Origin: Protoeuglena noctilucae
Taxonomy: Eukaryota
Length of the DNA: 64,000 nucleotides
Direction of reading: 5' to 3'
Assembly: GCA_958009085.1 (NCBI GenBank)
Contig: OY253680.1
Coordinates: 620,001-684,000, forward strand
This document shows positions 1-64,000 of this stretch, one piece after another. The position numbers and the translations under genes were made by a program. How positions within the stretch are numbered: position 1 is the stretch's first letter; every line of letters begins with the position of its first letter. The notes beneath the pieces were generated by a model. It was not told where the DNA came from. It did no database searches and saw only the letters and a program-made list of their open reading frames with translations.

Positions 1-898
1 CGCGCAGGCATCGTGCGGGAACACGGATTCAAGGGCCTGTACCGGGGCCTGGGGGTCACCCTGGCGGAGATAGTGCCTTACGCAGCCTTGCAGGTGCGCC
101 CCGGTGTGCCAGGCAACCCTCGTTCGGCCTCGGCTTGACCAGTCGCTCGCAGCAAGGCTGCGCATCGGTACCTGTCGCAGTCAACACTTCCCGCGATCTC
201 TTGTCTACCGCAGTTTGGTCTGTATGACACGTTTAACCGATGGTACACGAGCGCCACGGACGCGGAGGCTCACCGCGGCCCGCGGTCCGTTGGCGTCTCC
301 AAAGGCGGCGTGTTTCAGCAGTTCGTCTGCGGGCTTGCCGCGGGCATGCTGTCCAAGGTGACGGGCGTTGACAGCCTCACGAGCACTGCGTGGGGTTGCA
401 CGCAGGCAGTGTGTGGGATTGTTGCGTTGGTGGAGGGATAGGAGAGGAGCAGACAGGTTCCGATTCGGTCTCTTCTCGCAGCTGGCGACGCACCCTCTCG
501 ACGTGGTGAAGAAGCGGTACCAAGTGGCCGGCCTGCAGCGGTCGCTTCGATACGGGCAGCGCATCGCAGCTGAGGTGAGGGCGTGATGCGATGCGCCTGC
601 GTGCTGGGTCAGGGTTCCTACCCTTGCTGTCATGTGACGTCGTGGGACATGACAATACGTGGCATGCAACTCTCTTTCATTCATCCCGCAGACGGTCGCA
701 GAGGGCCTGTTGCAGACCGTGCAGGGCATTCTGAGGAAGGAGGGCGTGCAGGGGCTCTACAAGGGCGTGACCCCGAGCCTGATCAAGGCCGCGCCGGCTG
801 CGGCCGTCGTCTTCGTCGTCTACGAGGTCATCGTGGCGCAGCTGGCGCCCGTGATGCTGTTAGAGCACGAATTCCAGCAGTTCCAGCAGGGCAACTGA
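1..898 (+). CDS. Mitochondrial carrier (SLC25), thiamine-diphosphate carrier-like; 3' part, 4 exons in window
   Basis: Exons ~1-93, 214-357, 482-574, 692-898 give ...GLYRGLGVTLAEIVPYAALQFGLYD..., the carrier signature HPLDVVKKRYQVAGLQR..RYG and EGVQGLYKGVTPSLIKAAPAAAV. These resemble plant TPC carriers. Confidence 0.88.
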
Positions 899-972
899 GC
901 CTCTCCCGATGTGTTGTCAGGTTTATCGAGGTTTCTATCCCGCGTTTCTACGCCCGCTGGTCCCGCGAGCCG

Positions 973-1894
973 TCAGGAGAGCACGCGCAGTGACTTGACC
1001 GCGTTTCGCATCGCCGCCATCCCCGGGAAGTCCCCGCCCTCGCACGACTCCCCCTTCTCGCACCGGAACTTGCCATTAGCAATGTAGAGCTTGGACTTGC
1101 TGATGCTCACCGTCGTGAAGAAGCGGTTGGTGCCCCTGCGGCTGGGCCGGACTCACTGCGCTCCCAGGGATGCCATGCCATTGGCGCGAATTGACAGCCG
1201 GCACGTGCCTCACCTCGTGGACTCGACGACGTACTCGAAATCGTAGGCCAGCTGCCCGTCGGGGAGCCTCCGCGACTCCTGGACTTGCAAGTCCACGCTC
1301 AGCGTCCCGTCCTTCGCCTTCTGCGACAATTACAGACCATCCGTTGCCTCTGCACGTTAGTTGGCTCCGTGAGATGGCGCAGGTCGCTAATGCCTCGCGC
1401 ATTACCTCCGCGTCGACAAGCCGCTTGCCCACGTCCGCCTCAGACCCAAACTGCTCCAGGCTCGCCACCCTGACGGGCAAGACGGTCACACCCACGCTGC
1501 TGTACTTCTTGCCAACCTCAAAGTACGCATCCGCGCCAGCCTTGTCTGCGCTAGCGCGGGGAGCTCGCGGCCATCGCCCCCAAACGTTGCGACACCCGAG
1601 GGGCCCAGCGCGTCGATCGGACACAGATCAAACGGCACTTGGTAGCAAGGTACGCAAATCCGCTCGAGATGCATCCTTCCATGCACCTTTCAGCTGCCAT
1701 TCTGCCGGAACTTGGAGCCCAAAGCGCCGCTTGTCGTCCACGAACTCCACCGGCTCGTCCGACGCCCAGGCGGCATTCCCAAGCAGAGGATGGGTGGCAA
1801 CTACCGCCCCAAAGCCAGCGAGTAAGGTGCGGCGACGCGACCCGCAGCAACTCGCGCCACCAGGGGGGGCGGTGCGAGTGCACAGTTGGGCCAT
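973..1894 (-). CDS. PPD2: PsbP-domain thylakoid lumen protein (PPD2-like)
   Basis: Tat-type transit RRRTLL...AWA, then F.LQVPAEW, DKAGADAYFE...VGVTVLPVRVASLEQFGS, AYDFEYVVESTRG, SKLYIANG. About 4 exons; stop at 973-975. Confidence 0.75.
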
Positions 1895-2129
1895 ACCCTG
1901 TCCCGCGATGCAACCAGCCTCTCCCACGATGGGACCTATGATGCGTCAATATGCTTTTTGGCTATTTGCAGAGGGCCGTGATGTGTCATGTGGCTCTCTC
2001 TGGGGGACAAACGGGCACGCCGTAGGCAAGGGCAGTACCCACCCGGCATGTCTGAATTGCCGCACAGCAGAGCCACGCCGGGCGCTTAGTCGGTCGATGG
2101 CAACCCGGGAGGCATCGCGTGGGCGCATC

Positions 2130-4590
2130 ATGGGCGGCCCCACCATGCCTCCCGGCCTCGCGCCCCTTGTCTGGGTGGTGGTGCTGGGCGATTTCGGCCG
2201 CAGTCCGCGGATGATGTACCACACACTGTCACTCGTCGAGCACGGGTTCCGCGTCCACGTCCTTGCCCACCTCGCGACGCAGCCGGGGGCCGAGTTCGTC
2301 GAGAATGTTGAGGCCGGGCGCGTCGCACTCCATGGGTGAGCACGGGAGCTTCCGCGCATTACGCGCACAATGCGGCATGCGTCGCTCGCCGCGAAAAGCT
2401 CAGCAGGTCGGCATTGCAAAGCCCATTGCGTGTTTCACCCGCAGCATCGCGGGCACGCCCCCTTGGATCGATCGGCTGCGGCCGGTGATTGTCGGCAAGT
2501 GTCTCAAAGCGCTCCATCAAGCGCTGACCCTCCTGATCGCGATGCTGTGGACGCTCCCTCGCCCCACCCTCCTCCTGCTTCAGGTGCCGATCTCGGGGTA
2601 TACGCAAACCCAAACACCAACTTCTGCAGATATTGACCGCCTGCGATTCCATCTGCATCGCACGCTGTTGTCCTCCGCACCCGACCGCGGTGCAGGTGCC
2701 CCCTGCGCTGCCGACCCTTCTCATCTGCTGGCTCGCCTCCCGCGTGCGCCGATCCCGCTTCGTAGCCGACTGGCATAACACAGGTAAGTTGCTGGATCAC
2801 TTGACGCGGGAACCTCGCGCGATGTGCGGGTCTCCAGCCAGGAATGACGCGCCCAACATGCGTCTCTGTGCAGCATGCTCCCTCATGGCGCTCTCTCTTG
2901 GTCCCCGGCACGCCCTCGTTCGCGCGGCGTCGTGGTACGAACGCACCTTCTCACGTCTCCCCGACGCCAACCTGACCGTGGTGAGCCAGCTGTGCCCAGA
3001 CCCATCCATCCTGGCTGCACCTGCCACAAGCCACAAACCAATCTAGGTCTCCTGTTCGCAGACCCACGCGATGGCCCAGCTCCTCCGCGACGAGTGGCTC
3101 GTGCGCAGCCCCGTCGCAGTCCTGCACGACCGCCCTCATAAGCGCTTCTACCCCCGCCCCCACGCCAACCACGCCGCGCTGTTCGCTCGGCTGTCACCGG
3201 ACCTCGCCCGGCCATCCCTATCGCGCGGTGACTTCCTCAGTGACCTCGTCGCGAGCGCCGAGGGAGATGCCGGCCGAGCGTACCAGTCGCACTTTGTGAC
3301 GGCGGCACCAGCACCGGGGCAACCAGGAGCCCAGGGGCACGCTTCATCCAAGGACGTGGTTCTGGCAGTTTCAAGCACGTCCTGGACGCCAGACGAGGAT
3401 TTCTCGGTCATGTTTGAGGCGCTGGATCTGTACGACCGGCAGCAGTCTGCGCGAGCAAGCACGGGGCGACCCTTGGTGAGCGATGGGGGCTGCGAGGGGG
3501 TCGTGGTGGGTGCGTGGACTGGTGAGCGATGGAAGCTGTGAGGGGGTCATTGCGGGTGCATGGGTGCACTCACACTGTGAGGGGTCGGATGGCATGTAAA
3601 GCGATGCTCCCAGCCACCGCGTCGCATCTTGCAGCCGCGTCTGGCCGTGTTTGTGACTGGGAGGGGACCGATGCGCGCGGAGTTCGAGGAGCGAGTACGG
3701 GGAGCTGCGTGGAAGGTGAGGGGCGCAGGGAACAGTGACGGTGACGTACGCAATACAGCGCACAGTGTCACTGACTGGGTGGCCCAGTCAGTGGGCCACA
3801 GTCTAACACGGCTATAGCATGGCATAGCAACTGGGTGAGCACCCAGGTCCTCTCTTTGTGACAGAACAGCATCTCGCTGCTTCTCGCACGCAGAGCGTGG
3901 CAGTGCGGTTCCTGTGGCTGCAGCCAGAGGACTGCCCGGTCCTCCTGTCAGCGGCGTTGTTGGGGGTGAGCCTGCACACGTCGTCCTCAGGGCGCGACTT
4001 GCCCATGAAGGCGCTCGACATGCTGGGGAGCGGCGCGCCCGTTCTGTCGCGGCGGTTCGCGTGCGTCGACGAGCTCATACGCGGTGAGAGGACGCAGCAG
4101 CATATATGGCGGGCTATCTGCTGCTGCGCAGTGTAACGGGGCATGCTCAGCCCTGCCCGTCCCGTGCATGACACACCACACCTCCTGTGGCAGCGTCGAG
4201 GCTAGTGTGGCATCGCCGGAATAGCAAAGCTTGGCCTCCCGTGCGTGGCAAAGCAACACACGGGAAGCGCAGCGTGGGAAGACCGTCTGACCGTTTGACC
4301 GTCTGGCACTGCCCGCAGATGGCGAGAACGGGCGTCTGTTTGATACGGGAGAGGAGCTGGGGGTGCTGCTGGTATCGCTGCTCACGGGTGGCGGTGGAAG
4401 TGATGGCGATGGTGGAGGTGGTGGTGGTGGTGATGGCGATGGTGGTGGTGTCGACGTGGGACGCTTCGCATCGCTGCAGCAGCTGAGGGCGAACGTGCAG
4501 CGACACCCCACGGCGCCTTGGGGCACCGAATGGGCCGCCCACGCCCTACCGCTGCTGCAAGGTGTGGGGTCTTATGCAGGCACAACGTGA
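2130..4590 (+). CDS. ALG1: Chitobiosyldiphosphodolichol beta-mannosyltransferase
   Basis: Motifs VVVLGDFGRSPRMMYH, ADWHN, VLHDRP, VSSTSWTPDEDFS, GVSLHTSSSGRDLPMKALDMLG, GENGRLF across ~8 exons. Confidence 0.93.
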
Positions 4591-5110
4591 ACTGTAAGCG
4601 AGCGTGAAGTAGCATGCAGGCACAGTGTGAACTGTAAGCAAGCGTGAAGTGCCAATCTATGACCTATGTTAGCGGGGCTAACATAGGGGACGACGCTCCC
4701 GCGACCATGACTGTGCTCCACCAAACCCAGCCGGCCCGCTGTGCTGCAACGCCACCCCGCATGTCCACCGCTTTCCGATACCGGTTACGCAGCGCCTGCC
4801 AGGCCAGGGCGGCCTCCGCAGCTGCGCCGGCCGTGGACTGCAGCTCAGGTCACCTTGCATGACGCCTCTCCACACCGCCTCACTGCACGCGGCCTGTCCA
4901 GCGCACCACCCAGGGCGGCCACCCTGGCCGCACCCACGTTCCCTGCCAAACCACCTGCCAACAGGGCGCATTTGCCATTGCAGGTGAGCCAGTGTGCGAC
5001 GTTCAGAAGACTTTGCTCACGGCGTCAATCATGCACCTATACCCATTTCAAACGCGAACAGACACATGTAAACGTGTCAAAACCTCAATGTGGCTTCTGG
5101 CTTTCAAATT

Positions 5111-8100
5111 TCAGCTTTGGAAGTGGAGTACCGTGTCGCAGGCGATAAGGGCTTTCCTCACTGCGGGGAACGACGGCAGCCGACGCAATCACACATCACC
5201 CATGGCCATTGACGCTGCCACCGCCGTGTCTCATAACACAACACTCCCTCACAACAACACTCCGTCCCCACCACACTCCCTCACCACCTCCCTCACGACC
5301 ACACCCCCTCACCTGCCTCCACCGTGGACCGTTCCACCCCCGCCGCCAGCATCTCTCGTACAAACGCCGCGTCCCCCAGCGGCGGTGCGGGTGAGGCCGA
5401 CGGACCCACGCCCGGTCTCACGACACCCGCCACGTCTTTGACCCCGCCATCTGCAACAGCTGTCGCCTTCGGAGACGTCGCCGTCGCATCAACCGCGGTC
5501 CCTTTAGCGCCCTTCGCACCCCCACCACCATCGCCAGCCCCAGCTTTGGCGCTCTTTGCACCCCCACCATCGCCAGCCCCAGCCCCAGCTCTAGCACCCT
5601 TCGCACCCCCACCATCACCATCGCCAGCCCCAGCCTTAGCGCCCTTTGCCCTCACATCGCCTCCCACACGTACTCTGCTGCCCTTCCCCACCTCATCAGC
5701 CTCCACCTTAGCCCCCGCCTTGCTTGATGGCGCTGCCAGTGGCGCACCGCCACTCTTGGCACCACCGACACTCTCACCCTTCCCAACCCCAGCCCTTCCT
5801 TTGCCGCTCTGCGACGGCACCCTTGCACCTCGGGAGGACCCCTTACTCCCCACCAGTTTCAACACAGCCCCCTCCGCACCCTCTTGTCGTACCCCGCCCC
5901 TTGCCTCCCTCACGGGCTCCCTCACCCGCCCCTCTCCACCCGCAGATGCCCCACGCCCCACCAGCCCCGGTCTAACACCCCTCACTTTCTTCCCCACCCC
6001 ATCCGCCCCCTCCTCTTCCCCCCCGCTACCCACCCCCATCGCTCGCAGCGCTTCCCACACCCTCCGCGCCTCCCTCGCCACCGAACCCCCCCCTGACGCA
6101 GCGTCAGACCCCGTGTCAGAATCCGTGTCGGTGCCCAGCGCCCCAAGCGCCTCCCTCACCGCCCCGAACGCCCCCACCGTCTCGCGCAGAGCCCCGAATC
6201 GACCCCCAGCCCCCCCGGCCCCTGAGTCAGCCCCGTGGTCAGGCGCCAGAACCGCGCGGGGTCTCCCCGACGCCATCGCCACCTCGTCTTGCCGGTACCC
6301 GTGGCCCCACTCGACGCAGTGGCCCTGGTGACGACTGGCCACGTCGAAACGGGGCTCTGCTCTACTTCCACCCCATGTATCAACATGCCTATCACCACCC
6401 CACTTATCATCGCGCCAACCACCACCCCTCCCCCTCCGCTCCCCTCGCCCCCGCCTGGTCTCCTCTGCCCCCCCAGAGTGGTACTCCCACACTGCTGCCT
6501 CGCCCAGCCCACCCACGCTCCTGCTCATCGCCTCCCTTTGAGACGCACCCCTATGTTCTCTCATGGTGTCTTTGACCGATGGGCTATCGACTCCATTGAC
6601 GTGAACCGCAGATGCATCACGCCCTTCACCGTACCCCTCATTTCCCTCATCTCCCTCACCACCCTCACCCCCCCAAAGCGACGCCCCTTGTGCTCCTTCC
6701 TCACTCATCAAGTCACCCTCTCTCCTGAAATCTCCCCCACCCTCACTGCCACCCCCGGTCTCCCCATCCCCACCCCCTCGCCCCCTCCCACCCGCCCAAC
6801 CCCCCCGCATCACCTCCCACAGCCGCCGCTCCTCCCCCCACTCCGCCCGCGCCCTCGCCTCCCGCACCCGCAGCTCCGTCAGCTCAAACGCCAAAGACTG
6901 CAGCTCCGGGGCGATCGCCAGAAACGCGGTGCGCTCGGACAGGGTCATACCCACCCGGTGCAGGCGGCGGAGCAGGTCCATGCGGGGGTTCTGCATTGGA
7001 AAGGGCACTAATCGAATCTTTTTCATATTTTGTATAGAGAGAGATTCGATGATAGGGCATCGTTTGGTGTATCGGGAAGGAATGCTTGCTGAGGATGACT
7101 CAACCCACACCAGTCACGGGCATGTGGTCTGTCACTACCGCCCCTCACCTCATCTCTCCCATCGCACGCCACCCACGCCAGCATCGCATCGATCGCCTCG
7201 TCCATCGCATCGCCCTTGCTCTCTTTGCCACGAATCGAACCGTTGACCCCCGCGCCCTCCGTCCCCTCATCGTCATCACCCCCCGCTCCCCTGCTACCCC
7301 CCTCTCGCATCTCTGTGCCACGATCGCTACTATCGCCATCTGACAAAAGAGACGAGTCACTGCTTGTGACATCAGACGTAGACACATCCTCACTGCTCCC
7401 GCTCCCCACTTCATCCCCCTGATGCCTTTGCCTAGAATTGAACCCTTGACCTCCTCTCCCAGCCTTCCCAGTGGCACCGGCAGCAGGGCCCAGCCGCGAG
7501 GGAGCGAGCGTGTTTGCAGCCGCACCAGCCCCAGCTCCAGCACCCCTCGCATACACAGGGGCAGAAGCAGGGGCAAGAGCTGAGTGGCTGTCGTTGTGTT
7601 GGGGAGGGGCAGGAGCTGAGGGGCGGTTGTCATGTCGGGTGCTTGGTTGGGACAAGTTCCCACCCATCGCATCCCACAGCGACCCAGCCGCTGCCTCCGC
7701 AAGGCTGGGAGGCAATGGGGTGTCGCGAGTGTCTTTAGTAGCGCTGAGGCTGGGACCGCTGATGTCCTTAGTACAACTGAGGCTGGGACGCGATGGGGTG
7801 TTGGTAGTCTCCTTGGCCTTAGCACCACCCATCGCCATCGCCTGGCCCTCCGTGCCACCCCTTGCACTTGATGCCGCCTGCCCTTTGCTGTCAGTGCCCC
7901 TCGCACTTGATGCTACCTCCCCCTTGCCCCCTTTTGAATCCCTCCCAAGCCCCATCGGCACCCCCACCCGCTTCGCCCCTCGCACCACCACCGCCTCCAC
8001 AGCACCTGCCCCCTCGCCGCCCATGCCAGCTCTCACCCCCTGTCTCTCACCACCCACATCCCCTCCCACCCCCCTCTCACTCCCGTCCCTGCCACTGTGG

Positions 8101-10803
8101 CTGTCGCCTTTGCTCACGCTCTGTGCAGCACGTCGCGTGCGGCGCATCGTGGCCCGTTCCCTTGCGTCATTCATGGCCAGGCAGTCCCTCACAAAAACGT
8201 CGCGGCAAGCGTCACGCGCCGCGTTCAGCCTGCGAGGAGGTTGCGAGGAGGAGGGTAGCTAACTCTGGGTCACAGTAAAGCAAGAGATGGCAGGTGTGTC
8301 TGCGGTAGTATCTAACTGGTGCTATCTGTTCGGTTTGGGAAGGCTCGTCACATCCATAACCACACCTAGTGAGCTCTGCCATGCTAGCTTCATAGCTCAA
8401 AGCAAGCGTCCACTCGCCTCTGGTCTGCCAGGGCGTACGCGGATGCACGGTCATGGGTCGCCTGCACATTGAGAAAGAGGATAGGGTTACCACTGCGCGC
8501 AAGCTGTGCCAAACGTGCTCTGCCGGGACCCCACCATCACCGCTCGCCTGTATCTCCGCCCGCATGGCCGCCCGCTCCTCGTTGGTCATCCTCTGCGCCT
8601 GCCGGTTGACCTTGCTGCGCCACAGGGCCCTCATGGTTTCCTGCTGCCGTGCGGCGCGCATGTGCTGCGTCGCCAACTGGCGCAGGCGGTGGGACAGGTG
8701 CAGGCACTCTGAGGGCGGGGTGAATAAATGAAACCAAAGTGAATACTACTGCAAGACTTCTCGTGCTGACCATTTACATACCCTTCTTAACACCCTCATG
8801 CCCATGGCGATCTCAAACCCCATCCCACCAAGCACTACCCACCAACCCCCATCATACCCCCACCGCATCCCTCACCGACCCTGTCCCGTGGGTCCACCGC
8901 CAGCGCCACCATGCGATCGGCGAAATCCACCATGTCTCCCAGATTCATCCCCTCGAAACGAGCCAGACCCGCACGCTGCCCCTCGTCCAGCAGACCCTCT
9001 GCGCCCTCTTCTGAAACAGGGCCTCCCTCTCTCACTGAACGCACGGCGTGATGCCCCTCGTCCCGCAGACCCTCGACGGCACCCTCTCCCTCTCTCTCTC
9101 TGGTGTGTCTCACAGCACCCTGCTCAGCCCCCAACGCCACCTCAGGGTCTTCCCCAGCCATGGACAGCTCAGCCTCGGCCCATCGCTCATCCTCTACCTC
9201 CGCCTCGGCCTCGGCCGGACCCAGGAACACGCTGTCAGCGCCACTGTCAGTATTAGTGTCAGAATCGTCGGACCAGGACCCAGCGTCGGCAGCGCCGCTC
9301 CCCGGGGTGGCCCCCGTCGCTTGCGAAGCGACAGCCGGGTCCACACCCGCGCGCCGTGCGGCCCGCTCCCGCATTCTGGCAAACATCTCTCTCCTCTCAA
9401 CGGTGGTGGACGGCGCTGTGCCCGTGCCTGCGCCATGCAACAGCCCCCGCACCGCCCTCGCCCCCTCCGACAGCAGTCGCGCCCGCTGCGCCGCCACGCG
9501 CGACTCCCGCGTTCCTCTGGCTGCCCCATCATCCACCGTCGTTGCGGCTGCCGGCATGCTGATTGGCGACACGGCAGCTGCTGTTACAGCCGCTGCCACC
9601 CTTCCCCGGCCCAGCCACACGGCAGACGCAGAGACCCCAGGGCCACCCCCACGCCACGCTGCCCCGGCTTGCAATGCCAACGGCGCCCTGCCTTGCCCCA
9701 CCGCACCCACACCCGCACCCGCACCTGCACCCGCACCTACACCCACACCCGCACCCGCACCCACGCGCGTTGCTTGGGAATGGAGCCCCACCGCCGCCCG
9801 CAGCGCTGCCAGCGCCTCGTCGCCCGCAGGGACATGAAAGCGACCGGGGAGCATGGAGCCAAATGGCACTCTGCTGCTACCTTGTGTGATAACGGAGCTC
9901 AGTGGTACCACCCCATGGCTGTTCTGTGCAATAACACCATCGTCTTGTTTGATCCGCGCCTGTGCCCTGGCCTCCGCCGTTTCTGCGAAGTGCCGTCCGC
10001 ACTGCCGGTCCCGCCACGACCGCTCCCGCGCCACCTTGGCACGTACCTTAGCCCTGCGAGGGGGGTTGGTGATTGGGATGAGGGGCCATTACCATGGACA
10101 GTGAGCACGACTGAGTGTGGTAGTGGCGATTGGCGATTTGCTAGTGATATGGCCGTTGGCAGCGGTAATGGGTGGCCGTCGTCACGCCCGCACCCCCACC
10201 CCACACCCCCGCACCTCACGCAATCCCTGCACATGCCATCCACGGCGTCTCGCACCGCCATCCCCCGTTCCTGTGCCTCCCTCAGCCGCGCCCTCCTCAG
10301 CCGCAGCCACTGCTGGTCTCGCAGCCGCACCGATCGTTCTTCCTCCACAGCACGCCTTCGCAAGTCCGCCATCTGCCGAGCCCGGCGGCGCTGCATGTCC
10401 ATCGGACCGAACTCTGCGAAAGGGACAGCGACAAAAGCGGTGTGTTGCGGTCACCCACTGTCGTGCGCATGCATGCTGCTTCACCTAGCTAGCGGGGGTG
10501 CGACTCACGGCGAGGTGCGTTTCGGTCAGATGGTGAGTCGGGGCCGGGTCCGGCGTCCTGCGCCTGGCTGAGGGCAGCGGCACGTGAGAGGGGCGCCCAT
10601 TCTGCAGGCCGCTTGGTATTATGACCATGATGGGCGGTCCCGGCCGGGAGCGACAACGTGGCAGACTGGGTAGACTTCTGATCCCGCGGCTGTGCACCAT
10701 CGGGCTCGTTCTGCTCAGATAGCGCGTCTTGTCGCTTGATTCGCTGGTGGAGCTCGAGCAGAGGCAAGACGGGAAACCAGGGCTTTCGGAGGGGCTTGGT
10801 CAT
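5111..10803 (-). CDS. Large low-complexity (Gly/Ala/Glu/Arg-rich) hypothetical protein with helical/coiled-coil segments; 3' end uncertain
   Basis: Frame-consistent exon chain from ATG 10803 (MTKPLRKPWF) through QFGPMDMQRRRARQ, RAKVRAKVARER, ECLHLSHRLRQL, ATHDRASAYALADQR, LNAARDACRDVF, NPRMDLLRRLHR. Two GC donors (8547, 8417). No recognisable domain. Confidence 0.6.
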
Positions 10804-11414
10804 CGCTCCCGACGCGTGGTGCGCGACGTGCGAAGGGATGGGCGTGTTGGTCGGCACGATGGGGTCGCGACTGCGATCGAAACGATGCGGAGAGCGTGTA
10901 AATGAGACGCGTTCGCGCATGCGTGCGTGAGAGAAACTCAATTTCCATGCCAAGCATAGGCAACATCGCTGCTCTCTCCGCGCCGTCCCCGTCGCGCTGG
11001 CCCCCGCTGCGTTCTCGTCATTGCGAGTGTCCCGAGCGCGGGCCGTCTTTGGTCGACGCGCGGTCTCCATGGCTTGCAGCAATGCCCCTCAGATGCGCCG
11101 TGGCATGGCGGCTCATTCAGCGAAGTCCATGTCGCCCGTCGGTGACCGGACTGCGTCAACAGTCATGCAGGACTCGCGAAGCAGGGAACAGCTCCGGCGT
11201 CACGACAGCCAGGATGCCCGACTCCAGTTGCGCCAGTGGTGGGGCTCGTGAGCTCACAACCGCGCGCCGGAAGCCGTCCCCGCTCCAGAGATGCAGAGGG
11301 TGCTTGTTGCAGCGCTAGAACCCATACCTTCCTTGCTAGGCGGTGCCCACAGATTCGTGCTAACCAAACCATGCACGCCGACTAGTGCGGGATGAGGTGG
11401 AGGCGTGCGGCATC

Positions 11415-14400
11415 ATGAGGGGAAGAGGGAGAGTGCTTTGCGGCCACTCGGTGGCCCTCGCGCTCGCGGCCCTCGTGCTCGCGGCGCTCTGCTGCTTCTC
11501 CGCTGAGGCGACCACGCGAGGCCTGAAGACGTCGATCCCGCAGCCATGGGGCCCGGTAAGAGGTTTTATATCATGTTGAGAGCCTGAATTACCCGGCGCG
11601 GTCTCGTAGCCCACGTTTGGCTCGCCAGGGGGATGCGAATGCAGCACAGGATGCGAGCGCGTCGTGCGAGCTACGGGCTCGTCGCCGATGCCTATGGGGC
11701 TCAGCACGTCGTCACCATCTGCGTCGCTGTCGAACCACTCCCCAACACTGCCCCGGCGCCGCTTCCTCGCGCGCGCCCACTGCCCTCGTTCCGGTTGCAT
11801 TCGTATTCGGCCCCGGACTCGACTGGTCACGCGCGCGCAAGCAGTAGCGGATATCCGATTCCGCTGTTGGTACATGAGCGCGTGCGCCGACCTCACCGGC
11901 GCCCCCGACGCGCCGCCCGCAGATTCAGGTCGCGGCCTCCATCACCGACAACCGGAACCCGTCCCAGGGGGCCGCGACGTGCGTGATGGACAACTTCGCC
12001 GGAACGACGAAGTGCTGGGGCAACTACCCGTATCTGGGCATCGCGCAGGACTCCACCGTCGGAGCGGGTGAGTGGAAGAGAGACGGCGCTGTGGACTGAG
12101 TGGGTGCAATCGCCCACGCGGAGCGCGCGCGCCGCATCTCCTGCGCTCGGCGACCTCTCTTATTCAACACAGGACTGGGCGACGCGGCGAATGAGGTCGT
12201 GCAGTCGATGCCGCGCACGGGCGCGCCCGTGAACGGCGTCAACATCGCGAAAATCGTCCCCGCGGGCTCCACGTCGTGCGCGCTGATGACCGACGGGACC
12301 ATCCAATGCTTTGGATCGAACTCCTTCGGTGCGCTGGGGGTCGGCTCCCGGTCCTCGCCCAGGTGCGGAGAAATCGCGGAGCGTATTTGCGACAACGTTC
12401 GCCCCTCCGCCCCGCCGCGCCCACTGCCCCGGCCGGTCCTCGCAGGTGGGACAAGATGAGCGGGAGCAGTTTGAGTTTGACGAACGTGGACCTGGGCGGC
12501 CGCGTCGCGGTGGATTTGGTGGGGGCGGATGCGTCTTTCTGTGCCATTCTGTCCGCGGGCACCGTGGCCTGCTGGGGCAAGTCAGGTGACCTGAGTGGGG
12601 GTGCGATGTTGAAGATGCTAGATGCATCGTCATTTGCATAGACTCCCGTAATGCTCGTCATGCTCGTCCCGCCCGCAGCACCCAACACCAACGGCCGCAC
12701 GGGCACGGGCGGCATCGCCCCGCTGGGCGGCTCCCGGATCCTGTCCTCCAACTCTGCCTACTGCTCCCTCTACGCGCCCGCGGGAACGGTGAGGGTCACG
12801 AACGTGCTACTGTAAATGTGACATGGCGCGTCGCACTGAAGGACACGAGGTCGCCATGGCAAGCGGTTGTGCTTTTATGTACAGAGCCCAGTGAATCACA
12901 TCTCGCCTTTCCATATCTGATGATACACCTGTTAGTAACACTCTCCACTCGCACCCCTCTCTCCATCTCACAAGCCCGCATCTCCCTCATCCCCACCCAC
13001 CCACGCTCGCTCCCCAACGCAGACCAACTCGTGCACCGGCAACGGCTGCGGCATCTGCATCCAGAACCTCCCTCAGCAGTACTCGAGCGACGACGCCCCC
13101 GCCATCTACATCGGCCTCTCCGACCAGCCCACATACGGATTCGCGGTGTCGCACCGATTCGATTGGGCGACCGTTGGGTCGGGCATCTCGGACGGCGGCA
13201 CGCTGGTCAACATCGGTGGGTTGGACATCGTGAGTTTGCTGAAGAGGGATGCGGCGACGGGGGCAGAGCTGGACTGGTACCTGCAATCGTCGGCGCTGCC
13301 CACCCTGGCCGGGAAGGTGTGGCCGTACGTGCCGGGGTCGGCGTCCAAGCCCACCTCCTTCGCGCTCATATCAGGCGAGTAGGTGTGGGTGGGTGGGTAT
13401 AGGTGTATGGCCACCTCCTTTGACCTCAGAGCAAACTGTGTGTCACTTCGACGCACCTGCATCACACGTCTGCATCCCCTCGTCTCGCTCCCTCCCTCCC
13501 TCACTCACTCGCCCACCCAATCTTCGATCTCACTTTTACCATTTACTCCCCACTCCCCTTCCAGAGATCTCCCCGGTCTCCGTGTGGAGCGAGGCCCTCA
13601 AGCGCTTCACGGGCCCCCTCCCCAACGGCGCCAATGGAGTGCCATTCATGGTGGCAGATCCGCAGTACAGCAACCGAGTCGGGAAGGTGTATCTGTTCGC
13701 GTGGAACGGCACCGCCACGGCGCCCACGCCGCTGTTTGGGGCCAGCGGGGAGGTCGACCCCAGGCGAGTGCGAATGGGGGTGTATGGTGTGTGGGGGTGT
13801 GTTGATGGGTGCTGCCATGGGTGGTGTGTGGGTGTGCTATTGGCTGATGTGTGAATGTGTTGTGCTGTCAGCCAGTCCCTCTTTCCCCTCTCACTGTCAC
13901 CCACTCTCGGCCTCCCCCCAATCGCAGCGCATTGCTCTCCACTTCCCAATACGAGCCCAACGGCCAGTTCGGCCTCTCTCTGGCCGTGGACGGGGGCGAC
14001 GGCCAGGGCGGCTACACGTTCGTCTTCGGGGCCCCCGGCATCCGCATCGGTGGCAACAAGGGCCAGGTATTCGTCATGCGGCTCTATAGCGACGGATCCT
14101 GGCAGAACCTGACGCCGCTTGAGGATCCCGTCAACTCGACCGTGCTGTTGTCAGGCGGGGCGTTTGGGTCGTCGGTCGCGATCAGCGCGGATGGGCTGCT
14201 GTTGGTGGTTTCCGATATCAATGCGGATAGCAGTGGGGGGACGACGAGAGTGGGGGTGGTGCGGGTGTACGCCAGGGCGAGCGTCGGGACCAGCGCGGCG
14301 CCCGTGGCATTCACGCTCGTGACGGCGGTGAGGGGGGTGTGGGTGGGGGTTGATGTGATGTGATGGTGTGTCGAGTGGTGTGTGGCACCTCTGCCTTTGT

Positions 14401-17400
14401 CATTGCGTCGCTGCGCTTGCATTGCCACCGTGAGTGCTACCCCCACCCTCACTGCCAACTTCACTGCACTGCCATCCCTCTACACCCACCACTGCACCCC
14501 CACCCACCCCCCCCCCCCCCCCCCACTACCATCCCCCACCCTCACCCCCACCCCCCCGCAGACGGGCGGCACCCTCACCCCCCCCACCTCCGATGCCGCG
14601 GCCACGATGGCATTCGGCACATCGATAGCGCTGTCCATGGACGGCAACTGGCTGGCCGTGGGGGCGCCATTCGACACGGTGAGGGAATGCGAATTGTTAA
14701 GTATAGGCAAAGACACTCGCATGGTCTCTGCAGCTGTGACCAACCCCACCCAACCACCACAAACCACCCCCCCACCCCACTCCCAACACCCCCACTCCCC
14801 CAGACCGCCCCCACCCCCCAGCCCGGCAGCGTGTACGTCTACCGCCGCAACCCCAGCACCAACGGCTTCAGCCTTCAGCAGTCCATCACAGGCGCCTCCC
14901 TCAACCTCAGCAACGGCTCCCGATTTGGCGCATCGGTCTCTATCGATGCATCGGGCACGTCTCTGTTGATCGGGTGTCCCTTGTGTTCGCCCAATGACGT
15001 GTCGCATGCGGGGGCGGCGTATTGGTTCAAGAGGAGGCCCAGCCCCAGCAGCACGGCGGTCACGCTGTTCAAACAGGCGAGGGGTTGGGGGGTTTGGGTG
15101 TGGGTGTGGGTGTGGTGGGCATGAGTGAGGGGTGTGATGGGCAAGTGCGGTGCTGCTTTACACATGCCTATCCATAATAGACCAAACCAAAACCAACTTA
15201 TAAACATACTTAATACCACTCCCTGCCCACCCCCCCTCACAGGTCACTGCTGACTTCAGCTCCACCCCCTCCACCCCCTACCTGACGGAGTTCGGGGGCC
15301 CCACCCAGGACAACCAATTCGGCATCATGGTCAAGCTGGACCGATACTCGGGGAGCATGGTGAGGGACGTATGTGGTGATTATGTTAGTGATGATAGTAC
15401 TGGTGATGGATGTATGGTGAAGCTGGACAGATACTTGGGGAGTATGGTGAGGGACAGAGTGGATGATATGCTGATGATAGAAGTCATACCTGAGCTCTCA
15501 CCAACCCACCCTACCCCACCCCACCCCACCCCCGCTCCCACCACCTGCCACTCCCTCACCCCACCCCACCCCTTCTCTCATCACTCTCAGTACCTTCAAT
15601 TTCGCCCCACTCACCAACCCCTCCCACCCTACCCCACTTCCCCCCCCTTCACAACCCCAGACCGGCGTCAGCAGCCGCGGCCCCGCCGTCAGCCAGGGCA
15701 AGAACTTCCTTGGCTCAGTCGGGTTCTACAAGCTACCCGGACAGACAGGAGTGGAGTTACAATCGCTGGATCTCGATTACACGGGGAATGGGGCCCAATC
15801 GGTGTCTCAGGTGGCCATGTCAGACACGCATGCCTGCGCGCTGATGGCGGACGGGAAGGTGGTGTGCTGGGGGAGCAACACTGCAGGGGCGCTGGGGTGA
15901 GTGGTGCTCTCTATATGAGTGATTGGGGTAGTGGTAGTGGTAGTGGTGATTGTGACTGTGATGGTAGTGATTGACAGGTGGTGTGCTGGGGGAGCAACGT
16001 GGCGGGGGCGCTGGGGTGAGTGAGTGGGATTGGGTGGTGGTGTTGATGATAGCGGTAGTGGTGGTGATGGTGGTGAGAGGTGGTGTGCTGGCTCGTCATC
16101 GTCCATCCTCACTTGCCTTTATACACTTATCCCCACCCCATCACCAACCCCATATCTCCCCCCCCCCCTATCTACAGCCGTGAGGACCAACCGGAGTCGT
16201 ACCTCTCTGGCGACACCCTCTCCGGCACCGGCCTCACCCTCTTGCCCATCTCCATGCCCGCCAACATCCCCGCCAAGTCCATCGCCGTCGGATACCACCA
16301 GACGTGTTTCATACAGCTGCTGTCAAACTGGCTGTACTGCTGGGGCCTGGATATGAACATCGACCGGGCTGCCACGCGGCTGCCCGTGGGCTACCAGGGC
16401 GCGGCCGGCGGTCTTTTATCGAATCTGACGAGTATCGATCTCGGGTCGGGCGCCAAGGTGCAGGCGGTGGGGACCTACAGGGCCACGTGCGCGGTCGTGA
16501 CGAGGTGAGCAGGGGTGGGGGGCTGGTAGTTAGTACAGGGGTATGGCCGTATCGGGTGCTGAATAACTGACAGACATTGGGACTGAGTGTTACAGGGCCA
16601 CGTGCGCGGTCGTGACGAGGTGAGGGGTGGGGTGGGGGTGGGGTGTAGTGTACAGAAGGTGGGTCGTGATAGTGACAGTGACAGTAATCATAAGACAAGA
16701 TAAGACAACAATATAACATCTTTATAACACCCATCCTTCCTCACAAAAATCTGAGCGTGAGCCCCGTGCTGGTCTGCTGGGGCCATTACAGTAGTAGAAA
16801 TAGTAACAGTGACAATAAGATAATAACAAGCCATTCTTAATTACCCAATCCCCTCTTTCTTTCAGGAACCTCAGCGTCGGCCCCGTGCTGGTCTGCTGGG
16901 GCCCGGCGGGCACCCCCCACGGCGGCGACACAGCATCCGCTCTGACACAGGTCTCTGGCATGCAGAGCCTGACGCTGGGGTCTGGCAACGGCACGACGTT
17001 CGTGAGCGTGTCGATGGGAAGCCAGCACGCTTGTGCTGTTGCCGCGGATTACACGGTGCGGTGTTGGGGGCTGGACCAGTATGGGTCGCTGGGGTACAAT
17101 GGGGCGGTGGAGAGCATCGGGAACAAGGCAAGTGGGTGATAGGATGAAAGGTTAACTAGTGTAATAGGATCAGTATATTATATTTATATTGATCTTAGTA
17201 GTGATATTTGGTGCTTACCATGTCGTGTCTCGCTACCAACACCCCACCACACAGTTAGCACCCCCCCTCCCCTACCCCTTACCTCAGAACACTTTCCTCG
17301 GCGATTCTGCGGGCGAAATGGCCACCGCAAACGCCATTAAGTACAAACCCCCACCGCCACCCCCGCCGCCACCCTCCCCACCCCCCAGCCCACCCCCACC

Positions 17401-20400
17401 ACCGTCGCCCCCACCCCCGCCCTCACCCCCACCTTCCCCGCCACCCTCACCGCCCCCACCAGCCCCACCGCCGCCCCGCGATGGGACTGGGACGTGGATG
17501 GTGGGGCCTGATTGTGGGGGTATCAAGAAGATTACATATGGCACGCTGGCGTCTTGGATTGAGCCCTATAGCGGCACCAAGGCATCAATCACCAATGACC
17601 TCACCGTCGACCTCAGCGTGAGTAGTAACTAACATGGGGTGGGGATGTATGGACACAAATGGAGATAGTTATAGTGATAATATAAATACAATAAGTACAA
17701 TAAGTGAGAGTAATAACAGTAATAGCACCGCAACAATCCCCACTCTCCCCCCATCTCCCCAGCCCGTCACTTCCTGTGATGTCGAGCCCCACATGTTCGG
17801 CCCCTCGATGCTGCTCGTGATGACCAGCAGTGTCCGACTGCCAGACGAGGACGTGCCAGTGGACCTGTTTCGCACCGACATGTGCCAGATCAACGACGCG
17901 ATCAACGTGGATCGATTCAAAGTGCATTTGAACGTCACGTTCGATCGGGGGGTGGCGGGGACGGCCAGCGTCAGGCGAGGGATGGGGGGGTGAAGTGCCT
18001 GGGTGGATGTTGCATAGCGGAGAGTCGATGGAATGTGATGCAGTTATACTATAGTACTATAATACTATCTCACCCACTCGCAGCGTGGACGGCGGCAACG
18101 ATTGGTACAAGCGCAACACGCTTAGCATGCTTAACACTTTAACCATATCGTATAATGTCCCATCCGTCTCCGCAGCGTGGACGGCGGCAATGATTGGTAC
18201 AAGCGCAACATGCGCAACCCCCGCAACGTGCTCCCCACCCGCCCCTCCAACACCTATCGATTCGCCATCGATTTCCAGGGCCCGCCCGTGCGACTGGAGT
18301 TCCCCTATTCCCGCAACTTCAACTGCGACCGCGGGCTGACGTTCACGGTGAATTGGACCGAGCCAGTCACGCTGGTGAGGGGGTAGGGGGGGGGTTGGGT
18401 GGGAATGTGGGTGGAGTGAAGGGGAGAGTGATGGAGAGTGAAGGTGAGAGTGGGGGTGGGGTAAAGAGTGATGGTGTGAGAGAGGATGACAGCCACGACA
18501 GTCGTTCTCACTTATAAATATCGTAGATTAGTATCGTATATACTATCCTCACTGTATCCCCCTCACCTCACCCACCCCCAGGCCAAGAGTGACATCCCAG
18601 GCGTGGTGTTCTCTTACCCAGACACCGACAGCAACAACAACAACACGACAAGCACCAACAATGCCACTCCATCACCAACACCATCGCAATCGCCATCACC
18701 ATCATCAACATCCACGCCATCACTCAACAACGCCACCCCCCCTCCCACCCCTACTCCCACCCCCACTGCTACCCCCACCGCCACCCCCGGCGTCCCTCTC
18801 CCCACCGACGTCCCCCCCACCCTCAGCAACGGCCTGCAACTCTCCCTGCAAGCCTACGACCCCTATTCTGGCATCGCCACGTTCTTCGCCAGTGCCCCTG
18901 GGCCGGGGTTCTATTTCATCCACGTGGCGGGCACCCGTGCTCCTAGACAGGGTGAAGACCCCAGTCAGAGAGTGGCGTTTACGGACTTATACGGGAATAA
19001 CGCCCAAGAGACGACGGAACTGGTGCAGTGTTACGTTCCCAGTTTGCTGGAAACGGGGGCGGCGGCAGCGGTGGCGCGGGGTGCGATCGTGGGGGCTGGG
19101 CTGGCGTTGGTTGGCACAACGATGGGAGCGGCGGCGTCGGTGGTTGGGGTGGCGCCCGGGGCGGGGGTGGGGGTGTCCGGTGCGGCTGCGGTGGGGATGG
19201 TGAACGCGCTGCAGGTGCTGGGGATGACGGCGACGCTCATGCCCGACAACCTGTCGCCGCAGCCCAGGGAGATTGCCGTGGTGAGGGGTGTGGTGGGGTG
19301 GGGGTGAAATGGGGAGTGGTGCTGAGTAAAGCCGATAATGGAAAGAGCTGCTTGGGCGCGGCTGACGTCACTGTACCACTGACCTGCACCAGTCATCGTT
19401 ACTTAGTCTAGTTATCATCAATCACCATCTATATGTCCACCCACCCCCCGCAGGCCATGGCGGGCACCTTCAACCTCGAGTACCCCGCGCCCTTTGGACT
19501 GGAGACGCAACTCACAAGGGGGCAGACCAACGTACTGCCAGTGGCAACAGATCAACTGCCTGATACAAACACAGGCACGGGAACAGCCACAAGCACTCCT
19601 GCTACCACTGCTACCCCCACTGCCACTGCTACCGCTGCCCCCACTGCAACCCCCACTGCCACCCCCGCTGCCAACCCCGCTGCCACCCCCGCTGCCACCC
19701 CCACTGCCACCCCCACGGCAAAGCGATCATTGTCTGGTGCGCTGAACCGCCCTCTGTCGCCTGCGGCCGTCTTCGACATCTACGGGCATCCGTTGGACAG
19801 GCCTGGGATGTCGAATGACGCAGGTGGCGATATGGACAGCGATGGCAGTGGTGGGGGCAGCAGTGATGGGAGCAGCAGCAGTGACGGTGGCAGCCGTGGC
19901 AGTCACAGCGACGGTCGCTGGCACAGCCGGGATGGAAGCAGTGCTAATGATGGCATCGACGATAACTATGATAACTATCACTGTGATCACTGTGACGACG
20001 AGCATCACCCTCACCACCACTCCTCATCGCCCTCCCACTCCCCCTCCCACGCCCGCCGCCTGTTCGCATCGCAAGTGGTCGACGCCTTAACAAAAGAGAA
20101 CGCCCTCCCACCCAACATGTCCATTTCCACCGCCCACCGCCTCGCCTACGACCTTACTGAGGCCGATTGGGCGTAAGTACAGTCCAGTCTGACGGAGCGC
20201 CGCGCCAGAAAACTGCTGGGCAACCCGGTTTCGGCGTGGAACAGCGTGCAGGGGAGCATGTCCGGGACGTTGCAGGGTCGATTCTCGGCGGGTCCCTACA
20301 CGTACGTTTTGAGGAAGCTCTTCTGGGTGGCCTTCACGCTGGGGCTCATCGCCGTGCCGCACGGGGCGGTCATGTTCGTGTACCTGGTGAGTGGGGGTGT

Positions 20401-23400
20401 GTGGGGTGGTAGATAGGGTCATGTTCGTGTACCTGGTGAGTGTTGGGGGTGTTGGGTGGGGGTGAGGGTGAGGGCCTAGCGCCGCCGCATGGCCCCCATG
20501 CCCACTGCATGCACGTCCCATATCACACTCCCCCCATCTAAGTGACTCACCCATGATCTATATCTTACCCACCCCATCTCCCCATTTCCCCCCAGGTCAT
20601 CCTCAAGCGCCCCCGCATGCCCCCCATGCTCGCCTTCCCCCGCCCGGAGATCTTCGTGCTGCAGATGACGCTGCCCGTGTCCATGCAGTGCGTCGCAAGC
20701 CTGTTCGCCATGCACCGCTGGCAGCCCATCGTGGTGAGTGTGCTGAATCTCAAGCGTCACACAGGTGTCAAAGTCGATTTCGTCGCACTGTCGACCTTAG
20801 TAGCACTTCATAACAACTACGAGTATAACACATAGTTCAATGATATCACTTTCACTTTTCCACTCATGCAGTACGGCGTGTTGCTTCTGCTGGCCATCCC
20901 CCTCCCCATCGTGGCCGGGGTCGTCAAGGCCGTCTGGGACACGCAGGCAAGTGCGATTGGGTGGAATGACTGTTAGTATTTTAATTCAAAAGTATATTTA
21001 TGATAAAATTTATAATTTTTTTATTATAAAAAAACATGCGTTTCATGCATTTTATTGTTACCATAATTACAATAATTTTAAACCACCATGACCTTCCCCC
21101 CCTTATCAATCCCTCCCCAGGTGAAGGTCCACGCGGTGGACCGCAAGTTCTACTATCTCGTGGATCGTTTGAAACTCCGGGAGGCTGCATTGCGCCGTCG
21201 TTGGTACACGGCATGGCTGGGGCCGTTCCGGGGACTGCCCCGGGGCGAGTGGGTGGCATCCGACGAAAGCGGGGAGCGATATTTGGCTAGATGGGGCCAA
21301 TTATTCGACAATTTGATTGGTCCCTTGGTGGTGAGGGTGGGCGACGACTATCGCTTTTTACCTTCGTTGTCGAGGTTCAATCGGGGGACGCTGGTGCCGT
21401 TCATTCCCGGGAAGTACAAGGACGCCAGGGATGTGCTGGAGAGGAGGAGGGCCAGGTGGATCATGAGCGGTGAGATGAGGGGTGGGGGGGGTGGGGTAGA
21501 GTGCATGATATGATGAGCGGTGAGGGGGATGGGGGCCGATGGATCGCGAGAGGTGTGGGTGGAGAGAGGATCAGGGTCAGGACTGTGGTTGATCTGCTAA
21601 TGCACCCACTCTCACCCTCACTGCCACCCCCACCCATTCACCCCCACCCCCACCCCACCCCCACCCTCACCCATTCACCCCCGCCCCCGCCCCCACTCCC
21701 ACCCCCCAGGCTACCTCCGCGTGCTGATGGTGTCCGTCCAAGCTCTGCTGACTTTCGGCCTGGTGCTGGCATTGGCGGTCATCCCCACCACCACCTCCAC
21801 CGCTGTCAGCCAATCGACGGGAATGACCGTGGTACAAGCGATACTGACTTGGGTGTTGATGACGGTGCACCCATATATCAAACTGGGCGATCAGGCGTCC
21901 TTTGCGCTTGGCGCGGTGTCAGCGGGTTTCACCTATCTGCTACTGATCGCGGCGAATGGGGTGGCTGCCAGTGCAAACGCGAAATACCGAATGGCGGCGG
22001 GGCTGGTGCTGGGCAGGCTGCTGCTGTTCACCATATTCCTGGGCGTGGCGGTGTTCGCCTTCTCTCAGCTGTGGAGCGTGTGGTCGTTTATAGCGTGGAT
22101 CAGGCGAGTTGATTGGGTATTTGGGTATTTGGTGGGGGGTGTAATGATAATAGTAATTATATTTACTTTACTTATTATATTTACTTTACTTGATTCTTTA
22201 CTATTGTAAAATGATCAGTGAATAGAGACTGTTGCTAACATACATACATGTTTCATAACATACATGTTTCATCTCCTCGCAGGGACATGGTCAATGACCT
22301 TTTAGAGTCGCGGGGCAGGAAGAAGCACTTTGAGACCACGGCAGACCAGGCGGCACTCGAGGTAAGTTATATAATATGTGAAATATAATATAATATAAAT
22401 ATAAATATAAAAACCAAATTACTTGCAGGTGCGCCAGGGCATGTTGGCGAAGAAGTACGCCAACCGTTGGATGTTCTACGCGCTCCATCGCCCCCTGCAC
22501 GGCTGGCCGCGATTGGACGAGCCGACCGCTGCGGAGCGGAAGGAGTTGCGGAGACTGGCGTTGCGGGTCGCCAGAGAGCACGACGATTTCGTGGAATTGG
22601 ACTGGCTCAGCCGCATACGGGAGGGAGGGGCGGAGGCGACACGGAAGGTTGGGGGGGGGGGGTAGTGGGGGGGGGGGGGGGGGTGTTAATGAGTGGGGTA
22701 GAAGAGGGGGGTTGGGATGCATAGCATCAACGAGTGCCCTGGTTTACCATCTCACCTTCTCTCACGCCTGCTCACCACACCTCCGTCGTTCCGCCCCACA
22801 ACACCACCCCAGCCCACATCCACCTATCAAACCCCACACCCTCAACACTCCACCTTACCCCTCACCATCCCCCAGGCCGCCCGCGAGAGGCGCCTGCAGA
22901 AGAAGAAAGTGGTGGGCGGCGATGACGACGGGAATGGTGGACTGGCGCTGGATGATGCGCTGCGCAGGCAGGACGACCACGTGAAGAGGGCCAGGGAGAC
23001 GTACGGGTACCGGTGAGAGTGGGGGTGGTTGAATGGTAGTAGTTATGGTGATTGTTATAGTGAATAGTGGTAGTGGTAGTGAATAGTGGTAGTGGTAGTG
23101 AAGAGGGCCAGGGAGACGTACGGGTACCGGTGAGAGTGGGGGTGGTTAAATGGTACTGGTAGTGGTGGTGGTGGTGGTAAGGAAGACAGCGTGCGATGGC
23201 CACCCCACCCCTCTCACCCACCCCTCTCAACCCCACCCCTCTCACCCACCCCTCTCAACCCCACCCCTCTCACCCACCCCACTCACCCCACTCACCCCTC
23301 TCAACCCCACCCCTCTCACCCACCCCACTCACCCCACTCACCCCTCTCAACCCCACCCCTCTCACCCACCCCTCTCACCCCACCCACTCCCCCACACCCA

Positions 23401-24218
23401 ACCCACCCCACTCCCCACTCCCCCCCCCAGCCTTGGCCGCCGCGCTGCCAATTTCCTCATGGGCCGGGGATTCCAGGCCAACGACGCCCAGGGACAGCAA
23501 CGTGCTGCGGACATGAGGAGACTCGACACGGTTCGTGCTGTGAGGGGGTACGTGGATGTGGAGGAGGGGGGGCTACCCTACGACGTGGAGAGGGGGCAGG
23601 TGAGGGGATGTAGGGGTATGTAGGTGCAGAGATTACAGAGAGGTTTTAGATTTTATCGGATGCAATGGGTTGTTAAGCATCTGTTTGCTACCATGCAACC
23701 CCTCTCTCCTCTCACCCCCCTCACCCCACACCCTCACCCCTCACCCTCACGCGCAGCCCCGCATCCCCGGCCCCACCAGCGAGCTGGCGGGTGGCAACTG
23801 GATGCTCGACCGCTTTTTGTTTGGAGATGGGAGGGCGAGTGGTGATGCGACATCGACCATCAAACAGAAGAGCGGGGTGGGTGCAGGGCCGGGCAGTGGC
23901 ACGCGCACTGGGCTGGGCGGGAGTGCAAATGGGGAGGGGGCGGAGGAGTTGGGGAGTGGGGAGGGGTGGAAGTGGTGGTGGTGGGGGCAGGGGGCGGGGG
24001 GGGCGGGGGAGGTGGGGAGTGTGGAGGTGGAGGGTGGGGATGATGAGCGGGAGAGGGAGGGGGAGAGTGAGGGGGAGGAGGGGGGTGGGAGAACGTGGGG
24101 GTGGTGGGGGAGGCGGGGTGAGAGGAGAGGGGGTGGGGAGGGAAGAGGGGGTGGGGAGGGGGAGGGGGGTGAGGGGGCGGGGCGGGCCGTTGCAAATCGT
24201 AAGAGGAAGGTGCGGTGA
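11415..24218 (+). CDS. Very large secreted/membrane receptor-like protein: signal peptide, RCC1/BLIP-II-like repeats, FG-GAP propeller repeats, SPn Pro-rich linker, TP-rich stalks, multi-pass TRP-like TM region, cytosolic tail (~25 exons)
   Basis: Signal MRGRGR..VALALAALVLAALCCFSAEA. RCC1-type TCVMDNFAGTTKCWGN, SCALMTDGTIQCFGSNSFGALG, HACALMADGKVVCWGSN, HACAVAADYTVRCWG. FG-GAP AFGSSVAISADG, AFGTSIALSMDGNWLAVGAPF, RFGASVSIDASGTSLLIGCP. PPPPSPPPSPPP at 17350-17478. Hydrophobic helices at 19060-19250, 20320-20390, 20600-20940, 21710-22100. Confidence 0.8.
23201..23425. repeat. C/A-rich intronic minisatellite (units like CCCCACCCCTCTCACCCACCCCTCTCAA)
   Basis: Tandem iteration is directly visible just upstream of the acceptor at ~23430. 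Confidence 0.85.
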
Positions 24219-24503
24219 GGGGTCAAGTGGTGCGACATGCGACTATGACGACCGTGATGCGCTTAAGTGACAGTGTAGGACAGTGTAGGCTTTTTCGGGC
24301 CAGCTGGTGGCGGGATTCGAACCTGACAGCAGCCATCTTAGATAGGGTAACAATAATAACCGCGTGCTGCATCTTCCTAGCTAGTTCCTGCCTAGCGTCA
24401 CTTTGAAGGACATGCCTGTCCTTCACTTGGGTGTTCCCATTCAACATAACACAATGCAATACATCCGTACCTGTCACCTCAATCACACGCTCATGATCAT
24501 CTA

Positions 24504-26563
24504 CTAAGGCTCGTCGTCCCCCAGCAGCCCCGCCGTGGCCAGGGGAATGGCCCCCAGCCGCAGCGGCGCCTCGGCGCGGATCTGCGAAACCCATTCCGAC
24601 ACGGGCAGCACTGGCAGACGCACCGTCAGAAACCACCCCGGCGCGCCCTTGCCCTTTGTTTTCGCAGCATCTTTTAAATTCGATTCCGATTTCCCGCTCG
24701 TCGACTCCCCCCCCATCTCCACCACGGCAGTGGCCCCCTTCCCATCCGCCGCCAGGGGCAGCTGCAGCACCACCCGGGGCTGGCCCGGCAGCGTCACTGC
24801 GCAGCACGAAACGAGGAGCGTGAAGCACGTTACATGTCAACGCAGTTTTGAAAGAATCCACGGGGCACACACAGACCGCAACAATCTATCTCCCTGCATG
24901 CCACAGCCAACCAATGCCACCCCAGTTTGCGCCCTTGCCCCTCACCCGTGAGCCTCTCCCCCGACACCAACACCTCCGCCGCCCCCGCGACCCGCTCCTC
25001 CTCCCCAGCCCTGCACTGCAGCCCCACACGCACCACCATCGCCTCCACCGGGCGACCCTCAAACGACACCTCCGCGCCCGCAGGGCCCTCCCGCGCGTCG
25101 CCGTTAGATGTTATCGACGCTGCGGACGCCGCCCCGCTTTGCTCCTGAGCAGTTACGCCACCCTTTAGACCCGCCACTGCAGTTGCTTGCGTTCCCGAGC
25201 CCGCCGCCCTGCTTGCAGCCGGGCGCTGCGGCATGGGGGCTCCCGGCTTGCGTGGCTCCACCAGTAGCGGAAACTCTGGCTCGTCTGGCACGTCCTGCAT
25301 GGGGCATGAGGGTGATCGGGAAATGAGTGGCGAGGTACCTAGGGACCCAGGTCAGCAGCCAAACTCTGAGTCAGTCTCTCCATCCAGCGCAGTCACGCGC
25401 TGCGAGCGTTGCTTGCTTGCTTTCGCCGCTACTGATGTAGCAGGGAGCGTGCAGCGCCGCGCAAGTAGAGCGTAACAAACAGAGCTGCGTTCCCCAGGGT
25501 GGCACATTGGAATGCGCGTTGCGTCCTCGCCTGCACCTCCAGGACCACCGGCTTCTTGTCCACGCGCATGCGCTGCGCCTCCACTCGCGCTCCCTTGTAC
25601 TGGATCTTCGGGAGCTTGAACTTCGGATCCAGCTGCAGCTTGTGCTTGCTGCCCGCCCACCCTAGCACCAGCTCCACGACGAACTGCTTCAGCCGCCGAT
25701 TGCGCGCGGCCTCGCGGGCAATCTCCAGGTTGAAGACGCAGTCCGTCACGAAGCAGGGGTCCCCGCGCTGCGCGGGAAGAGACGCTTCGGTTGGCTTCGC
25801 ATTTATCGCCCCATGCGTCGCTTAGAACGCCATCAGGCGCGAGATGCAATGCGCAACGGATAGTTACATGTATGCACGAGATCCTCCCGCCGTTCCGGGA
25901 CGCATGCGATGATCTCCGCACCTTGTCCAGGTCCCTCCGCAGCGGGCCCATCGAGATGGGGAAGCGCAGGACCTCTGCGGCCGCGTCGTCGTCCGATTGC
26001 TGCGCGAGCGCTTCCTCCACCTCCTTCGGCACCCCGCCCTTCCAGTTGCCCGCCGCGGGCACGTGCTCGGACCCGCACACGTTGATGAAGACCTTGCGGC
26101 CCGTCTCGTCGACCGTCTTGACGACAAAGCTCGGCTCCGGCACCACGTCCACCCCATCCGCATCCTGCATATGTCGAGAACAAACGTCGCGAGGCGACGG
26201 GACCCGCGCAAAGCCAGCCAGGGCTGCGAGAGACTGCGTCCTGTTTTGGTTCGTCCCCGCTGCGCACCTGCTGCCCCGGCTGGCCTCCGGGGGCCGCCTT
26301 GATCTTCTTCACCATGTCGCGGAGATCTTGTGGCACGTCTGGGTCGTCAAATGATCCTCCCGCGGCCTCGTACGTCTGCGAGAAGCTAGCGAGAAGGGGC
26401 GCTAATCGTGGAGACTACGCGAGAGACCAAGCGAGGGCCCCTCTTCGCCCCAGCGAGGGCCAGGTCAACTTACCTGAATCATTTTCAGGATCTCCTCCGG
26501 CGACGGCGCCCCCGCCGCGCCGAAGGGCCCCATGCCTCCGCCTGCCGCATCCCCGCCAAACAT
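24504..26563 (-). CDS. PIH1 domain-containing protein (R2TP / axonemal dynein preassembly family)
   Basis: VVPEPSFVVKT..GRKVFINVCGS, RFPISMGPLRRDLDK.GDPCFVTDCVFN, FKLPKIQYKG, and a C-terminal CS-like LTVTLPG..LQLPL..LTVRLPV. 6 exons. Confidence 0.85.
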
Positions 26564-26860
26564 ATCTACGAGATGCCGCTGTGATTTCGGACCACCTGTG
26601 CCCCCACTGAGAAACCGAGATGTGGAAAAGCGCAACCCTGCCCGCGCTTCGGGGATGAAGAGCGCAGGAAATCTGCCACCATGGTGCGCCAGTGCAGCAC
26701 CTGATCCGTTGTGGCAGCGATGATCATTTGCTGGCGTTCATTGGATGCCCTGCGTCATGCACAGCGTCTGTAGAGGGCCAAGTTGACGGCAGAGACTGCG
26801 CTCCCTACCTCCGCTAATCGTGCTGCGGGGCCCGTGCTGCACTGAGCAGGCCCTTGCTTG

Positions 26861-28023
26861 ATGTCGAGAAAGAGGAGGGTGAGAGACGTCGATGTGGCCA
26901 CCAGGTCGCCGCAAGGGAGCCCTGCGCTTCACACGATGCACAGGATGGGCGCGACGTCCAACTTGTCCAGCTTGTCCGGCGCTCGGTACGCCGGATACTT
27001 TCGCCTATGGTTGCGTCTAAGCCTTGTTAATCCATTGCACGCAGCGGTCCATCCGGCAGGGCGTTATCCTGGGCGCGATGCATCCCGCGCAGCGCGCCAG
27101 GCAACAGCTCTCCGCCGCACCGCAACAGGACGCCACGCCCCGCGAACCTGTTTTCCCGGTTCATGGACAGCGGCTCGGCGGGGGCACTCTGGCTTGGTGA
27201 GCTCCAGGAAGTGATCCTAGGCTGCGTCTTGAGCCTCGGGCCTTGTTGCTCCGCTATCGCCCCTGAGGACCCCGCAGGAGCAACGAGCAGGTGGACCCGA
27301 ACGCTCGTGCCAACTCTCGACGGTTCAGGACGGAGCGCGAGCAGGACAGGCTCCACGAACTGGCGATGGCGATGGTGAAGGAGGAGCTTGCCGAGCCGGA
27401 CGCGAGCCAGCAGGCCATGGAATTCTTGCGCTCGCGCGGACACACGGGCGCCTCCGCCACCGCGCTGTGGAGGGATGCGCAGGCGAGCCCACCGCTGTGC
27501 GTGGAGCGGCGGGCAGGTGGCAGTATGGTTAGGATAATATCGTGATGCGGTCGCGATCGCCGCCCCCGCAGTTGCGCGCCAAGAGGGATCGCGCGCAGGA
27601 ACAGATCATCGAGAAGAAGGCCGCGGAGGAGGCGAAACTCGAGGCGCACAAGCGCAAAAAGCAAGAGGAGTTTCTTCAGCTTCATGCGCGACAGGCGGAG
27701 GAGCGGAGGCGGGAGGAGGAGGAGCGGGAGAAGAGGGCAGAGCAGCTGCGAGCACAAGTTCGCACGTTCCGGTGACGAGCGATGCCGCAAACTTTTGCAG
27801 AGCAGAGTTATAGCACGACCTCCCAACGCTCACGCACCGCGTTGTCTTTCGCGCACCCAGGGCGTTCCTGATGGATGCCGAGAGCCAGAGGGCGCTTCAT
27901 GAGCTCGAAAAGACGAGCGGGGAGGCGGTGGTGCGCGCGGTGCTGGAGAAGGAGCACAACATCGGTCCCGAATTCCTCGACAAGGCGATGGTCAAGATCC
28001 GGAAGGCGGGCAGCGGGCAATAG
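26861..28023 (+). CDS. Hypothetical coiled-coil protein (5' exons uncertain)
   Basis: Exons ~27278-27482 (EQDRLHELAMAMVKEEL), 27572-~27757 (LRAKRDRAQEQIIEKKAAEE..) and ~27861-28023 (AFLMDAESQRALHELEK..GQ*). GC donor at 27483. Confidence 0.55.
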
Positions 28024-28231
28024 CCTCGCATCCTCACAGGCGGAGTCGCACTATCTGCTCCTGTCATACCCGGTCTTCTCGTCTGGCAATTGTATGTCAG
28101 TATTCAACTCGCGGGCGCGAGAGTCCCAGTGTCACGGTTCCGTGAGCGGCGAGTAGATTTCTCTTCATGCCCCTCGGCGCATTCCTATTGCAAGCTTGGC
28201 ATCATCGTACATGCAATCGCAGTGTTGTATC

Positions 28232-30543
28232 TTAAAAGTGCACAGTGGCCCTGTCCCCTGCGTCGGGCATCCGCATAACGGAGGCCATGCGGGCGTGGTA
28301 CTTGCGCGTCTGCTCCAGCAAAGCCTCGTACTGCGGGGAGAGAGAGATGAGAGATGCATATCGGACATGCGGTCACAATTATAACGTGGCGAAGGTTCTT
28401 TTTCACACGCAGCCCCACATCACACACGGTGTCCGTCACAGCCGACGCAACGCACAGCACTCCCCACAGCTCCCGCACCTTCTCCAGCAACGCCGTGACG
28501 TTGGCTTCGTGCTGCGCCTCGGCTATCCGCGCCTGCTCCCTCAGCGCCCGTGCCTGTGCTTCGTTCTCCTGCATCTGAGCCTCGGCGGCGTCATTGGCCG
28601 CCTGCACTGCCTCCTTCTGTGCACGCTGCTGCTCGACCCCCGACGCCGCCGCCTCCTTCCGCAGCGCCGACTGGGCCTCCAGCCGCTGCATCCGCTCCTT
28701 CAGAGAGCCCTCCTGCCGGTGCAGGTGCTGCCTGCGTGAGCGAAGCGGGTGCGGGAAAGTGCAGGGAAGTGCAGCTAGCATGGCATGGGCGGGAAGAGTA
28801 TACATAAGTATCGGATGCGGGAGTGGCAGTGCTAGAGGACCCGCAATGGCGCAGCCACCCCAGTTACCACCGCCGTGCTGCCACCACGACCCCAGTGACC
28901 ACCAAACCCAAGGCCGCACCTGGAGGCCTGCAGGTGCAGTTGTTCGCTCTCCAGCTGCTCGATCTGCGCTCGGAGGTCCTTGACGCGACGCGACACCTCC
29001 TTCTTGCGAGCCACTTGCTCCTCCAAGGCTTCAAGCGCCTGCGTCATGCCCTGCACCTCCCGGTCGTGACGCTGCAGGGCGTCCAGGCGCGCCTGGTGCT
29101 CCCGGAGGCGGTGCTCGGCCTGCGTTGATGAGAAGAGACGAGGGATTTGCAACAACACTGCAACAACACTGCCGATGTGTGACATGACGCAGCCCCATGG
29201 CCACCCACTTGGCATGGAACGACGAACCATGTCGCATCGATACGTCAGCCAGCCACGTTGCGGCAACAGCCATGTCGCAACATGCGCGTGCTGGGGTTCC
29301 CGGATGCCCCATCGCCGTGCCCGTGCCCATGTCTAACCCCCCTTCCCCGGCGCCACGCACCGCCACGAGCGCTGCCTTCTCGTCCTCCAATCGCCTCTCC
29401 CTCTCCGCCAGCGCCGCTTGCAGCTTCTCGGGACTCTGCACGATCGCGTCCTCCAGAGCACGTTGCCGCGACTCGGCCTCCGCCACCTCCCGGCGCCGGT
29501 CTGCCGCCACCTGAGTCAGCTCCGCCGTCCGCGCCTTGAGGGCCTTGAGCTGCTGCTGCAGACCGCTCTGCAGGCCGGATGCGGTGGACGGGGTACTGGG
29601 TCGTGCCACAGGGTCGTGCCCAATGTGCAGCACGTCGCAACCGGATTATGATGCCCAATCGTCTAACCTGCTCATCGTTCCACGATTCCCCTAACCCTGC
29701 CTCACCTGCTTGTCGTTCAGCTGCTTGACCTGGGCCAGCAGTGCTTCTGCCTCCTCCTCCACGGCAATGGCCTCCGCGTCGTCCCTGGCACGCTCCGCCT
29801 CCACCTCCGCCAGCTCCGCCTTCAAGCGGCGGTTCTCCTCCAGAGCCGCGTCGTAGTCCGCCCTGCGCGCGCGGCGAGCCCGGCGGGTCGGGCGCACGCG
29901 GCGGCAGGGATGGCAACGGTTTGGTGCGAAAGGGATGTCATCCCGCACTCACTTGACCTGCTCCGACTTGTCCTGGTGCGACAGGAACACCTGCAGCTTC
30001 TCCTCTCGCCATTTGCCGAAGTTGATGATGGCGGACAGGTTCCGCCGCGTCCGCGCCTGCGGGCAGGGCGGGCAGCTGGCGTGACGAGATGCGGTCGCCC
30101 CGCGCGGCCGGCGCGGAGGCTCCTGGGCCGGTAGCTCACCGGCTCCGGCTTAAAGACGTCGCGTATGCTGAAGTCGAGGCACCCTGCTGCGAAGAGGAGC
30201 CTCATGGTGTTGCGGAGGAAGGACATGACCGGGATGGACTCGTCGTGGAGCTCCGGGAACTCCATCGCGTCGATGGCAGCAAAGACGGGCTGCTGCATCT
30301 CGTCCCTGCATCCGCGAAGGAGGAGCGGGCGTTCGCGGGGGACGCGGGGCGTCCAGTCGCGGCGGGCAGGGCGTCGCTCCCTCGCCTCGTGACGCCCACG
30401 AGCATGGTGACCAGCGTTTCGTATAGAGGCTTCACGGCCTCATACGTCGGCTTCAGAAGGTTGGCTTCCGTGAAGGGGATGTCCAGCTCGGCGAGGCAGG
30501 CGAGGATTTCCCCGTTGTCGAGGAGGGGGAAGGAGTACGACAT
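28232..30543 (-). CDS. NUF2: Kinetochore protein Nuf2
   Basis: MSYSFPLLDNGEILACLAELDIPF..LLKPT, FPELHDESIP, DFSIRDVFKPEPARTRRNLSAIINFGKWREEK, followed by a long coiled coil. 7 exons. Confidence 0.92.
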
Positions 30544-31077
30544 CCTCGGACCGAGGCGGGGGCTCGCAGTCCCGCCGGGGGACGCGGAAATTGAATTGCG
30601 ACGGAGCGGCCGCCGTAAACCTGGCGAGCGGGGCGACCCGGGCGACCCCGCGAGTCAACAATGCTTCCTGCGCGGGAGGGCCGAACCGAGGGGCGGAGCG
30701 CCAGTGGCGGAGTAGCGGTGCACAAAAAGCTATTTCTGCGCCGTCCCGAGCGGCAGAGGCGAGGCTCAGGCTGACGGGCTTGCGCTGTCGGACCCTCCTG
30801 TCAGAGGTGGCCGTTTCGCGGATTGGCGCGACCCCGCATACGATAGAAATGCTCAATGCCACCCCACTCTCTTCAGCGAGGCGCGGCGAGTTTGTGTTCG
30901 CATGCATTCACGTAATACATGCGTGGGGTGCGGAAAGCACGGTTGCGTCCAGCCTTCTGACCACTTCGGCCCGTCCCTCGCCCCGCTCAAGTAAACGCCC
31001 TCTCCCGTTCCGTTTCTTATCCCTGCCGAGCCTGGCTGCGAGCGCGAGCGCCTCGCGGGGGCCCCAGCCCCGGCGCG

Positions 31078-32763
31078 ATGCCGATCGACTGGGCCAGCGT
31101 CCTGGCCGCGCAGGCTTTAGAGGAAGAGGAGGAACGTGAGTGTGTTTTCGGTTGTCGTGCACCTGTCAAGCCGGGACCTGACCCTTTGCATCGCTCCCTC
31201 GCGCTTCCGCACGGCTGCAGCCAAAACCCACGGTGACGGACCCGCACGGCTCGCCTGCGCAGGCAAGAAGGCGAACCCGGAGGCCGCGACCCAGAATGCT
31301 GAGCCTGAAACGCATTCGAGAGCATCGGGACCGCGTTGGACGCGCGAGCGCGCACCCAGGCATGCCCGCTCACGTGCCGCTTCATCAGGCGAGTGCCGCC
31401 CGCGCAGCGCGACGATTCTCTCCACGTGTGCTGCCGCAAATATTTCAAGACTCATTCCACACACGCAGATGGTTCGAGCGTGTTGGGGGACCGCGACGAC
31501 GGCGTGTGGGCTCTTGGCCTTGAGGCAAGCGAAGCTGCGCTCGCTTGCAGCCTGACCTTCCCAAGCCGCGCTCGCAATCTGCATGTTCACTTCACTGCAT
31601 CGCTTGCCCGTCCTCGCAGGGACCCCTGAAGAACCTCGTCCTGTGGCGCCATCCCAAGGTGTCTGGGACGTTGCTATGCATCGTGCTTCTGATATACGTG
31701 GTGAACAACAGGCGAGTGACGCCATGCGCTGCAGCATTGTGGGTTAGCCTTCGACTCTGCCTAAAGCTTGAGAAGATTCAGGTGTTTGCGAACCCCGGTT
31801 ACAGCCTGCGCATTTGCGCGGAGCGCGACTGCGGCTTACCTGCAGCCCGCGGGTTGTGCAGATGAGCAAGGGCGACGCTTTCGCTCCCCCGCAGCCACAC
31901 GGCCAACGTCAGCGCCCTGCTCCAGTTGGCCGCTCTCGTGACGGTGGGGTGGTACCTGTTTGCGGTGTTCGCGCGTTCCCTGCAAAAGGACGACAAGTGG
32001 TTCTGGGACTTTCCCGACGAGCTCCCACCAGGCGAGTCATTTGCTATTTGCCACTTCGCATGCGCTGCCTATGGCCAGGTGCATGGGATGGGCTCACGTC
32101 AGCCGTCTCAGCCCAGCCACGCAGTGCGACAACGCTGACCGTGTGATGGCACTGACGAGGAGCATAGCTGCGCACTGACACTCGTTGACCACCCCACTGC
32201 CTTCTTCGTCCCATTACTAAATCAGAACATTTCTCTCTCCTTACAAACTGCAGAGTTCGAGGACGCATTGAAGCCCGTCTTCGCCTTTTTACTCCACAAG
32301 GACACCGGATTCCTGCACCGCCTGGCTCGGGCATGCGGCGGATCCACGTACGACCTGGTCGTGGTGTCCATCAGCATGGGCGTCACATCCCGGCTCCTCT
32401 ACAGCGTGCCCCTCCCCACACTCCTCCTTATCGCGTGCGTCGCGCTGCTCACGGTATTCAAAATCTACGAGATGCGACAGAGGGACATCAGGCGAGGTCG
32501 CGAGCATAGCTGCGCATGTGTCGTCGCCCCGTGTGTTTCACACGGGATAAAACCCATTGTGAGGGACACGTGTGGCATGTGGCGTGGGGATGTGGCGTCG
32601 ACGTGCCCCTGACTGTCCGACCCTCTGCAGAGCGATGCGGAAGCAGGCCGAGAGGGTGCTGAACGACTTTTACGACAAACTCGACGACGACCTGTTCTGG
32701 TTCAAGATCAAGAGGCGGAAGAAGAAGGACCCGCCCGCAAAGGCTCCGGCGGCGGCGCAGTGA
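31078..32763 (+). CDS. Reticulon-like protein
   Basis: DPLKNLVLWRHPKVSGTLLCIVLLIYVV..SALLQLAALVTVGWYLF, then a second hydrophobic hairpin SRLLYSVPLPTLLLIACVALLTVFKIYEMRQRDI and a basic C-terminus. Three GC donors (31712, 32032, 32492). Confidence 0.7.
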
Positions 32764-32985
32764 CGGGCGGGTGACTAGGCAGCGCGCCGGCGTGGGGTGC
32801 ATTCCGTCGCGATCGCCGATGCAGCGCTGCACGGCCGCTCGACCCGCGGGGCGCTGCGGATGCGCCTTGCCGACCATGTGACATGTGACGGCGTAACTGT
32901 TGAATGAGTCATCACATCTTGTCGCTTCCCTCGTCGGCCACCATCACACGTAACCGGTGAATGCGATCACATCTCTTGAATGCGA

Positions 32986-33851
32986 TCACATCTCGTCGCT
33001 GCCCTCGTCTGCCACCTTCACGCGGCGCCACGCGAGCTCGGCGGGCTTCTCCCACTGCGTCTTGCCCGACACCTTGTTCCAGTAGTAGTGGTCGCCGTGC
33101 TCCTGGGAAAGGCAGAGGCTATAGCTATGGCTGATATGTATCACATATCAGCAAGCTCGACACGCCCATCGACATCAGCTGCACGGGACCCGGGACGCAG
33201 CCACCAGCGTGCGCCTCGCATGCAAGGAGTTCTGCTGCAGGTACCGCGCATCGGCTCGCGTGGAATGGGCGGCGCTGCGTGCAGCTGCGCCCATGACAAG
33301 ACCGCCAATGCACCTTGGAGTGGCGGGCCTCCCACGCGGCCTCCTCCGGGAGCTCCCAAGTCGACTCGCCCGTGAAGGCGTTGTAGTAGTACGTCTGGCC
33401 GTTCTCGTTCTGGTGCTCCTGCCAGAAGACGGCCCGGGGGTGCCAATCGACTTCGTTCGTCACCTCGTTCCACCAGTAGTACTCGCCCCAGTCCTCCTTG
33501 AGGTACTGCGGGACACGGGAAGCTACAAATTCGTATCTAGAATTCACGGCCGCGAAGCGTTGTCGGTCCGCGGGCGCGGGCGCGCACCCGGCTCGAGTCG
33601 TGGGTTAGGATGCTTGAGGAACCCGCGTTGTACGTCGTCGCGGCCCCGACTTCGCCCGCAGAGTTGCCCCAGTCCTGCGGAGGCGACCACAGGTGTTAAT
33701 GCCGTCGCCATTTGTTGGGCAACGAACCACTCGGCATCACAGGGCGCCCCTCCGCACGCACCGGGTCCCAGTCATCGCTGAAAGCGGGGCGCGCGAGCCC
33801 CAGCACGCCGATGGTTAAGGCGATCACGAGGAGATTTTTGCGAGTCCACAT
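32986..33851 (-). CDS. Signal-peptide-bearing WW-domain protein
   Basis: MWTRKNLLVIALTIGVLGLARPAFS, then YYWWNEVTNEVDW, WQEHQNENGQTYYYNAFTGESTWELP, HYYWNKVSGKTQWEKP; ends DEGSDEM*. 4 exons. Confidence 0.8.
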
Positions 33852-34518
33852 TTCTGGAATCTGCGGTCGGAACGGGAAGGAGGGAATTGGCCCTCTTTTC
33901 AAGGGCTTCCCGGGAACGCGGACGACGCGCGCCGCGGTCAAGACGGTGTGCGCAAACTATCGAAGCAATCACGAAACACGTGGACGCCTGTGGTGTAAAC
34001 GGCACGCCCTGTGTTGGCCCCGCCACCGGCCTGGAGCCAAACCGCCTTCGAGGTCCTGACCAGACTCCCCCGCCGTCCATGGGAAGCAGCGCGTGGACCC
34101 ACCTATTCAACAGAACCAAAGTATCACGCTGGATGTCGTCGGGGCGAGCGCGAGAGCCTGTGTTTGACCCCTCGCTCTGCAGCACTGGGTGCGAACAGCT
34201 TTACGGCTCCCAGGCTCGTTGCTGCTTGGGATGGCTCGCTGGCGCAGTGAGTTGATCATCTCTAGCACCGCCGTCCGCCCCAAAATCTTAAACTCGGCTG
34301 CGCAGCGCATGCCAGCTGCGGGGGCAGTCCCTGCACAATCGCCAGTGGGCCTAGAGAGAGAGCAAGCAAAAGCGTCAAGTCATCCGGCAGTGCCACTGCT
34401 GCCACGAGCGACCGGGCCCGCCCCGGGACTACTAGCCCTCCGACCCGAGGGCAGCCTCAGACCATTTAAACAGGGGCAGTCTCGATCCACAGCCAAACAG
34501 CGAAGGACGTTCGCGGCG

Positions 34519-36426
34519 TCACGGCATGGGCATGCGGCACACGGAGCTCCCCGGCGAGTCCTCGACTTGGATGGTGGAGTGCTTGAGCCCCCGCCGATGC
34601 GCGACCTTCTCGCAGCTGCTGAGGACCTCGCGCCAGTCGGCCCCCGGCGCCAGCACGACGTGGCAGGAGAAGAGGGGCACGCCGGCCGAGAGCTGCCAGA
34701 GGTGCAGGTCGTGCACCTGCGCCACGCCGGGCACCCGCGCGAGGTCCAAGTGCAGGTCGCACGCCTGCTGGTCCCTGTAAACACGACGCGGTCAGGTAGG
34801 TGTTGGTTGTGAAGTGACCAACCGCCACAGGTGCAGCGCTGAACATGCTCAAGCAGTGTTGTGCAGGCACACAGGTTATGCCATGTCTAAACTTGTCACT
34901 TGCATGTCCTGGCAGCCGTGATCGCATGTAAGACGCTCGGCTGCTGCGATATCGATCGTGGCAATACCCATCGCACGTTGTCCTCACCTCGGCGCCCGCT
35001 CCATGAGGACGTCGCTGAGCTCGCGGAGGATGCCCGAGGTGGTGAGGAGGACCAGGACCGAGAACAGGAAGGTGCAGGCGGGGTCCGCGTAGGTCCAGAA
35101 GCTATACCCTCCCGGCCGGATCCATATCAGCAACCCTGCGATGATCACCCCAATGTTCTGGATGCCGTCGCCGATCGCGTGCAGCAGCGCCGCGCGCTGG
35201 TTGACGCTGTCGTGGTGTCCGTGGCCGTGCGAGTGGCCGTGCGCATCGTGTGACGAATTGTCCGAGGGAGAGTGGGAGTGGCTCTCCGTATCGCTGTCCG
35301 AGTGGCTGTGGTCATGGTCGTGATCATGGTCATGGTGATCGTCGTGGTCGTGGTCGTGGTCGTCGTTGTGGCTGCGGCCGTGACGGGAATGACCATGCCC
35401 ATGACCATGACCGTGGCTGTGACCGTGGCGACTGTGACCATGACCATGACCATGACCATGACTGTGACCATGCCCATGCCCATGCCCGTGGTGGTGGTGG
35501 CCATGACCGTGCAGCACGAGAGCGATGAAGACGTTGGACGCCAATCCCAGGCACCCCACAATGACCATCATCTTGCCATTCACCTCCTGCGGGGCCAGGC
35601 CAGGGTGCGTGTCTGACCAACGCAGCTGCCGCTGCTGGCGCGCAGTGGCGTGCATTCACTCAATGTGGCACCAGCGCCACGCTCGCATGCAATTGCAATG
35701 CGCAGCGCTCTCGCCTGCGGATGCAGCATCCGGCCCACCGCCTCCCACACGAGGATGCCCGTCACGCCCCACACCAGCATCACTGACGCCAGCGCCCCCA
35801 GCACCTCCGCCCGCAGGTACCCGAAGCTGTGCGTCGACGAGGGCGTCTTGCTGGCGTAGCTGCGGGTGCAACAACATTTGTTGTGTTCGCATAAATGTGG
35901 CGCAGCTGTATAAGGACTCCAGCGGAGCGCTGCATGCCAAACCACGCACCTCTGTGCCACCAGCGCCACTGCAAACCCCGTCACGTCCGAGAGCATGTGG
36001 ACGGAATCGCTCCACAGAGCCAGACTGTTCGAAATGTAGGCCGCAATCATCTCGATCCTGCGACGGCGCAGCGGGCGGCGGCAATCATGCGCAGCGTGCG
36101 GGCGCACGGGTGTAGCTAGCCGGCCGCGCGGGCCCGGGGCGCCGCGGAGCTGCGTCCGCGGGCATGGCCACTCACGCCATGAATGTCGCGGAGAAGAGGA
36201 GGGCCCCCAGCAGCTTCCAGCGCCCCTCGGCCCTCCGGTTCATGGCGGCCTCGAGCTCGGGGTGCCTGCCGTCGAAAAGGTGACATGTCGTGGCCTCCTC
36301 AGGCGCGGACACGACGAAATCGATCCCACTGAACATCTCCACGACCGTCCGCCACCACGTCCGGCGGTCGGCGTCGCGGGCGCCATCCCCCGTCTCCACG
36401 TCCAGCCGCTCGAACCCCCCGGGCAT
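34519..36426 (-). CDS. Cation diffusion facilitator zinc transporter (ZnT/MTP1-like) with long His-rich loop
   Basis: SNSLALWSDSVHMLSDVTGF, HSFGYLRAEVLGALASV, a (HG)n/HD-rich loop at 35215-35515, NQRAALLHAIGD, ADPACTFLFS, VHDLHLWQL, HSTIQVE. Confidence 0.93.
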
Positions 36427-37080
36427 CCCAGACCCCCCAAACTGCGAGCCCGGCAGAAGGTTAGATGCTCATGGATGCGCTGTGACAGGCGCGGGGCACG
36501 CAGCGATATCGGGGCGTTCAAAGGCTCTCACCGCAGACGCACGAGACGACACCGAGGGCCGCGCCCCGGCCGCGGGATGAAACCCCGGCCCCGCGGGAGT
36601 CTCGTCCCGACCCGAGGGCGGGTGAGGTCTTGCGGCGCCGCACCGGCGAGGAGCCGCGAGGATACTTTTAGCCTGTGAAATGCCTGGTACCGCTCGACCG
36701 CAGCTGTCCACCGGAGCTGCAGGCGTGACGAAGGCTGCGTGGGGGCCGCCCCTGCGGTCCGGATGTTCGAGGGACGCTGCTGTTTCCGACACCCCCAGTC
36801 AGACGGCGCGTCCTGTGACGAAAACCAACACCTTACTGCGCGCTGGGGACACGGACACTAGCTGGTATCGTGACGGAGGCCGGTGGCAGTCGCCGCCCCA
36901 GACGGCGTGCTCGGGGAGCTGAACATGCAGAACGCGTGGCTTTCCTTCCTCTTCAGGCGCTAACAGCGCCCATCTCCTTGGCTCGAACCCTTTGTTACAA
37001 GCACCTTGACCGTTCCGCTACCTCCGCATTCGTCGCGCCATGGCGGAGCACGCGAATCGGCCCGACAGCGCACGTGCGCC

Positions 37081-40000
37081 ATGGCTAGCCGCGCGCACGC
37101 CGCTGTCCCCCTCCCGCGTGCCATCGCGTTCACCGGCGGTTCCGTATCCTTCGCAGGGGGCGCCAACGACGCCAAGCGCCGCCATGCCCGCTGGCAACTG
37201 CACGACACATTCCGCAAGGAGCTCGTGGAGCGCTTCAACCACATCTCCGCGAAGCTGGACCAGGCGAAAAAGCCCGAGATCCTGCGGTGAGGGACAATGG
37301 ACGCGATCGCGTTCGCGCTTTGCGCATCGGGCCTGCGGGGAGCCGGTCGCCGGCCGGCATGCACGGCCGCGCAGGCTGGACCGTCCCTCCGCGCCCGACG
37401 CCCGCCGCGCCCGGCCCCGCGCAGGGACAAGGCGGTGCGGAAACGCGAGGAGTACGCGTTGCGGCAGATCCAGAGCGAGGGCAGCATCCGCGGCGCGGGC
37501 AACTGGAGCGAGCTGAGCCTGACCCAGCCCTCGGCGCTCTCCCTCCGGAGCTACGTGCTCCCGAGCGTGCGCACCGGGCCCGTCATCGCGGACGCAGATC
37601 GCCACCGCGTCGTCCCCGTCAGGTGAAGCTTGCGGGTGGCGCGGTGAGGTCCTTAGAGCTTACGTGCGGAGCTGTGCTGCTTGCTGACGCACCCCATCGC
37701 CGCACATGTCTCTTAATACCATGCACCACTCCTATTTCTACTATGTCTTGAGCCCAGCTGGTCACACTGCAGCCCACCAGACTGGTACGTCAACCACGCA
37801 ACCCCGACCGCCCCACCAAACCACCCCCACCCCCACCCCCAACCTTCCCCCCCGCAGCGAAGTGAAGATCGAGCGTGTGGAGATGAACCGTCTCATCAAC
37901 ATCAACGTCCACCGCACCGCACGCACATTGGTGGAAGAGAGCTTGACGGACCGACGTGACGCCTTGATGGAGGAGGCGTGTCAGCTGTTCGGCTCTCGGC
38001 TGTCGCTCTACCGCAGCTTCGGGATCCGGGACCGGGAGCGGCGCATCGTGAACAAGCTGCAGCGGCTGGTGGAGAACGCGCTCGTGCAGAGGGTCGAGGT
38101 GGAGCTGGAGAGGCGAGTGGGGTGTGACGTGGGGTTGCGGAGCGGGAGGTGGGGTGGGGTGATGAGAGAATGAGAGAGCCGGGGTTGGCAACCCGGGAGG
38201 CATACTTGGTATTGATTGCTTCGCCGCCTCGCTTTCACAACAACAACGTTAACGACAACGCAGTTATACACACGTCACGCCAGTGTCGTGCCGCAGGTTG
38301 CGTGAGGGTGCCCGCGGGGAGCCCGTGATCTTAGACGAGGCGCGCAACCGAGTGCTGAAGGAGCTGCAGGATTACATGGGAGTGGGTCCCACTAGCAGCA
38401 GGGGTCATCACACACACCCGGCCGTCGCATCGCAACACGGGGGGGGGCAGCCGCTCACCCGTGCCCACGCAGCGGAAGCCACAGCGACCGCCGCCGCCGC
38501 GCAGCAATCGCCCGGGCAGCGGGCGGCGAAAGCGGGGCCGGCGGGAGGCGCTAGGCGGGGGTCTGCGGCTGGGATCGCCCCAGGCATGGCCCCCACCGCC
38601 AATGCTGCCGGTGCTGATGCGAAACTCAGCAAGGTGCGGGGATCGTTTCTGGCACTGGAGGCCTTTCGCACGAGTATGGAATCTGAGGGATTGGTTGCGG
38701 GGAATAGCATGCGTCGCGGGAGCAACGCGAGGGGTGGGAGAGGGGGCGGGGCGGGGGTGCACTTTGGGCAGGGTGAGGGGGAGGGTGGGGGGGTGGGGGT
38801 GGGGGGTAAGATGGGGGCGGGGGAGGTGGGGCAGGAGGTGGGGGGTAAGGCGCGGGGGAGTGGGCTGGCGGGGGTGGCGGATGCGGCGAGAGGGAAGGGG
38901 GCGGGGGGAGGGGGAGGGGGCGGGGGGTGCGGGGGTGGCAATGGGGGTGGCGGTGGGGGCAGAGGAGGGTCCTGAGGCAGTGTTATCGAGAGAGGTGCAG
39001 GAGTTGGTGGAAAAGCACGGAGGGCCGAGGGAGGGGGTGGCGTGGCGGGGGCTGGCGGGGATTCTGGCGTACGAGGTGGGTGGGGGGTGTTGTGGGGTGT
39101 GTGGGGTGTCAAGCATCGCATCAACTGGCACTCTTGTCCTCTCACCATTCATTGACACTCCTATCTCCTCACCATCTCCACAGAAGCAGTCCACCACCCA
39201 CCGCCTGGAGCCCAGCGGTGCCGAGTCCGGGTCTCAGGGCGCGTCGGAGCTGGCCCGTTTAAACAGAGAGGCCATGCAGAGAATCGAGGGAAAGGAGGAG
39301 GGGCAGGGGAGGGGGGAGGCGAAGGTGACGATGAGATGTGAATGCACATGCATGTGATGTGAGTGGGGAAGGAGGAGGGGCAGGGGAGGGGGGAGGCGAA
39401 GGCGAGGATGAGGATGCATATGTACATGCGATGCGGTGTGAATGTGTCAATTGTGAGTGGGGAAGGAAGAGGGGCAGGGGAGGGGGGAAGCCAAGGCGAG
39501 GAAGTGTTTGTAATATGAAAACACAAATGTGTGTTTATCCGACACCTTGTGTGTTTCGATTCACATCATGTCTCACCCAACACCCCATATGCTCGCTTAC
39601 GCAACTCACTCCAACTCTCTGTCTCTCCGTCTATCTATCGCAGAGGTTCACGATGGACGCCCCCCTGCAAAGCCTGATGGAGGACTCTTGTTTCTACTTC
39701 CTGCCCGGCATCCGATCGAAGCTCATCGGGGGACCATCCGCGCTGAAGGCTGTCGTGGCCAAGGCACTGGTGAGGCGTAAAGGGGGGGAGGGAGGGTGGC
39801 AGTGGGGCTGGCAGTGTGGGTGGTACTGAAGGCTGTGGTGGCAAAGGCACTGGTGAGGCGTAAAGGGGGGGAGGGAGGGTGGCAGTGGGGCTGGCAGTGT
39901 GGGTGGTACTGAAGGCTGTGGTGGCAAAGGCACTGGTGAGGTGTAAGAGGGGTGGGTGGGTTGGCACTGAAGGCGGTCGTGGCAAAGGCACTGGTGAGGG

Positions 40001-43000
40001 GCACGGGGGGAGGGGGGGTTGAGGGTGGGGGTGGGGGTGGCAGTGGGGGTGGTGGTAAGGGTGAGGGTGGGTCCTTGACTTTACTAGTAGTAGTATGCAA
40101 TTCACCCCCCTCACTCACTCCCTCACCGCAGGGCGACTCTCTTACCATGAAATCCGGCTCCCTGACCCACACACATCGCAAAGCGCTTTGACTACCAAGT
40201 GCAATTCACCCACCCTCACTTATACCCACCGCAGGGCGACTCATTGACCACCAAGTCCGGCTCCCTCACGCGTGGCTCCCCTCCCCGCTTCAAGGGGGGC
40301 AACGCGATGGAGGTGTCGGTGGCCAACGCCGTGAGGGAGTTTGTGGTCATGGGGAGGGACACGGGGCTGGACACGTTCAGGTGAGGGAGGGGAGGGGGTG
40401 ATGGGGATGTGATATGAGACAAAGATGAGGCGAGAGATGGGAAGAGGAGGGTGACGGGCATCACGCAGCAACTCAACCTCCCTTACTCGCTCTCACTTAC
40501 TCTCCCACTCCCACTCCCGCAGCCTCTCCATCACGCAGCAGCTGAACCTCACTCACTCACTTCCCCACCCCACCCCCACCCCCACCATACCCGCAGCCTG
40601 TCCATCGCGCAGCAGCTCAACCTGGATCGCTGCGATTTGTCCGTGGCGCTGCAAAGGTCCACCAAGGCACTCCGCAACATCGGCACATGCCTGTCTAACA
40701 TGCCAGCCTGCAAGGCGGTGGTGAGTGACGAAGCTCACTGCAGTGTGGAATGACGCATAGCTCTTAACTGCCCCTCCCCCCCAGTCTTTCCGCTACCACT
40801 AATACAATTACGACTCATTCTACTCCTACTTATACAATCACTCTTACTCCCATCCCCAGTCCCTCCGCTACGACTCATACTATTACCACTCACGCAATTA
40901 CTACTGCTTTTCTTACAAGTCCCCTCCCTTCCCCCCCCAGTCCCTTCGTTACAACTTCCTCAAAGTCCGCCACATATCCGACATCCTCACCGCCATCCGC
41001 ACCCACTGCCCCGCCAGCCCGGCGCTGAATGCTTTGGATCTGTCGTGGAACGAAGTGGGGGCGCCCGCCAGCCTGGCACCCGTGCCAAGCATCGGTGAGG
41101 GGTGCAATGATGGGGGGTGGTGATGGGTGCAGCGGCGATGCGATGCTGACCATACGGCATGTGATCGATAGCAATCGCCATCCCATCTCATACTCGATCA
41201 TATCAAGGTTGCATCAACCTTATTAAACCCCCCATCTGCCCCCCTTCCCCAGTCCGCCGCGGCCGGTCGAAGGAGTCCGGGTGGCCCACGATGGCGAGGG
41301 AATCATATGCGGGTTCCTTGGTCAGCGAGGACTCGTTTACTGGCAGACTGACGCGGGCGCAGCAGGAGGCGAGAAGGGCGGCCAAGAAGATGCTCGAGGT
41401 GAGGGATGATGGGAGGTGACCAGATAGTTAGTATATACTATATACTAACTACTCACTAGTTACTGCTGACGGGTGGAGTTGATAAGGCGGCGAAGAAGAT
41501 GCTGGAGGTGAGGGGAGTGGATGTGGGTTGATGTGGGGTGGCAGTTAAGCAGGGGAGGTGGTCGATAAAGCCAGGAGAGCTGCTTAACCCCACTCTCACC
41601 TCCAATCCCCACTCCCACCCCACACTGTCACCCCCAGCCCCACCCTAACCCTTACCCACACAGTCACTCGCACCCCCCCTCACTCACTCTACCCCCACCC
41701 TCACCCACACCCCCCTACCCCCTCCCCAACACCCCCCAACCCCACACCCACCTCCCCCCCCCAGCGCCACAACTCCTTCAAAGAGGGCCTGGCCCAGGGC
41801 GGCATCGCCACATCGGAGCTGCTCGCCACCGACCTGCGCAGCGGCACCGTTAATGACGCGGACCTTAGGGAGCTCATGGGGGGGTCTAAGCAGGGGCCGG
41901 GGCAGGGTGCTAAATTGGGGGATTTCGCTTGGGTGGATACGGTGATGGTGGAGGTGGACAGGAGGGGGCTGCCGGCGGCGATGGCGAGGAAGGGGAGGGT
42001 GCCGAGGGCGACCGTGCAAGTCGGTGAGGGGGTGGGTGGAGTGGTGTTGGTTTGTATTATAACATAGTTACTGTTATACTGTTATAGGTTTGTAGTTGAG
42101 GGGGAGGGTGCCGAGGGGGGCGGTGGCGGTCGGTGAGGGGTCGATGGGAGGAGTGGTGTTGGTTTGCAGTCCGAATGTGCGATCGTCGCATACAGCTCAT
42201 ATTGATCTATTCTCATTAGCTAATTCCAATCCCATCTTCTCCACTCCACACAGCCCCAGAGCTCGACCTGGACGAGGCTACTGCCTCCCCCGCCCCCGCC
42301 ATGTGCGCCATCTCTGCCTTTCTCGTCAGGGAGGCAGTGCTGTTTCCGACACTGGCGGCGCCGGGGGACCCCTTCGTGGGGTGGATGGGGGTCACGGGTG
42401 AGTGATGGTATGATGATGTTATATTGATTGATGATGAATGGTAACAAGTGATAGCAGTGGATGGGATGTGCATGGGACCCCTTTGTGGGGTGGATGGGGG
42501 TGACACTATATGTCGATATTCACAATACAATAGTATATTACATGTATAGATATAGATATATACAAAGAAACACACACATCACCCCCTCATCCCCCCAGAG
42601 AGCCGTGCGGTGCGTTTGGTGGGCCTGCGAGCGTTGGTGGAGCTGGGGTGGTTACAAGACGAGTCGCCCATCGTTGACGACGACGACGATGATAACAGTC
42701 GCATCGATCGTAATAATTACACTACCAACAATCACGAAGACAGGCCAGGGGCAGCTGACGGGGCCAGCCGTGGCACGAGGGGCAACGCGGGGAGCGTGCG
42801 GGAGGGTGATGGTGGGGATGAAATGCGAAGCGTGGCCGGGAGTGAGAGGAGCCGGGGGGGCGGCGGCGAGTCGCAGAGCGTTGCGGGGAGCGAAGCGGGC
42901 AAGCGGGGGGGGTGGGAGGCGGCGAGAGGGGCAGCGGGGTTGGATGCGGGGGGATGGGGAGCGGTAGCACGGAGCGTGGGGGGCGCGATGGGCCGAAAGA

Positions 43001-45076
43001 AGAAAAAGGAGCCTTTTGTGCTTGGGAAAGACGGGAAACTGCCTGCGATCGTGGGGGATCTGTTCGATGTGGCTGACTTGGACCCGGGGGAGCTGCCGCT
43101 GTCGACATACGGCCATGTGGATGGGGCGGGGCTGTGGCACCCGGAGATGAAGGTGAGAGGAAGTGGGGGGTCTAATGTGTAATTGAATTTACTTATTTCA
43201 ACTATGTGGTGGTTGATATGGGTCGTGGTGTGTGGCACCCGGAGATGAAGGTGAGAAGAGGGAAGGGTGGCAGCGGATGGGATTGTGATGTGTAGAGGTG
43301 GAGGTACATGAGACACTGTCGTGAACATCTCACAGCGATTACTGTTTTACGATAGTAATTGTAACGATACACCTCCTTATCCTCTCCCCACCCCTTACCA
43401 CCCAGGCCGGTCTGGTGGAGTTGCCCGGCGGCCGCATCTCTCAGTTGGTGTTGGAGGGGAATGAGATTCAAGACACGGCGACATTGGGGCTGCTGGGCGT
43501 GACGGTCGCGCACTGCAGGGGGCTGCGGGAGCTGTCGCTGTCCAACAACCTCATCGCCACCGCGGGGGTGGGGGCGCTGTGCAACGGGCTCAGGTGAGTG
43601 GAAGGGGGTAGGGGTAGGGATGGGAGTGATGGTGTGGGAGTGATTGTGGTAGGGATGGGTAGCAGAGTGGGGGCGCTGTGCAACGGGCTCAGGTGAGAGG
43701 GGGATGGGTGGTTAATTGTAGCGTTACTGTGGTGACAAGAGTTATGGTCGTATTAATTAAATTCTGATGCCCTCTCCTATCCGCACTTCCTTCCCTTTCG
43801 AACCCACACCCCCCTCCCTCACAGCCCACACCCCACCACCTCACCCCCCCTCATCCCCACCCCCCTCACCCCCTCACCCCCCAGGTTCGCCCCCCACCTC
43901 CGCGCCTTGGACCTCTCCTTCAATGACCTGGACGCCCGGTCAGTCGAGGAACTGGCGCTGATCATGCCGGCGTTGAGGGGACTGCAGGCGCTGGACCTGT
44001 CGTGGAATGTGCTGGGGGACGAGGGGGTGTCGTGCGTGGCGGCCGCGCTGCCGGACGCGCTGGCCATGACGGAGGTGAGGGGGGTACTGGGAAAATGATG
44101 AGCGGTTAAGATACTTTAATGATCGGGAGGGGGGGGGGGGGTTGGTGTGATGTGGCATTGTGGCGGCACTGCTGGACGCGCTCGCCATGACGGAGGTGAG
44201 GGGGTGGTGGGGTGGGAAGATATGGGTGAATGGTCGACATGGCTTGATGATGGGGGTCCTATGGTGTCATGTTGTGTTGTAATTTCACTGCCGGAAGCTC
44301 CCACCCCACGCGCAACGCCTTAGCTCCACCTCAACAATACGACACCCACCGTCTCACAAACACCGTCTCCCTTACTCTTAACACCCACTATCACCTTCCC
44401 CTCACAGCTCCACCTCAACAGTGTCGGTTGCTCCGACGAGGGTGCCCGTCTCATACCCACTGTCACCGTCTCACACTCACTGTCACCGAGCAACACCCAC
44501 CCACTGTCACTGAGTAACACTCACTGAATAGCACCCTCCCTCCCCCACTCCCAGCTCCACCTCAACAGCGTGGGCTGCTCCGACGAGGCCGCCATTTGCC
44601 TGAGCGAGGCTCTGCGGGAGTCACCGGGGCTGCCCATGCAGCTGCTGGGGCTGGACGGCAACGTGTTCACGAACGAGGGGATGCAGGCGCTGACCGAGGC
44701 CGTCAAGCAGAGGTAAGGGTGTAATGGGGGTGTTTGTGGCAGTGAGTGGGGGGCATGTGGCAGTAGATGGGGTTAAGCAGAGGTGGGCGTGGGGGCAATG
44801 GGGCAGTGGGTGGAGTGCATGAGAGTGACTGTGTTTATAGCAGTATGTGCGGTGCTGATCACAGCAATGATGCAACCACACAGTGACACCCTGGCCTCTC
44901 TCTCACACAACGATGCCCTTCACATCCCACTTCTCCGCCTCTCTTCTCTCTCAACACCGCCCACCACTCCCTTCTCCCCCCCCAGGGGCACCACCCTGTC
45001 CGTCATTGCACCGGGACTCAACAACGCAGTCTTCCATGACTGTGAGGGGAAGCCCGTGGGGACGGCTGCCTCGTAA
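37081..45076 (+). CDS. Large protein with RNI-like leucine-rich repeats (~18 exons)
   Basis: LRR units QQLNLDRCDL, LNALDLSWNEVG, ISQLVLEGNEIQD, LRELSLSNNLIATAGVGAL, LRALDLSFNDL, LQALDLSWNVLGDEGV, LHLNSVGCSDEA, LLGLDGNVFTNEGM. Frame-consistent exon chain from ATG 37081 to TAA 45074-45076. Confidence 0.75.
39741..40000 (+). repeat. Four-copy tandem array of an exon end plus 5' splice site (CTGAAGGCnGTnGTGGCnAAGGCACTG|GTGAGG)
   Basis: Copies start at 39743, 39826, 39909 and 39967 (periods 83, 83, 58 bp). Confidence 0.9.
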
Positions 45077-45342
45077 CAACCTGGTTGGCATCGTAACAAC
45101 CTGGGTTGTATGGTAGCAGACAGAGTGGCATGCAATGCACATTGCGTCTGTGTGCGCTTTCGTTTTACCGGATCGAACACGGCAGCTTGCAAAACCAGTA
45201 GCTCGCACGAACTGGTATTGAGCGCCGGCCGGTTGCCACATTCGTGCTTGCTGCTTGAAGCGGCAGAGATAGACGTGATGCAGATTGAACCAACGTATCT
45301 ATATGCAATGTCAATTATCTATTACTAATCAACGGTGCTCGT

Positions 45343-47297
45343 TCACTTGCCCCCCCGCCGGTGCTTGCGCACGACCCCGTCCGCAAACACCCGGAACGCC
45401 CTCTGCGCCACCGCCATCACGGGCATCAGCAAGATATCCATAATAACAGGGAATCTCTTGGGCACGACACCCCCCACCGAATGGGCCAGCAGGTCCGTGC
45501 CGAGGTCGGTGGAGGGCAGGTGGTAGAGCCCAGAGAGGAAGCCACGCATCAGGACTGCGAGGGGGAGAGAGAGAGAGAGATAAAGATGTGGTTGTGGTAA
45601 GTGTTCATAAGTGTTCATAGTCAAGGAAGAAAGAGTGTAGATGTCTCCGGTGGTGGTGGTGTGTTGACACTGCCTCGCGTCGGTGTCAACTGCGACCCTT
45701 TGTCAGCATTCACAGTCACAGCATCATGTACCATCACCATGTACCACCACCATATCAAAGCACCACCACACATTATCACCATCACGTCGCAGCCACCCCC
45801 GCGCCCCTCACCCCTCGCGGCCGCCTCCGCGCTGCTGGGGGCGGTGGCGGCCGATATCTCCCGGCAGCACGGGGGCTTGGTGAGGTTCTCGGTTCGATAC
45901 CCGGGGGTGTCGATGTCCACCGGGAAAGCGACGCACACGTCCACACCCGTTGCGCAGAGCTCGTTGCGCAGGGTGTCTCCCAGGCCGCGCAGTGCGTACT
46001 TGGTCGGTGCATACGACGCGTAACCACTGTGCGTGAGATGGGGTGGCAAGAGAAACATGAGGACTGCGAACGTGTTGCACAGATGTCCATGCTACAGGGA
46101 TGCTCTTTCATAAATGGAAGCACAGATGGCATTGCAAGGGTTGAGGTGGCCGGCGATTCGCGGAAACGTGCTTCGGTCGAGACATGCGCTCACTTGCCAT
46201 ACAATTGCCACTCGCCTGAACCCCAGCACTCCCATCGCAGACGCCACCAACACCACGCAGCCCTGCCGGCGCTCGGCCATGCGGGGGACGACGGCCTTGG
46301 TGCAGTGCACGGCCCCGAAGTAATTCAGAGCCATGGTGTCCTGGAAATCATTAATCGGCGCATCGACGAAGTAACCGGGGCGCGCAGTGCCTGGGGCGCG
46401 TGGGTCATGGGGGGAGTATGGGTAAATGGCGGTGCGTGGGTGAGGTCAGGGTGCGTTGGCCTGGTGAGGCGAAGGTGCGCTGGCTTGTTTTAGGCGGTCG
46501 GCACCGTGTGCTGTGCTGTGTCGTGGACTGCGAGTGCTCGCCTGCGTTGCACACCAAGACGTCGATGGGCCCCAGGTCTCTCTCGATGCCCGCCATCGTC
46601 GACTCGACCTGCCTCGCGTCCGTCACGTCGCAAGTGCGGTACGCCACGGAGCCGGAGAAACGTTCAACGGATTGAACGGCGTCCACGGCGACCCTCAGCT
46701 TGCCCTGCGCGGGGAGGACAGACGGGGAGAGAGCGAGTGTCGATGCCTGGCGCGGCGAGCGGCGGGAAATCTCCCGTGACGACGCGATTGCAGGCAAGAT
46801 ATACGCATCAGAAATACGCATAAGTCGCCGCGGCCCCCGCGAGCGCACCTCCGTGCGGGCGAGGAGCGTGATGCGCGCGGCACCCTCCGCGGCCATCTGC
46901 ACCGCGAGGGCCAGACCAAGCCCCTCCGATCCGCCTGTGATGACGACATGCTTCCCTCGGACCTTCCTTGCCCTCCGAAGCAGCCTGAAAGGCGGAGTCG
47001 AGTATGTTTGTTCAGCAGCAAGGGCACGACAGAAAAGCGCGATCTCCGATGACTCTCAGCACGCGATGCCATCGCCAAACAGCCAAGTGAAATCCACGAT
47101 ACAGCTGAGATAAGGCAAACGGGCCCATCTTTCCCGCATCATCCATCGGCAGCGAGCCCAGTCGCTCACCTGTGCACGAGGTAGTCCACCGCGCACACGA
47201 GGCCGATGACCAGTATGGCGATGCCATAGCCGGGAACACCTCTATGTCTCGTCATGAGGGCCGCCAGTCGGTCTACTGACCCGCGCAATCCGACCAT
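45343..47297 (-). CDS. KDSR: 3-ketodihydrosphingosine (3-dehydrosphinganine) reductase, SDR family
   Basis: N-terminal TM, KHVVITGGSEGLGLALA, GPIDVLVCNAG, MALNYFGAV, GYASYAPTKYALRGLGDTLRNEL, FPVDIDTPGYRTENLTKP, C-terminal hydrophobic segment. Start at 47297 or 47255. Confidence 0.88.
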
Positions 47298-47980
47298 AAC
47301 CCCCATGGGAACTCAGCCGCCCTTCCCGGCCTCTTCAAAGCATGGATGGACTGAGGGAGGCCGTGACGGGCGCGGTGACACTGCCTTGTTGCGTGTTGAT
47401 GCCAAGAGCAACTCTCCCTTCCGCCGTGAGGGACACAATGCACACACATACAAACCTAGGAGGGGAGCCTAAGCTGCCTCCGCTGGAAAAGAGGCAGGAG
47501 GGTCCGCTCGCTGGCCACACGGCGACACGGCTGCACGTGGTGGTCACTCGACGGTGCTCTGCTTTCACCATGCGCGTGGGGTCTTGCAACGCATCACCAG
47601 TGGGGTCTCCCCCACGCATGCAGGGCTCCGACCGCGGGGCTCGGGACTGGCCAAGCGAAGATTCTGCGCCAACAGCCCGAGCAAATGAGAGTGTGTGAGG
47701 CGCGGATCGCGAGCGCGCGATCAGAGAGCGCCGCATAAGCCAAGTCAAGGGCAGCCGCGCCACCTAGCCCGCGGTCCTGGGGCGTCCGCGATGGAAACGC
47801 TGGCACGACGCCGGTCTCTGTAGCGCGTGAGTGCGATATGCGGCGACGGGGCAGGTCGCATGAGGCGTCGGGCGTCGGCCGCCGCGGCTGCGGTCGCAGT
47901 GGGACGTTGCGGTTTGTTTAGCGATTCGTGGCCGCCTGCGATCTCCGCAGGTCGGCGGGGAGCGTCCGGCGGACCGTGAG

Positions 47981-49591
47981 ATGCAGCGAGAGTCGCAGGG
48001 TACCATGGAAGAAGGTCCGCGCGTCGGTGAGGCGCGCGCAAGAGGGCTGCAAATGCCCATGGCGCAGTTGCCTCGTAGCGGCAACCCGCGCTGGCCGGTC
48101 CCGCGCGCAGGGTGGGACGACCTGCCCGGGGAGCTGCATCGCGAGATCCTGCGGCTGGTGCCCCTGCGCGACGCGACGGCGGCGCGGGCGGCGTCGCCGG
48201 AGATGCGCGACGAGGTGGACGAGGTGTGGAGGGCGTGGGGCATCCGGGCCACCGCGAGGGACGAGCACGATGCCGTTGTCAAGCAATTTATGGGTGTCAC
48301 TTTCTATGTAGAGCTCGACTTGGGCCCGCTGGCGGTGTACGCGTTTGAGGGGTCCCATGCTCACCACCTGGCGAGCCTGGGACTGTGGTGGCTGGCCCTG
48401 CTGGTGGCGGCGGAGCCTGACGTCGATGGGATGCCCTGGCACGTGTCGGATGGCAGCCGGAAGATTCGAAACCAGTCGCCACTGATGGTGGCGGTCCGGG
48501 CGCAGCGGCCGGCGGGGCCGGGGACGGTCGGCAAGCTGGCGTCGGCGTCCGCGCTGGGGGACGAGGAGGTGGCTCGGATGGTGCGAGCGGCGGTGGCGAT
48601 GGGGGCGGACGTCAACCGGCGGCTGGATGGGGCGTGGCCGCTGATGTCGTACTGCGCGGGGCGTGGGTGCTTGGAGGCGGTCAAGGTGTGCCTGGCAGCG
48701 GGGGCGGAGGTGAATGCGCCTGGTGGGTCCGCCTCTGGCTTGAGTTGGTGGACGGCGCTGGTGGCAGCCGCATACTGGGGTCACGAGGCAGTGGTGGAGG
48801 TGCTGCTGGAGGCGGGGGCGTCGGCCACGGTCGGGGAAAATGGCGACGAGACGTTGCCGGAAGTGTGCGGGGGTTGCCCTACGCCGGGCATCGTGAGGCG
48901 GCTGGTGGAGGCGGGGGCGGATGTAAACGCACATGGTGACGAGGGGACGGCCGTCAGCGCCGCCGCACGTCAGGGCAATGTGGCCGTGATGGAGGTCCTG
49001 GAGGAGCTGGGGGCCGACGTGACTGCCGACATATTTGGCGACATGTCCGCGATGCACTTCGCGGCGGACGGGGAGGTGGTGCGTTGGCTGGCGGCGCGCG
49101 GGGTGAGCATCCACAGTGATGGATCCTCCAACTCCCCGCTTCATTGGATGTGTGAAGATGGTCGCGGGGATGCCCCCCGCGCCCTGCTCGAGCTGGGTGC
49201 GGATGTCAACCAAAGGGATGAAAATGGCCAGACGCCTCTCCACAAGGCAGTGCACGCTTTTCAGAATGCTGCGGGGGTAACGAGGCTGCTGCTGGCGGCG
49301 GGGGCGGACGCCAAGGCTGTCGATAGGTACGGCGAGACACCCCTGCACCGGGTGCGGGACGCGGCGTGCGTGGACCTGCTGGTGGACGCGGGGGCAGACC
49401 TGGAGGCGCGGGATGAGGACGGCCAGACGCCGATCTGCATGGCCGCCAGTAATGATTACATGAAGCCCCAGGTCGTGTTGCGGATGGCCGACCTTGGCGC
49501 GGACCTGGTCAACACGGGCGGGGAGGCGGGCTTGGTGATGCGCTGGGTGGAGGAGCTGCGGGCCCAGCGCAGCCGCGGCCAGGCCATCTGA
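47981..49591 (+). CDS. Intronless ankyrin-repeat protein with N-terminal F-box-like motif (536 aa)
   Basis: Single ORF. WDDLPGELHREILRLVPLRDATAARAAS is F-box-like. Ankyrin repeats include TALVAAAYWGHEAVVEVLLEAGA, GQTPLHKAV, GETPLH, GADLEARDEDGQTPI. Confidence 0.88.
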   Translation: MQRESQGTMEEGPRVGEARARGLQMPMAQLPRSGNPRWPVPRAGWDDLPGELHREILRLVPLRDATAARAASPEMRDEVDEVWRAWGIRATARDEHDAVVKQFMGVTFYVELDLGPLAVYAFEGSHAHHLASLGLWWLALLVAAEPDVDGMPWHVSDGSRKIRNQSPLMVAVRAQRPAGPGTVGKLASASALGDEEVARMVRAAVAMGADVNRRLDGAWPLMSYCAGRGCLEAVKVCLAAGAEVNAPGGSASGLSWWTALVAAAYWGHEAVVEVLLEAGASATVGENGDETLPEVCGGCPTPGIVRRLVEAGADVNAHGDEGTAVSAAARQGNVAVMEVLEELGADVTADIFGDMSAMHFAADGEVVRWLAARGVSIHSDGSSNSPLHWMCEDGRGDAPRALLELGADVNQRDENGQTPLHKAVHAFQNAAGVTRLLLAAGADAKAVDRYGETPLHRVRDAACVDLLVDAGADLEARDEDGQTPICMAASNDYMKPQVVLRMADLGADLVNTGGEAGLVMRWVEELRAQRSRGQAI

Positions 49592-50303
49592 GCCAGGTGA
49601 GGGCGGCGGTTGTGCCTGGGGCAGTGTCGATGAGCCGGGTGGTGACTTAAGCGGATGGTAGCGCAGTCCACGGCCGGCGCTGCTGCGGAGGTCGCCCTTG
49701 CTGCAACCGGGCAACTGGCAGCCGCTGCGTGACCGGCACCCGCAGGCAGTGGAAATGCGGACGATGGAGGCCAGGGCGGCGTGGGCTGGCGCAGCACAGT
49801 GGGTCAAGTCGCTGGCGCTGGCATGCCATGGGCGGGCTGCGTTTGGTGGGGCCCGGTCAGGGTTAGTTGCAAGGTCTACTGCACAGCGGAGAGTGGTGGT
49901 GCGGAGCCGGGTGCTGTCGTGCGGCTCTCTGGCTTGTATGCAGCGCCGCGAGCGACACGCGCAGCCTTTTGAACCAGCGCAGAGCGCAGTAGAGGTTGGC
50001 AGACGCGGGCAGGGCCAATCTGCAGACAGCTCTGAGACGACAGGAATCATGTTGTGGGCCTGAGATGTTGGATCCGCAGGGTGCTGAATGACCTGCAGCG
50101 GCTGCGATTGTTTCACTTGCAGCGGTGGTTCCTGACGCAGGTAGGGCTTATCTGGTGGCTTTGTGATCAACGCGAGATCAGTTCAGGGTCATGCTGTCCT
50201 GGAACGGTGGCCGCACGGCCCGCACGCTCTCGGCGTGAGGACAGATGGGCCGTCCATGAGGAGCCGCCTTGCGAGAGTGCTAGTTTCGAGCCCAGGGCTT
50301 GCG

Positions 50304-52776
50304 ATGGGTCGCTGCGGTCCTCAGAGGCTTGTGTTTGCTGCGTGTTTGGCGCTGGTTGCTTTGTCGGCCTTCTTCGGCCCAGTGCGGGGCGCTGGGGACC
50401 GGCGCTTCTTCACACTCCTCTCAAATCCTGCGGCTCGCAAGGGCATCTACTCTCGCAACGGGACATTTGGACCGAAGGTACGCGGACTTGTTGCGCTTCA
50501 GCGTTCACATAATCCATGCTTAAGGCTCCGAGCGAGCAGCGGGGCATCGCGTTCCGCTTGCTGCGGACAACACCGCCGCTGCGTCCTCTCCGCAGCCCCC
50601 GGAGTTTTACCCACTTGTCGAGTATCTCCCCTATGACATCTCGAACGTGCCACTGGTGAGCGCCGTTCATCGCACGCGCTGCCTGCTCGCAAGGGAGCGC
50701 CGCGAGACGGCTGACATGGGACTTGAACGGCCAGAGCGACCATGGAGCCGATCCGTTTCCCATGCTTCGCAGGTATTATTCGGACACGTTGACCATCTGA
50801 CCCCGCAAGACCTCCGCCGCCCGGAACGCCACGCCGGCGTGGAGGCCCTTTTGCTCAGCTGCATGGACCATGGCGTGGCCCTATACGTCTCCACCACAGC
50901 GGAAGGGGCGTCGTCAGTGGCCATGGAGGGCGACGCAGACTACGCGGACCGGTGAGGATGTGTCTCGGCAGGGATGGGTGCTAGTTCGCTGTCGCGTCGG
51001 TACCGCATGGGCACTGCCATGGTTTGCACCTGTTCCACACGACATCTGCCGAGTGATACTGGCTCGCCACCCACTCCGCGCCCTCCTCAGCTTCTCCGCG
51101 AGCCAGATGGGGGCCCTCCACTCCCTCGTGCGCCTCACATCCACCCTCCCGCCCGCCACCGTGGTCGCGTGGGTGCCCGACCCCCACTCCGCCCTCGTCC
51201 TCTCTGCGCCAGTCGACATCCTCGATCGTTTCTATGCATTCGACTCGGATATGGTCATATCTGCCGAGCCACGCCTCTGGCCCGACTACATGCTGCAGCT
51301 GCACAAGGACTTCCTGAGGAGCAAGGCTGCCGCTTCGGCATTCGAGGCGAGGCGGGATGATTGGCCAGGGGCGGTGTAGCATGGAGCATGTCATGGGCAG
51401 GGCAGGGGTGGGAGGGGGCTGTGGGCAGTGCAGGAGTGGTCATGGGCAGTGCAGGGCTGGTGTGTGTGTGGTCGGACATGCACATGGTTTCAAACAGCGA
51501 CTTGGTTGATCACCTACCTTGACTCGCATCATAACACGCCTATGCGTGTCTCATACCACGCCTGTGCCTGTCTCATTACACACCTGGCGTGCCTCATGAC
51601 ACGCTCGCCTCTCTCCCTGTGCAGGTGCCGTGGGAGCGTCTCTTCACCATTCCTGGTGGCACCCTGGTCGGCTACGCGGGGGAGGTGAAGCGATTGGGGG
51701 AGCTGATGGACTGGAATGCCTTCATCATGCAGGGGAAGGGCATTGACCTAGTCGACACCACCACTTCCGGTTACTTCGGGGCACGCATGGTGCAAAGGGC
51801 ACTGCTGTGGTTCTACATAGAGCGAATGCAGGCCTTCCAAGAGGGGTGGACGATGCCGCTGGCAGGTGAAGGCGGCGGGGCGCAGAAGAGAGTTGGCTGC
51901 AGTGGCGCGAGGGTGCAGGGCGCTTCGGGTGCGCTCTTGTATGTTAGGGCTGGTGGCGTGCGAGGGTGGCAGTGGCCACGAAGCAGGTGGGATGGTGTTG
52001 TTTGTTAATTCACGTCTTGTTAAGGGTTACCCACTGTATAAAGCTGCAGCACAAGCTGGCCCCACTTGTGCCCCTCCCACGCAGCCATGCGCCGCCCTTC
52101 ATTTACGGTGGTGTTGGACTCCTCAATGGCCCTGGTCGGCACCATGGATCGATGGGGAGACCCCGACGGTGTCAGGTACTACCCCTCCAGGTGAGCCACC
52201 ACGCGCATGTCTCGATGTAGCAGCCGTACAGTGATGGTGGTTGAGTTTACTTGGGTTGTGACCATGGTGGCTCTGCGTGTGCAGAGGAGATGCACAGACA
52301 GGCACAGTCTCTTGCCTCCCTTGCCTCACTTCTGCTCATGACGAACAGTCACAGAGATACGTTACGTAGACCATCCCATCATCCCTGGCCTGTGCAGGTA
52401 CGATGCGGATGCGGGGGACGCGAGTGGCAAGCGCGCCACACGGGCGTGGGCGGTGGTGGGGGGCAGCGTCCGGTGCGACTGGGACGCCCTGCACGCGGCA
52501 GACGAGGCGGGGCAGAGCGGGGGCGATTCGAGCGGCAGGGCGGGTGGCGGGGAGGGTCAGGGCGGAGGTGCGGGCGACACTCATGGGGTGCGGGGGTGGC
52601 GGCCACGGGAGCTGCGGGGCAACGGGGACGGGCCGTGTCGCATCGTGGGGCTGGGGTCGCGGCCTGCGATTTGGGTTGGGCCGGGGGAGGGGTCGGAGGA
52701 CCTGGCGTTTCTGGCGGTGAGGGTGCCAGTGGGTGGGAACGTGGCGTGTGGTGGGAGGCAAAGGGGTTTGTCGTGA
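50304..52776 (+). CDS. Signal-anchored protein resembling a degenerate PLOD-type glycosyltransferase domain
   Basis: N-terminal hydrophobic anchor, then DILDRFYAFDSDMVISAEPRLWPD, FTIPGGTLVGYAGEVKRL and VVLDSSMALVGTMD in the order seen in the PLOD GT fold. ~7 exons. Confidence 0.55.
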
Positions 52777-53398
52777 CAGGTGGTGACTGGTTGCGATCGA
52801 TAGGTGATTGCGCAACGCTTCTCTGCATCGATGTGGCGCATGGATGGCTCCAATGCACCTCACATCTTGTGGCATGCAGGCCAGCGCAGGCTACGCGTCA
52901 CCCGCGATGCTTCGGGATCTGGAGGATCGGTGCAGGCAGGAAGCTGACTGGGAGTGAAGAAGCTGACGGGTGGGCGAGATGTTATCAGTTACAACTAAGT
53001 CCAAGCAACGTGTGTGTTACTGCTGCGTCACTGTCAGAGACTGCCAGACACGCGCGTCGTGTCCATCCCCTAGCCCTAGTCCTAGCGATGCGCAGTTCCA
53101 TGCGATAGGATTCAAACACGCAACAGGTCGCGGACGCGGATGACCTGTCGACAATAGACGGATCGTAGACAACACACGGCGGCGGTGGTTGCGGTCGGTG
53201 CTCGGACCGCAGTTGCACACCAACACACATCTAGGCACGGGCCCCCTCGCCCGTGCTGTGAGTCTAGTCTAGGGCCCGGGGAGACCGCAGGGTGCTCGTC
53301 GCGAAGCCACGCTGGCTGGCGAGGTGGCGCCCTGCACTCCCACCCTCGGATGGCGACACACGCACCCAAGCAGCCGTGACGGGCGCGAAGTGGCACGG

Positions 53399-56033
53399 CT
53401 ACACGGGCCGCTGCGCCACTCGCTCGTTCCACGACATGCAGCGCTGCAGGGCGGAGAACCAGTCGCCGCTGTGGTCGATGCGGTTGATGGTCGGGACGGG
53501 GTACTGACTCATGCGCACCTGCAGGAAGGGTTGCAGGAAACTGTCATTGTCACTGTGAAACGCAATGTCTGGGTAACGGCTATCCACTGCCACCTTTTAG
53601 ACAGCCCTGCCGGGCCAGTCATAACAACCAGCGGCGTGCAACGTGTGCAATCCTTCCCAATGCCACTCCATTGTCACCTGCACCGCGTCCCCTCTCTCCA
53701 GCACCGCGCAGTTGCGGCCGTCGAAGGACACCCGCACGGAGTTCCTGGCGTCCGTAGGGACCATGAGGGTCAGCTCAGCCGAGTCAGGGAGGATGACGGG
53801 GCTGCGTGGCACGAGGGGTGCGGGGGCGGAATGTTGACTGACATGCGGTGCGCTGGCTGAGTCAGCAGGTGAAGCGAGACACGTGACAGGAAAGCGTGAA
53901 AAGATCGACGAGGAGCATCAACTGGGTTCGCATACACTCAGACGTATTTCCAGGCCCGCGGTGGGTCACCGGAAGGAGAGGGTGTGGGGGCAGATGGGGG
54001 TGAAGAGGATGGCTTGCACGGTGGGGTGCACGATGGACCCTCCCGCGGCGAGGGAGTAGGCCGTGGATCCCGTGGGCGTGGAAATCATGAGGCCGTCCGC
54101 CTGGACCCGCGTGAAGTGACGCCCGTGCATGTAACAGTCGATGGTCGACAAGTGGGCGTAGCTGCCGCGGTCGATCACCACCTCGTTCAGCACGTGGAAC
54201 TGCGGGTGAGGTGGAGAGGCGCAGTGTGCGTGTTGTTGGCACGATGGGAGTGCGCTGAAGGTTGTGTGGTCCCGTGACGGTCGCTCGCAGGTCACGCACA
54301 GCACACAGTATCCAGAGACACAAAGACGTATGCGGCGATAGATAGTGAGATAGCATGCGTAACATCTCACCTGTGACTCCGGGATGGAGCTGTTGCACCG
54401 GATGATGCTGCACACCAGGCGCATGCGCAGCGTGACCATCACGCCCCTTAACGTGTGGGTCTCCGTGGGGTCGCAGAGCATCCCCGCGCGGATGGGGCAC
54501 CCGTCTGCGGAGAACAATGGAAATTTCGCGCATTTTGTCGCGAAGCGAGCGCCAGCGCTCCTAGAAACAGTCACGCACTCACGCACTCCCTGCAGCTGCA
54601 GCGGACTCGAGCGGAATTGCCGCTCGTGCGCTGGAAAATGCGCTCACCGATCTCGCATTCCGACATGGCTTCGATCCCCGTCGCGCACAGGTGGCAGGCG
54701 TTGGGCACGGCGCATCCCTCAAGCCGCTGCTCGCCCCGGAGGACCTGGCCGAGGTCGGACGCAAATTCGCTGTAATTGTGCGCCGTCAGGAAACACAGGC
54801 TGCCCAGGTCGAAGGCGATCAGAGGCGGCACGGGGCCCTGAGGACGGGAAAGCGAGAGCGGGCACGTCGCATGGTTGCTAGCGACGCAAAGTAGCTTCGT
54901 CTCGCTGCGCTGCGGGGCGGCTAGATAAAAAAAACATGCTAAGCGCCTTCCGCGGCCCTTCGCGGCCCTCGCCTGGAACATCTGCGACACGTGAAGGATC
55001 GTGCCGTCCCCGCCCAGGCAAACGACCAAATCCACCGCCTCGCTGACGCTGCGGGTCTCGCTGGGGTCGAAGGTCTCCGCTTGCCCGCTGTACCCGACCT
55101 CGCGCAGCTCCTGGAGGCACTGGTCCTCGAGAATCACCCGCATCCCCTCGACGCCCTCCAAATGGTCCACGACGGTCCGCGCATGCTCGACCAACTCTCG
55201 CCCCAAACGCTTGACCACCTGCGGATGGAGTCGAACGAGGACATTGCCGTGCAGAGGGCGTGCGGGAACCGGCGCAGAGCGAGCGGGCAACAGACAGAGC
55301 GGGGCAACGGGCGTGCGCTCGCCGCGACGCGTGCGGGCTGCCGATCACACTCTGCGTCGCATCAGGGCTTCTCCAGAGGATAAGGAAGAGGGTAACGCAG
55401 TCGCGTGGTTTGAAGCCTCACCATTATGGTCCTCGGCCGCTCCTTCCACATGATCATCTGCTGCTGGCTGCTCGGATGGGCGAACGACAGCTCCGAGTTG
55501 CGCACCAGCTCCCGATAACATGCATGGCCGTCCGTACGTATGAGATACAGGCCCGCCTTGCTCGCCGGACGCCGCTCTCTGCGCGGCCAGGGCGGATGCA
55601 AAGGATGGCCGAATTCCGCGCGTGCGACCCCGCGACGCAAAAGCCTGACACGCAGGAGTCCTTCGCGACTCGACAGGCTCCAGGACGCGAGCCGCGATGC
55701 GCGTACGGCTGCGCACCTGACCGTCCGGGTCCCCGGCTCCACCGTGACGGCCTTCCGCAGCCCGTTGGCCTTGTCCGGCGTCGCGGTGGTCACCCCCGCG
55801 GTATGCTCACTGCTGGCACCCGCTTGCGCCTCGGCCTTGCCCGGCCGCGACCGCGCCGGGTGGCACCACCGCGTCCCCGGAGCGGAGCCGCGAAATGCCC
55901 AGCTCGGGGGGCTTGCGAGTGCGAAGCTCTTCCTGAGAGGCCTCGGCTTGCAGACGCACGCGCTGCCCGCGTCCCTCTCCCCAGCTCGGAGCCCATTTGA
56001 GCGGGCAGCAGGGGCCCAGCTTAAGGTCCCCAT
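53399..56033 (-). CDS. NADK: NAD(H) kinase
   Basis: [90 protein letters not shown]. Start position is tentative. Confidence 0.93.
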
Positions 56034-56299
56034 TCCACCCCTAAACCCGACGCAGCGAGGAGCGTCGCCAGCGCGCGGTGGCACCGGCTTTCCAAATCGA
56101 CAAACACGAATCCGCGAGCGCGGCCGAAGGCGCCGAAGCAGCGGCTGGAGGAGCGCAATTCGAATCCGCCGCAGGAGCTGTCGACAGGCTCGGCTGACCC
56201 GGCAGCGAGCGAATTGATGCCAATCGGGACGGAGGATGCGTGTGACGTCGACGGCGCGCGAGCCAGAGCGCAGATTTCCGGCGCCAGTTCAAGCGTGTT

Positions 56300-59200
56300 T
56301 CACAGGACCAGCGAGGACCGGAGCCGGTCAATGTTGGCAGGAGTCAGCCGCGTTATCTGCGCCATCGTGAGGGGCCGCTGCGTGAAGGGGCAGCGCCCGT
56401 GCTCCCGCAGCACCGCCTTCCACGTCGCCATCCCCATCACATGCCCGTCCGGGGACGTTCCCGGGTCCACGCACTCCTGCAGTGCGTGGAACAGACGCAC
56501 AGCATTTGAGAGTACATTCGACACACCAGGCAGCCAAACCCGCGCCCCAGAAGCCTCCGAGGGAGCGAGAAAGCAGTCAACGTGCTGCAGCTGTCCGGGC
56601 TCACCTGGAGGGTGATGGGGTCGACGTATCCCTCCAGCCGCACGCCATCCTCGCTGCTCCCCTCGCCTCCGACAACACCCGGGTCTGGGCTCAGTTCCGC
56701 CACCGCCACGCGCCTCGCCCGCCGCTCGTACCGCTCCCGGCGGTCCACCGCAGCCCATTTGGCGGCAGCCATGACTTGGATGTCCCTCTCGATATCCTTC
56801 TCCGAGATGCGCTTCTTCCGCGGCCTGCCCACCCGCCGGCGCTTCGTCCGCCGCGCTGCCTCCACTGGTGAAGCAGGGCTCACGGCATTGCCATCATCGC
56901 CAGGCGCTGTGCCTGTCCCTGGGGTAGCCGGGCTGCCGGCCGGGCATGTCTGAGCCTCCTGTACGCCAGAGCATGGCTCCGGGCCCCCCTGCACCGGCAC
57001 GGCAAGCAGCACTGCCGGCATGCTTGGGTCACACCCCATCCCCTCGCCATGGTCTGCGGGGAGGGCGCCACGGGCAGTGAGAGACACAGCAGTAAAAAGG
57101 TTTAGCCAGGCATTGCAAGAGCTACACGTCCACATGCCAACTGCCAACCCCCAATCCCTCCCCGCCACCGCTCACCCTCCGCGCTTGCTTCCTGAACTGC
57201 CCTCTGCATCCACTCCTCCGCCAGCACCGCCACCCCGTCCGCCACGACCGCCGCTTTGAAATACGCCCGCCCCTCCTTGCGACACGCCCCTGTCCCCCGC
57301 TTCCCACGCGCTCGCCCAGCCGCCCCACCCTCACATGCCATGACCGACCCCTCTTGGTCCCCATCGACCCCCCCGGCGCCATCACCCCGCACATCAGATC
57401 CGTCCCCGCCGTCCCGCGCCTCCCCAGCGCCGTTGCCAGTCCCGCCACCCTCGCTGCGGCCCAACCCCGCCCCCGGCCCCTCTCGTCGGGCTTTGCCCTG
57501 CCAGTAAGCCGTGCAGGACCGCGTCGGGTCCAGGGCCTCGATCGCGGCTACCACGTCCGGCTGGTTGAGGCCGAAGTACTCTGGCCCTGGTATGGCGGTC
57601 TTGGGAGGAGGTGCCAGGGCTTCGCCCGCCTGGCGTCGCCGTTCGATCTCTGCAGCGATGCGGCGCAGCACCGCCGTCCAGCACCCGGTGGGGGATTTGG
57701 CCACCAGGGGGGCGTCCGGGCGATCACTGGCAGTGACACTGCGGGCGGCAGAAACGGCGGGGACCGTGATGCCCCACGACGGTCAACCAGGTTGCAAGCC
57801 AACCATGCGAAGTGTGCTAGGATACTTGTTGCATATCTTGCATTTCATTTACGGTCAGTATTGATCAACTCATCAATACACCCATCAAGCATCCCAGCGA
57901 CGGCCACCCCACGCACCGGAAGGTGGGACGTGGGAAGTAGGCCCCTCCCTCAGCGACGATCTCGCAGGTGTGCACGCAGACGGCGTCCAGGTTGACCGAG
58001 CTGCGGAAGTGCGTGCGGGCGCGGAAGCTGGCGGGGAAGATGTACCCGCTGTTGCACCAACCGTGCGCTGGGTCTGCGAATGGCAGCGTGGTTGGAGTAT
58101 GGGGCTGGTACTGGATGGTGTCACAGAGTGAGTCCGGTCTCCTGGCAGGACACGGGCATGGCATGCAACTGATGGCATGCAACCGTGCCTGCCCTCCCAC
58201 AGCGCTCGCGTCTCACCGGTTCTGAGCTCCCCCAGATGCAGCACCTCGGCCCGCTTGACGGAGCCCCTGCGCGTGCGCCCCAGAGATCCCTTGCCCGAGG
58301 ATATGCTGAGGCCGACCCGGCTCTCCCGTCGCCGCTTGGAGCTGGCTGGCCGAGCTCCCGCAGTCCCTCGCAACGTGCTGCGACCCCCCTGCTGGGCTGC
58401 TGACGCGCCCTGGCCGCGAGTGCTCGGAGATTCGTCGGGAGACTCCATAGGAACGTGCTTTGTTGCAGTTGGAGCCCCGACCTCCAGCCCTGGGCTGCAG
58501 GTGGGGTCGCTTGCCAACGCCCCACACGGGGGTGCATCAGCTTGGCCCGCCCCGCCGTCCTCCGCCGCTTGATTCCCAGGTGTGGCGTCCCCGCCACGCT
58601 GCGCACCTCCTCCTGTGCGGGGCCTCGACTGAAAGGCCCCGACAAACACGGCACATTCCTCGTACTCGGGCCGACCCACCCGACGGATGGGGACTCGCGC
58701 CGACCGCGACGACCTCCACGGCATCTCGTGCGCGGCCTCGGTTTGGGGCGTGCGGCGGACCACGCTGTCCGGCTCGCGCGGCGACGGACTGCAGGCAGGG
58801 GCTGGCATGCCCGGCCCGCCGTCCAGGGCACTTCCGGCCGCGGATGTGGAGGGGACGGCGACCTCAGCGCTTCGAGACTTGACCGTTTTGCGGATCGCAG
58901 CCATGAACTGCGCAGCTCCCTCCGTCAGGCGCTCGGCAGCGAGGTCCTCATCCCCTTTGCACAGGTCCAGCGCCCGCTCCGCATCCTCGTCGCTCTCCAG
59001 CGCTGCAATCGCAAGCATGTGCTCATCTTGCAGTTGGTTATCCCCACGTTGAGCACCGCATTTGAGGAAACGGCAGGGCTGGGCGTGTGATGCGCCAAGT
59101 CACCGGGGAAAAGGCTCCGCAGCTCGCGGACCTTGCGCAAGCGGTCCCTGCGCTCATACTCCAGCCAGCGCTCTCTCTGCTCCCGGACCTTGCCCTCGAT

Positions 59201-59399
59201 AATCGACCTCTCTTGCTCAGTGAGCTCCCTGCAGGCGCAGGAGTCCCTTGTAACCGAGGCCGCCCAGCCCTGCCATCGCAGCGTTGCAGGCCCTGGATGC
59301 TGTCATGAGTTGATCAGTGACGCACCGGTGCTGCAGCTCGGCGAAGAGGCCGCCGAAACGGCCATGCGGGGGCTCAGATGCGCCTGGTTGCACCTCCAT
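56300..59399 (-). CDS. FYRN/FYRC domain protein with N-terminal UBA/CUE-like segment and C-terminal U-box/RING-like domain
   Basis: EVLHLGEL..GWCNSGYIFPASFRARTHFRSSV..CEIV..PTFRVT (FYRN); AKSPTGCWTAVL..IPGPEYFGLNQPDVVAAIEALDP (FYRC); YVDPITLQ..SPDGHVMGMATWKAVLREHGRCPFTQRPL (U-box-like); AERALDLCKGDEDLAAERL (UBA-like). Confidence 0.78.
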
Positions 59400-59487
59400 G
59401 GCGCAAGCTTCGCCCTTTCCGCACACTGGAACTGCTCTTCATGCTGTTAAGTGTTCATCTAGCACAAGCTCCCCCAGTTCAAGCCAT

Positions 59488-62277
<2,790 letters not shown>

Positions 62278-62428
62278 AGTTCCCCGAGGGCCGCCGGCCT
62301 GCCGATGCAATGCAAGCTTTAAGTACCTCCGAGTGCAAGCCTCAGCCGGTGGGTGCGGCGCAAGAAGAGGGGTCGCAAAGTCGCAACGCACAGCGGGCAA
62401 AAGCCCGCAATGGCGATGCCGGTACGGG

Positions 62429-64000
62429 CTACTGCACGATCTTCAGCGCCCCTGGGAAAGTCCGGATGCGGAAGGGCGCGTGGCCGAGGACATCCCCCTC
62501 GAGCTCGATGAGCACGCCCGCCGACTCCGCTGGACGGCGGCAAATGACCTCGATGTCGCGACTCCGGAAGTACCGCGCGCGATCAGGGTACGTCCTGCGC
62601 GCGAGTCCGACGTGCGTTTGTCGTGCAGTCGAGCACAGCACGATGCCATCTTCTGGCGGGCCAGCGAGCGACTCGTGCCCTCACGCAGTGGCGTAGTCGA
62701 GGTATGAGCCGTCCTTGATCATCGGGAGGACGCGGATGAAATCGTAAGCGCCGAAGCTGTCCAGGGAGATGACGTCGAGCAGCCCGTCCCTTGGGTCGGC
62801 GCGGGGGCAGATGCGCATGCCGCTCCCGAAGCACTGCCCGACGCCGAAGGCCGTGAGAGTCGCGGCACGCAGCGGAACCTCCTCGCCCAGGTCCACCAGG
62901 CGGAGCGTGAGCGGGGCGCCTCTGCAGCCACGACGTGACTCCGCATCAGAACGCTGCCCTGCACTGGTCTCCGTCACTCCTCGCCTGCCAGACCCAATGA
63001 GCGCCTCGCCTCTTGGTCAGGAGGACAATGACGGAGGCGACGTCGTACGCGAGCTTCGATCCCAGCGACTTGAGCACCCGGCTACGGTTGACGAGGTCGG
63101 CCGTGGATGCGGAGATGCCGCAGCTGGCCACGTTCACGAACGCCCGAGTCCTCCGCTCCCCAGTCGCCCCGTCTACAGCCCTGCAGCCAAGATGCACGGG
63201 TCACTTCCACATGCGACGGAAGTGACAGCACGACTACCACGTTGCTGCATTGCGATACCCACTCTACTCACGTCACCACCCCCGCATCGACGGCCGCCTC
63301 CTGACCCTCGAAAACGCGTCGCACGGCGTCCTTGACCGTCTCCAATCCGCTCGCCCACCCAAACGTTTTCACGTAATCGGACCCGGTACCCAGAGGCACG
63401 ATGCCGAGCACCGTCGTCGCCGGCGTGAAATTCCCCTCCTGCGTTGCGCATGTAGCGCCCAGTCACACCGCGCTGCCGCCATGTACTGCCGCAAGGTGAG
63501 TCAGATGTGCCGTCACGCACCTGGTCGACAGACAGCAGTCCGTTGGCCACCTCGTTGATGGACCCATCCCCGCCCACGGCGACCACGACGTCGTATCCGG
63601 CGAGCTGACACTCCCTCGCGATCTCCGCAGCGTGTCCAGGGAACTCGGTGAGCCTTTGCTCTGCAATGGCCCCCGCCTGTTGCGCCTGCTCTTCAACGTA
63701 CGGCCAGAGCTCCCCCCACTGCCGGCCTGCACGCCCTAAGGCCCCCTTGGGATTCACAACGAAGACGTATCTGCGCGAACAAAGCACATCGGCGCAACAT
63801 CGGCCCGGATGTCGAGCAAAGATTGCGGGTATCGTGTCGAGGTCGCGCTGGCCCCTTATGGCAGCGTTATATTGCCGAAAACACATCCCGATGTGGCAGG
63901 CAGGCAATAATATTCCTCGCCTCCTGGCGCCGCGTCCTCCATCCGCAGATAAAGCGCACGAAGTGCAGCTGGTGTAGCTCCCGTCTCTCAGGGGCGTCCC
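62429..64000 (-). CDS. DAG-kinase catalytic domain protein (YegS / sphingoid long-chain-base kinase-like); 5' end beyond window
   Basis: YVFVVNPKG, VVAVGGDGSINEVANG, LGIVPLGTGSDYVKTFG, FVNVASCGIS, FGSGMRICPRADPRDGLLDV, IELEGDVLG..PGALKIVQ*. Confidence 0.88.

Follow-up and report, generated by a model that had tools for sequence, protein, structure and literature searches.

In the long genes of this locus of a marine protist the sense strand swings between G and C in step with the splice sites, which raises the questions of whether such a wave is real and whether splicing, RNA folding or a process acting on the DNA has written it; we know of no splicing rule or mutation process that fully accounts for it. 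All results on the wave refer to one window, the whole stretch of 64 kb analysed here, in which 136 introns were modelled, those outside positions 5000-24999 being our own predictions. RNA evidence consists of metatranscriptome contigs from four runs, which represent two samples of one study. An intron was called polar when its 5′ G/C skew was at least +0.4 and its 3′ skew was −0.4 or lower. Features are given in Table 1.

The genes of wave block 1, which is divided by an in-frame stop and an AT-rich spacer, encode an RCC1/FG-GAP repeat protein, a multi-pass membrane protein and a coiled-coil/Gly-rich protein, with Pfam matches to RCC1_2 and FG-GAP_2 on the exons. Among the RNA-contig joints listed, 15 (11 more exist) span 14679-23756, and all 15 resolve, 11 as GT-AG and four as GC-AG. 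In these RNA-confirmed introns the first 60 nt after the donor had a mean skew of +0.70 (positive in 14 of 15) and the last 60 nt a mean of −0.74 (negative in 15 of 15), and skews of +0.6 and −0.6 are reached by only 5.8% and 6.0% of random 60-nt windows, respectively; four of the 15 missed the polar threshold on one side. Along the full 12900-24220 the skew forms a sawtooth, in which 25 G-domains (median 195 nt) alternate with 26 C-domains (median 219 nt), every donor being spanned by a G-domain and every acceptor by a C-domain. These are strand-compositional domains centred on splice junctions, and the splice-phased wave is real, far beyond chance, and regional rather than general. The initial annotation had described the sense strand as G-rich around donors and C-rich around acceptors; this is borne out, and its examples at 14328 and 14500-14580 have the composition it described. 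By decile of polar introns, the share of G drops from 0.52 in the first to 0.04 in the last and that of C climbs from 0.05 to 0.59, with A and T level throughout; read inward from the 5′ end, the G profile is the mirror image of the C profile read inward from the 3′ end. Ordinary introns carry a weak form of the same gradient (G 0.40 to 0.25, C 0.22 to 0.38) and are shorter, with a median of 117 nt versus 216 nt in polar introns.

Table 1. Wave blocks, introns, exons and tracts in the window (skews given as 5′/3′, in sense orientation)
Feature	Position	Strand	Remarks
Wave block 1	12900..24220	+	at least three adjoining genes; sawtooth profile
Polar GC-AG intron, predicted	13764..13927	+	flanking exon piece 13925-14327 in RNA
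Polar intron	14328..14561	+	quoted in the initial annotation (gtgaggggggtgtgggtggggg ... C-run); +0.72/−1.0
GT-AG intron, RNA-confirmed	14679..14803	+	3′ half without G (−1.0), 5′ half weakly G-rich
Exon, RNA-bounded	14804..15076	+	fourfold G3 2/25 first half, 15/21 second half
Polar GC-AG intron, RNA-confirmed	15077..15242	+	end-to-end hairpin, z=−1.65
Polar intron, RNA-confirmed	15360..15660	+	donor-junction echo, intron positions 54-96
Polar intron, RNA-confirmed	15897..16177	+	donor-junction echo, intron positions 79-126
Polar intron, predicted	16620..16865	+	RNA pieces 16177-16502 and 16864-17122
Polar intron, predicted	17132..17462	+	long (CCCCCA)n-like 3′ array
Polar intron, RNA-confirmed	17618..17762	+	AT-rich middle
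GC-AG intron, RNA-confirmed	17975..18175	+	+0.71/−0.38; acceptor-junction echo, intron positions 104-147
Polar intron, RNA-confirmed	18375..18581	+	5′ skew +1.0
Exon, RNA-bounded, 699 nt	18582..19280	+	single C-to-G switch near nt 317; fourfold G3 14/54 first half, 55/67 second half; Pro/Thr/Ser-rich first, Gly/Val/Ala-rich last
Polar intron, RNA-confirmed	19281..19453	+	hairpin fold, z=−2.39
Polar intron, RNA-confirmed	20387..20595	+	identical 26-nt donor echo and acceptor echo
Intron, RNA-confirmed	20734..20871	+	polar at 3′ end only, −0.07/−0.60
Polar GC-AG intron, RNA-confirmed	20947..21120	+	middle very AT-rich
Polar intron	21470..21709	+	+0.90/−0.91; edges agree with RNA pieces 21118-21469 and 21710-22100
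GC-AG intron, RNA-confirmed	22104..22282	+	polar at 5′ end only, +0.89/−0.20
Polar intron, RNA-confirmed	22648..22875	+	+1.0/−0.94; fold z=−1.06
Polar intron, RNA-confirmed	23013..23430	+	+1.0/−1.0; identical 42-nt donor echo; C-rich tandem array of 74-nt period
Polar intron, RNA-confirmed	23600..23756	+	
(GGGGAG)n-like tract, 250 nt	23931..24182	+	skew about +0.9; 3′ end of last block 1 gene
Wave block 2	37600..45100	+	long gene ending in LRR_6 repeats; introns all predicted, none RNA-supported
LRR exon	43885..44074	+	Pfam LRR_6, E=2.4e-12; C-ending codons in repeat 1, G-ending in repeat 2
Polar intron, predicted, 480 nt	44075..44554	+	donor echo and acceptor echo
Polar intron	45555..45811	−	+0.66/−0.85; conserved short-chain dehydrogenase gene
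Polar intron, predicted	6991..7178	−	
Polar intron, predicted	10054..10236	−	
Polar intron, predicted	28732-28919	−	

Three entries call for comment. For the intron 14328..14561, the pieces 13925-14327 and 14565-14677 occur in a single RNA contig with three letters between them. The intron 16620..16865 is probably part of a longer intron, 16505-16865, with an echo mini-exon inside. The segment 22362-22428 passes the polar threshold and is one of the 33 strongly polar introns counted below, but it is an AT-rich spacer that is unspliced in RNA contigs. Separately, no confirmed donor adjoins the tract 23931-24182, and another skewed tract without an adjoining splice site lies within exon 19454-20386.

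The wave continues into the exons. Over all sites the exonic skew is modest: the last 30 nt of exons range from +0.13 to +0.27 and the first 60 nt from −0.10 to −0.26. The effect is large at fourfold sites: in the 10 exons with RNA-confirmed junctions, G3/(G3+C3) went from 44/182 in the first half of the exon to 135/188 in the second (Fisher p=1.4e-20), rising in nine of the exons and tied in one, so that the earlier claim of a gradient reaching synonymous sites holds. The gradient persists when amino-acid composition is controlled, the comparison on which that claim had been staked (r=0.41, permutation p=0.0002; eight of eight fourfold families in the same direction), and when the next codon is controlled as well (logistic coefficient 3.47). 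We tested in this way whether amino-acid composition, protein repeats of shared descent or our gene models could have produced an artefact, and this was not supported. Some features would suit an artefact: exons begin rich in Pro/Ser/Thr and end rich in Val/Ala, the genes encode repeats, and many introns are predicted only. But the gradient is found within each fourfold family, it is kept when every exon used has RNA-confirmed junctions on both sides, it affects at least four unrelated genes, and in one LRR exon (43885-44074) the same motif is spelled with C3 in the first repeat (ctc cgc gcc ttg gac ctc tcc) and with G3 in the second (ctg cag gcg ctg gac ctg tcg), as originally quoted. We regard an artefact as extremely improbable.

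The skew shift was largest at codon position 3 (0.7), half as large at position 1 (0.35) and smallest at position 2 (0.2), and the exonic effect extends 200-300 nt from the donor. Twofold NNR codons were unchanged (0.81 versus 0.79) and NNY codons barely change. Because A and T are flat and twofold codons essentially unmoved, the wave is a pure G-for-C exchange. No excess of GGG runs in exons was found against synonymous shuffles (z=1.0), nor was any avoidance of C before A in exon second halves, the effect being the same whatever the next base. Moreover, skew is coupled across each junction: intron 5′ skew correlates with third-position skew of the upstream exon end (rho 0.43) and intron 3′ skew with that of the downstream exon start (rho 0.45), and the cross terms were not significant, with no coupling across the intron.

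Strongly polar introns number 33 of 136, and none of the 136 has reversed polarity. They make up 17/26 introns in 12.7-24.4 kb, 12/19 in 37.5-45.9 kb and 4/91 elsewhere, which places 29 of the 33 in two blocks, and this clustering goes by region rather than by intron length. The wave occurs in at least four unrelated genes, and in the conserved housekeeping genes of the window introns are short and lack the skew, and codon use is flat (0.55 versus 0.50 in 22 Pfam-hit exons); their introns of 180-236 nt are also without polarity. Eleven of the 12 polar introns of block 2 lie in its long gene, and the twelfth, at 45555-45811, is the dehydrogenase gene's one polar intron and lies at the end adjoining the block. 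The initial annotation had the polarity flip with the strand, and four minus-strand introns (Table 1) indeed show the same polarity in sense orientation; in the minus-strand gene 5111-11070, G-richness at the 5′ side is clearer than C-richness at the 3′ side.

Several introns hold echoes, that is, decayed copies of the intron's own splice junction inside the same intron. Eleven donor and seven acceptor echoes were found among 85 introns of at least 110 nt, all in the two blocks, and tandem repeats account for 40 rows in 11.5 kb. With the exon copy assumed to be ancestral, C was lost from donor echoes, which lie in intron 5′ halves, at 18 of 71 sites, versus 6 of 168 for G (p=1.7e-6); the changes included 10 C>G, six C>T and six A>G, and C was lost mostly as C>G. 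In acceptor-side echoes the corresponding loss of G was not seen: G was lost at 7/57 sites and C at 10/68. The echoes also bear on the idea that polar introns arose as copies of an introner or MITE, a mobile element that generates introns, whose terminal inverted repeats would be G-rich and C-rich. Polarity does resemble inverted-repeat ends, and polar introns are the longer ones and cluster in lineage-specific genes. However, echoes copy each intron's own junction and not a common element, the cognate ends lack specific complementarity, exonic synonymous sites are left unexplained, and all-against-all blastn of the 136 introns gave only low-complexity (GGGGT)n/(CCCCA)n matches at 68-82% identity with no shared core. 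Within the window this origin is largely refuted, and we consider it very unlikely.

A selected splicing code would have factors reading G-rich RNA at the 5′ splice site and C-rich RNA at the branch point and 3′ splice site, thereby defining long repeat-laden introns and their exons, with efficient selection in a very large population writing the synonymous sites. It draws on the exact phase with RNA-confirmed splice sites, on an orientation that follows transcription on both strands, on the weak gradient common to all introns and on the directional loss of C from copies free of coding constraint. C is nearly absent from polar 5′ halves and G from 3′ halves; the branch-point-like word CTCAC occurs 15.4 times per kb in polar 3′ halves versus 0.85 in 5′ halves, and upstream of the 3′ splice site polar introns have an AG-free zone of 58 nt, versus 26 nt. 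A precedent exists in human GC-rich introns, where G-rich and C-rich intronic enhancers act additively (PMC2481429). Nevertheless the housekeeping genes lack the pattern even in their longer introns, clustering follows region and not intron length, the exonic reach goes far past known enhancer ranges, and NNR codons do not respond. The proposal of an exon-definition code in particular meets no motif-level signal in exons, either as G-run excess or as avoidance of C then A. We retain a selected splicing code as a rival, though a somewhat unlikely one.

Pairing of G-rich 5′ with C-rich 3′ intron ends had also been proposed, and selected helices between a G/U-rich 5′ half and a C/A-rich 3′ half could join the splice sites. 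According to PMC4691745, precedents are offered by zebrafish (AC)m-(GT)n introns, whose splice sites are brought together by pairing, and by human introns that begin with GGG and end with CCC. The potential is real: in 29 polar introns of 100-320 nt, 44 of 67 predicted pairs joined the two halves versus 22.6 in whole-sequence shuffles, the end-to-end distance was 7.9 versus 14.4 and MFE −74.3 versus −64.3 kcal/mol, and three RNA-confirmed introns are predicted to fold as single end-to-end hairpins (z from −1.06 to −2.39 against dinucleotide shuffles, Table 1). The mirrored G and C profiles also suit pairing. However, shuffles that preserve each half gave as many cross-half pairs, with no excess in the real introns (49.6 versus 44.4), and the end-pairing potential is therefore an outcome of composition alone. 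Cognate arms paired no better than non-cognate ones (−38.9 versus −39.3 kcal/mol, mean rank 17.1 of 31), arm strengths did not co-vary within genes (rho +0.19), and in longer folds the pairs that the G block formed across the exon, with the C block upstream, were nearly as many as those across the intron (624 versus 840). Moreover, the predicted stems of the three hairpin introns bury the 5′ splice site itself. Duplexes of exon end with next exon start were no stronger than in ordinary genes (−39.0 versus −38.6), and thus helices leave the exonic gradient unexplained. Murray et al. reportedly found that LCAT intron 4 minigenes with inverted or replaced arms spliced normally. We regard selection for such helices as improbable.

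The initial annotation, whose interpretation is partly supported, had offered as a third possibility that a mutational or conversion bias acts at junctions and is linked to the echoes. Of its three proposals this fits best, and we tentatively favour a form of it, in which introns grew by junction-proximal duplication together with a strand-specific G/C fixation bias seeded at splice-site tracts. Regional clustering beside flat housekeeping genes, exchange confined to G and C, and a strength that tracks constraint over the codon positions argue for it, as do an effect at the level of bases and not motifs, skew that is continuous over each junction and not across introns, duplication seen directly in echoes and tandem repeats together with the greater length of polar introns, directional C loss in donor echoes, skewed tracts away from splice sites and the weak gradient of ordinary introns. 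On the other side, a sevenfold strand asymmetry between C and G loss would be very large for a neutral process, selection on the RNA being a more conventional source of it, and the direction of change in echoes depends on the assumed ancestry of the exon copy. Acceptor echoes show no matching G loss, and the mirror half of the model is therefore unsupported. Under a drive to G, NNR codons in the second halves of exons would be expected to show a higher G/(G+A), but no rise is seen there, and strict phase with splice sites and transcription is what RNA-level selection predicts with no seeding needed.

That the bias arises by mutation or fixation and not by selection is our inference, as is its biochemical source. 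Under duplication with fixation bias, two coupled DNA-level processes would act in two hypervariable regions of the window. Introns would extend inward from both ends via short tandem duplications of junction-proximal sequence, so that repeats of G-rich sequence from the donor side would come to fill the 5′ half, and repeats of C-rich sequence from the branch point and pyrimidine tract the 3′ half. The duplicated tracts would in turn seed a strand-specific G-for-C fixation bias, which would deplete the G-rich strand of C and the C-rich strand of G at all weakly constrained sites nearby; damage and bypass of C on a displaced G-rich strand in R-loop or G-quadruplex-prone DNA is a candidate source of the bias. 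This bias would be nearly complete in introns and limited in exons to changes that the protein allows, hence mainly a switch from C-ending to G-ending codons within each exon, with Pro/Ser/Thr-rich starts and Val/Ala-rich ends. The weak gradient of ordinary introns would then be the seed of the wave, and the hairpin potential of the pre-mRNA would be its consequence, not its cause.

An 80-nt profile of 12900-24220 bore out the sawtooth that the initial annotation had described there: 25 G-domains (median 195 nt) alternate with 26 C-domains (median 219 nt) on the sense strand, and no single-sign skew of the transcribed strand was found over this segment. RNA contigs placed on 5000-24999 gave at least 15 intron joints and many exon pieces, and all 15 RNA-confirmed introns are either GT-AG (11) or GC-AG (four), with joint ambiguity allowed for. 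With the splice consensus removed, the first 60 nt of these 15 introns had a mean skew of +0.70 (positive in 14) and the last 60 nt a mean of -0.74 (negative in all 15); random 60-nt windows reach +0.6 or -0.6 in ∼6% of cases each. Four metatranscriptome runs (two samples of one study) contained about half of the words sampled from 12900-22899, and four DNA-like runs under one species label contained 0.93-0.99 of them. The window, with a GC content of ∼0.63, is compact nuclear DNA rich in introns and comes from a marine eukaryote, and all statistics were computed within these 64 kb. Metagenome contigs offered as orthologous loci only four distant relatives at 31-35% identity, which were useless for comparison. 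For taxonomic placement, a SelO exon matched vertebrate proteins best, at 46% identity, and no close relative was found.

For gene models, a two-strand dynamic-programming finder was trained on RNA-confirmed exons and splice junctions and returned 30 models with 136 introns, or ∼4-5 introns per gene; it recovered the confirmed introns 15/15, yet these same 15 were its training set. At this intron density a pelagophyte source is unlikely, as that group has 0.14-0.9 introns per gene. A single-strand finder on a G/C-collapsed alphabet had fused everything into one gene, and the two-strand model was used instead. Self-retraining was dropped when recovery of confirmed introns fell from 15/15 to 11/15, and counts of splice-motif matches per kb were too noisy for strand assignment, since splice sites are mimicked by G and C tracts. 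Pfam matches to single-exon translations back the strand, the frame and several junctions in 13 genes, which include RCC1/FG-GAP, PIH1, Nuf2, reticulon, cation efflux, LRR, short-chain dehydrogenase, ankyrin, NAD kinase, FYRC/U-box, SelO and DAG-kinase-like genes; a tRNA scan of the window found none. What had been read as long genes in 12900-24220 is at least three adjoining genes, with stops in 19454-20386 and 22283-22647. The RNA-covered 22283-22647 contains a stop, a 67-nt AT-rich spacer and then a new start, and intergenic distances here can be <100 nt. This spacer (within 22340-22430, ∼0.2 GC) separates consecutive plus-strand genes and is spanned by one RNA contig. The 933 nt of 19454-20386 are RNA-contiguous and, in one frame, interrupted by one stop only, near 20150 (...TEADWA*VQSS...); beyond it that frame stays open as far as the donor at 20386. 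The arrangement is either two genes abutting with hardly any spacer or readthrough of the stop. GC-AG introns are common (4/15 confirmed, 43/136 predicted), CAG precedes the GC donor in all four confirmed cases, and the acceptor is CAG in 15/15 confirmed and 129/136 predicted introns. In Emiliania huxleyi, by comparison, ∼60% of donors are GC. The cation-efflux (CDF) transporter exon at 34990-35631 (minus strand) codes for a His-rich loop that is very long (HGHGHHHHGHGHGHGHSHGHGHGHGHS...DHDHDHDDHHDHDHDHDHSHS).

Doubtful or erroneous gene models, and example intron 3' halves bearing the CTCAC(C) motif (window positions)
Feature	Position	Remark
Model error	20071-20187	bridges an in-frame stop within RNA-contiguous sequence
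Model error	22362-22428	AT-rich spacer called intron
Model error	16596-16619	probably an echo (decayed junction copy), not an exon
Doubtful model	23877-24332	
Model with non-coding look	1374-4862	
Model with non-coding look	11093-12194	
Model with non-coding look	36475-36922	
Model with non-coding look	47335-48006	
Model with non-coding look	55540-56217	
CTCAC(C)-bearing 3' half	23700-23756	
CTCAC(C)-bearing 3' half	23200-23430	
CTCAC(C)-bearing 3' half	14440-14561	

Over the window the polarity index of introns is bimodal, with a main peak at ∼0-0.25 and a second hump at 1.0-1.75. Thresholds of +0.4 (5' skew) and -0.4 (3' skew) class 33 introns out of 136 as polar, the spacer at 22362-22428 among them, and the remaining 103 are termed ordinary. 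The expected dependence on strand also held: 29 polar introns lie on the plus and four on the minus strand, all with the G-rich end 5' in sense orientation and none reversed. From one end of a polar intron to the other, G drops near-linearly from 0.52 to 0.04 and C climbs from 0.05 to 0.59, with A and T flat; ordinary introns carry a weak version of this gradient (G 0.40 to 0.25, C 0.22 to 0.38). Compared with ordinary introns, polar introns are longer (median 216 versus 117 nt), have a longer AG-free zone (58 versus 26 nt) and more often carry a G4-type motif in the 5' half (14/33 versus 8/103). Their 5' and 3' halves contain 47.9 and 0.56 GGGG per kb, respectively, and 4.5 and 51.9 CCCC per kb. 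The distribution is regional, with 17/26 introns polar in 12.7-24.4 kb, 12/19 in 37.5-45.9 kb (the block of the long LRR_6 gene) and 4/91 elsewhere; in the conserved dehydrogenase gene, the lone polar intron is at the end adjoining this second block. Skewed tracts also occur with no adjoining splice site, namely a 250-nt G-rich tail at 23931-24182 and C/G/C/G blocks inside 19454-20386. The motif CTCAC(C), which exactly reverse-complements the donor core (G)GTGAG and fits a branch-point consensus as well, has a density of 15.4 per kb in the 3' halves of polar introns, ∼3 times a hand-computed composition expectation. The segments 5001-7000 (minus) and 38001-40000 (plus) show a net kb-scale sense-strand skew to G of ∼0.35-0.44, a second, non-oscillating strand asymmetry in the same regions, which at 5001-7000 stems from Gly/Ala/Asp-rich low-complexity coding sequence.

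The wave continues into exons, where the skew is modest over all sites and large at fourfold-degenerate sites. In the 16 exons between two polar introns, G3/(G3+C3) by successive fifths was 0.32, 0.35, 0.68, 0.81 and 0.79, compared with 0.55 to 0.64 in the 64 exons between ordinary introns. A lack of positional gradient once amino-acid composition is controlled had been named in the initial annotation as the result that would speak against this idea; the gradient outlasted that control (amino-acid-stratified r=0.41, permutation p=0.0002), and 8/8 fourfold families agree. With the following codon's first two bases also controlled, the logistic coefficient for relative position was 3.47, and in the 10 exons with RNA-confirmed bounds G3 made up 44/182 of the G3 and C3 sites in first halves and 135/188 in second halves (p=1.4e-20; nine exons rise, one ties). 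An artefact is largely excluded, the gradient holding under amino-acid and next-codon control and in RNA-bounded exons. The LRR exon 43885-44074 indeed encodes one peptide motif in C-ending and then in G-ending codons, as had been quoted. The skew shift is biggest at codon position 3 (-0.31 to +0.40), less at position 1 and least at position 2, and first halves are richer in Pro, Ser and Thr and second halves in Val and Ala. It is an exchange of G for C only: G/(G+A) in NNR codons was 0.81 versus 0.79, and NNY codons changed little. Mean third-position skew was about equal in affected and unaffected exons. Across junctions, intron 5' skew correlated with third-position skew at the end of the upstream exon (rho 0.43) and intron 3' skew with the start of the downstream exon (rho 0.45); both correlations hold after gene-mean centring, and the cross terms are not significant.

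Several causes were weighed. Avoidance of cryptic splice sites as the cause in exons was rejected because C3 is relatively commoner before A and NNR codons keep G in the C-phase, and nearest-neighbour or run-extension context was rejected because the C3-to-G3 jump is equal whatever the next base. A selected splicing code read by proteins is possible but somewhat unlikely: the strict phase and orientation follow from it with no extra assumptions, but it leaves unexplained why housekeeping genes lack the wave (22 Pfam-supported housekeeping exons gave no gradient, 0.55 versus 0.50, p=0.16), why in exons of at least 300 nt the G-phase stretches 200-300 nt back from the donor, and why a motif signal is missing. 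Against synonymous shuffles within exon halves, GGG runs showed no excess (z=1.0) and CCC runs a slight one (z=2.2).

Pairing of the two intron ends was the first of the explanations proposed from the sequence. In minimum free energy folds of 29 polar introns of 100-320 nt, a set drawn from the polar class only, 44 of 67 predicted pairs span the halves with an end-to-end distance of 7.9, compared with 22.6 cross-half pairs and a distance of 14.4 after whole-sequence shuffling, and 49.6 and 13.0 after shuffling that preserves half composition. The MFE was -74.3 kcal/mol versus -64.3 (whole shuffles) and -67.0 (half-preserving), and the fold z was -2.3 against mononucleotide and -1.7 against half-preserving shuffles. 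Against dinucleotide shuffles, a comparison that had also been suggested, three RNA-confirmed introns formed predicted single end-to-end hairpins, but their stability was modest (z=-1.65, -2.39 and -1.06). Pairing of ends thus stood as a potential but not as a specific one, since pairing is no better between cognate than between non-cognate arms; duplexes of exon end with next exon start were no stronger than in ordinary genes, and in these cognate-arm and duplex comparisons there was no sign of co-evolved helices. The 5' and 3' skews of one intron also did not co-vary within genes (rho +0.19). The predicted pairing potential is real but generic. Selected helices bridging the introns would account for the intron halves but leave both the exons and the uncoupled arms unexplained, and we consider them improbable.

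Lin et al. (2016, PMC4691745) described a structured (AC)m-(GT)n bridging class in zebrafish, with complementary tracts at opposite ends, and human introns that begin with GGG triplets and finish with CCC triplets; in the bridging class the repeats co-occur across introns, not exons, and splicing is repeat-dependent and U2AF2-independent. The likeness to our polar introns is in the complementary composition of the low-complexity ends, the predicted end-to-end hairpin and the existence of a distinct subclass in the genome. Unlike the zebrafish introns, the polar introns have no AC/GT dinucleotide repeats and are filled throughout by a graded G-to-C composition; complementary blocks here alternate across exons too (in folds of C-G-C blocks the G block makes 624 predicted pairs upstream and 840 downstream), arm strengths do not co-vary, stability over shuffles is modest, and the polarity enters exon synonymous sites, which is not reported for that class. 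Murray et al. (2008, PMC2481429) found G-rich and C-rich intronic splicing enhancers in human introns that are GC-rich and have weak pyrimidine tracts, both enhancer types lying upstream of the pyrimidine tract and interchangeable, and considered a G-C stem-loop that mutants did not support. The G and C runs of GC-rich introns, with C-rich sequence upstream of the 3' splice site, recur here, and the layout of this enhancer class is present at the sequence level (GGG runs near the 5' splice site, CCC upstream of the 3'). Unlike in that work, G and C are here split almost fully to opposite halves and the exon reach is 200-300 nt. The intronic half of the wave resembles the known zebrafish AC/GT bridging and human GGG/CCC introns and, in broader terms, splicing-coupled strand asymmetry and AG avoidance.

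Touchon et al. (2004) reportedly described splicing-coupled strand asymmetries at intron ends, and avoidance of AG in the pyrimidine tract is a further splice-linked strand asymmetry (Yildirim and Vogl 2023, PMC10946897). These asymmetries are like the wave in being tied to splice sites rather than the whole transcription unit, with G depleted before the 3' splice site, but they are small, do not extend beyond intron ends and for the most part set pyrimidines against purines; here G replaces C with an amplitude of ∼0.8, over whole introns and half-exons and in some regions only. Exonic splice enhancers give rise to codon and amino-acid skews at exon ends (Wu and Hurst 2013, PMC3787667). Those exon-end skews share with the wave a synonymous codon choice that varies with distance from the splice site, but they are purine-rich toward both exon ends, whereas the ends here are opposite in sign (C versus G), with G3/(G3+C3) going from ∼0.25 to ∼0.75 and no motif enrichment. 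Exon-end skews of this kind are reportedly weak and limited to tens of nucleotides. Purine-rich enrichment at both exon ends over tens of nucleotides was not found here (opposite signs, NNR unchanged), and the exonic half of the wave is well beyond these skews in size, reach and sign structure. GC-skewed, R-loop-prone promoter DNA and transcription-coupled strand asymmetry keep one sign along the unit or decay from the start. What they share with the wave is the non-template G excess and a plausible way for C to be lost strand-specifically, but here the sign flips ∼25 times in 11 kb, in phase with splicing. No description of an exon-internal C3-to-G3 switch phased with splice sites was found in a literature search that covered few subscription journals.

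Introns of the two polar blocks contain decayed copies of their own splice junctions, or echoes. When each junction was aligned to the interior of its own intron in the 85 introns of at least 110 nt, we found 11 donor echoes (exon end plus donor) and seven acceptor echoes (acceptor plus exon start), all in the two blocks, the donor echoes 30-130 nt from the true donor and the acceptor echoes mid-intron. This is the residue that would be expected of short junction-spanning tandem duplications with the outer site still used. The exonic part of the donor echoes (353 aligned sites, 32 differences) lost C at 18/71 sites and G at 6/168 (p=1.7e-6), the commonest changes being C>G (10), C>T (6) and A>G (6), a direction that presumes the constrained exon copy to be ancestral; acceptor echoes showed no directional change. 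Polar introns are moreover rich in tandem repeats (40 rows in 11.5 kb). Mobile introners are largely excluded, since blastn of the 136 introns of this 64-kb window all-against-all gave only low-complexity matches and no element or core common to them. At 16505-16865, RNA pieces stop at 16502 and restart at 16864, and the interval contains a 24-nt copy of the preceding exon end, which repeats the peptide TRATCAVVT and was modelled as a mini-exon; the copy is probably another echo within a single 361-nt intron. The intron interiors 15948-16075 and 23157-23179 are joined in RNA contigs of three of the four runs (X1, X2, X4), with a few foreign letters between them. RNA contigs contain intron interiors, and therefore the libraries hold unspliced intron RNA; both interiors bear (TAGTGG)n-like repeats, and these shared repeats are the cause of their chimeric assembly.

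We tentatively favour an origin of the wave at the DNA level, which would combine growth of introns by end duplication with a strand-specific G/C fixation bias seeded by splice tracts, because of the regional clustering, the base-level change confined to G and C, the scaling with constraint, the continuity across junctions and the junction duplication. Introns would grow inward from their ends through duplication, and the bias would start at splice-site tracts and extend into nearby weakly constrained sites. This DNA-level origin is weakened by how large a strand asymmetry it implies, by acceptor echoes with no mirror signal and by the unresponsive NNR codons. A bolder and unlikely version makes splice junctions organisers of the local mutation spectrum, their tracts nucleating a self-reinforcing, strand-specific C-to-G/G-to-C drive. 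The G-tract after the donor and the C-tract before the acceptor would nucleate it, for example where a displaced G-rich strand in DNA prone to R-loops or quadruplexes loses C and abasic-site bypass follows; such a drive would spread over hundreds of bases, override codon usage, reshape low-complexity protein segments and, with junction duplication, enlarge introns. If this were true, mutation would write exon-intron architecture into DNA composition, rather than selection reading architecture from composition.

In practice, wave regions distort codon-usage statistics, seed low-complexity protein tracts, cause chimeric transcript assembly and mislead gene finders; the one used here put an exon or intron on an echo or spacer at two or more places. 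Position-dependent synonymous bias near splice sites is known, but as a weak and short-range effect; here fourfold G3/(G3+C3) makes its whole shift from ∼0.25 to ∼0.75 within single exons, phased with RNA-confirmed junctions, and unaffected genes a few kb off serve as internal controls. With affected and unaffected genes side by side in one organism, the shares that selection for splicing and by-products of mutation and duplication have in exon-intron sequence architecture become directly testable.

Follow-up and report, generated by a model that had tools for sequence, protein, structure and literature searches.

Introns gained by tandem duplication of an AGGT-containing exon segment have a recognizable structure, in which the 3' end of the intron repeats the end of the upstream exon and its 5' start repeats the start of the downstream exon. 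In the model associated with Hellsten and colleagues, a duplicated exon segment reportedly becomes the new intron, and its 3' end repeats the upstream exon end. Introns of teleost fish carry GT-rich repeats at the 5' end and AC-rich repeats at the 3' end that pair across the intron.

The available text of Hellsten et al. 2011 treats the tandem-duplication origin of introns (PMC3265369), and internal gene duplication is among the intron-creating mechanisms named in the accessible part of another article (PMC9860276). The same part describes Introners as multi-copy families that create new introns, leave target duplications of 3-9 bp and are common in marine protists. Repeats that straddle an exon-intron boundary have also been described. 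[quoted passage not shown] In FGG, a pathogenic duplication of the exon 8-intron 8 junction is described in the part of the report available (PMC9052919). Here, we describe copies of exon ends, with their splice sites, inside the introns of two neighboring genes of Protoeuglena noctilucae.

Materials and Methods

The window analyzed was a stretch of 64,000 nt from Protoeuglena noctilucae (GCA_958009085.1, contig OY253680.1, 620,001-684,000 of the forward strand), a marine alga with a GC-rich genome. Coordinates are those of the window. Local repeats were scanned with k=11 seeds at copy distances of 25-400. For the junction test, each flank in genes A and B, taken as 50 exonic and 8 intronic nt, was aligned against its own intron and against every other intron, and 812 comparisons of non-adjacent exons and introns served as the null for echo scores. 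Exon models of both genes were checked by open frame, and 29 introns were scored (17 of gene A, from 15360 on, and 12 of gene B). For region 25500-45499, the window was compared with metagenome contigs from two marine DNA runs, X5 and X6.

Results

Echo Frequency and Specificity

An echo of the adjacent exon end was present in 16 of the 29 introns of genes A and B, both on the + strand. Flanks aligned to their own introns scored 50-80 on the donor side (13 cases) and 29-76 on the acceptor side (7 cases), compared with null scores that averaged 15.1 (maximum 30) for donors and 13.9 (maximum 28) for acceptors. These sides, 13 donor and 7 acceptor, have a first unit lying across the exon-intron boundary, which repeats the splice site within the intron. 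No echo was found in any of the 15 RNA-supported introns of neighboring genes. The echoes exceed chance and are specific to the gene and the intron class.

An earlier note on this DNA had claimed that introns hold copies of the neighboring exon end, and 18 of its 21 listed sets lay clearly above the null; the repeat scan recovered the pairs to within a few bases. Three sets fared less well: that at 40782/40857/40938 barely exceeded the null maximum with a score of 29, that at 21462/21512 scored 28, which exceeds the 99th percentile (25) but not the null maximum, and that at 44703/44773, with a score of 21, did not rise above the null. The outer copies at 40459 and 44322 sit in confirmed sets and carry no separate scores.

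Gene A

The modelled part of gene A (15243..24218, + strand) belongs to a large RCC1-repeat protein gene with RCC1_2 matches and contains 17 introns from 15360 on, 6 of which hold strong echoes. Its frame is open except for one in-frame TAA, and its protein aligns colinearly with an ORF of 2529 aa in locus L001 that has no introns. The alignment with this homologue is ungapped at 16 of the 17 junctions; at 17990, the model has five extra residues relative to the homologue, which suggests another donor there. Further exons lie upstream, from about 13021.

The first donor-side pair consists of an exon copy at 15327-15368 and an echo at 15414-15455 (38/42 identical). It is followed by a donor-side array of 2.15 copies (15857..16091), with units at 15857 and 15976, a truncated third at 16078, and two spacers that are mutually related. 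One intron carries both a donor-side pair at 16476..16624 (34/34 identical, 115 nt apart) and an acceptor-side pair, with its echo at 16748-16784 and its exon copy at 16867-16903. The acceptor-side pair at 18079..18213 has an echo (18079-18121) with AG intact. A second doubly echoed intron, at 20368..20629, combines the donor echo 20368/20417 (26/26 identical, 49 nt apart) with an acceptor-side echo at 20478/20606 that was absent from the earlier list and scored 38. In the donor-side pair at 22981..23155, 58 nt are repeated at 98% identity, 117 nt apart. All of these features are on the + strand.

Gene B

Gene B (39200..45076, + strand) is a leucine-rich-repeat protein gene with LRR_6 matches and 12 introns, of which 10 contain echoes. 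With the outer donor and last acceptor, its frame is open from 39644 to a stop at 45076. Among the RNA junctions listed for region 25500-45499, none belonged to gene B.

All echo loci of gene B are likewise on the + strand. Its first is a donor-side array with copies at 39288, 39365 and 39459 (39288..39502), both echoes of which have GC instead of GT. The four-copy donor-side array at 39743..39999 includes, as copies 2 and 3, an 83-nt tandem repeat with identical spacers (44/44). On the acceptor side, a pair at 40124..40269 (103 nt apart) and an array with units at 40459 and 40516-40549 and its exon copy at 40590-40623 are both bridged by the X5 contig 40023-41626, and the weak set at 40782..40956 follows. 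Donor-side pairs were found at 41365..41514 (110 nt apart, with an unrelated spacer) and at 41989..42166, where likeness reaches about 35 nt into the intron. At 42365..42504, a 28-nt copy consists of exon only, as it stops 5 nt short of the junction and has no donor. The pair at 43121..43259 has a core identical at 26/26 positions and is bridged by contigs of both X5 and X6; in the pair at 43568..43700 (31/31 identical), the first copy is where the listed contigs of both runs stop, at 43597. The last donor-side pair, 44041/44162, has a possible partial third copy at 44288-44298 (44041..44298). The final acceptor-side array has units at 44322 and 44398-44441 and its exon copy at 44545-44588, and X5 contig 44125-44880 bridges it.

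Independent DNA that crosses both copies came from the metagenome contigs of X5 and X6 (40023-41626, 41728-42919, 41742-43597, 42905-43597, 44125-44880 and 44209-44989), which matched the window with 0-1 differences and 0 gaps. At least eight of the previously listed pair or copy sets of gene B were crossed without any difference, with both copies in series, and no alternative structure, indel or variant letter was listed for gene B in the two runs. The gene B copies are real DNA, which rules against an assembly artefact there.

Geometry and Boundaries of the Copies

The copies, direct duplications of the junction segment, are spaced 49-147 nt apart (mean 103), and repeat spans range from 24 to 70 nt, mostly 30-50. 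The exon part of the copies measures 19-61 nt (mean 33.9, sd 8.1), exceeds 40 nt in only 1 of 19 cases, and is about 34 nt on donor and acceptor sides alike. Clear identity continues 5-12 nt into the intron, and copies are 85-100% identical. The donor motif, three bases of exon and six of intron, is kept in 10 of 13 first echo copies, while two more have a one-base change after GTGAG; in several acceptor echoes, the AG and pyrimidine tract are intact. Donor-side echoes lie 49-171 nt from the donor, and at least 86 nt of intron (at 15897), usually 150-250 nt, remain beyond them. Alignments of exon flanks with the far end of their own introns gave background scores only.

The left boundary of the repeated patch is sharp and has no microhomology, whereas the right boundary fades gradually, with shifts of 3-6 nt, into the G-rich zone. 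The earlier description of the DNA between copies as usually unrelated survives in part. The spacer resembled the sequence after the echo more than every non-cognate pair did in only 3 of 12 donor pairs (mean 0.63 vs. 0.60), and in at least 7 of 12 it was no more alike than non-cognate pairs, beside patches that are 90-100% identical. Against it, the first 10-20 nt past the patch are still alike, with shifts of 3-6 nt, in most donor pairs. Cognate spacers taken together outscored permuted pairings, the observed sum being reached in 459 of 10000 permutations. At 39743 (83-nt period, 95%), 39288 and 15857, likeness extends over the whole unit including the spacer. The view that these are not simple minisatellites is accordingly half right, as three to five loci repeat in plain tandem with the spacer included. 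Recurrence, which the note had also proposed, is borne out by arrays of 3-4 copies at the same junction (39288, 39743, 40459, 44322) and by partial terminal third copies at 16078 and, possibly, 44288.

The differences that separate exon from echo are unevenly distributed. By exon base, donor-side differences affect 16 of 85 C sites compared with 2 of 159 G sites; the echo patch nevertheless keeps 81% of its C sites, in a 5' intron zone that is 7% C. By codon position, with about 225 sites in each class, the differences number 8, 13 and 32 at the first, second and third, third positions differing more than would be expected of a copy in free decay. This third-position excess persists after stratification by base, and C loss explains only part of it.

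A Distinct Intron Class

Genes A and B contain a special intron class that is almost confined to them, with a GTGAG donor, a 5' zone rich in G/T and poor in C, an AT-rich core, and a 3' zone rich in C and poor in G. These introns are predicted to fold more stably than shuffled sequences (mean z about -2.4 vs. -0.3 for 15 control introns), and many pairs in the predicted folds link the complementary 5' and 3' zones. Mean length is about 300 nt for introns with echoes and about 175 nt for those without; the echo units account for the extra length, in agreement with the earlier claim that the process grows introns. The C and G zones of the same introns also contain many tandem repeats that lie wholly within the intron. 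Another gene in the window has intronic tandem duplications of 40-46 nt, one of which begins at its donor.

Searches within the window for a source or family returned little. Among 34 introns, only three matches between introns appeared, all low-complexity and in the C zone, and spacers had only low-complexity matches in the 64 kb. Inverted repeats were limited to low-complexity matches between G and C zones, and no paralogue of gene A or B was found within the window. As far as the window shows, then, no transposon family is involved, in line with the note, which could name no element with this pattern.

Discussion

Putting the odds a little above even, we favor the reading that small tandem duplications, with units of about 50-150 nt (mean 103), have repeatedly straddled splice junctions and left the echoes as scars. 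An error of replication or repair would duplicate a segment with about 34 nt of exon, the splice site and the adjoining start or end of the intron. As the donor farthest upstream and the acceptor farthest downstream would then be spliced, the extra copy would stay intronic. If the outer sites are used in this way, the mRNA is unchanged and the duplication is therefore tolerated, whereas a duplication wholly within an exon would not be. Events would be concentrated in one intron class, whose low-complexity zones may be prone to slippage. Because such zones change fast by small insertions and deletions, the intron-derived part of a unit should soon become unalignable, with the complex exon patch still recognizable. 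Once two copies are present, unequal exchange could produce the arrays of 3-4. The duplication mechanism, its neutrality and the fast decay of spacers are parts of this account that we infer.

Use of the outer sites is suggested by the gene models. With the outermost donor and last acceptor, both genes have an open frame and gene A also a protein colinear with the homologue, which points to an unchanged mRNA; on this sequence evidence, the coding mRNA would require the outer sites. The suggestion that the process turns over splice sites thus found no support. Nor, as stated, did the proposal of a junction-centered process. In a simulation on genes A and B, 50-62% of tolerated random 100-nt tandem duplications spanned exactly one junction; with about half to two thirds of them doing so, no junction-seeking process is needed, and intronic tandem repeats are common besides. 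The loss of C sites also fits an echo that drifts towards the make-up of the C-poor 5' zone.

Two observations go beyond this random-duplication null, namely the narrow exon part (33.9 nt, compared with 54.8 expected under uniform breakpoints, P = 3e-5) and the patches of 90-100% identity beside poorly alignable spacers. Selection against long exon copies is our guess at the cause of the former. As a single tandem duplication leaves two equally old spacer copies, the unlikeness of most spacers counts against it, and so do the absence of microhomology at the left boundary, the third-position excess and the exon-only echo at 42365.

Splice junctions may instead be targeted. Structured intron ends, or the splicing or transcription machinery upon them, would trigger breaks or template switches, and a patch fixed at about 40 nt (the splice site and about 34 nt of exon) would be copied about 100 nt deeper on both sides. 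The patch might then be kept exon-like by short-tract conversion. We regard this as possible, if doubtful; if true, it would represent a new, directional route of intron growth and a source of spare splice sites.

Break repair with long staggered ends would address the same features differently. Structure-prone intron ends, with runs of G behind the donor and of C ahead of the acceptor, would be nicked about 40 nt apart on both strands, fill-in would yield a long target-site duplication, unrelated filler would be captured, and unequal exchange would generate the arrays. The narrow patch length, with its roughly 34 nt of exon on both sides, agrees with such an origin, as do the sharp left boundary without microhomology, the spacers mostly unlike the sequence that follows despite near-identical patches, and the predicted stable folding with pairing of 5' and 3' zones. 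However, the right boundary is not sharp and likeness runs on into the G zone, several loci are plain tandem repeats, and no spacer source was found in the 64-kb window. Spacers are also C-poor like the local zone next to patches that keep most of their C sites, which makes random filler unlikely. We consider this origin rather unlikely.

The third-position excess (32 vs. 8 and 13), kept after stratification by base, is what would be seen between coding copies, and could indicate unequal recombination between diverged alleles or paralogues. With exon ends conserved and introns hypervariable, a misaligned exchange would join the exon end and intron start of one to the exon end and whole intron of the other, which would also leave patches alike and spacers unrelated. 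Yet this demands unalignable introns beside exon divergence of 0-15%, the donor-side differences are mostly C loss, as in intronic decay, no paralogue lies in the window, and the two metagenome runs listed no alternative structure, indel or variant letter. Its probability appears small.

Selection could keep the copies as RNA elements, that is, as back-up or decoy sites or as switches to unproductive splicing that reduce expression. The frequently unchanged donor motif, the acceptor echoes with AG and pyrimidine tract, the near-invariant G sites of donor-side echoes and the much better preservation of patch than spacer would all be in keeping with this. But a splice site needs no 30 nt of exon, the length that use of an echo site would add is mostly not a multiple of three (87, 119, 115, 49, 117, 77, 83, and others), and neighboring genes have no echoes, so we think such a role very unlikely.

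Footprints of a mobile element, such as an Introner-like transposon that makes or extends introns, are highly improbable. An inserted stretch is indeed bordered by direct repeats, one stereotyped layout with complementary ends is common to the introns of genes A and B, and the L001 homologue of gene A is intronless; against this, no multi-copy family was met among introns and spacers of the window, the host intron is complete without the echo, and the repeats measure 24-58 nt rather than the 3-9 bp given for Introners in the available text of PMC9860276. Assembly artefact, whether from haplotypes placed in series or from gap filling, appears exceedingly improbable, and nothing was found in its favor: the metagenome contigs cover gene B and leave the gene A copies with the window as their one DNA source, but they were made by another assembler, and point changes separate the copies, so that any word path across spacer and echo depends on reads linking the two. 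Separately, intron gain by tandem duplication of an AGGT segment was rejected, as echoes are interior and exon flanks score at background against the far intron end.

If the pattern proves genome-wide in this intron class, it would provide a visible and datable record of intron lengthening and of the origin of spare splice sites. Dozens of identical rival donors and acceptors at 50-150 nt would also make it a natural experiment in how splice sites are chosen, and genes predicted or reads mapped in GC-rich algal genomes could be led astray by it in practice. In that case, strains might be told apart by their copies.

Comparison with Known Systems

Predicted end-to-end folds of the introns of genes A and B, with their complementary G/T-rich and C-rich ends, recall teleost introns, although this likeness concerns the host introns and not the echoes, comes from another organism, and rests here on predicted pairing. 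As in internal gene duplication, a small intragenic tandem duplication doubles splice signals and splicing restores the transcript; unlike there, the intron pre-exists and the copy is interior, 50-150 nt from the junction. Introners resemble the echoes as insertions in genes flanked by direct repeats, but in the window no family was found, and the repeats are of 24-58 nt. The FGG allele shares the duplication of an exon-intron junction segment; in the part of that report available, however, it is one disease allele that harms expression (PMC9052919), whereas here there are many copies per gene, apparently tolerated, and those of gene B are the same in two environmental samples.

Human F7 has, like genes A and B, a repeat unit that spans the exon-intron boundary. 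Use of the upstream site is a described feature of F7, and in genes A and B it is suggested by frame and homologue. According to the available text, F7 is a single locus of contiguous 37-bp units (PMC1557585), whereas the echoes occur in 16 of 29 introns, on donor and acceptor sides, in units of about 100 nt with most spacers diverged. Boundary-spanning repeats are known as single cases, while here two genes have them in over half of their introns and on both sides of the intron.

Echoes of exon ends in two genes

Two genes in this region carry, within their introns, copies of the adjacent exon end, usually with its donor or acceptor (echoes): an RCC1-like gene (gene A, + strand, 18 exons modelled over 15243-24218, with RCC1_2 repeats) and a leucine-rich repeat gene (gene B, 39200 to 45076, + strand, LRR_6 repeats). 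These copies are real, in that a local direct-repeat scan recovered the pairs listed in the earlier note. Aligned to their own introns, exon flanks scored 50-80 on 13 donor sides and 29-76 on seven acceptor sides, above a null of 812 alignments of exon flanks to non-adjacent introns (maximum 30 for donors, 28 for acceptors). At least one echo was present in 16 of the 29 introns examined (6/17 in gene A, 10/12 in gene B). Eighteen of the 21 sets first proposed were clear, while 40782/40857/40938 lay just over the null (29), 21462/21512 was marginal (28) and 44703/44773 was not upheld (21). One echo had been missed (20478/20606, score 38). Fifteen RNA-supported introns of neighbouring genes (30885-36532) yielded none, with a maximum score of 19.

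For gene B, the echoes are real DNA and not an assembly artefact, because contigs that were built separately from the reads of two metagenome runs carry them without gaps and cross at least eight of the proposed sets; the stretch compared, 25500-45499, takes in gene B. These contigs span 40023-41626, 41728-42919, 41742-43597, 42905-43597, 44125-44880 and 44209-44989, with 0-1 differences. Both runs' listed contigs stop at 43597, within the first copy of an exact 31-nt repeat at 43568.

The well-kept segment of each copy (the patch) has an exon part of 19-61 nt (mean 33.9, sd 8.1, n = 19), alike on donor and acceptor sides, and an intron part of 5-12 nt; the two copies are 49-147 nt apart (mean 103). 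The same donor motif is retained in 10 of 13 first donor echoes, and several acceptor echoes keep the AG and pyrimidine tract. On its left the patch ends abruptly, and no microhomology marks that edge. The DNA between copies (the spacer) had been described as usually unrelated, and only 3 of 12 spacers beat every non-cognate sequence; this description must nevertheless be tempered, as likeness tails off gradually past the right boundary, through the G-rich zone and with 3-6 nt shifts, and three loci have related spacers. Those at 39743, 39288 and 15857 are in fact plain tandem arrays, so that the exclusion of simple minisatellites is only half right. Overall, the spacer compared with the sequence after the echo gave 0.63, against 0.60 for non-cognate pairs (permutation: 459 of 10000). 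Partial terminal copies were seen at 16078 and 44288. Of 13 sites inspected beyond the second unit for microhomology or a partial third copy, only 2 showed either. A search for inverted exon copies returned only complements between G and C zones. Separately, two direct copies of 23 nt lie 75 nt apart at 8977-9074 on the - strand, in a frame that is open throughout; they could be part of a coding repeat, or a third gene might have an acceptor-side echo here.

Donor-side echoes differ from their exons at 16 of 85 C sites and at 2 of 159 G sites; the echo is drifting towards the C-poor composition of its new surroundings. By codon position, exon/echo differences number 8, 13 and 32 (positions 1, 2 and 3). 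Much of this third-position excess is explained by C being lost in the 5' zone, on which ground coding-like divergence of the echoes was set aside. Part of it persists, however, when bases are compared class by class, and also at acceptors.

Gene models and the choice of splice sites

The window has a G+C content of 63% and contains intron-rich eukaryotic genes. Sampled words of the window recur, as near-identical DNA, in the runs of one coded organism at a share of 0.98 and in marine metagenome runs at 0.93 and 0.89; marine metatranscriptomes contain about a quarter of the window's words. Exon models of genes A and B were built by hand and checked by script for an open frame, taking the outermost copy of every splice site (the first donor, the last acceptor). 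These choices leave gene B without interruption between 39644 and its terminal stop, and gene A likewise save for a single in-frame TAA (20174-20176). This TAA has open frame on either side and aligns with a leucine of an intronless homologue; candidate causes are a nonsense mutation, which would make gene A a young pseudogene, an error of sequencing, and read-through. Exon translations of both genes had zero matches among the longer proteins of the protein database, and a protein atlas search gave nothing usable for them; consequently no transcript-derived protein confirms the junctions. RNA depth over gene B is about 1-9, and the best 15 of 43 RNA-supported joints all fall within neighbouring genes.

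A metagenome scan for relatives returned four loci of 72-74% GC. As none of the four has introns that could carry echoes, the lack of echoes there is uninformative on their presence or absence. In one of them (L001, a 74% G+C contig), positions 1824-9413 form a single unbroken ORF of 2529 aa; it is a homologue of gene A, at 40-51% identity, and shares its proline/serine-rich stretch. Given this unbroken frame, the at least 20 introns of gene A must be recent gains, unless the L001 lineage lost every one of them. The gene A model is colinear with the ORF, with ungapped alignment at 16 of 17 junctions, and this colinearity at the chosen junctions speaks for the outer copies being the sites spliced in the coding mRNA of gene A. 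At the remaining junction (GT donor at 17990) the model is five residues longer than the homologue. A GC donor about 14 nt upstream (17976) would remove these residues, which suggests that it is the real donor. In gene B the open frame, the sole basis there, likewise supports use of the outer copies.

A distinct class of host introns

In genes A and B the introns open with a GTGAG donor and a 5' zone rich in G/T and poor in C (first 60 nt: 7% C, 42% G), followed by an AT-rich core and a C-rich 3' zone (last 60 nt: 46% C, 7% G). Such paired zones are almost confined to these two genes within the window, and neighbouring genes have introns of ordinary GC-rich sequence, with GC donors in 6 of the 15 RNA-supported control introns. 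Two intron classes thus stand side by side, one at 13366-23760 and 38753-45800 and the ordinary type at 30885-36532. The 5' and 3' zones are complementary, and many predicted pairs join the two intron ends; predicted folds are more stable than those of mononucleotide shuffles, with a mean z of about -2.4 in the 29 introns versus -0.3 in the 15 controls. The C and G zones often contain tandem repeats, whose periods range over 6-74 nt. A large tandem array of about 230 nt (23200-23429; units of 28, 46 and 74 nt) occupies the C-rich 3' zone of intron 23013-23430, and by eye its unit holds the donor-type motif GGTGAG in reverse complement. Elsewhere, summed contig depth at 34838-35504 is very high in all four runs compared (up to 7290) over hexamer repeats (35308-35484), probably reflecting low-complexity words common to many organisms.

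Origin of the echoes

We lean, modestly, towards recurrent tandem duplication of segments of about 100 nt, in introns prone to slippage and with selection deciding which copies persist. Any duplication confined to an exon would harm the protein, while one straddling a junction would be harmless if the outer splice site were used. When 100-nt duplications were simulated on the models of genes A and B, 50-62% of those that would be tolerated spanned one junction, and therefore the association with junctions needs no special mechanism. Repeated duplication at junctions, as the earlier note proposed, is retained, with no need for a dedicated junction-centred process; its suggestion that introns grow in this way is supported, the greater length of echo-bearing introns being accounted for by the echo units. 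Intronic tandem duplications of 40-46 nt also occur in the window outside genes A and B: in another + strand gene, a 46-nt duplication (3474-3563) starts 2-3 nt before the donor, which is thereby repeated, and one intron on a 40-nt duplication (4574-4650) is wholly intronic.

Tandem duplication does not explain two features, the narrow exon part (over 40 nt in just one case of 19, where a mean of 54.8 is expected; P = 3e-5) and patches kept far better than their spacers, 100% identical patches adjoining spacers that defy alignment. Because of these features, rivals stay alive. Repair of staggered breaks at structured intron ends, leaving a target duplication of about 40 nt plus filler, is possible but unlikely: the spacers are C-poor like the local zone, whereas the equally old patch retains most of its C sites, which argues against filler. 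Exchange between diverged alleles seems to us quite improbable, and a further, improbable reading would have the patch maintained by conversion over short tracts or by selection. A transposon origin found no support, and no source of filler turned up: inside the window, the matches of spacers and introns are confined to low-complexity DNA, and a search there for a shared family among them found none.

Comparison with known systems

Single boundary-spanning repeats or junction duplications are described in the available text of three reports (PMC1557585, PMC9052919, PMC3265369). Relative to these, the gene-wide pattern of junction copies is new as far as the literature covered goes, which takes in few subscription journals: we found no account of systematic copies of this kind. 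The direct repeats of genes A and B are far longer than the 3-9 bp given for Introners in the accessible part of PMC9860276. Emiliania huxleyi is described, in the portion available, as having frequent GC-AG introns and a G+C content of about 65% (PMC4028052), and the GC-rich window with its many GC donors resembles it, without this amounting to an identification. Pelagomonas, at 0.45 introns per gene in the available text of PMC9481584, has far fewer introns per gene than the window's genes and is an unlikely source. A likeness in mechanism would be to the minisatellite of human F7 intron 7, where use of the outer site at a boundary-spanning repeat is reported as shown experimentally (PMC1557585, available text): in genes A and B a junction-straddling duplication would likewise be tolerated if the outer site, as the frame suggests, is the one used.
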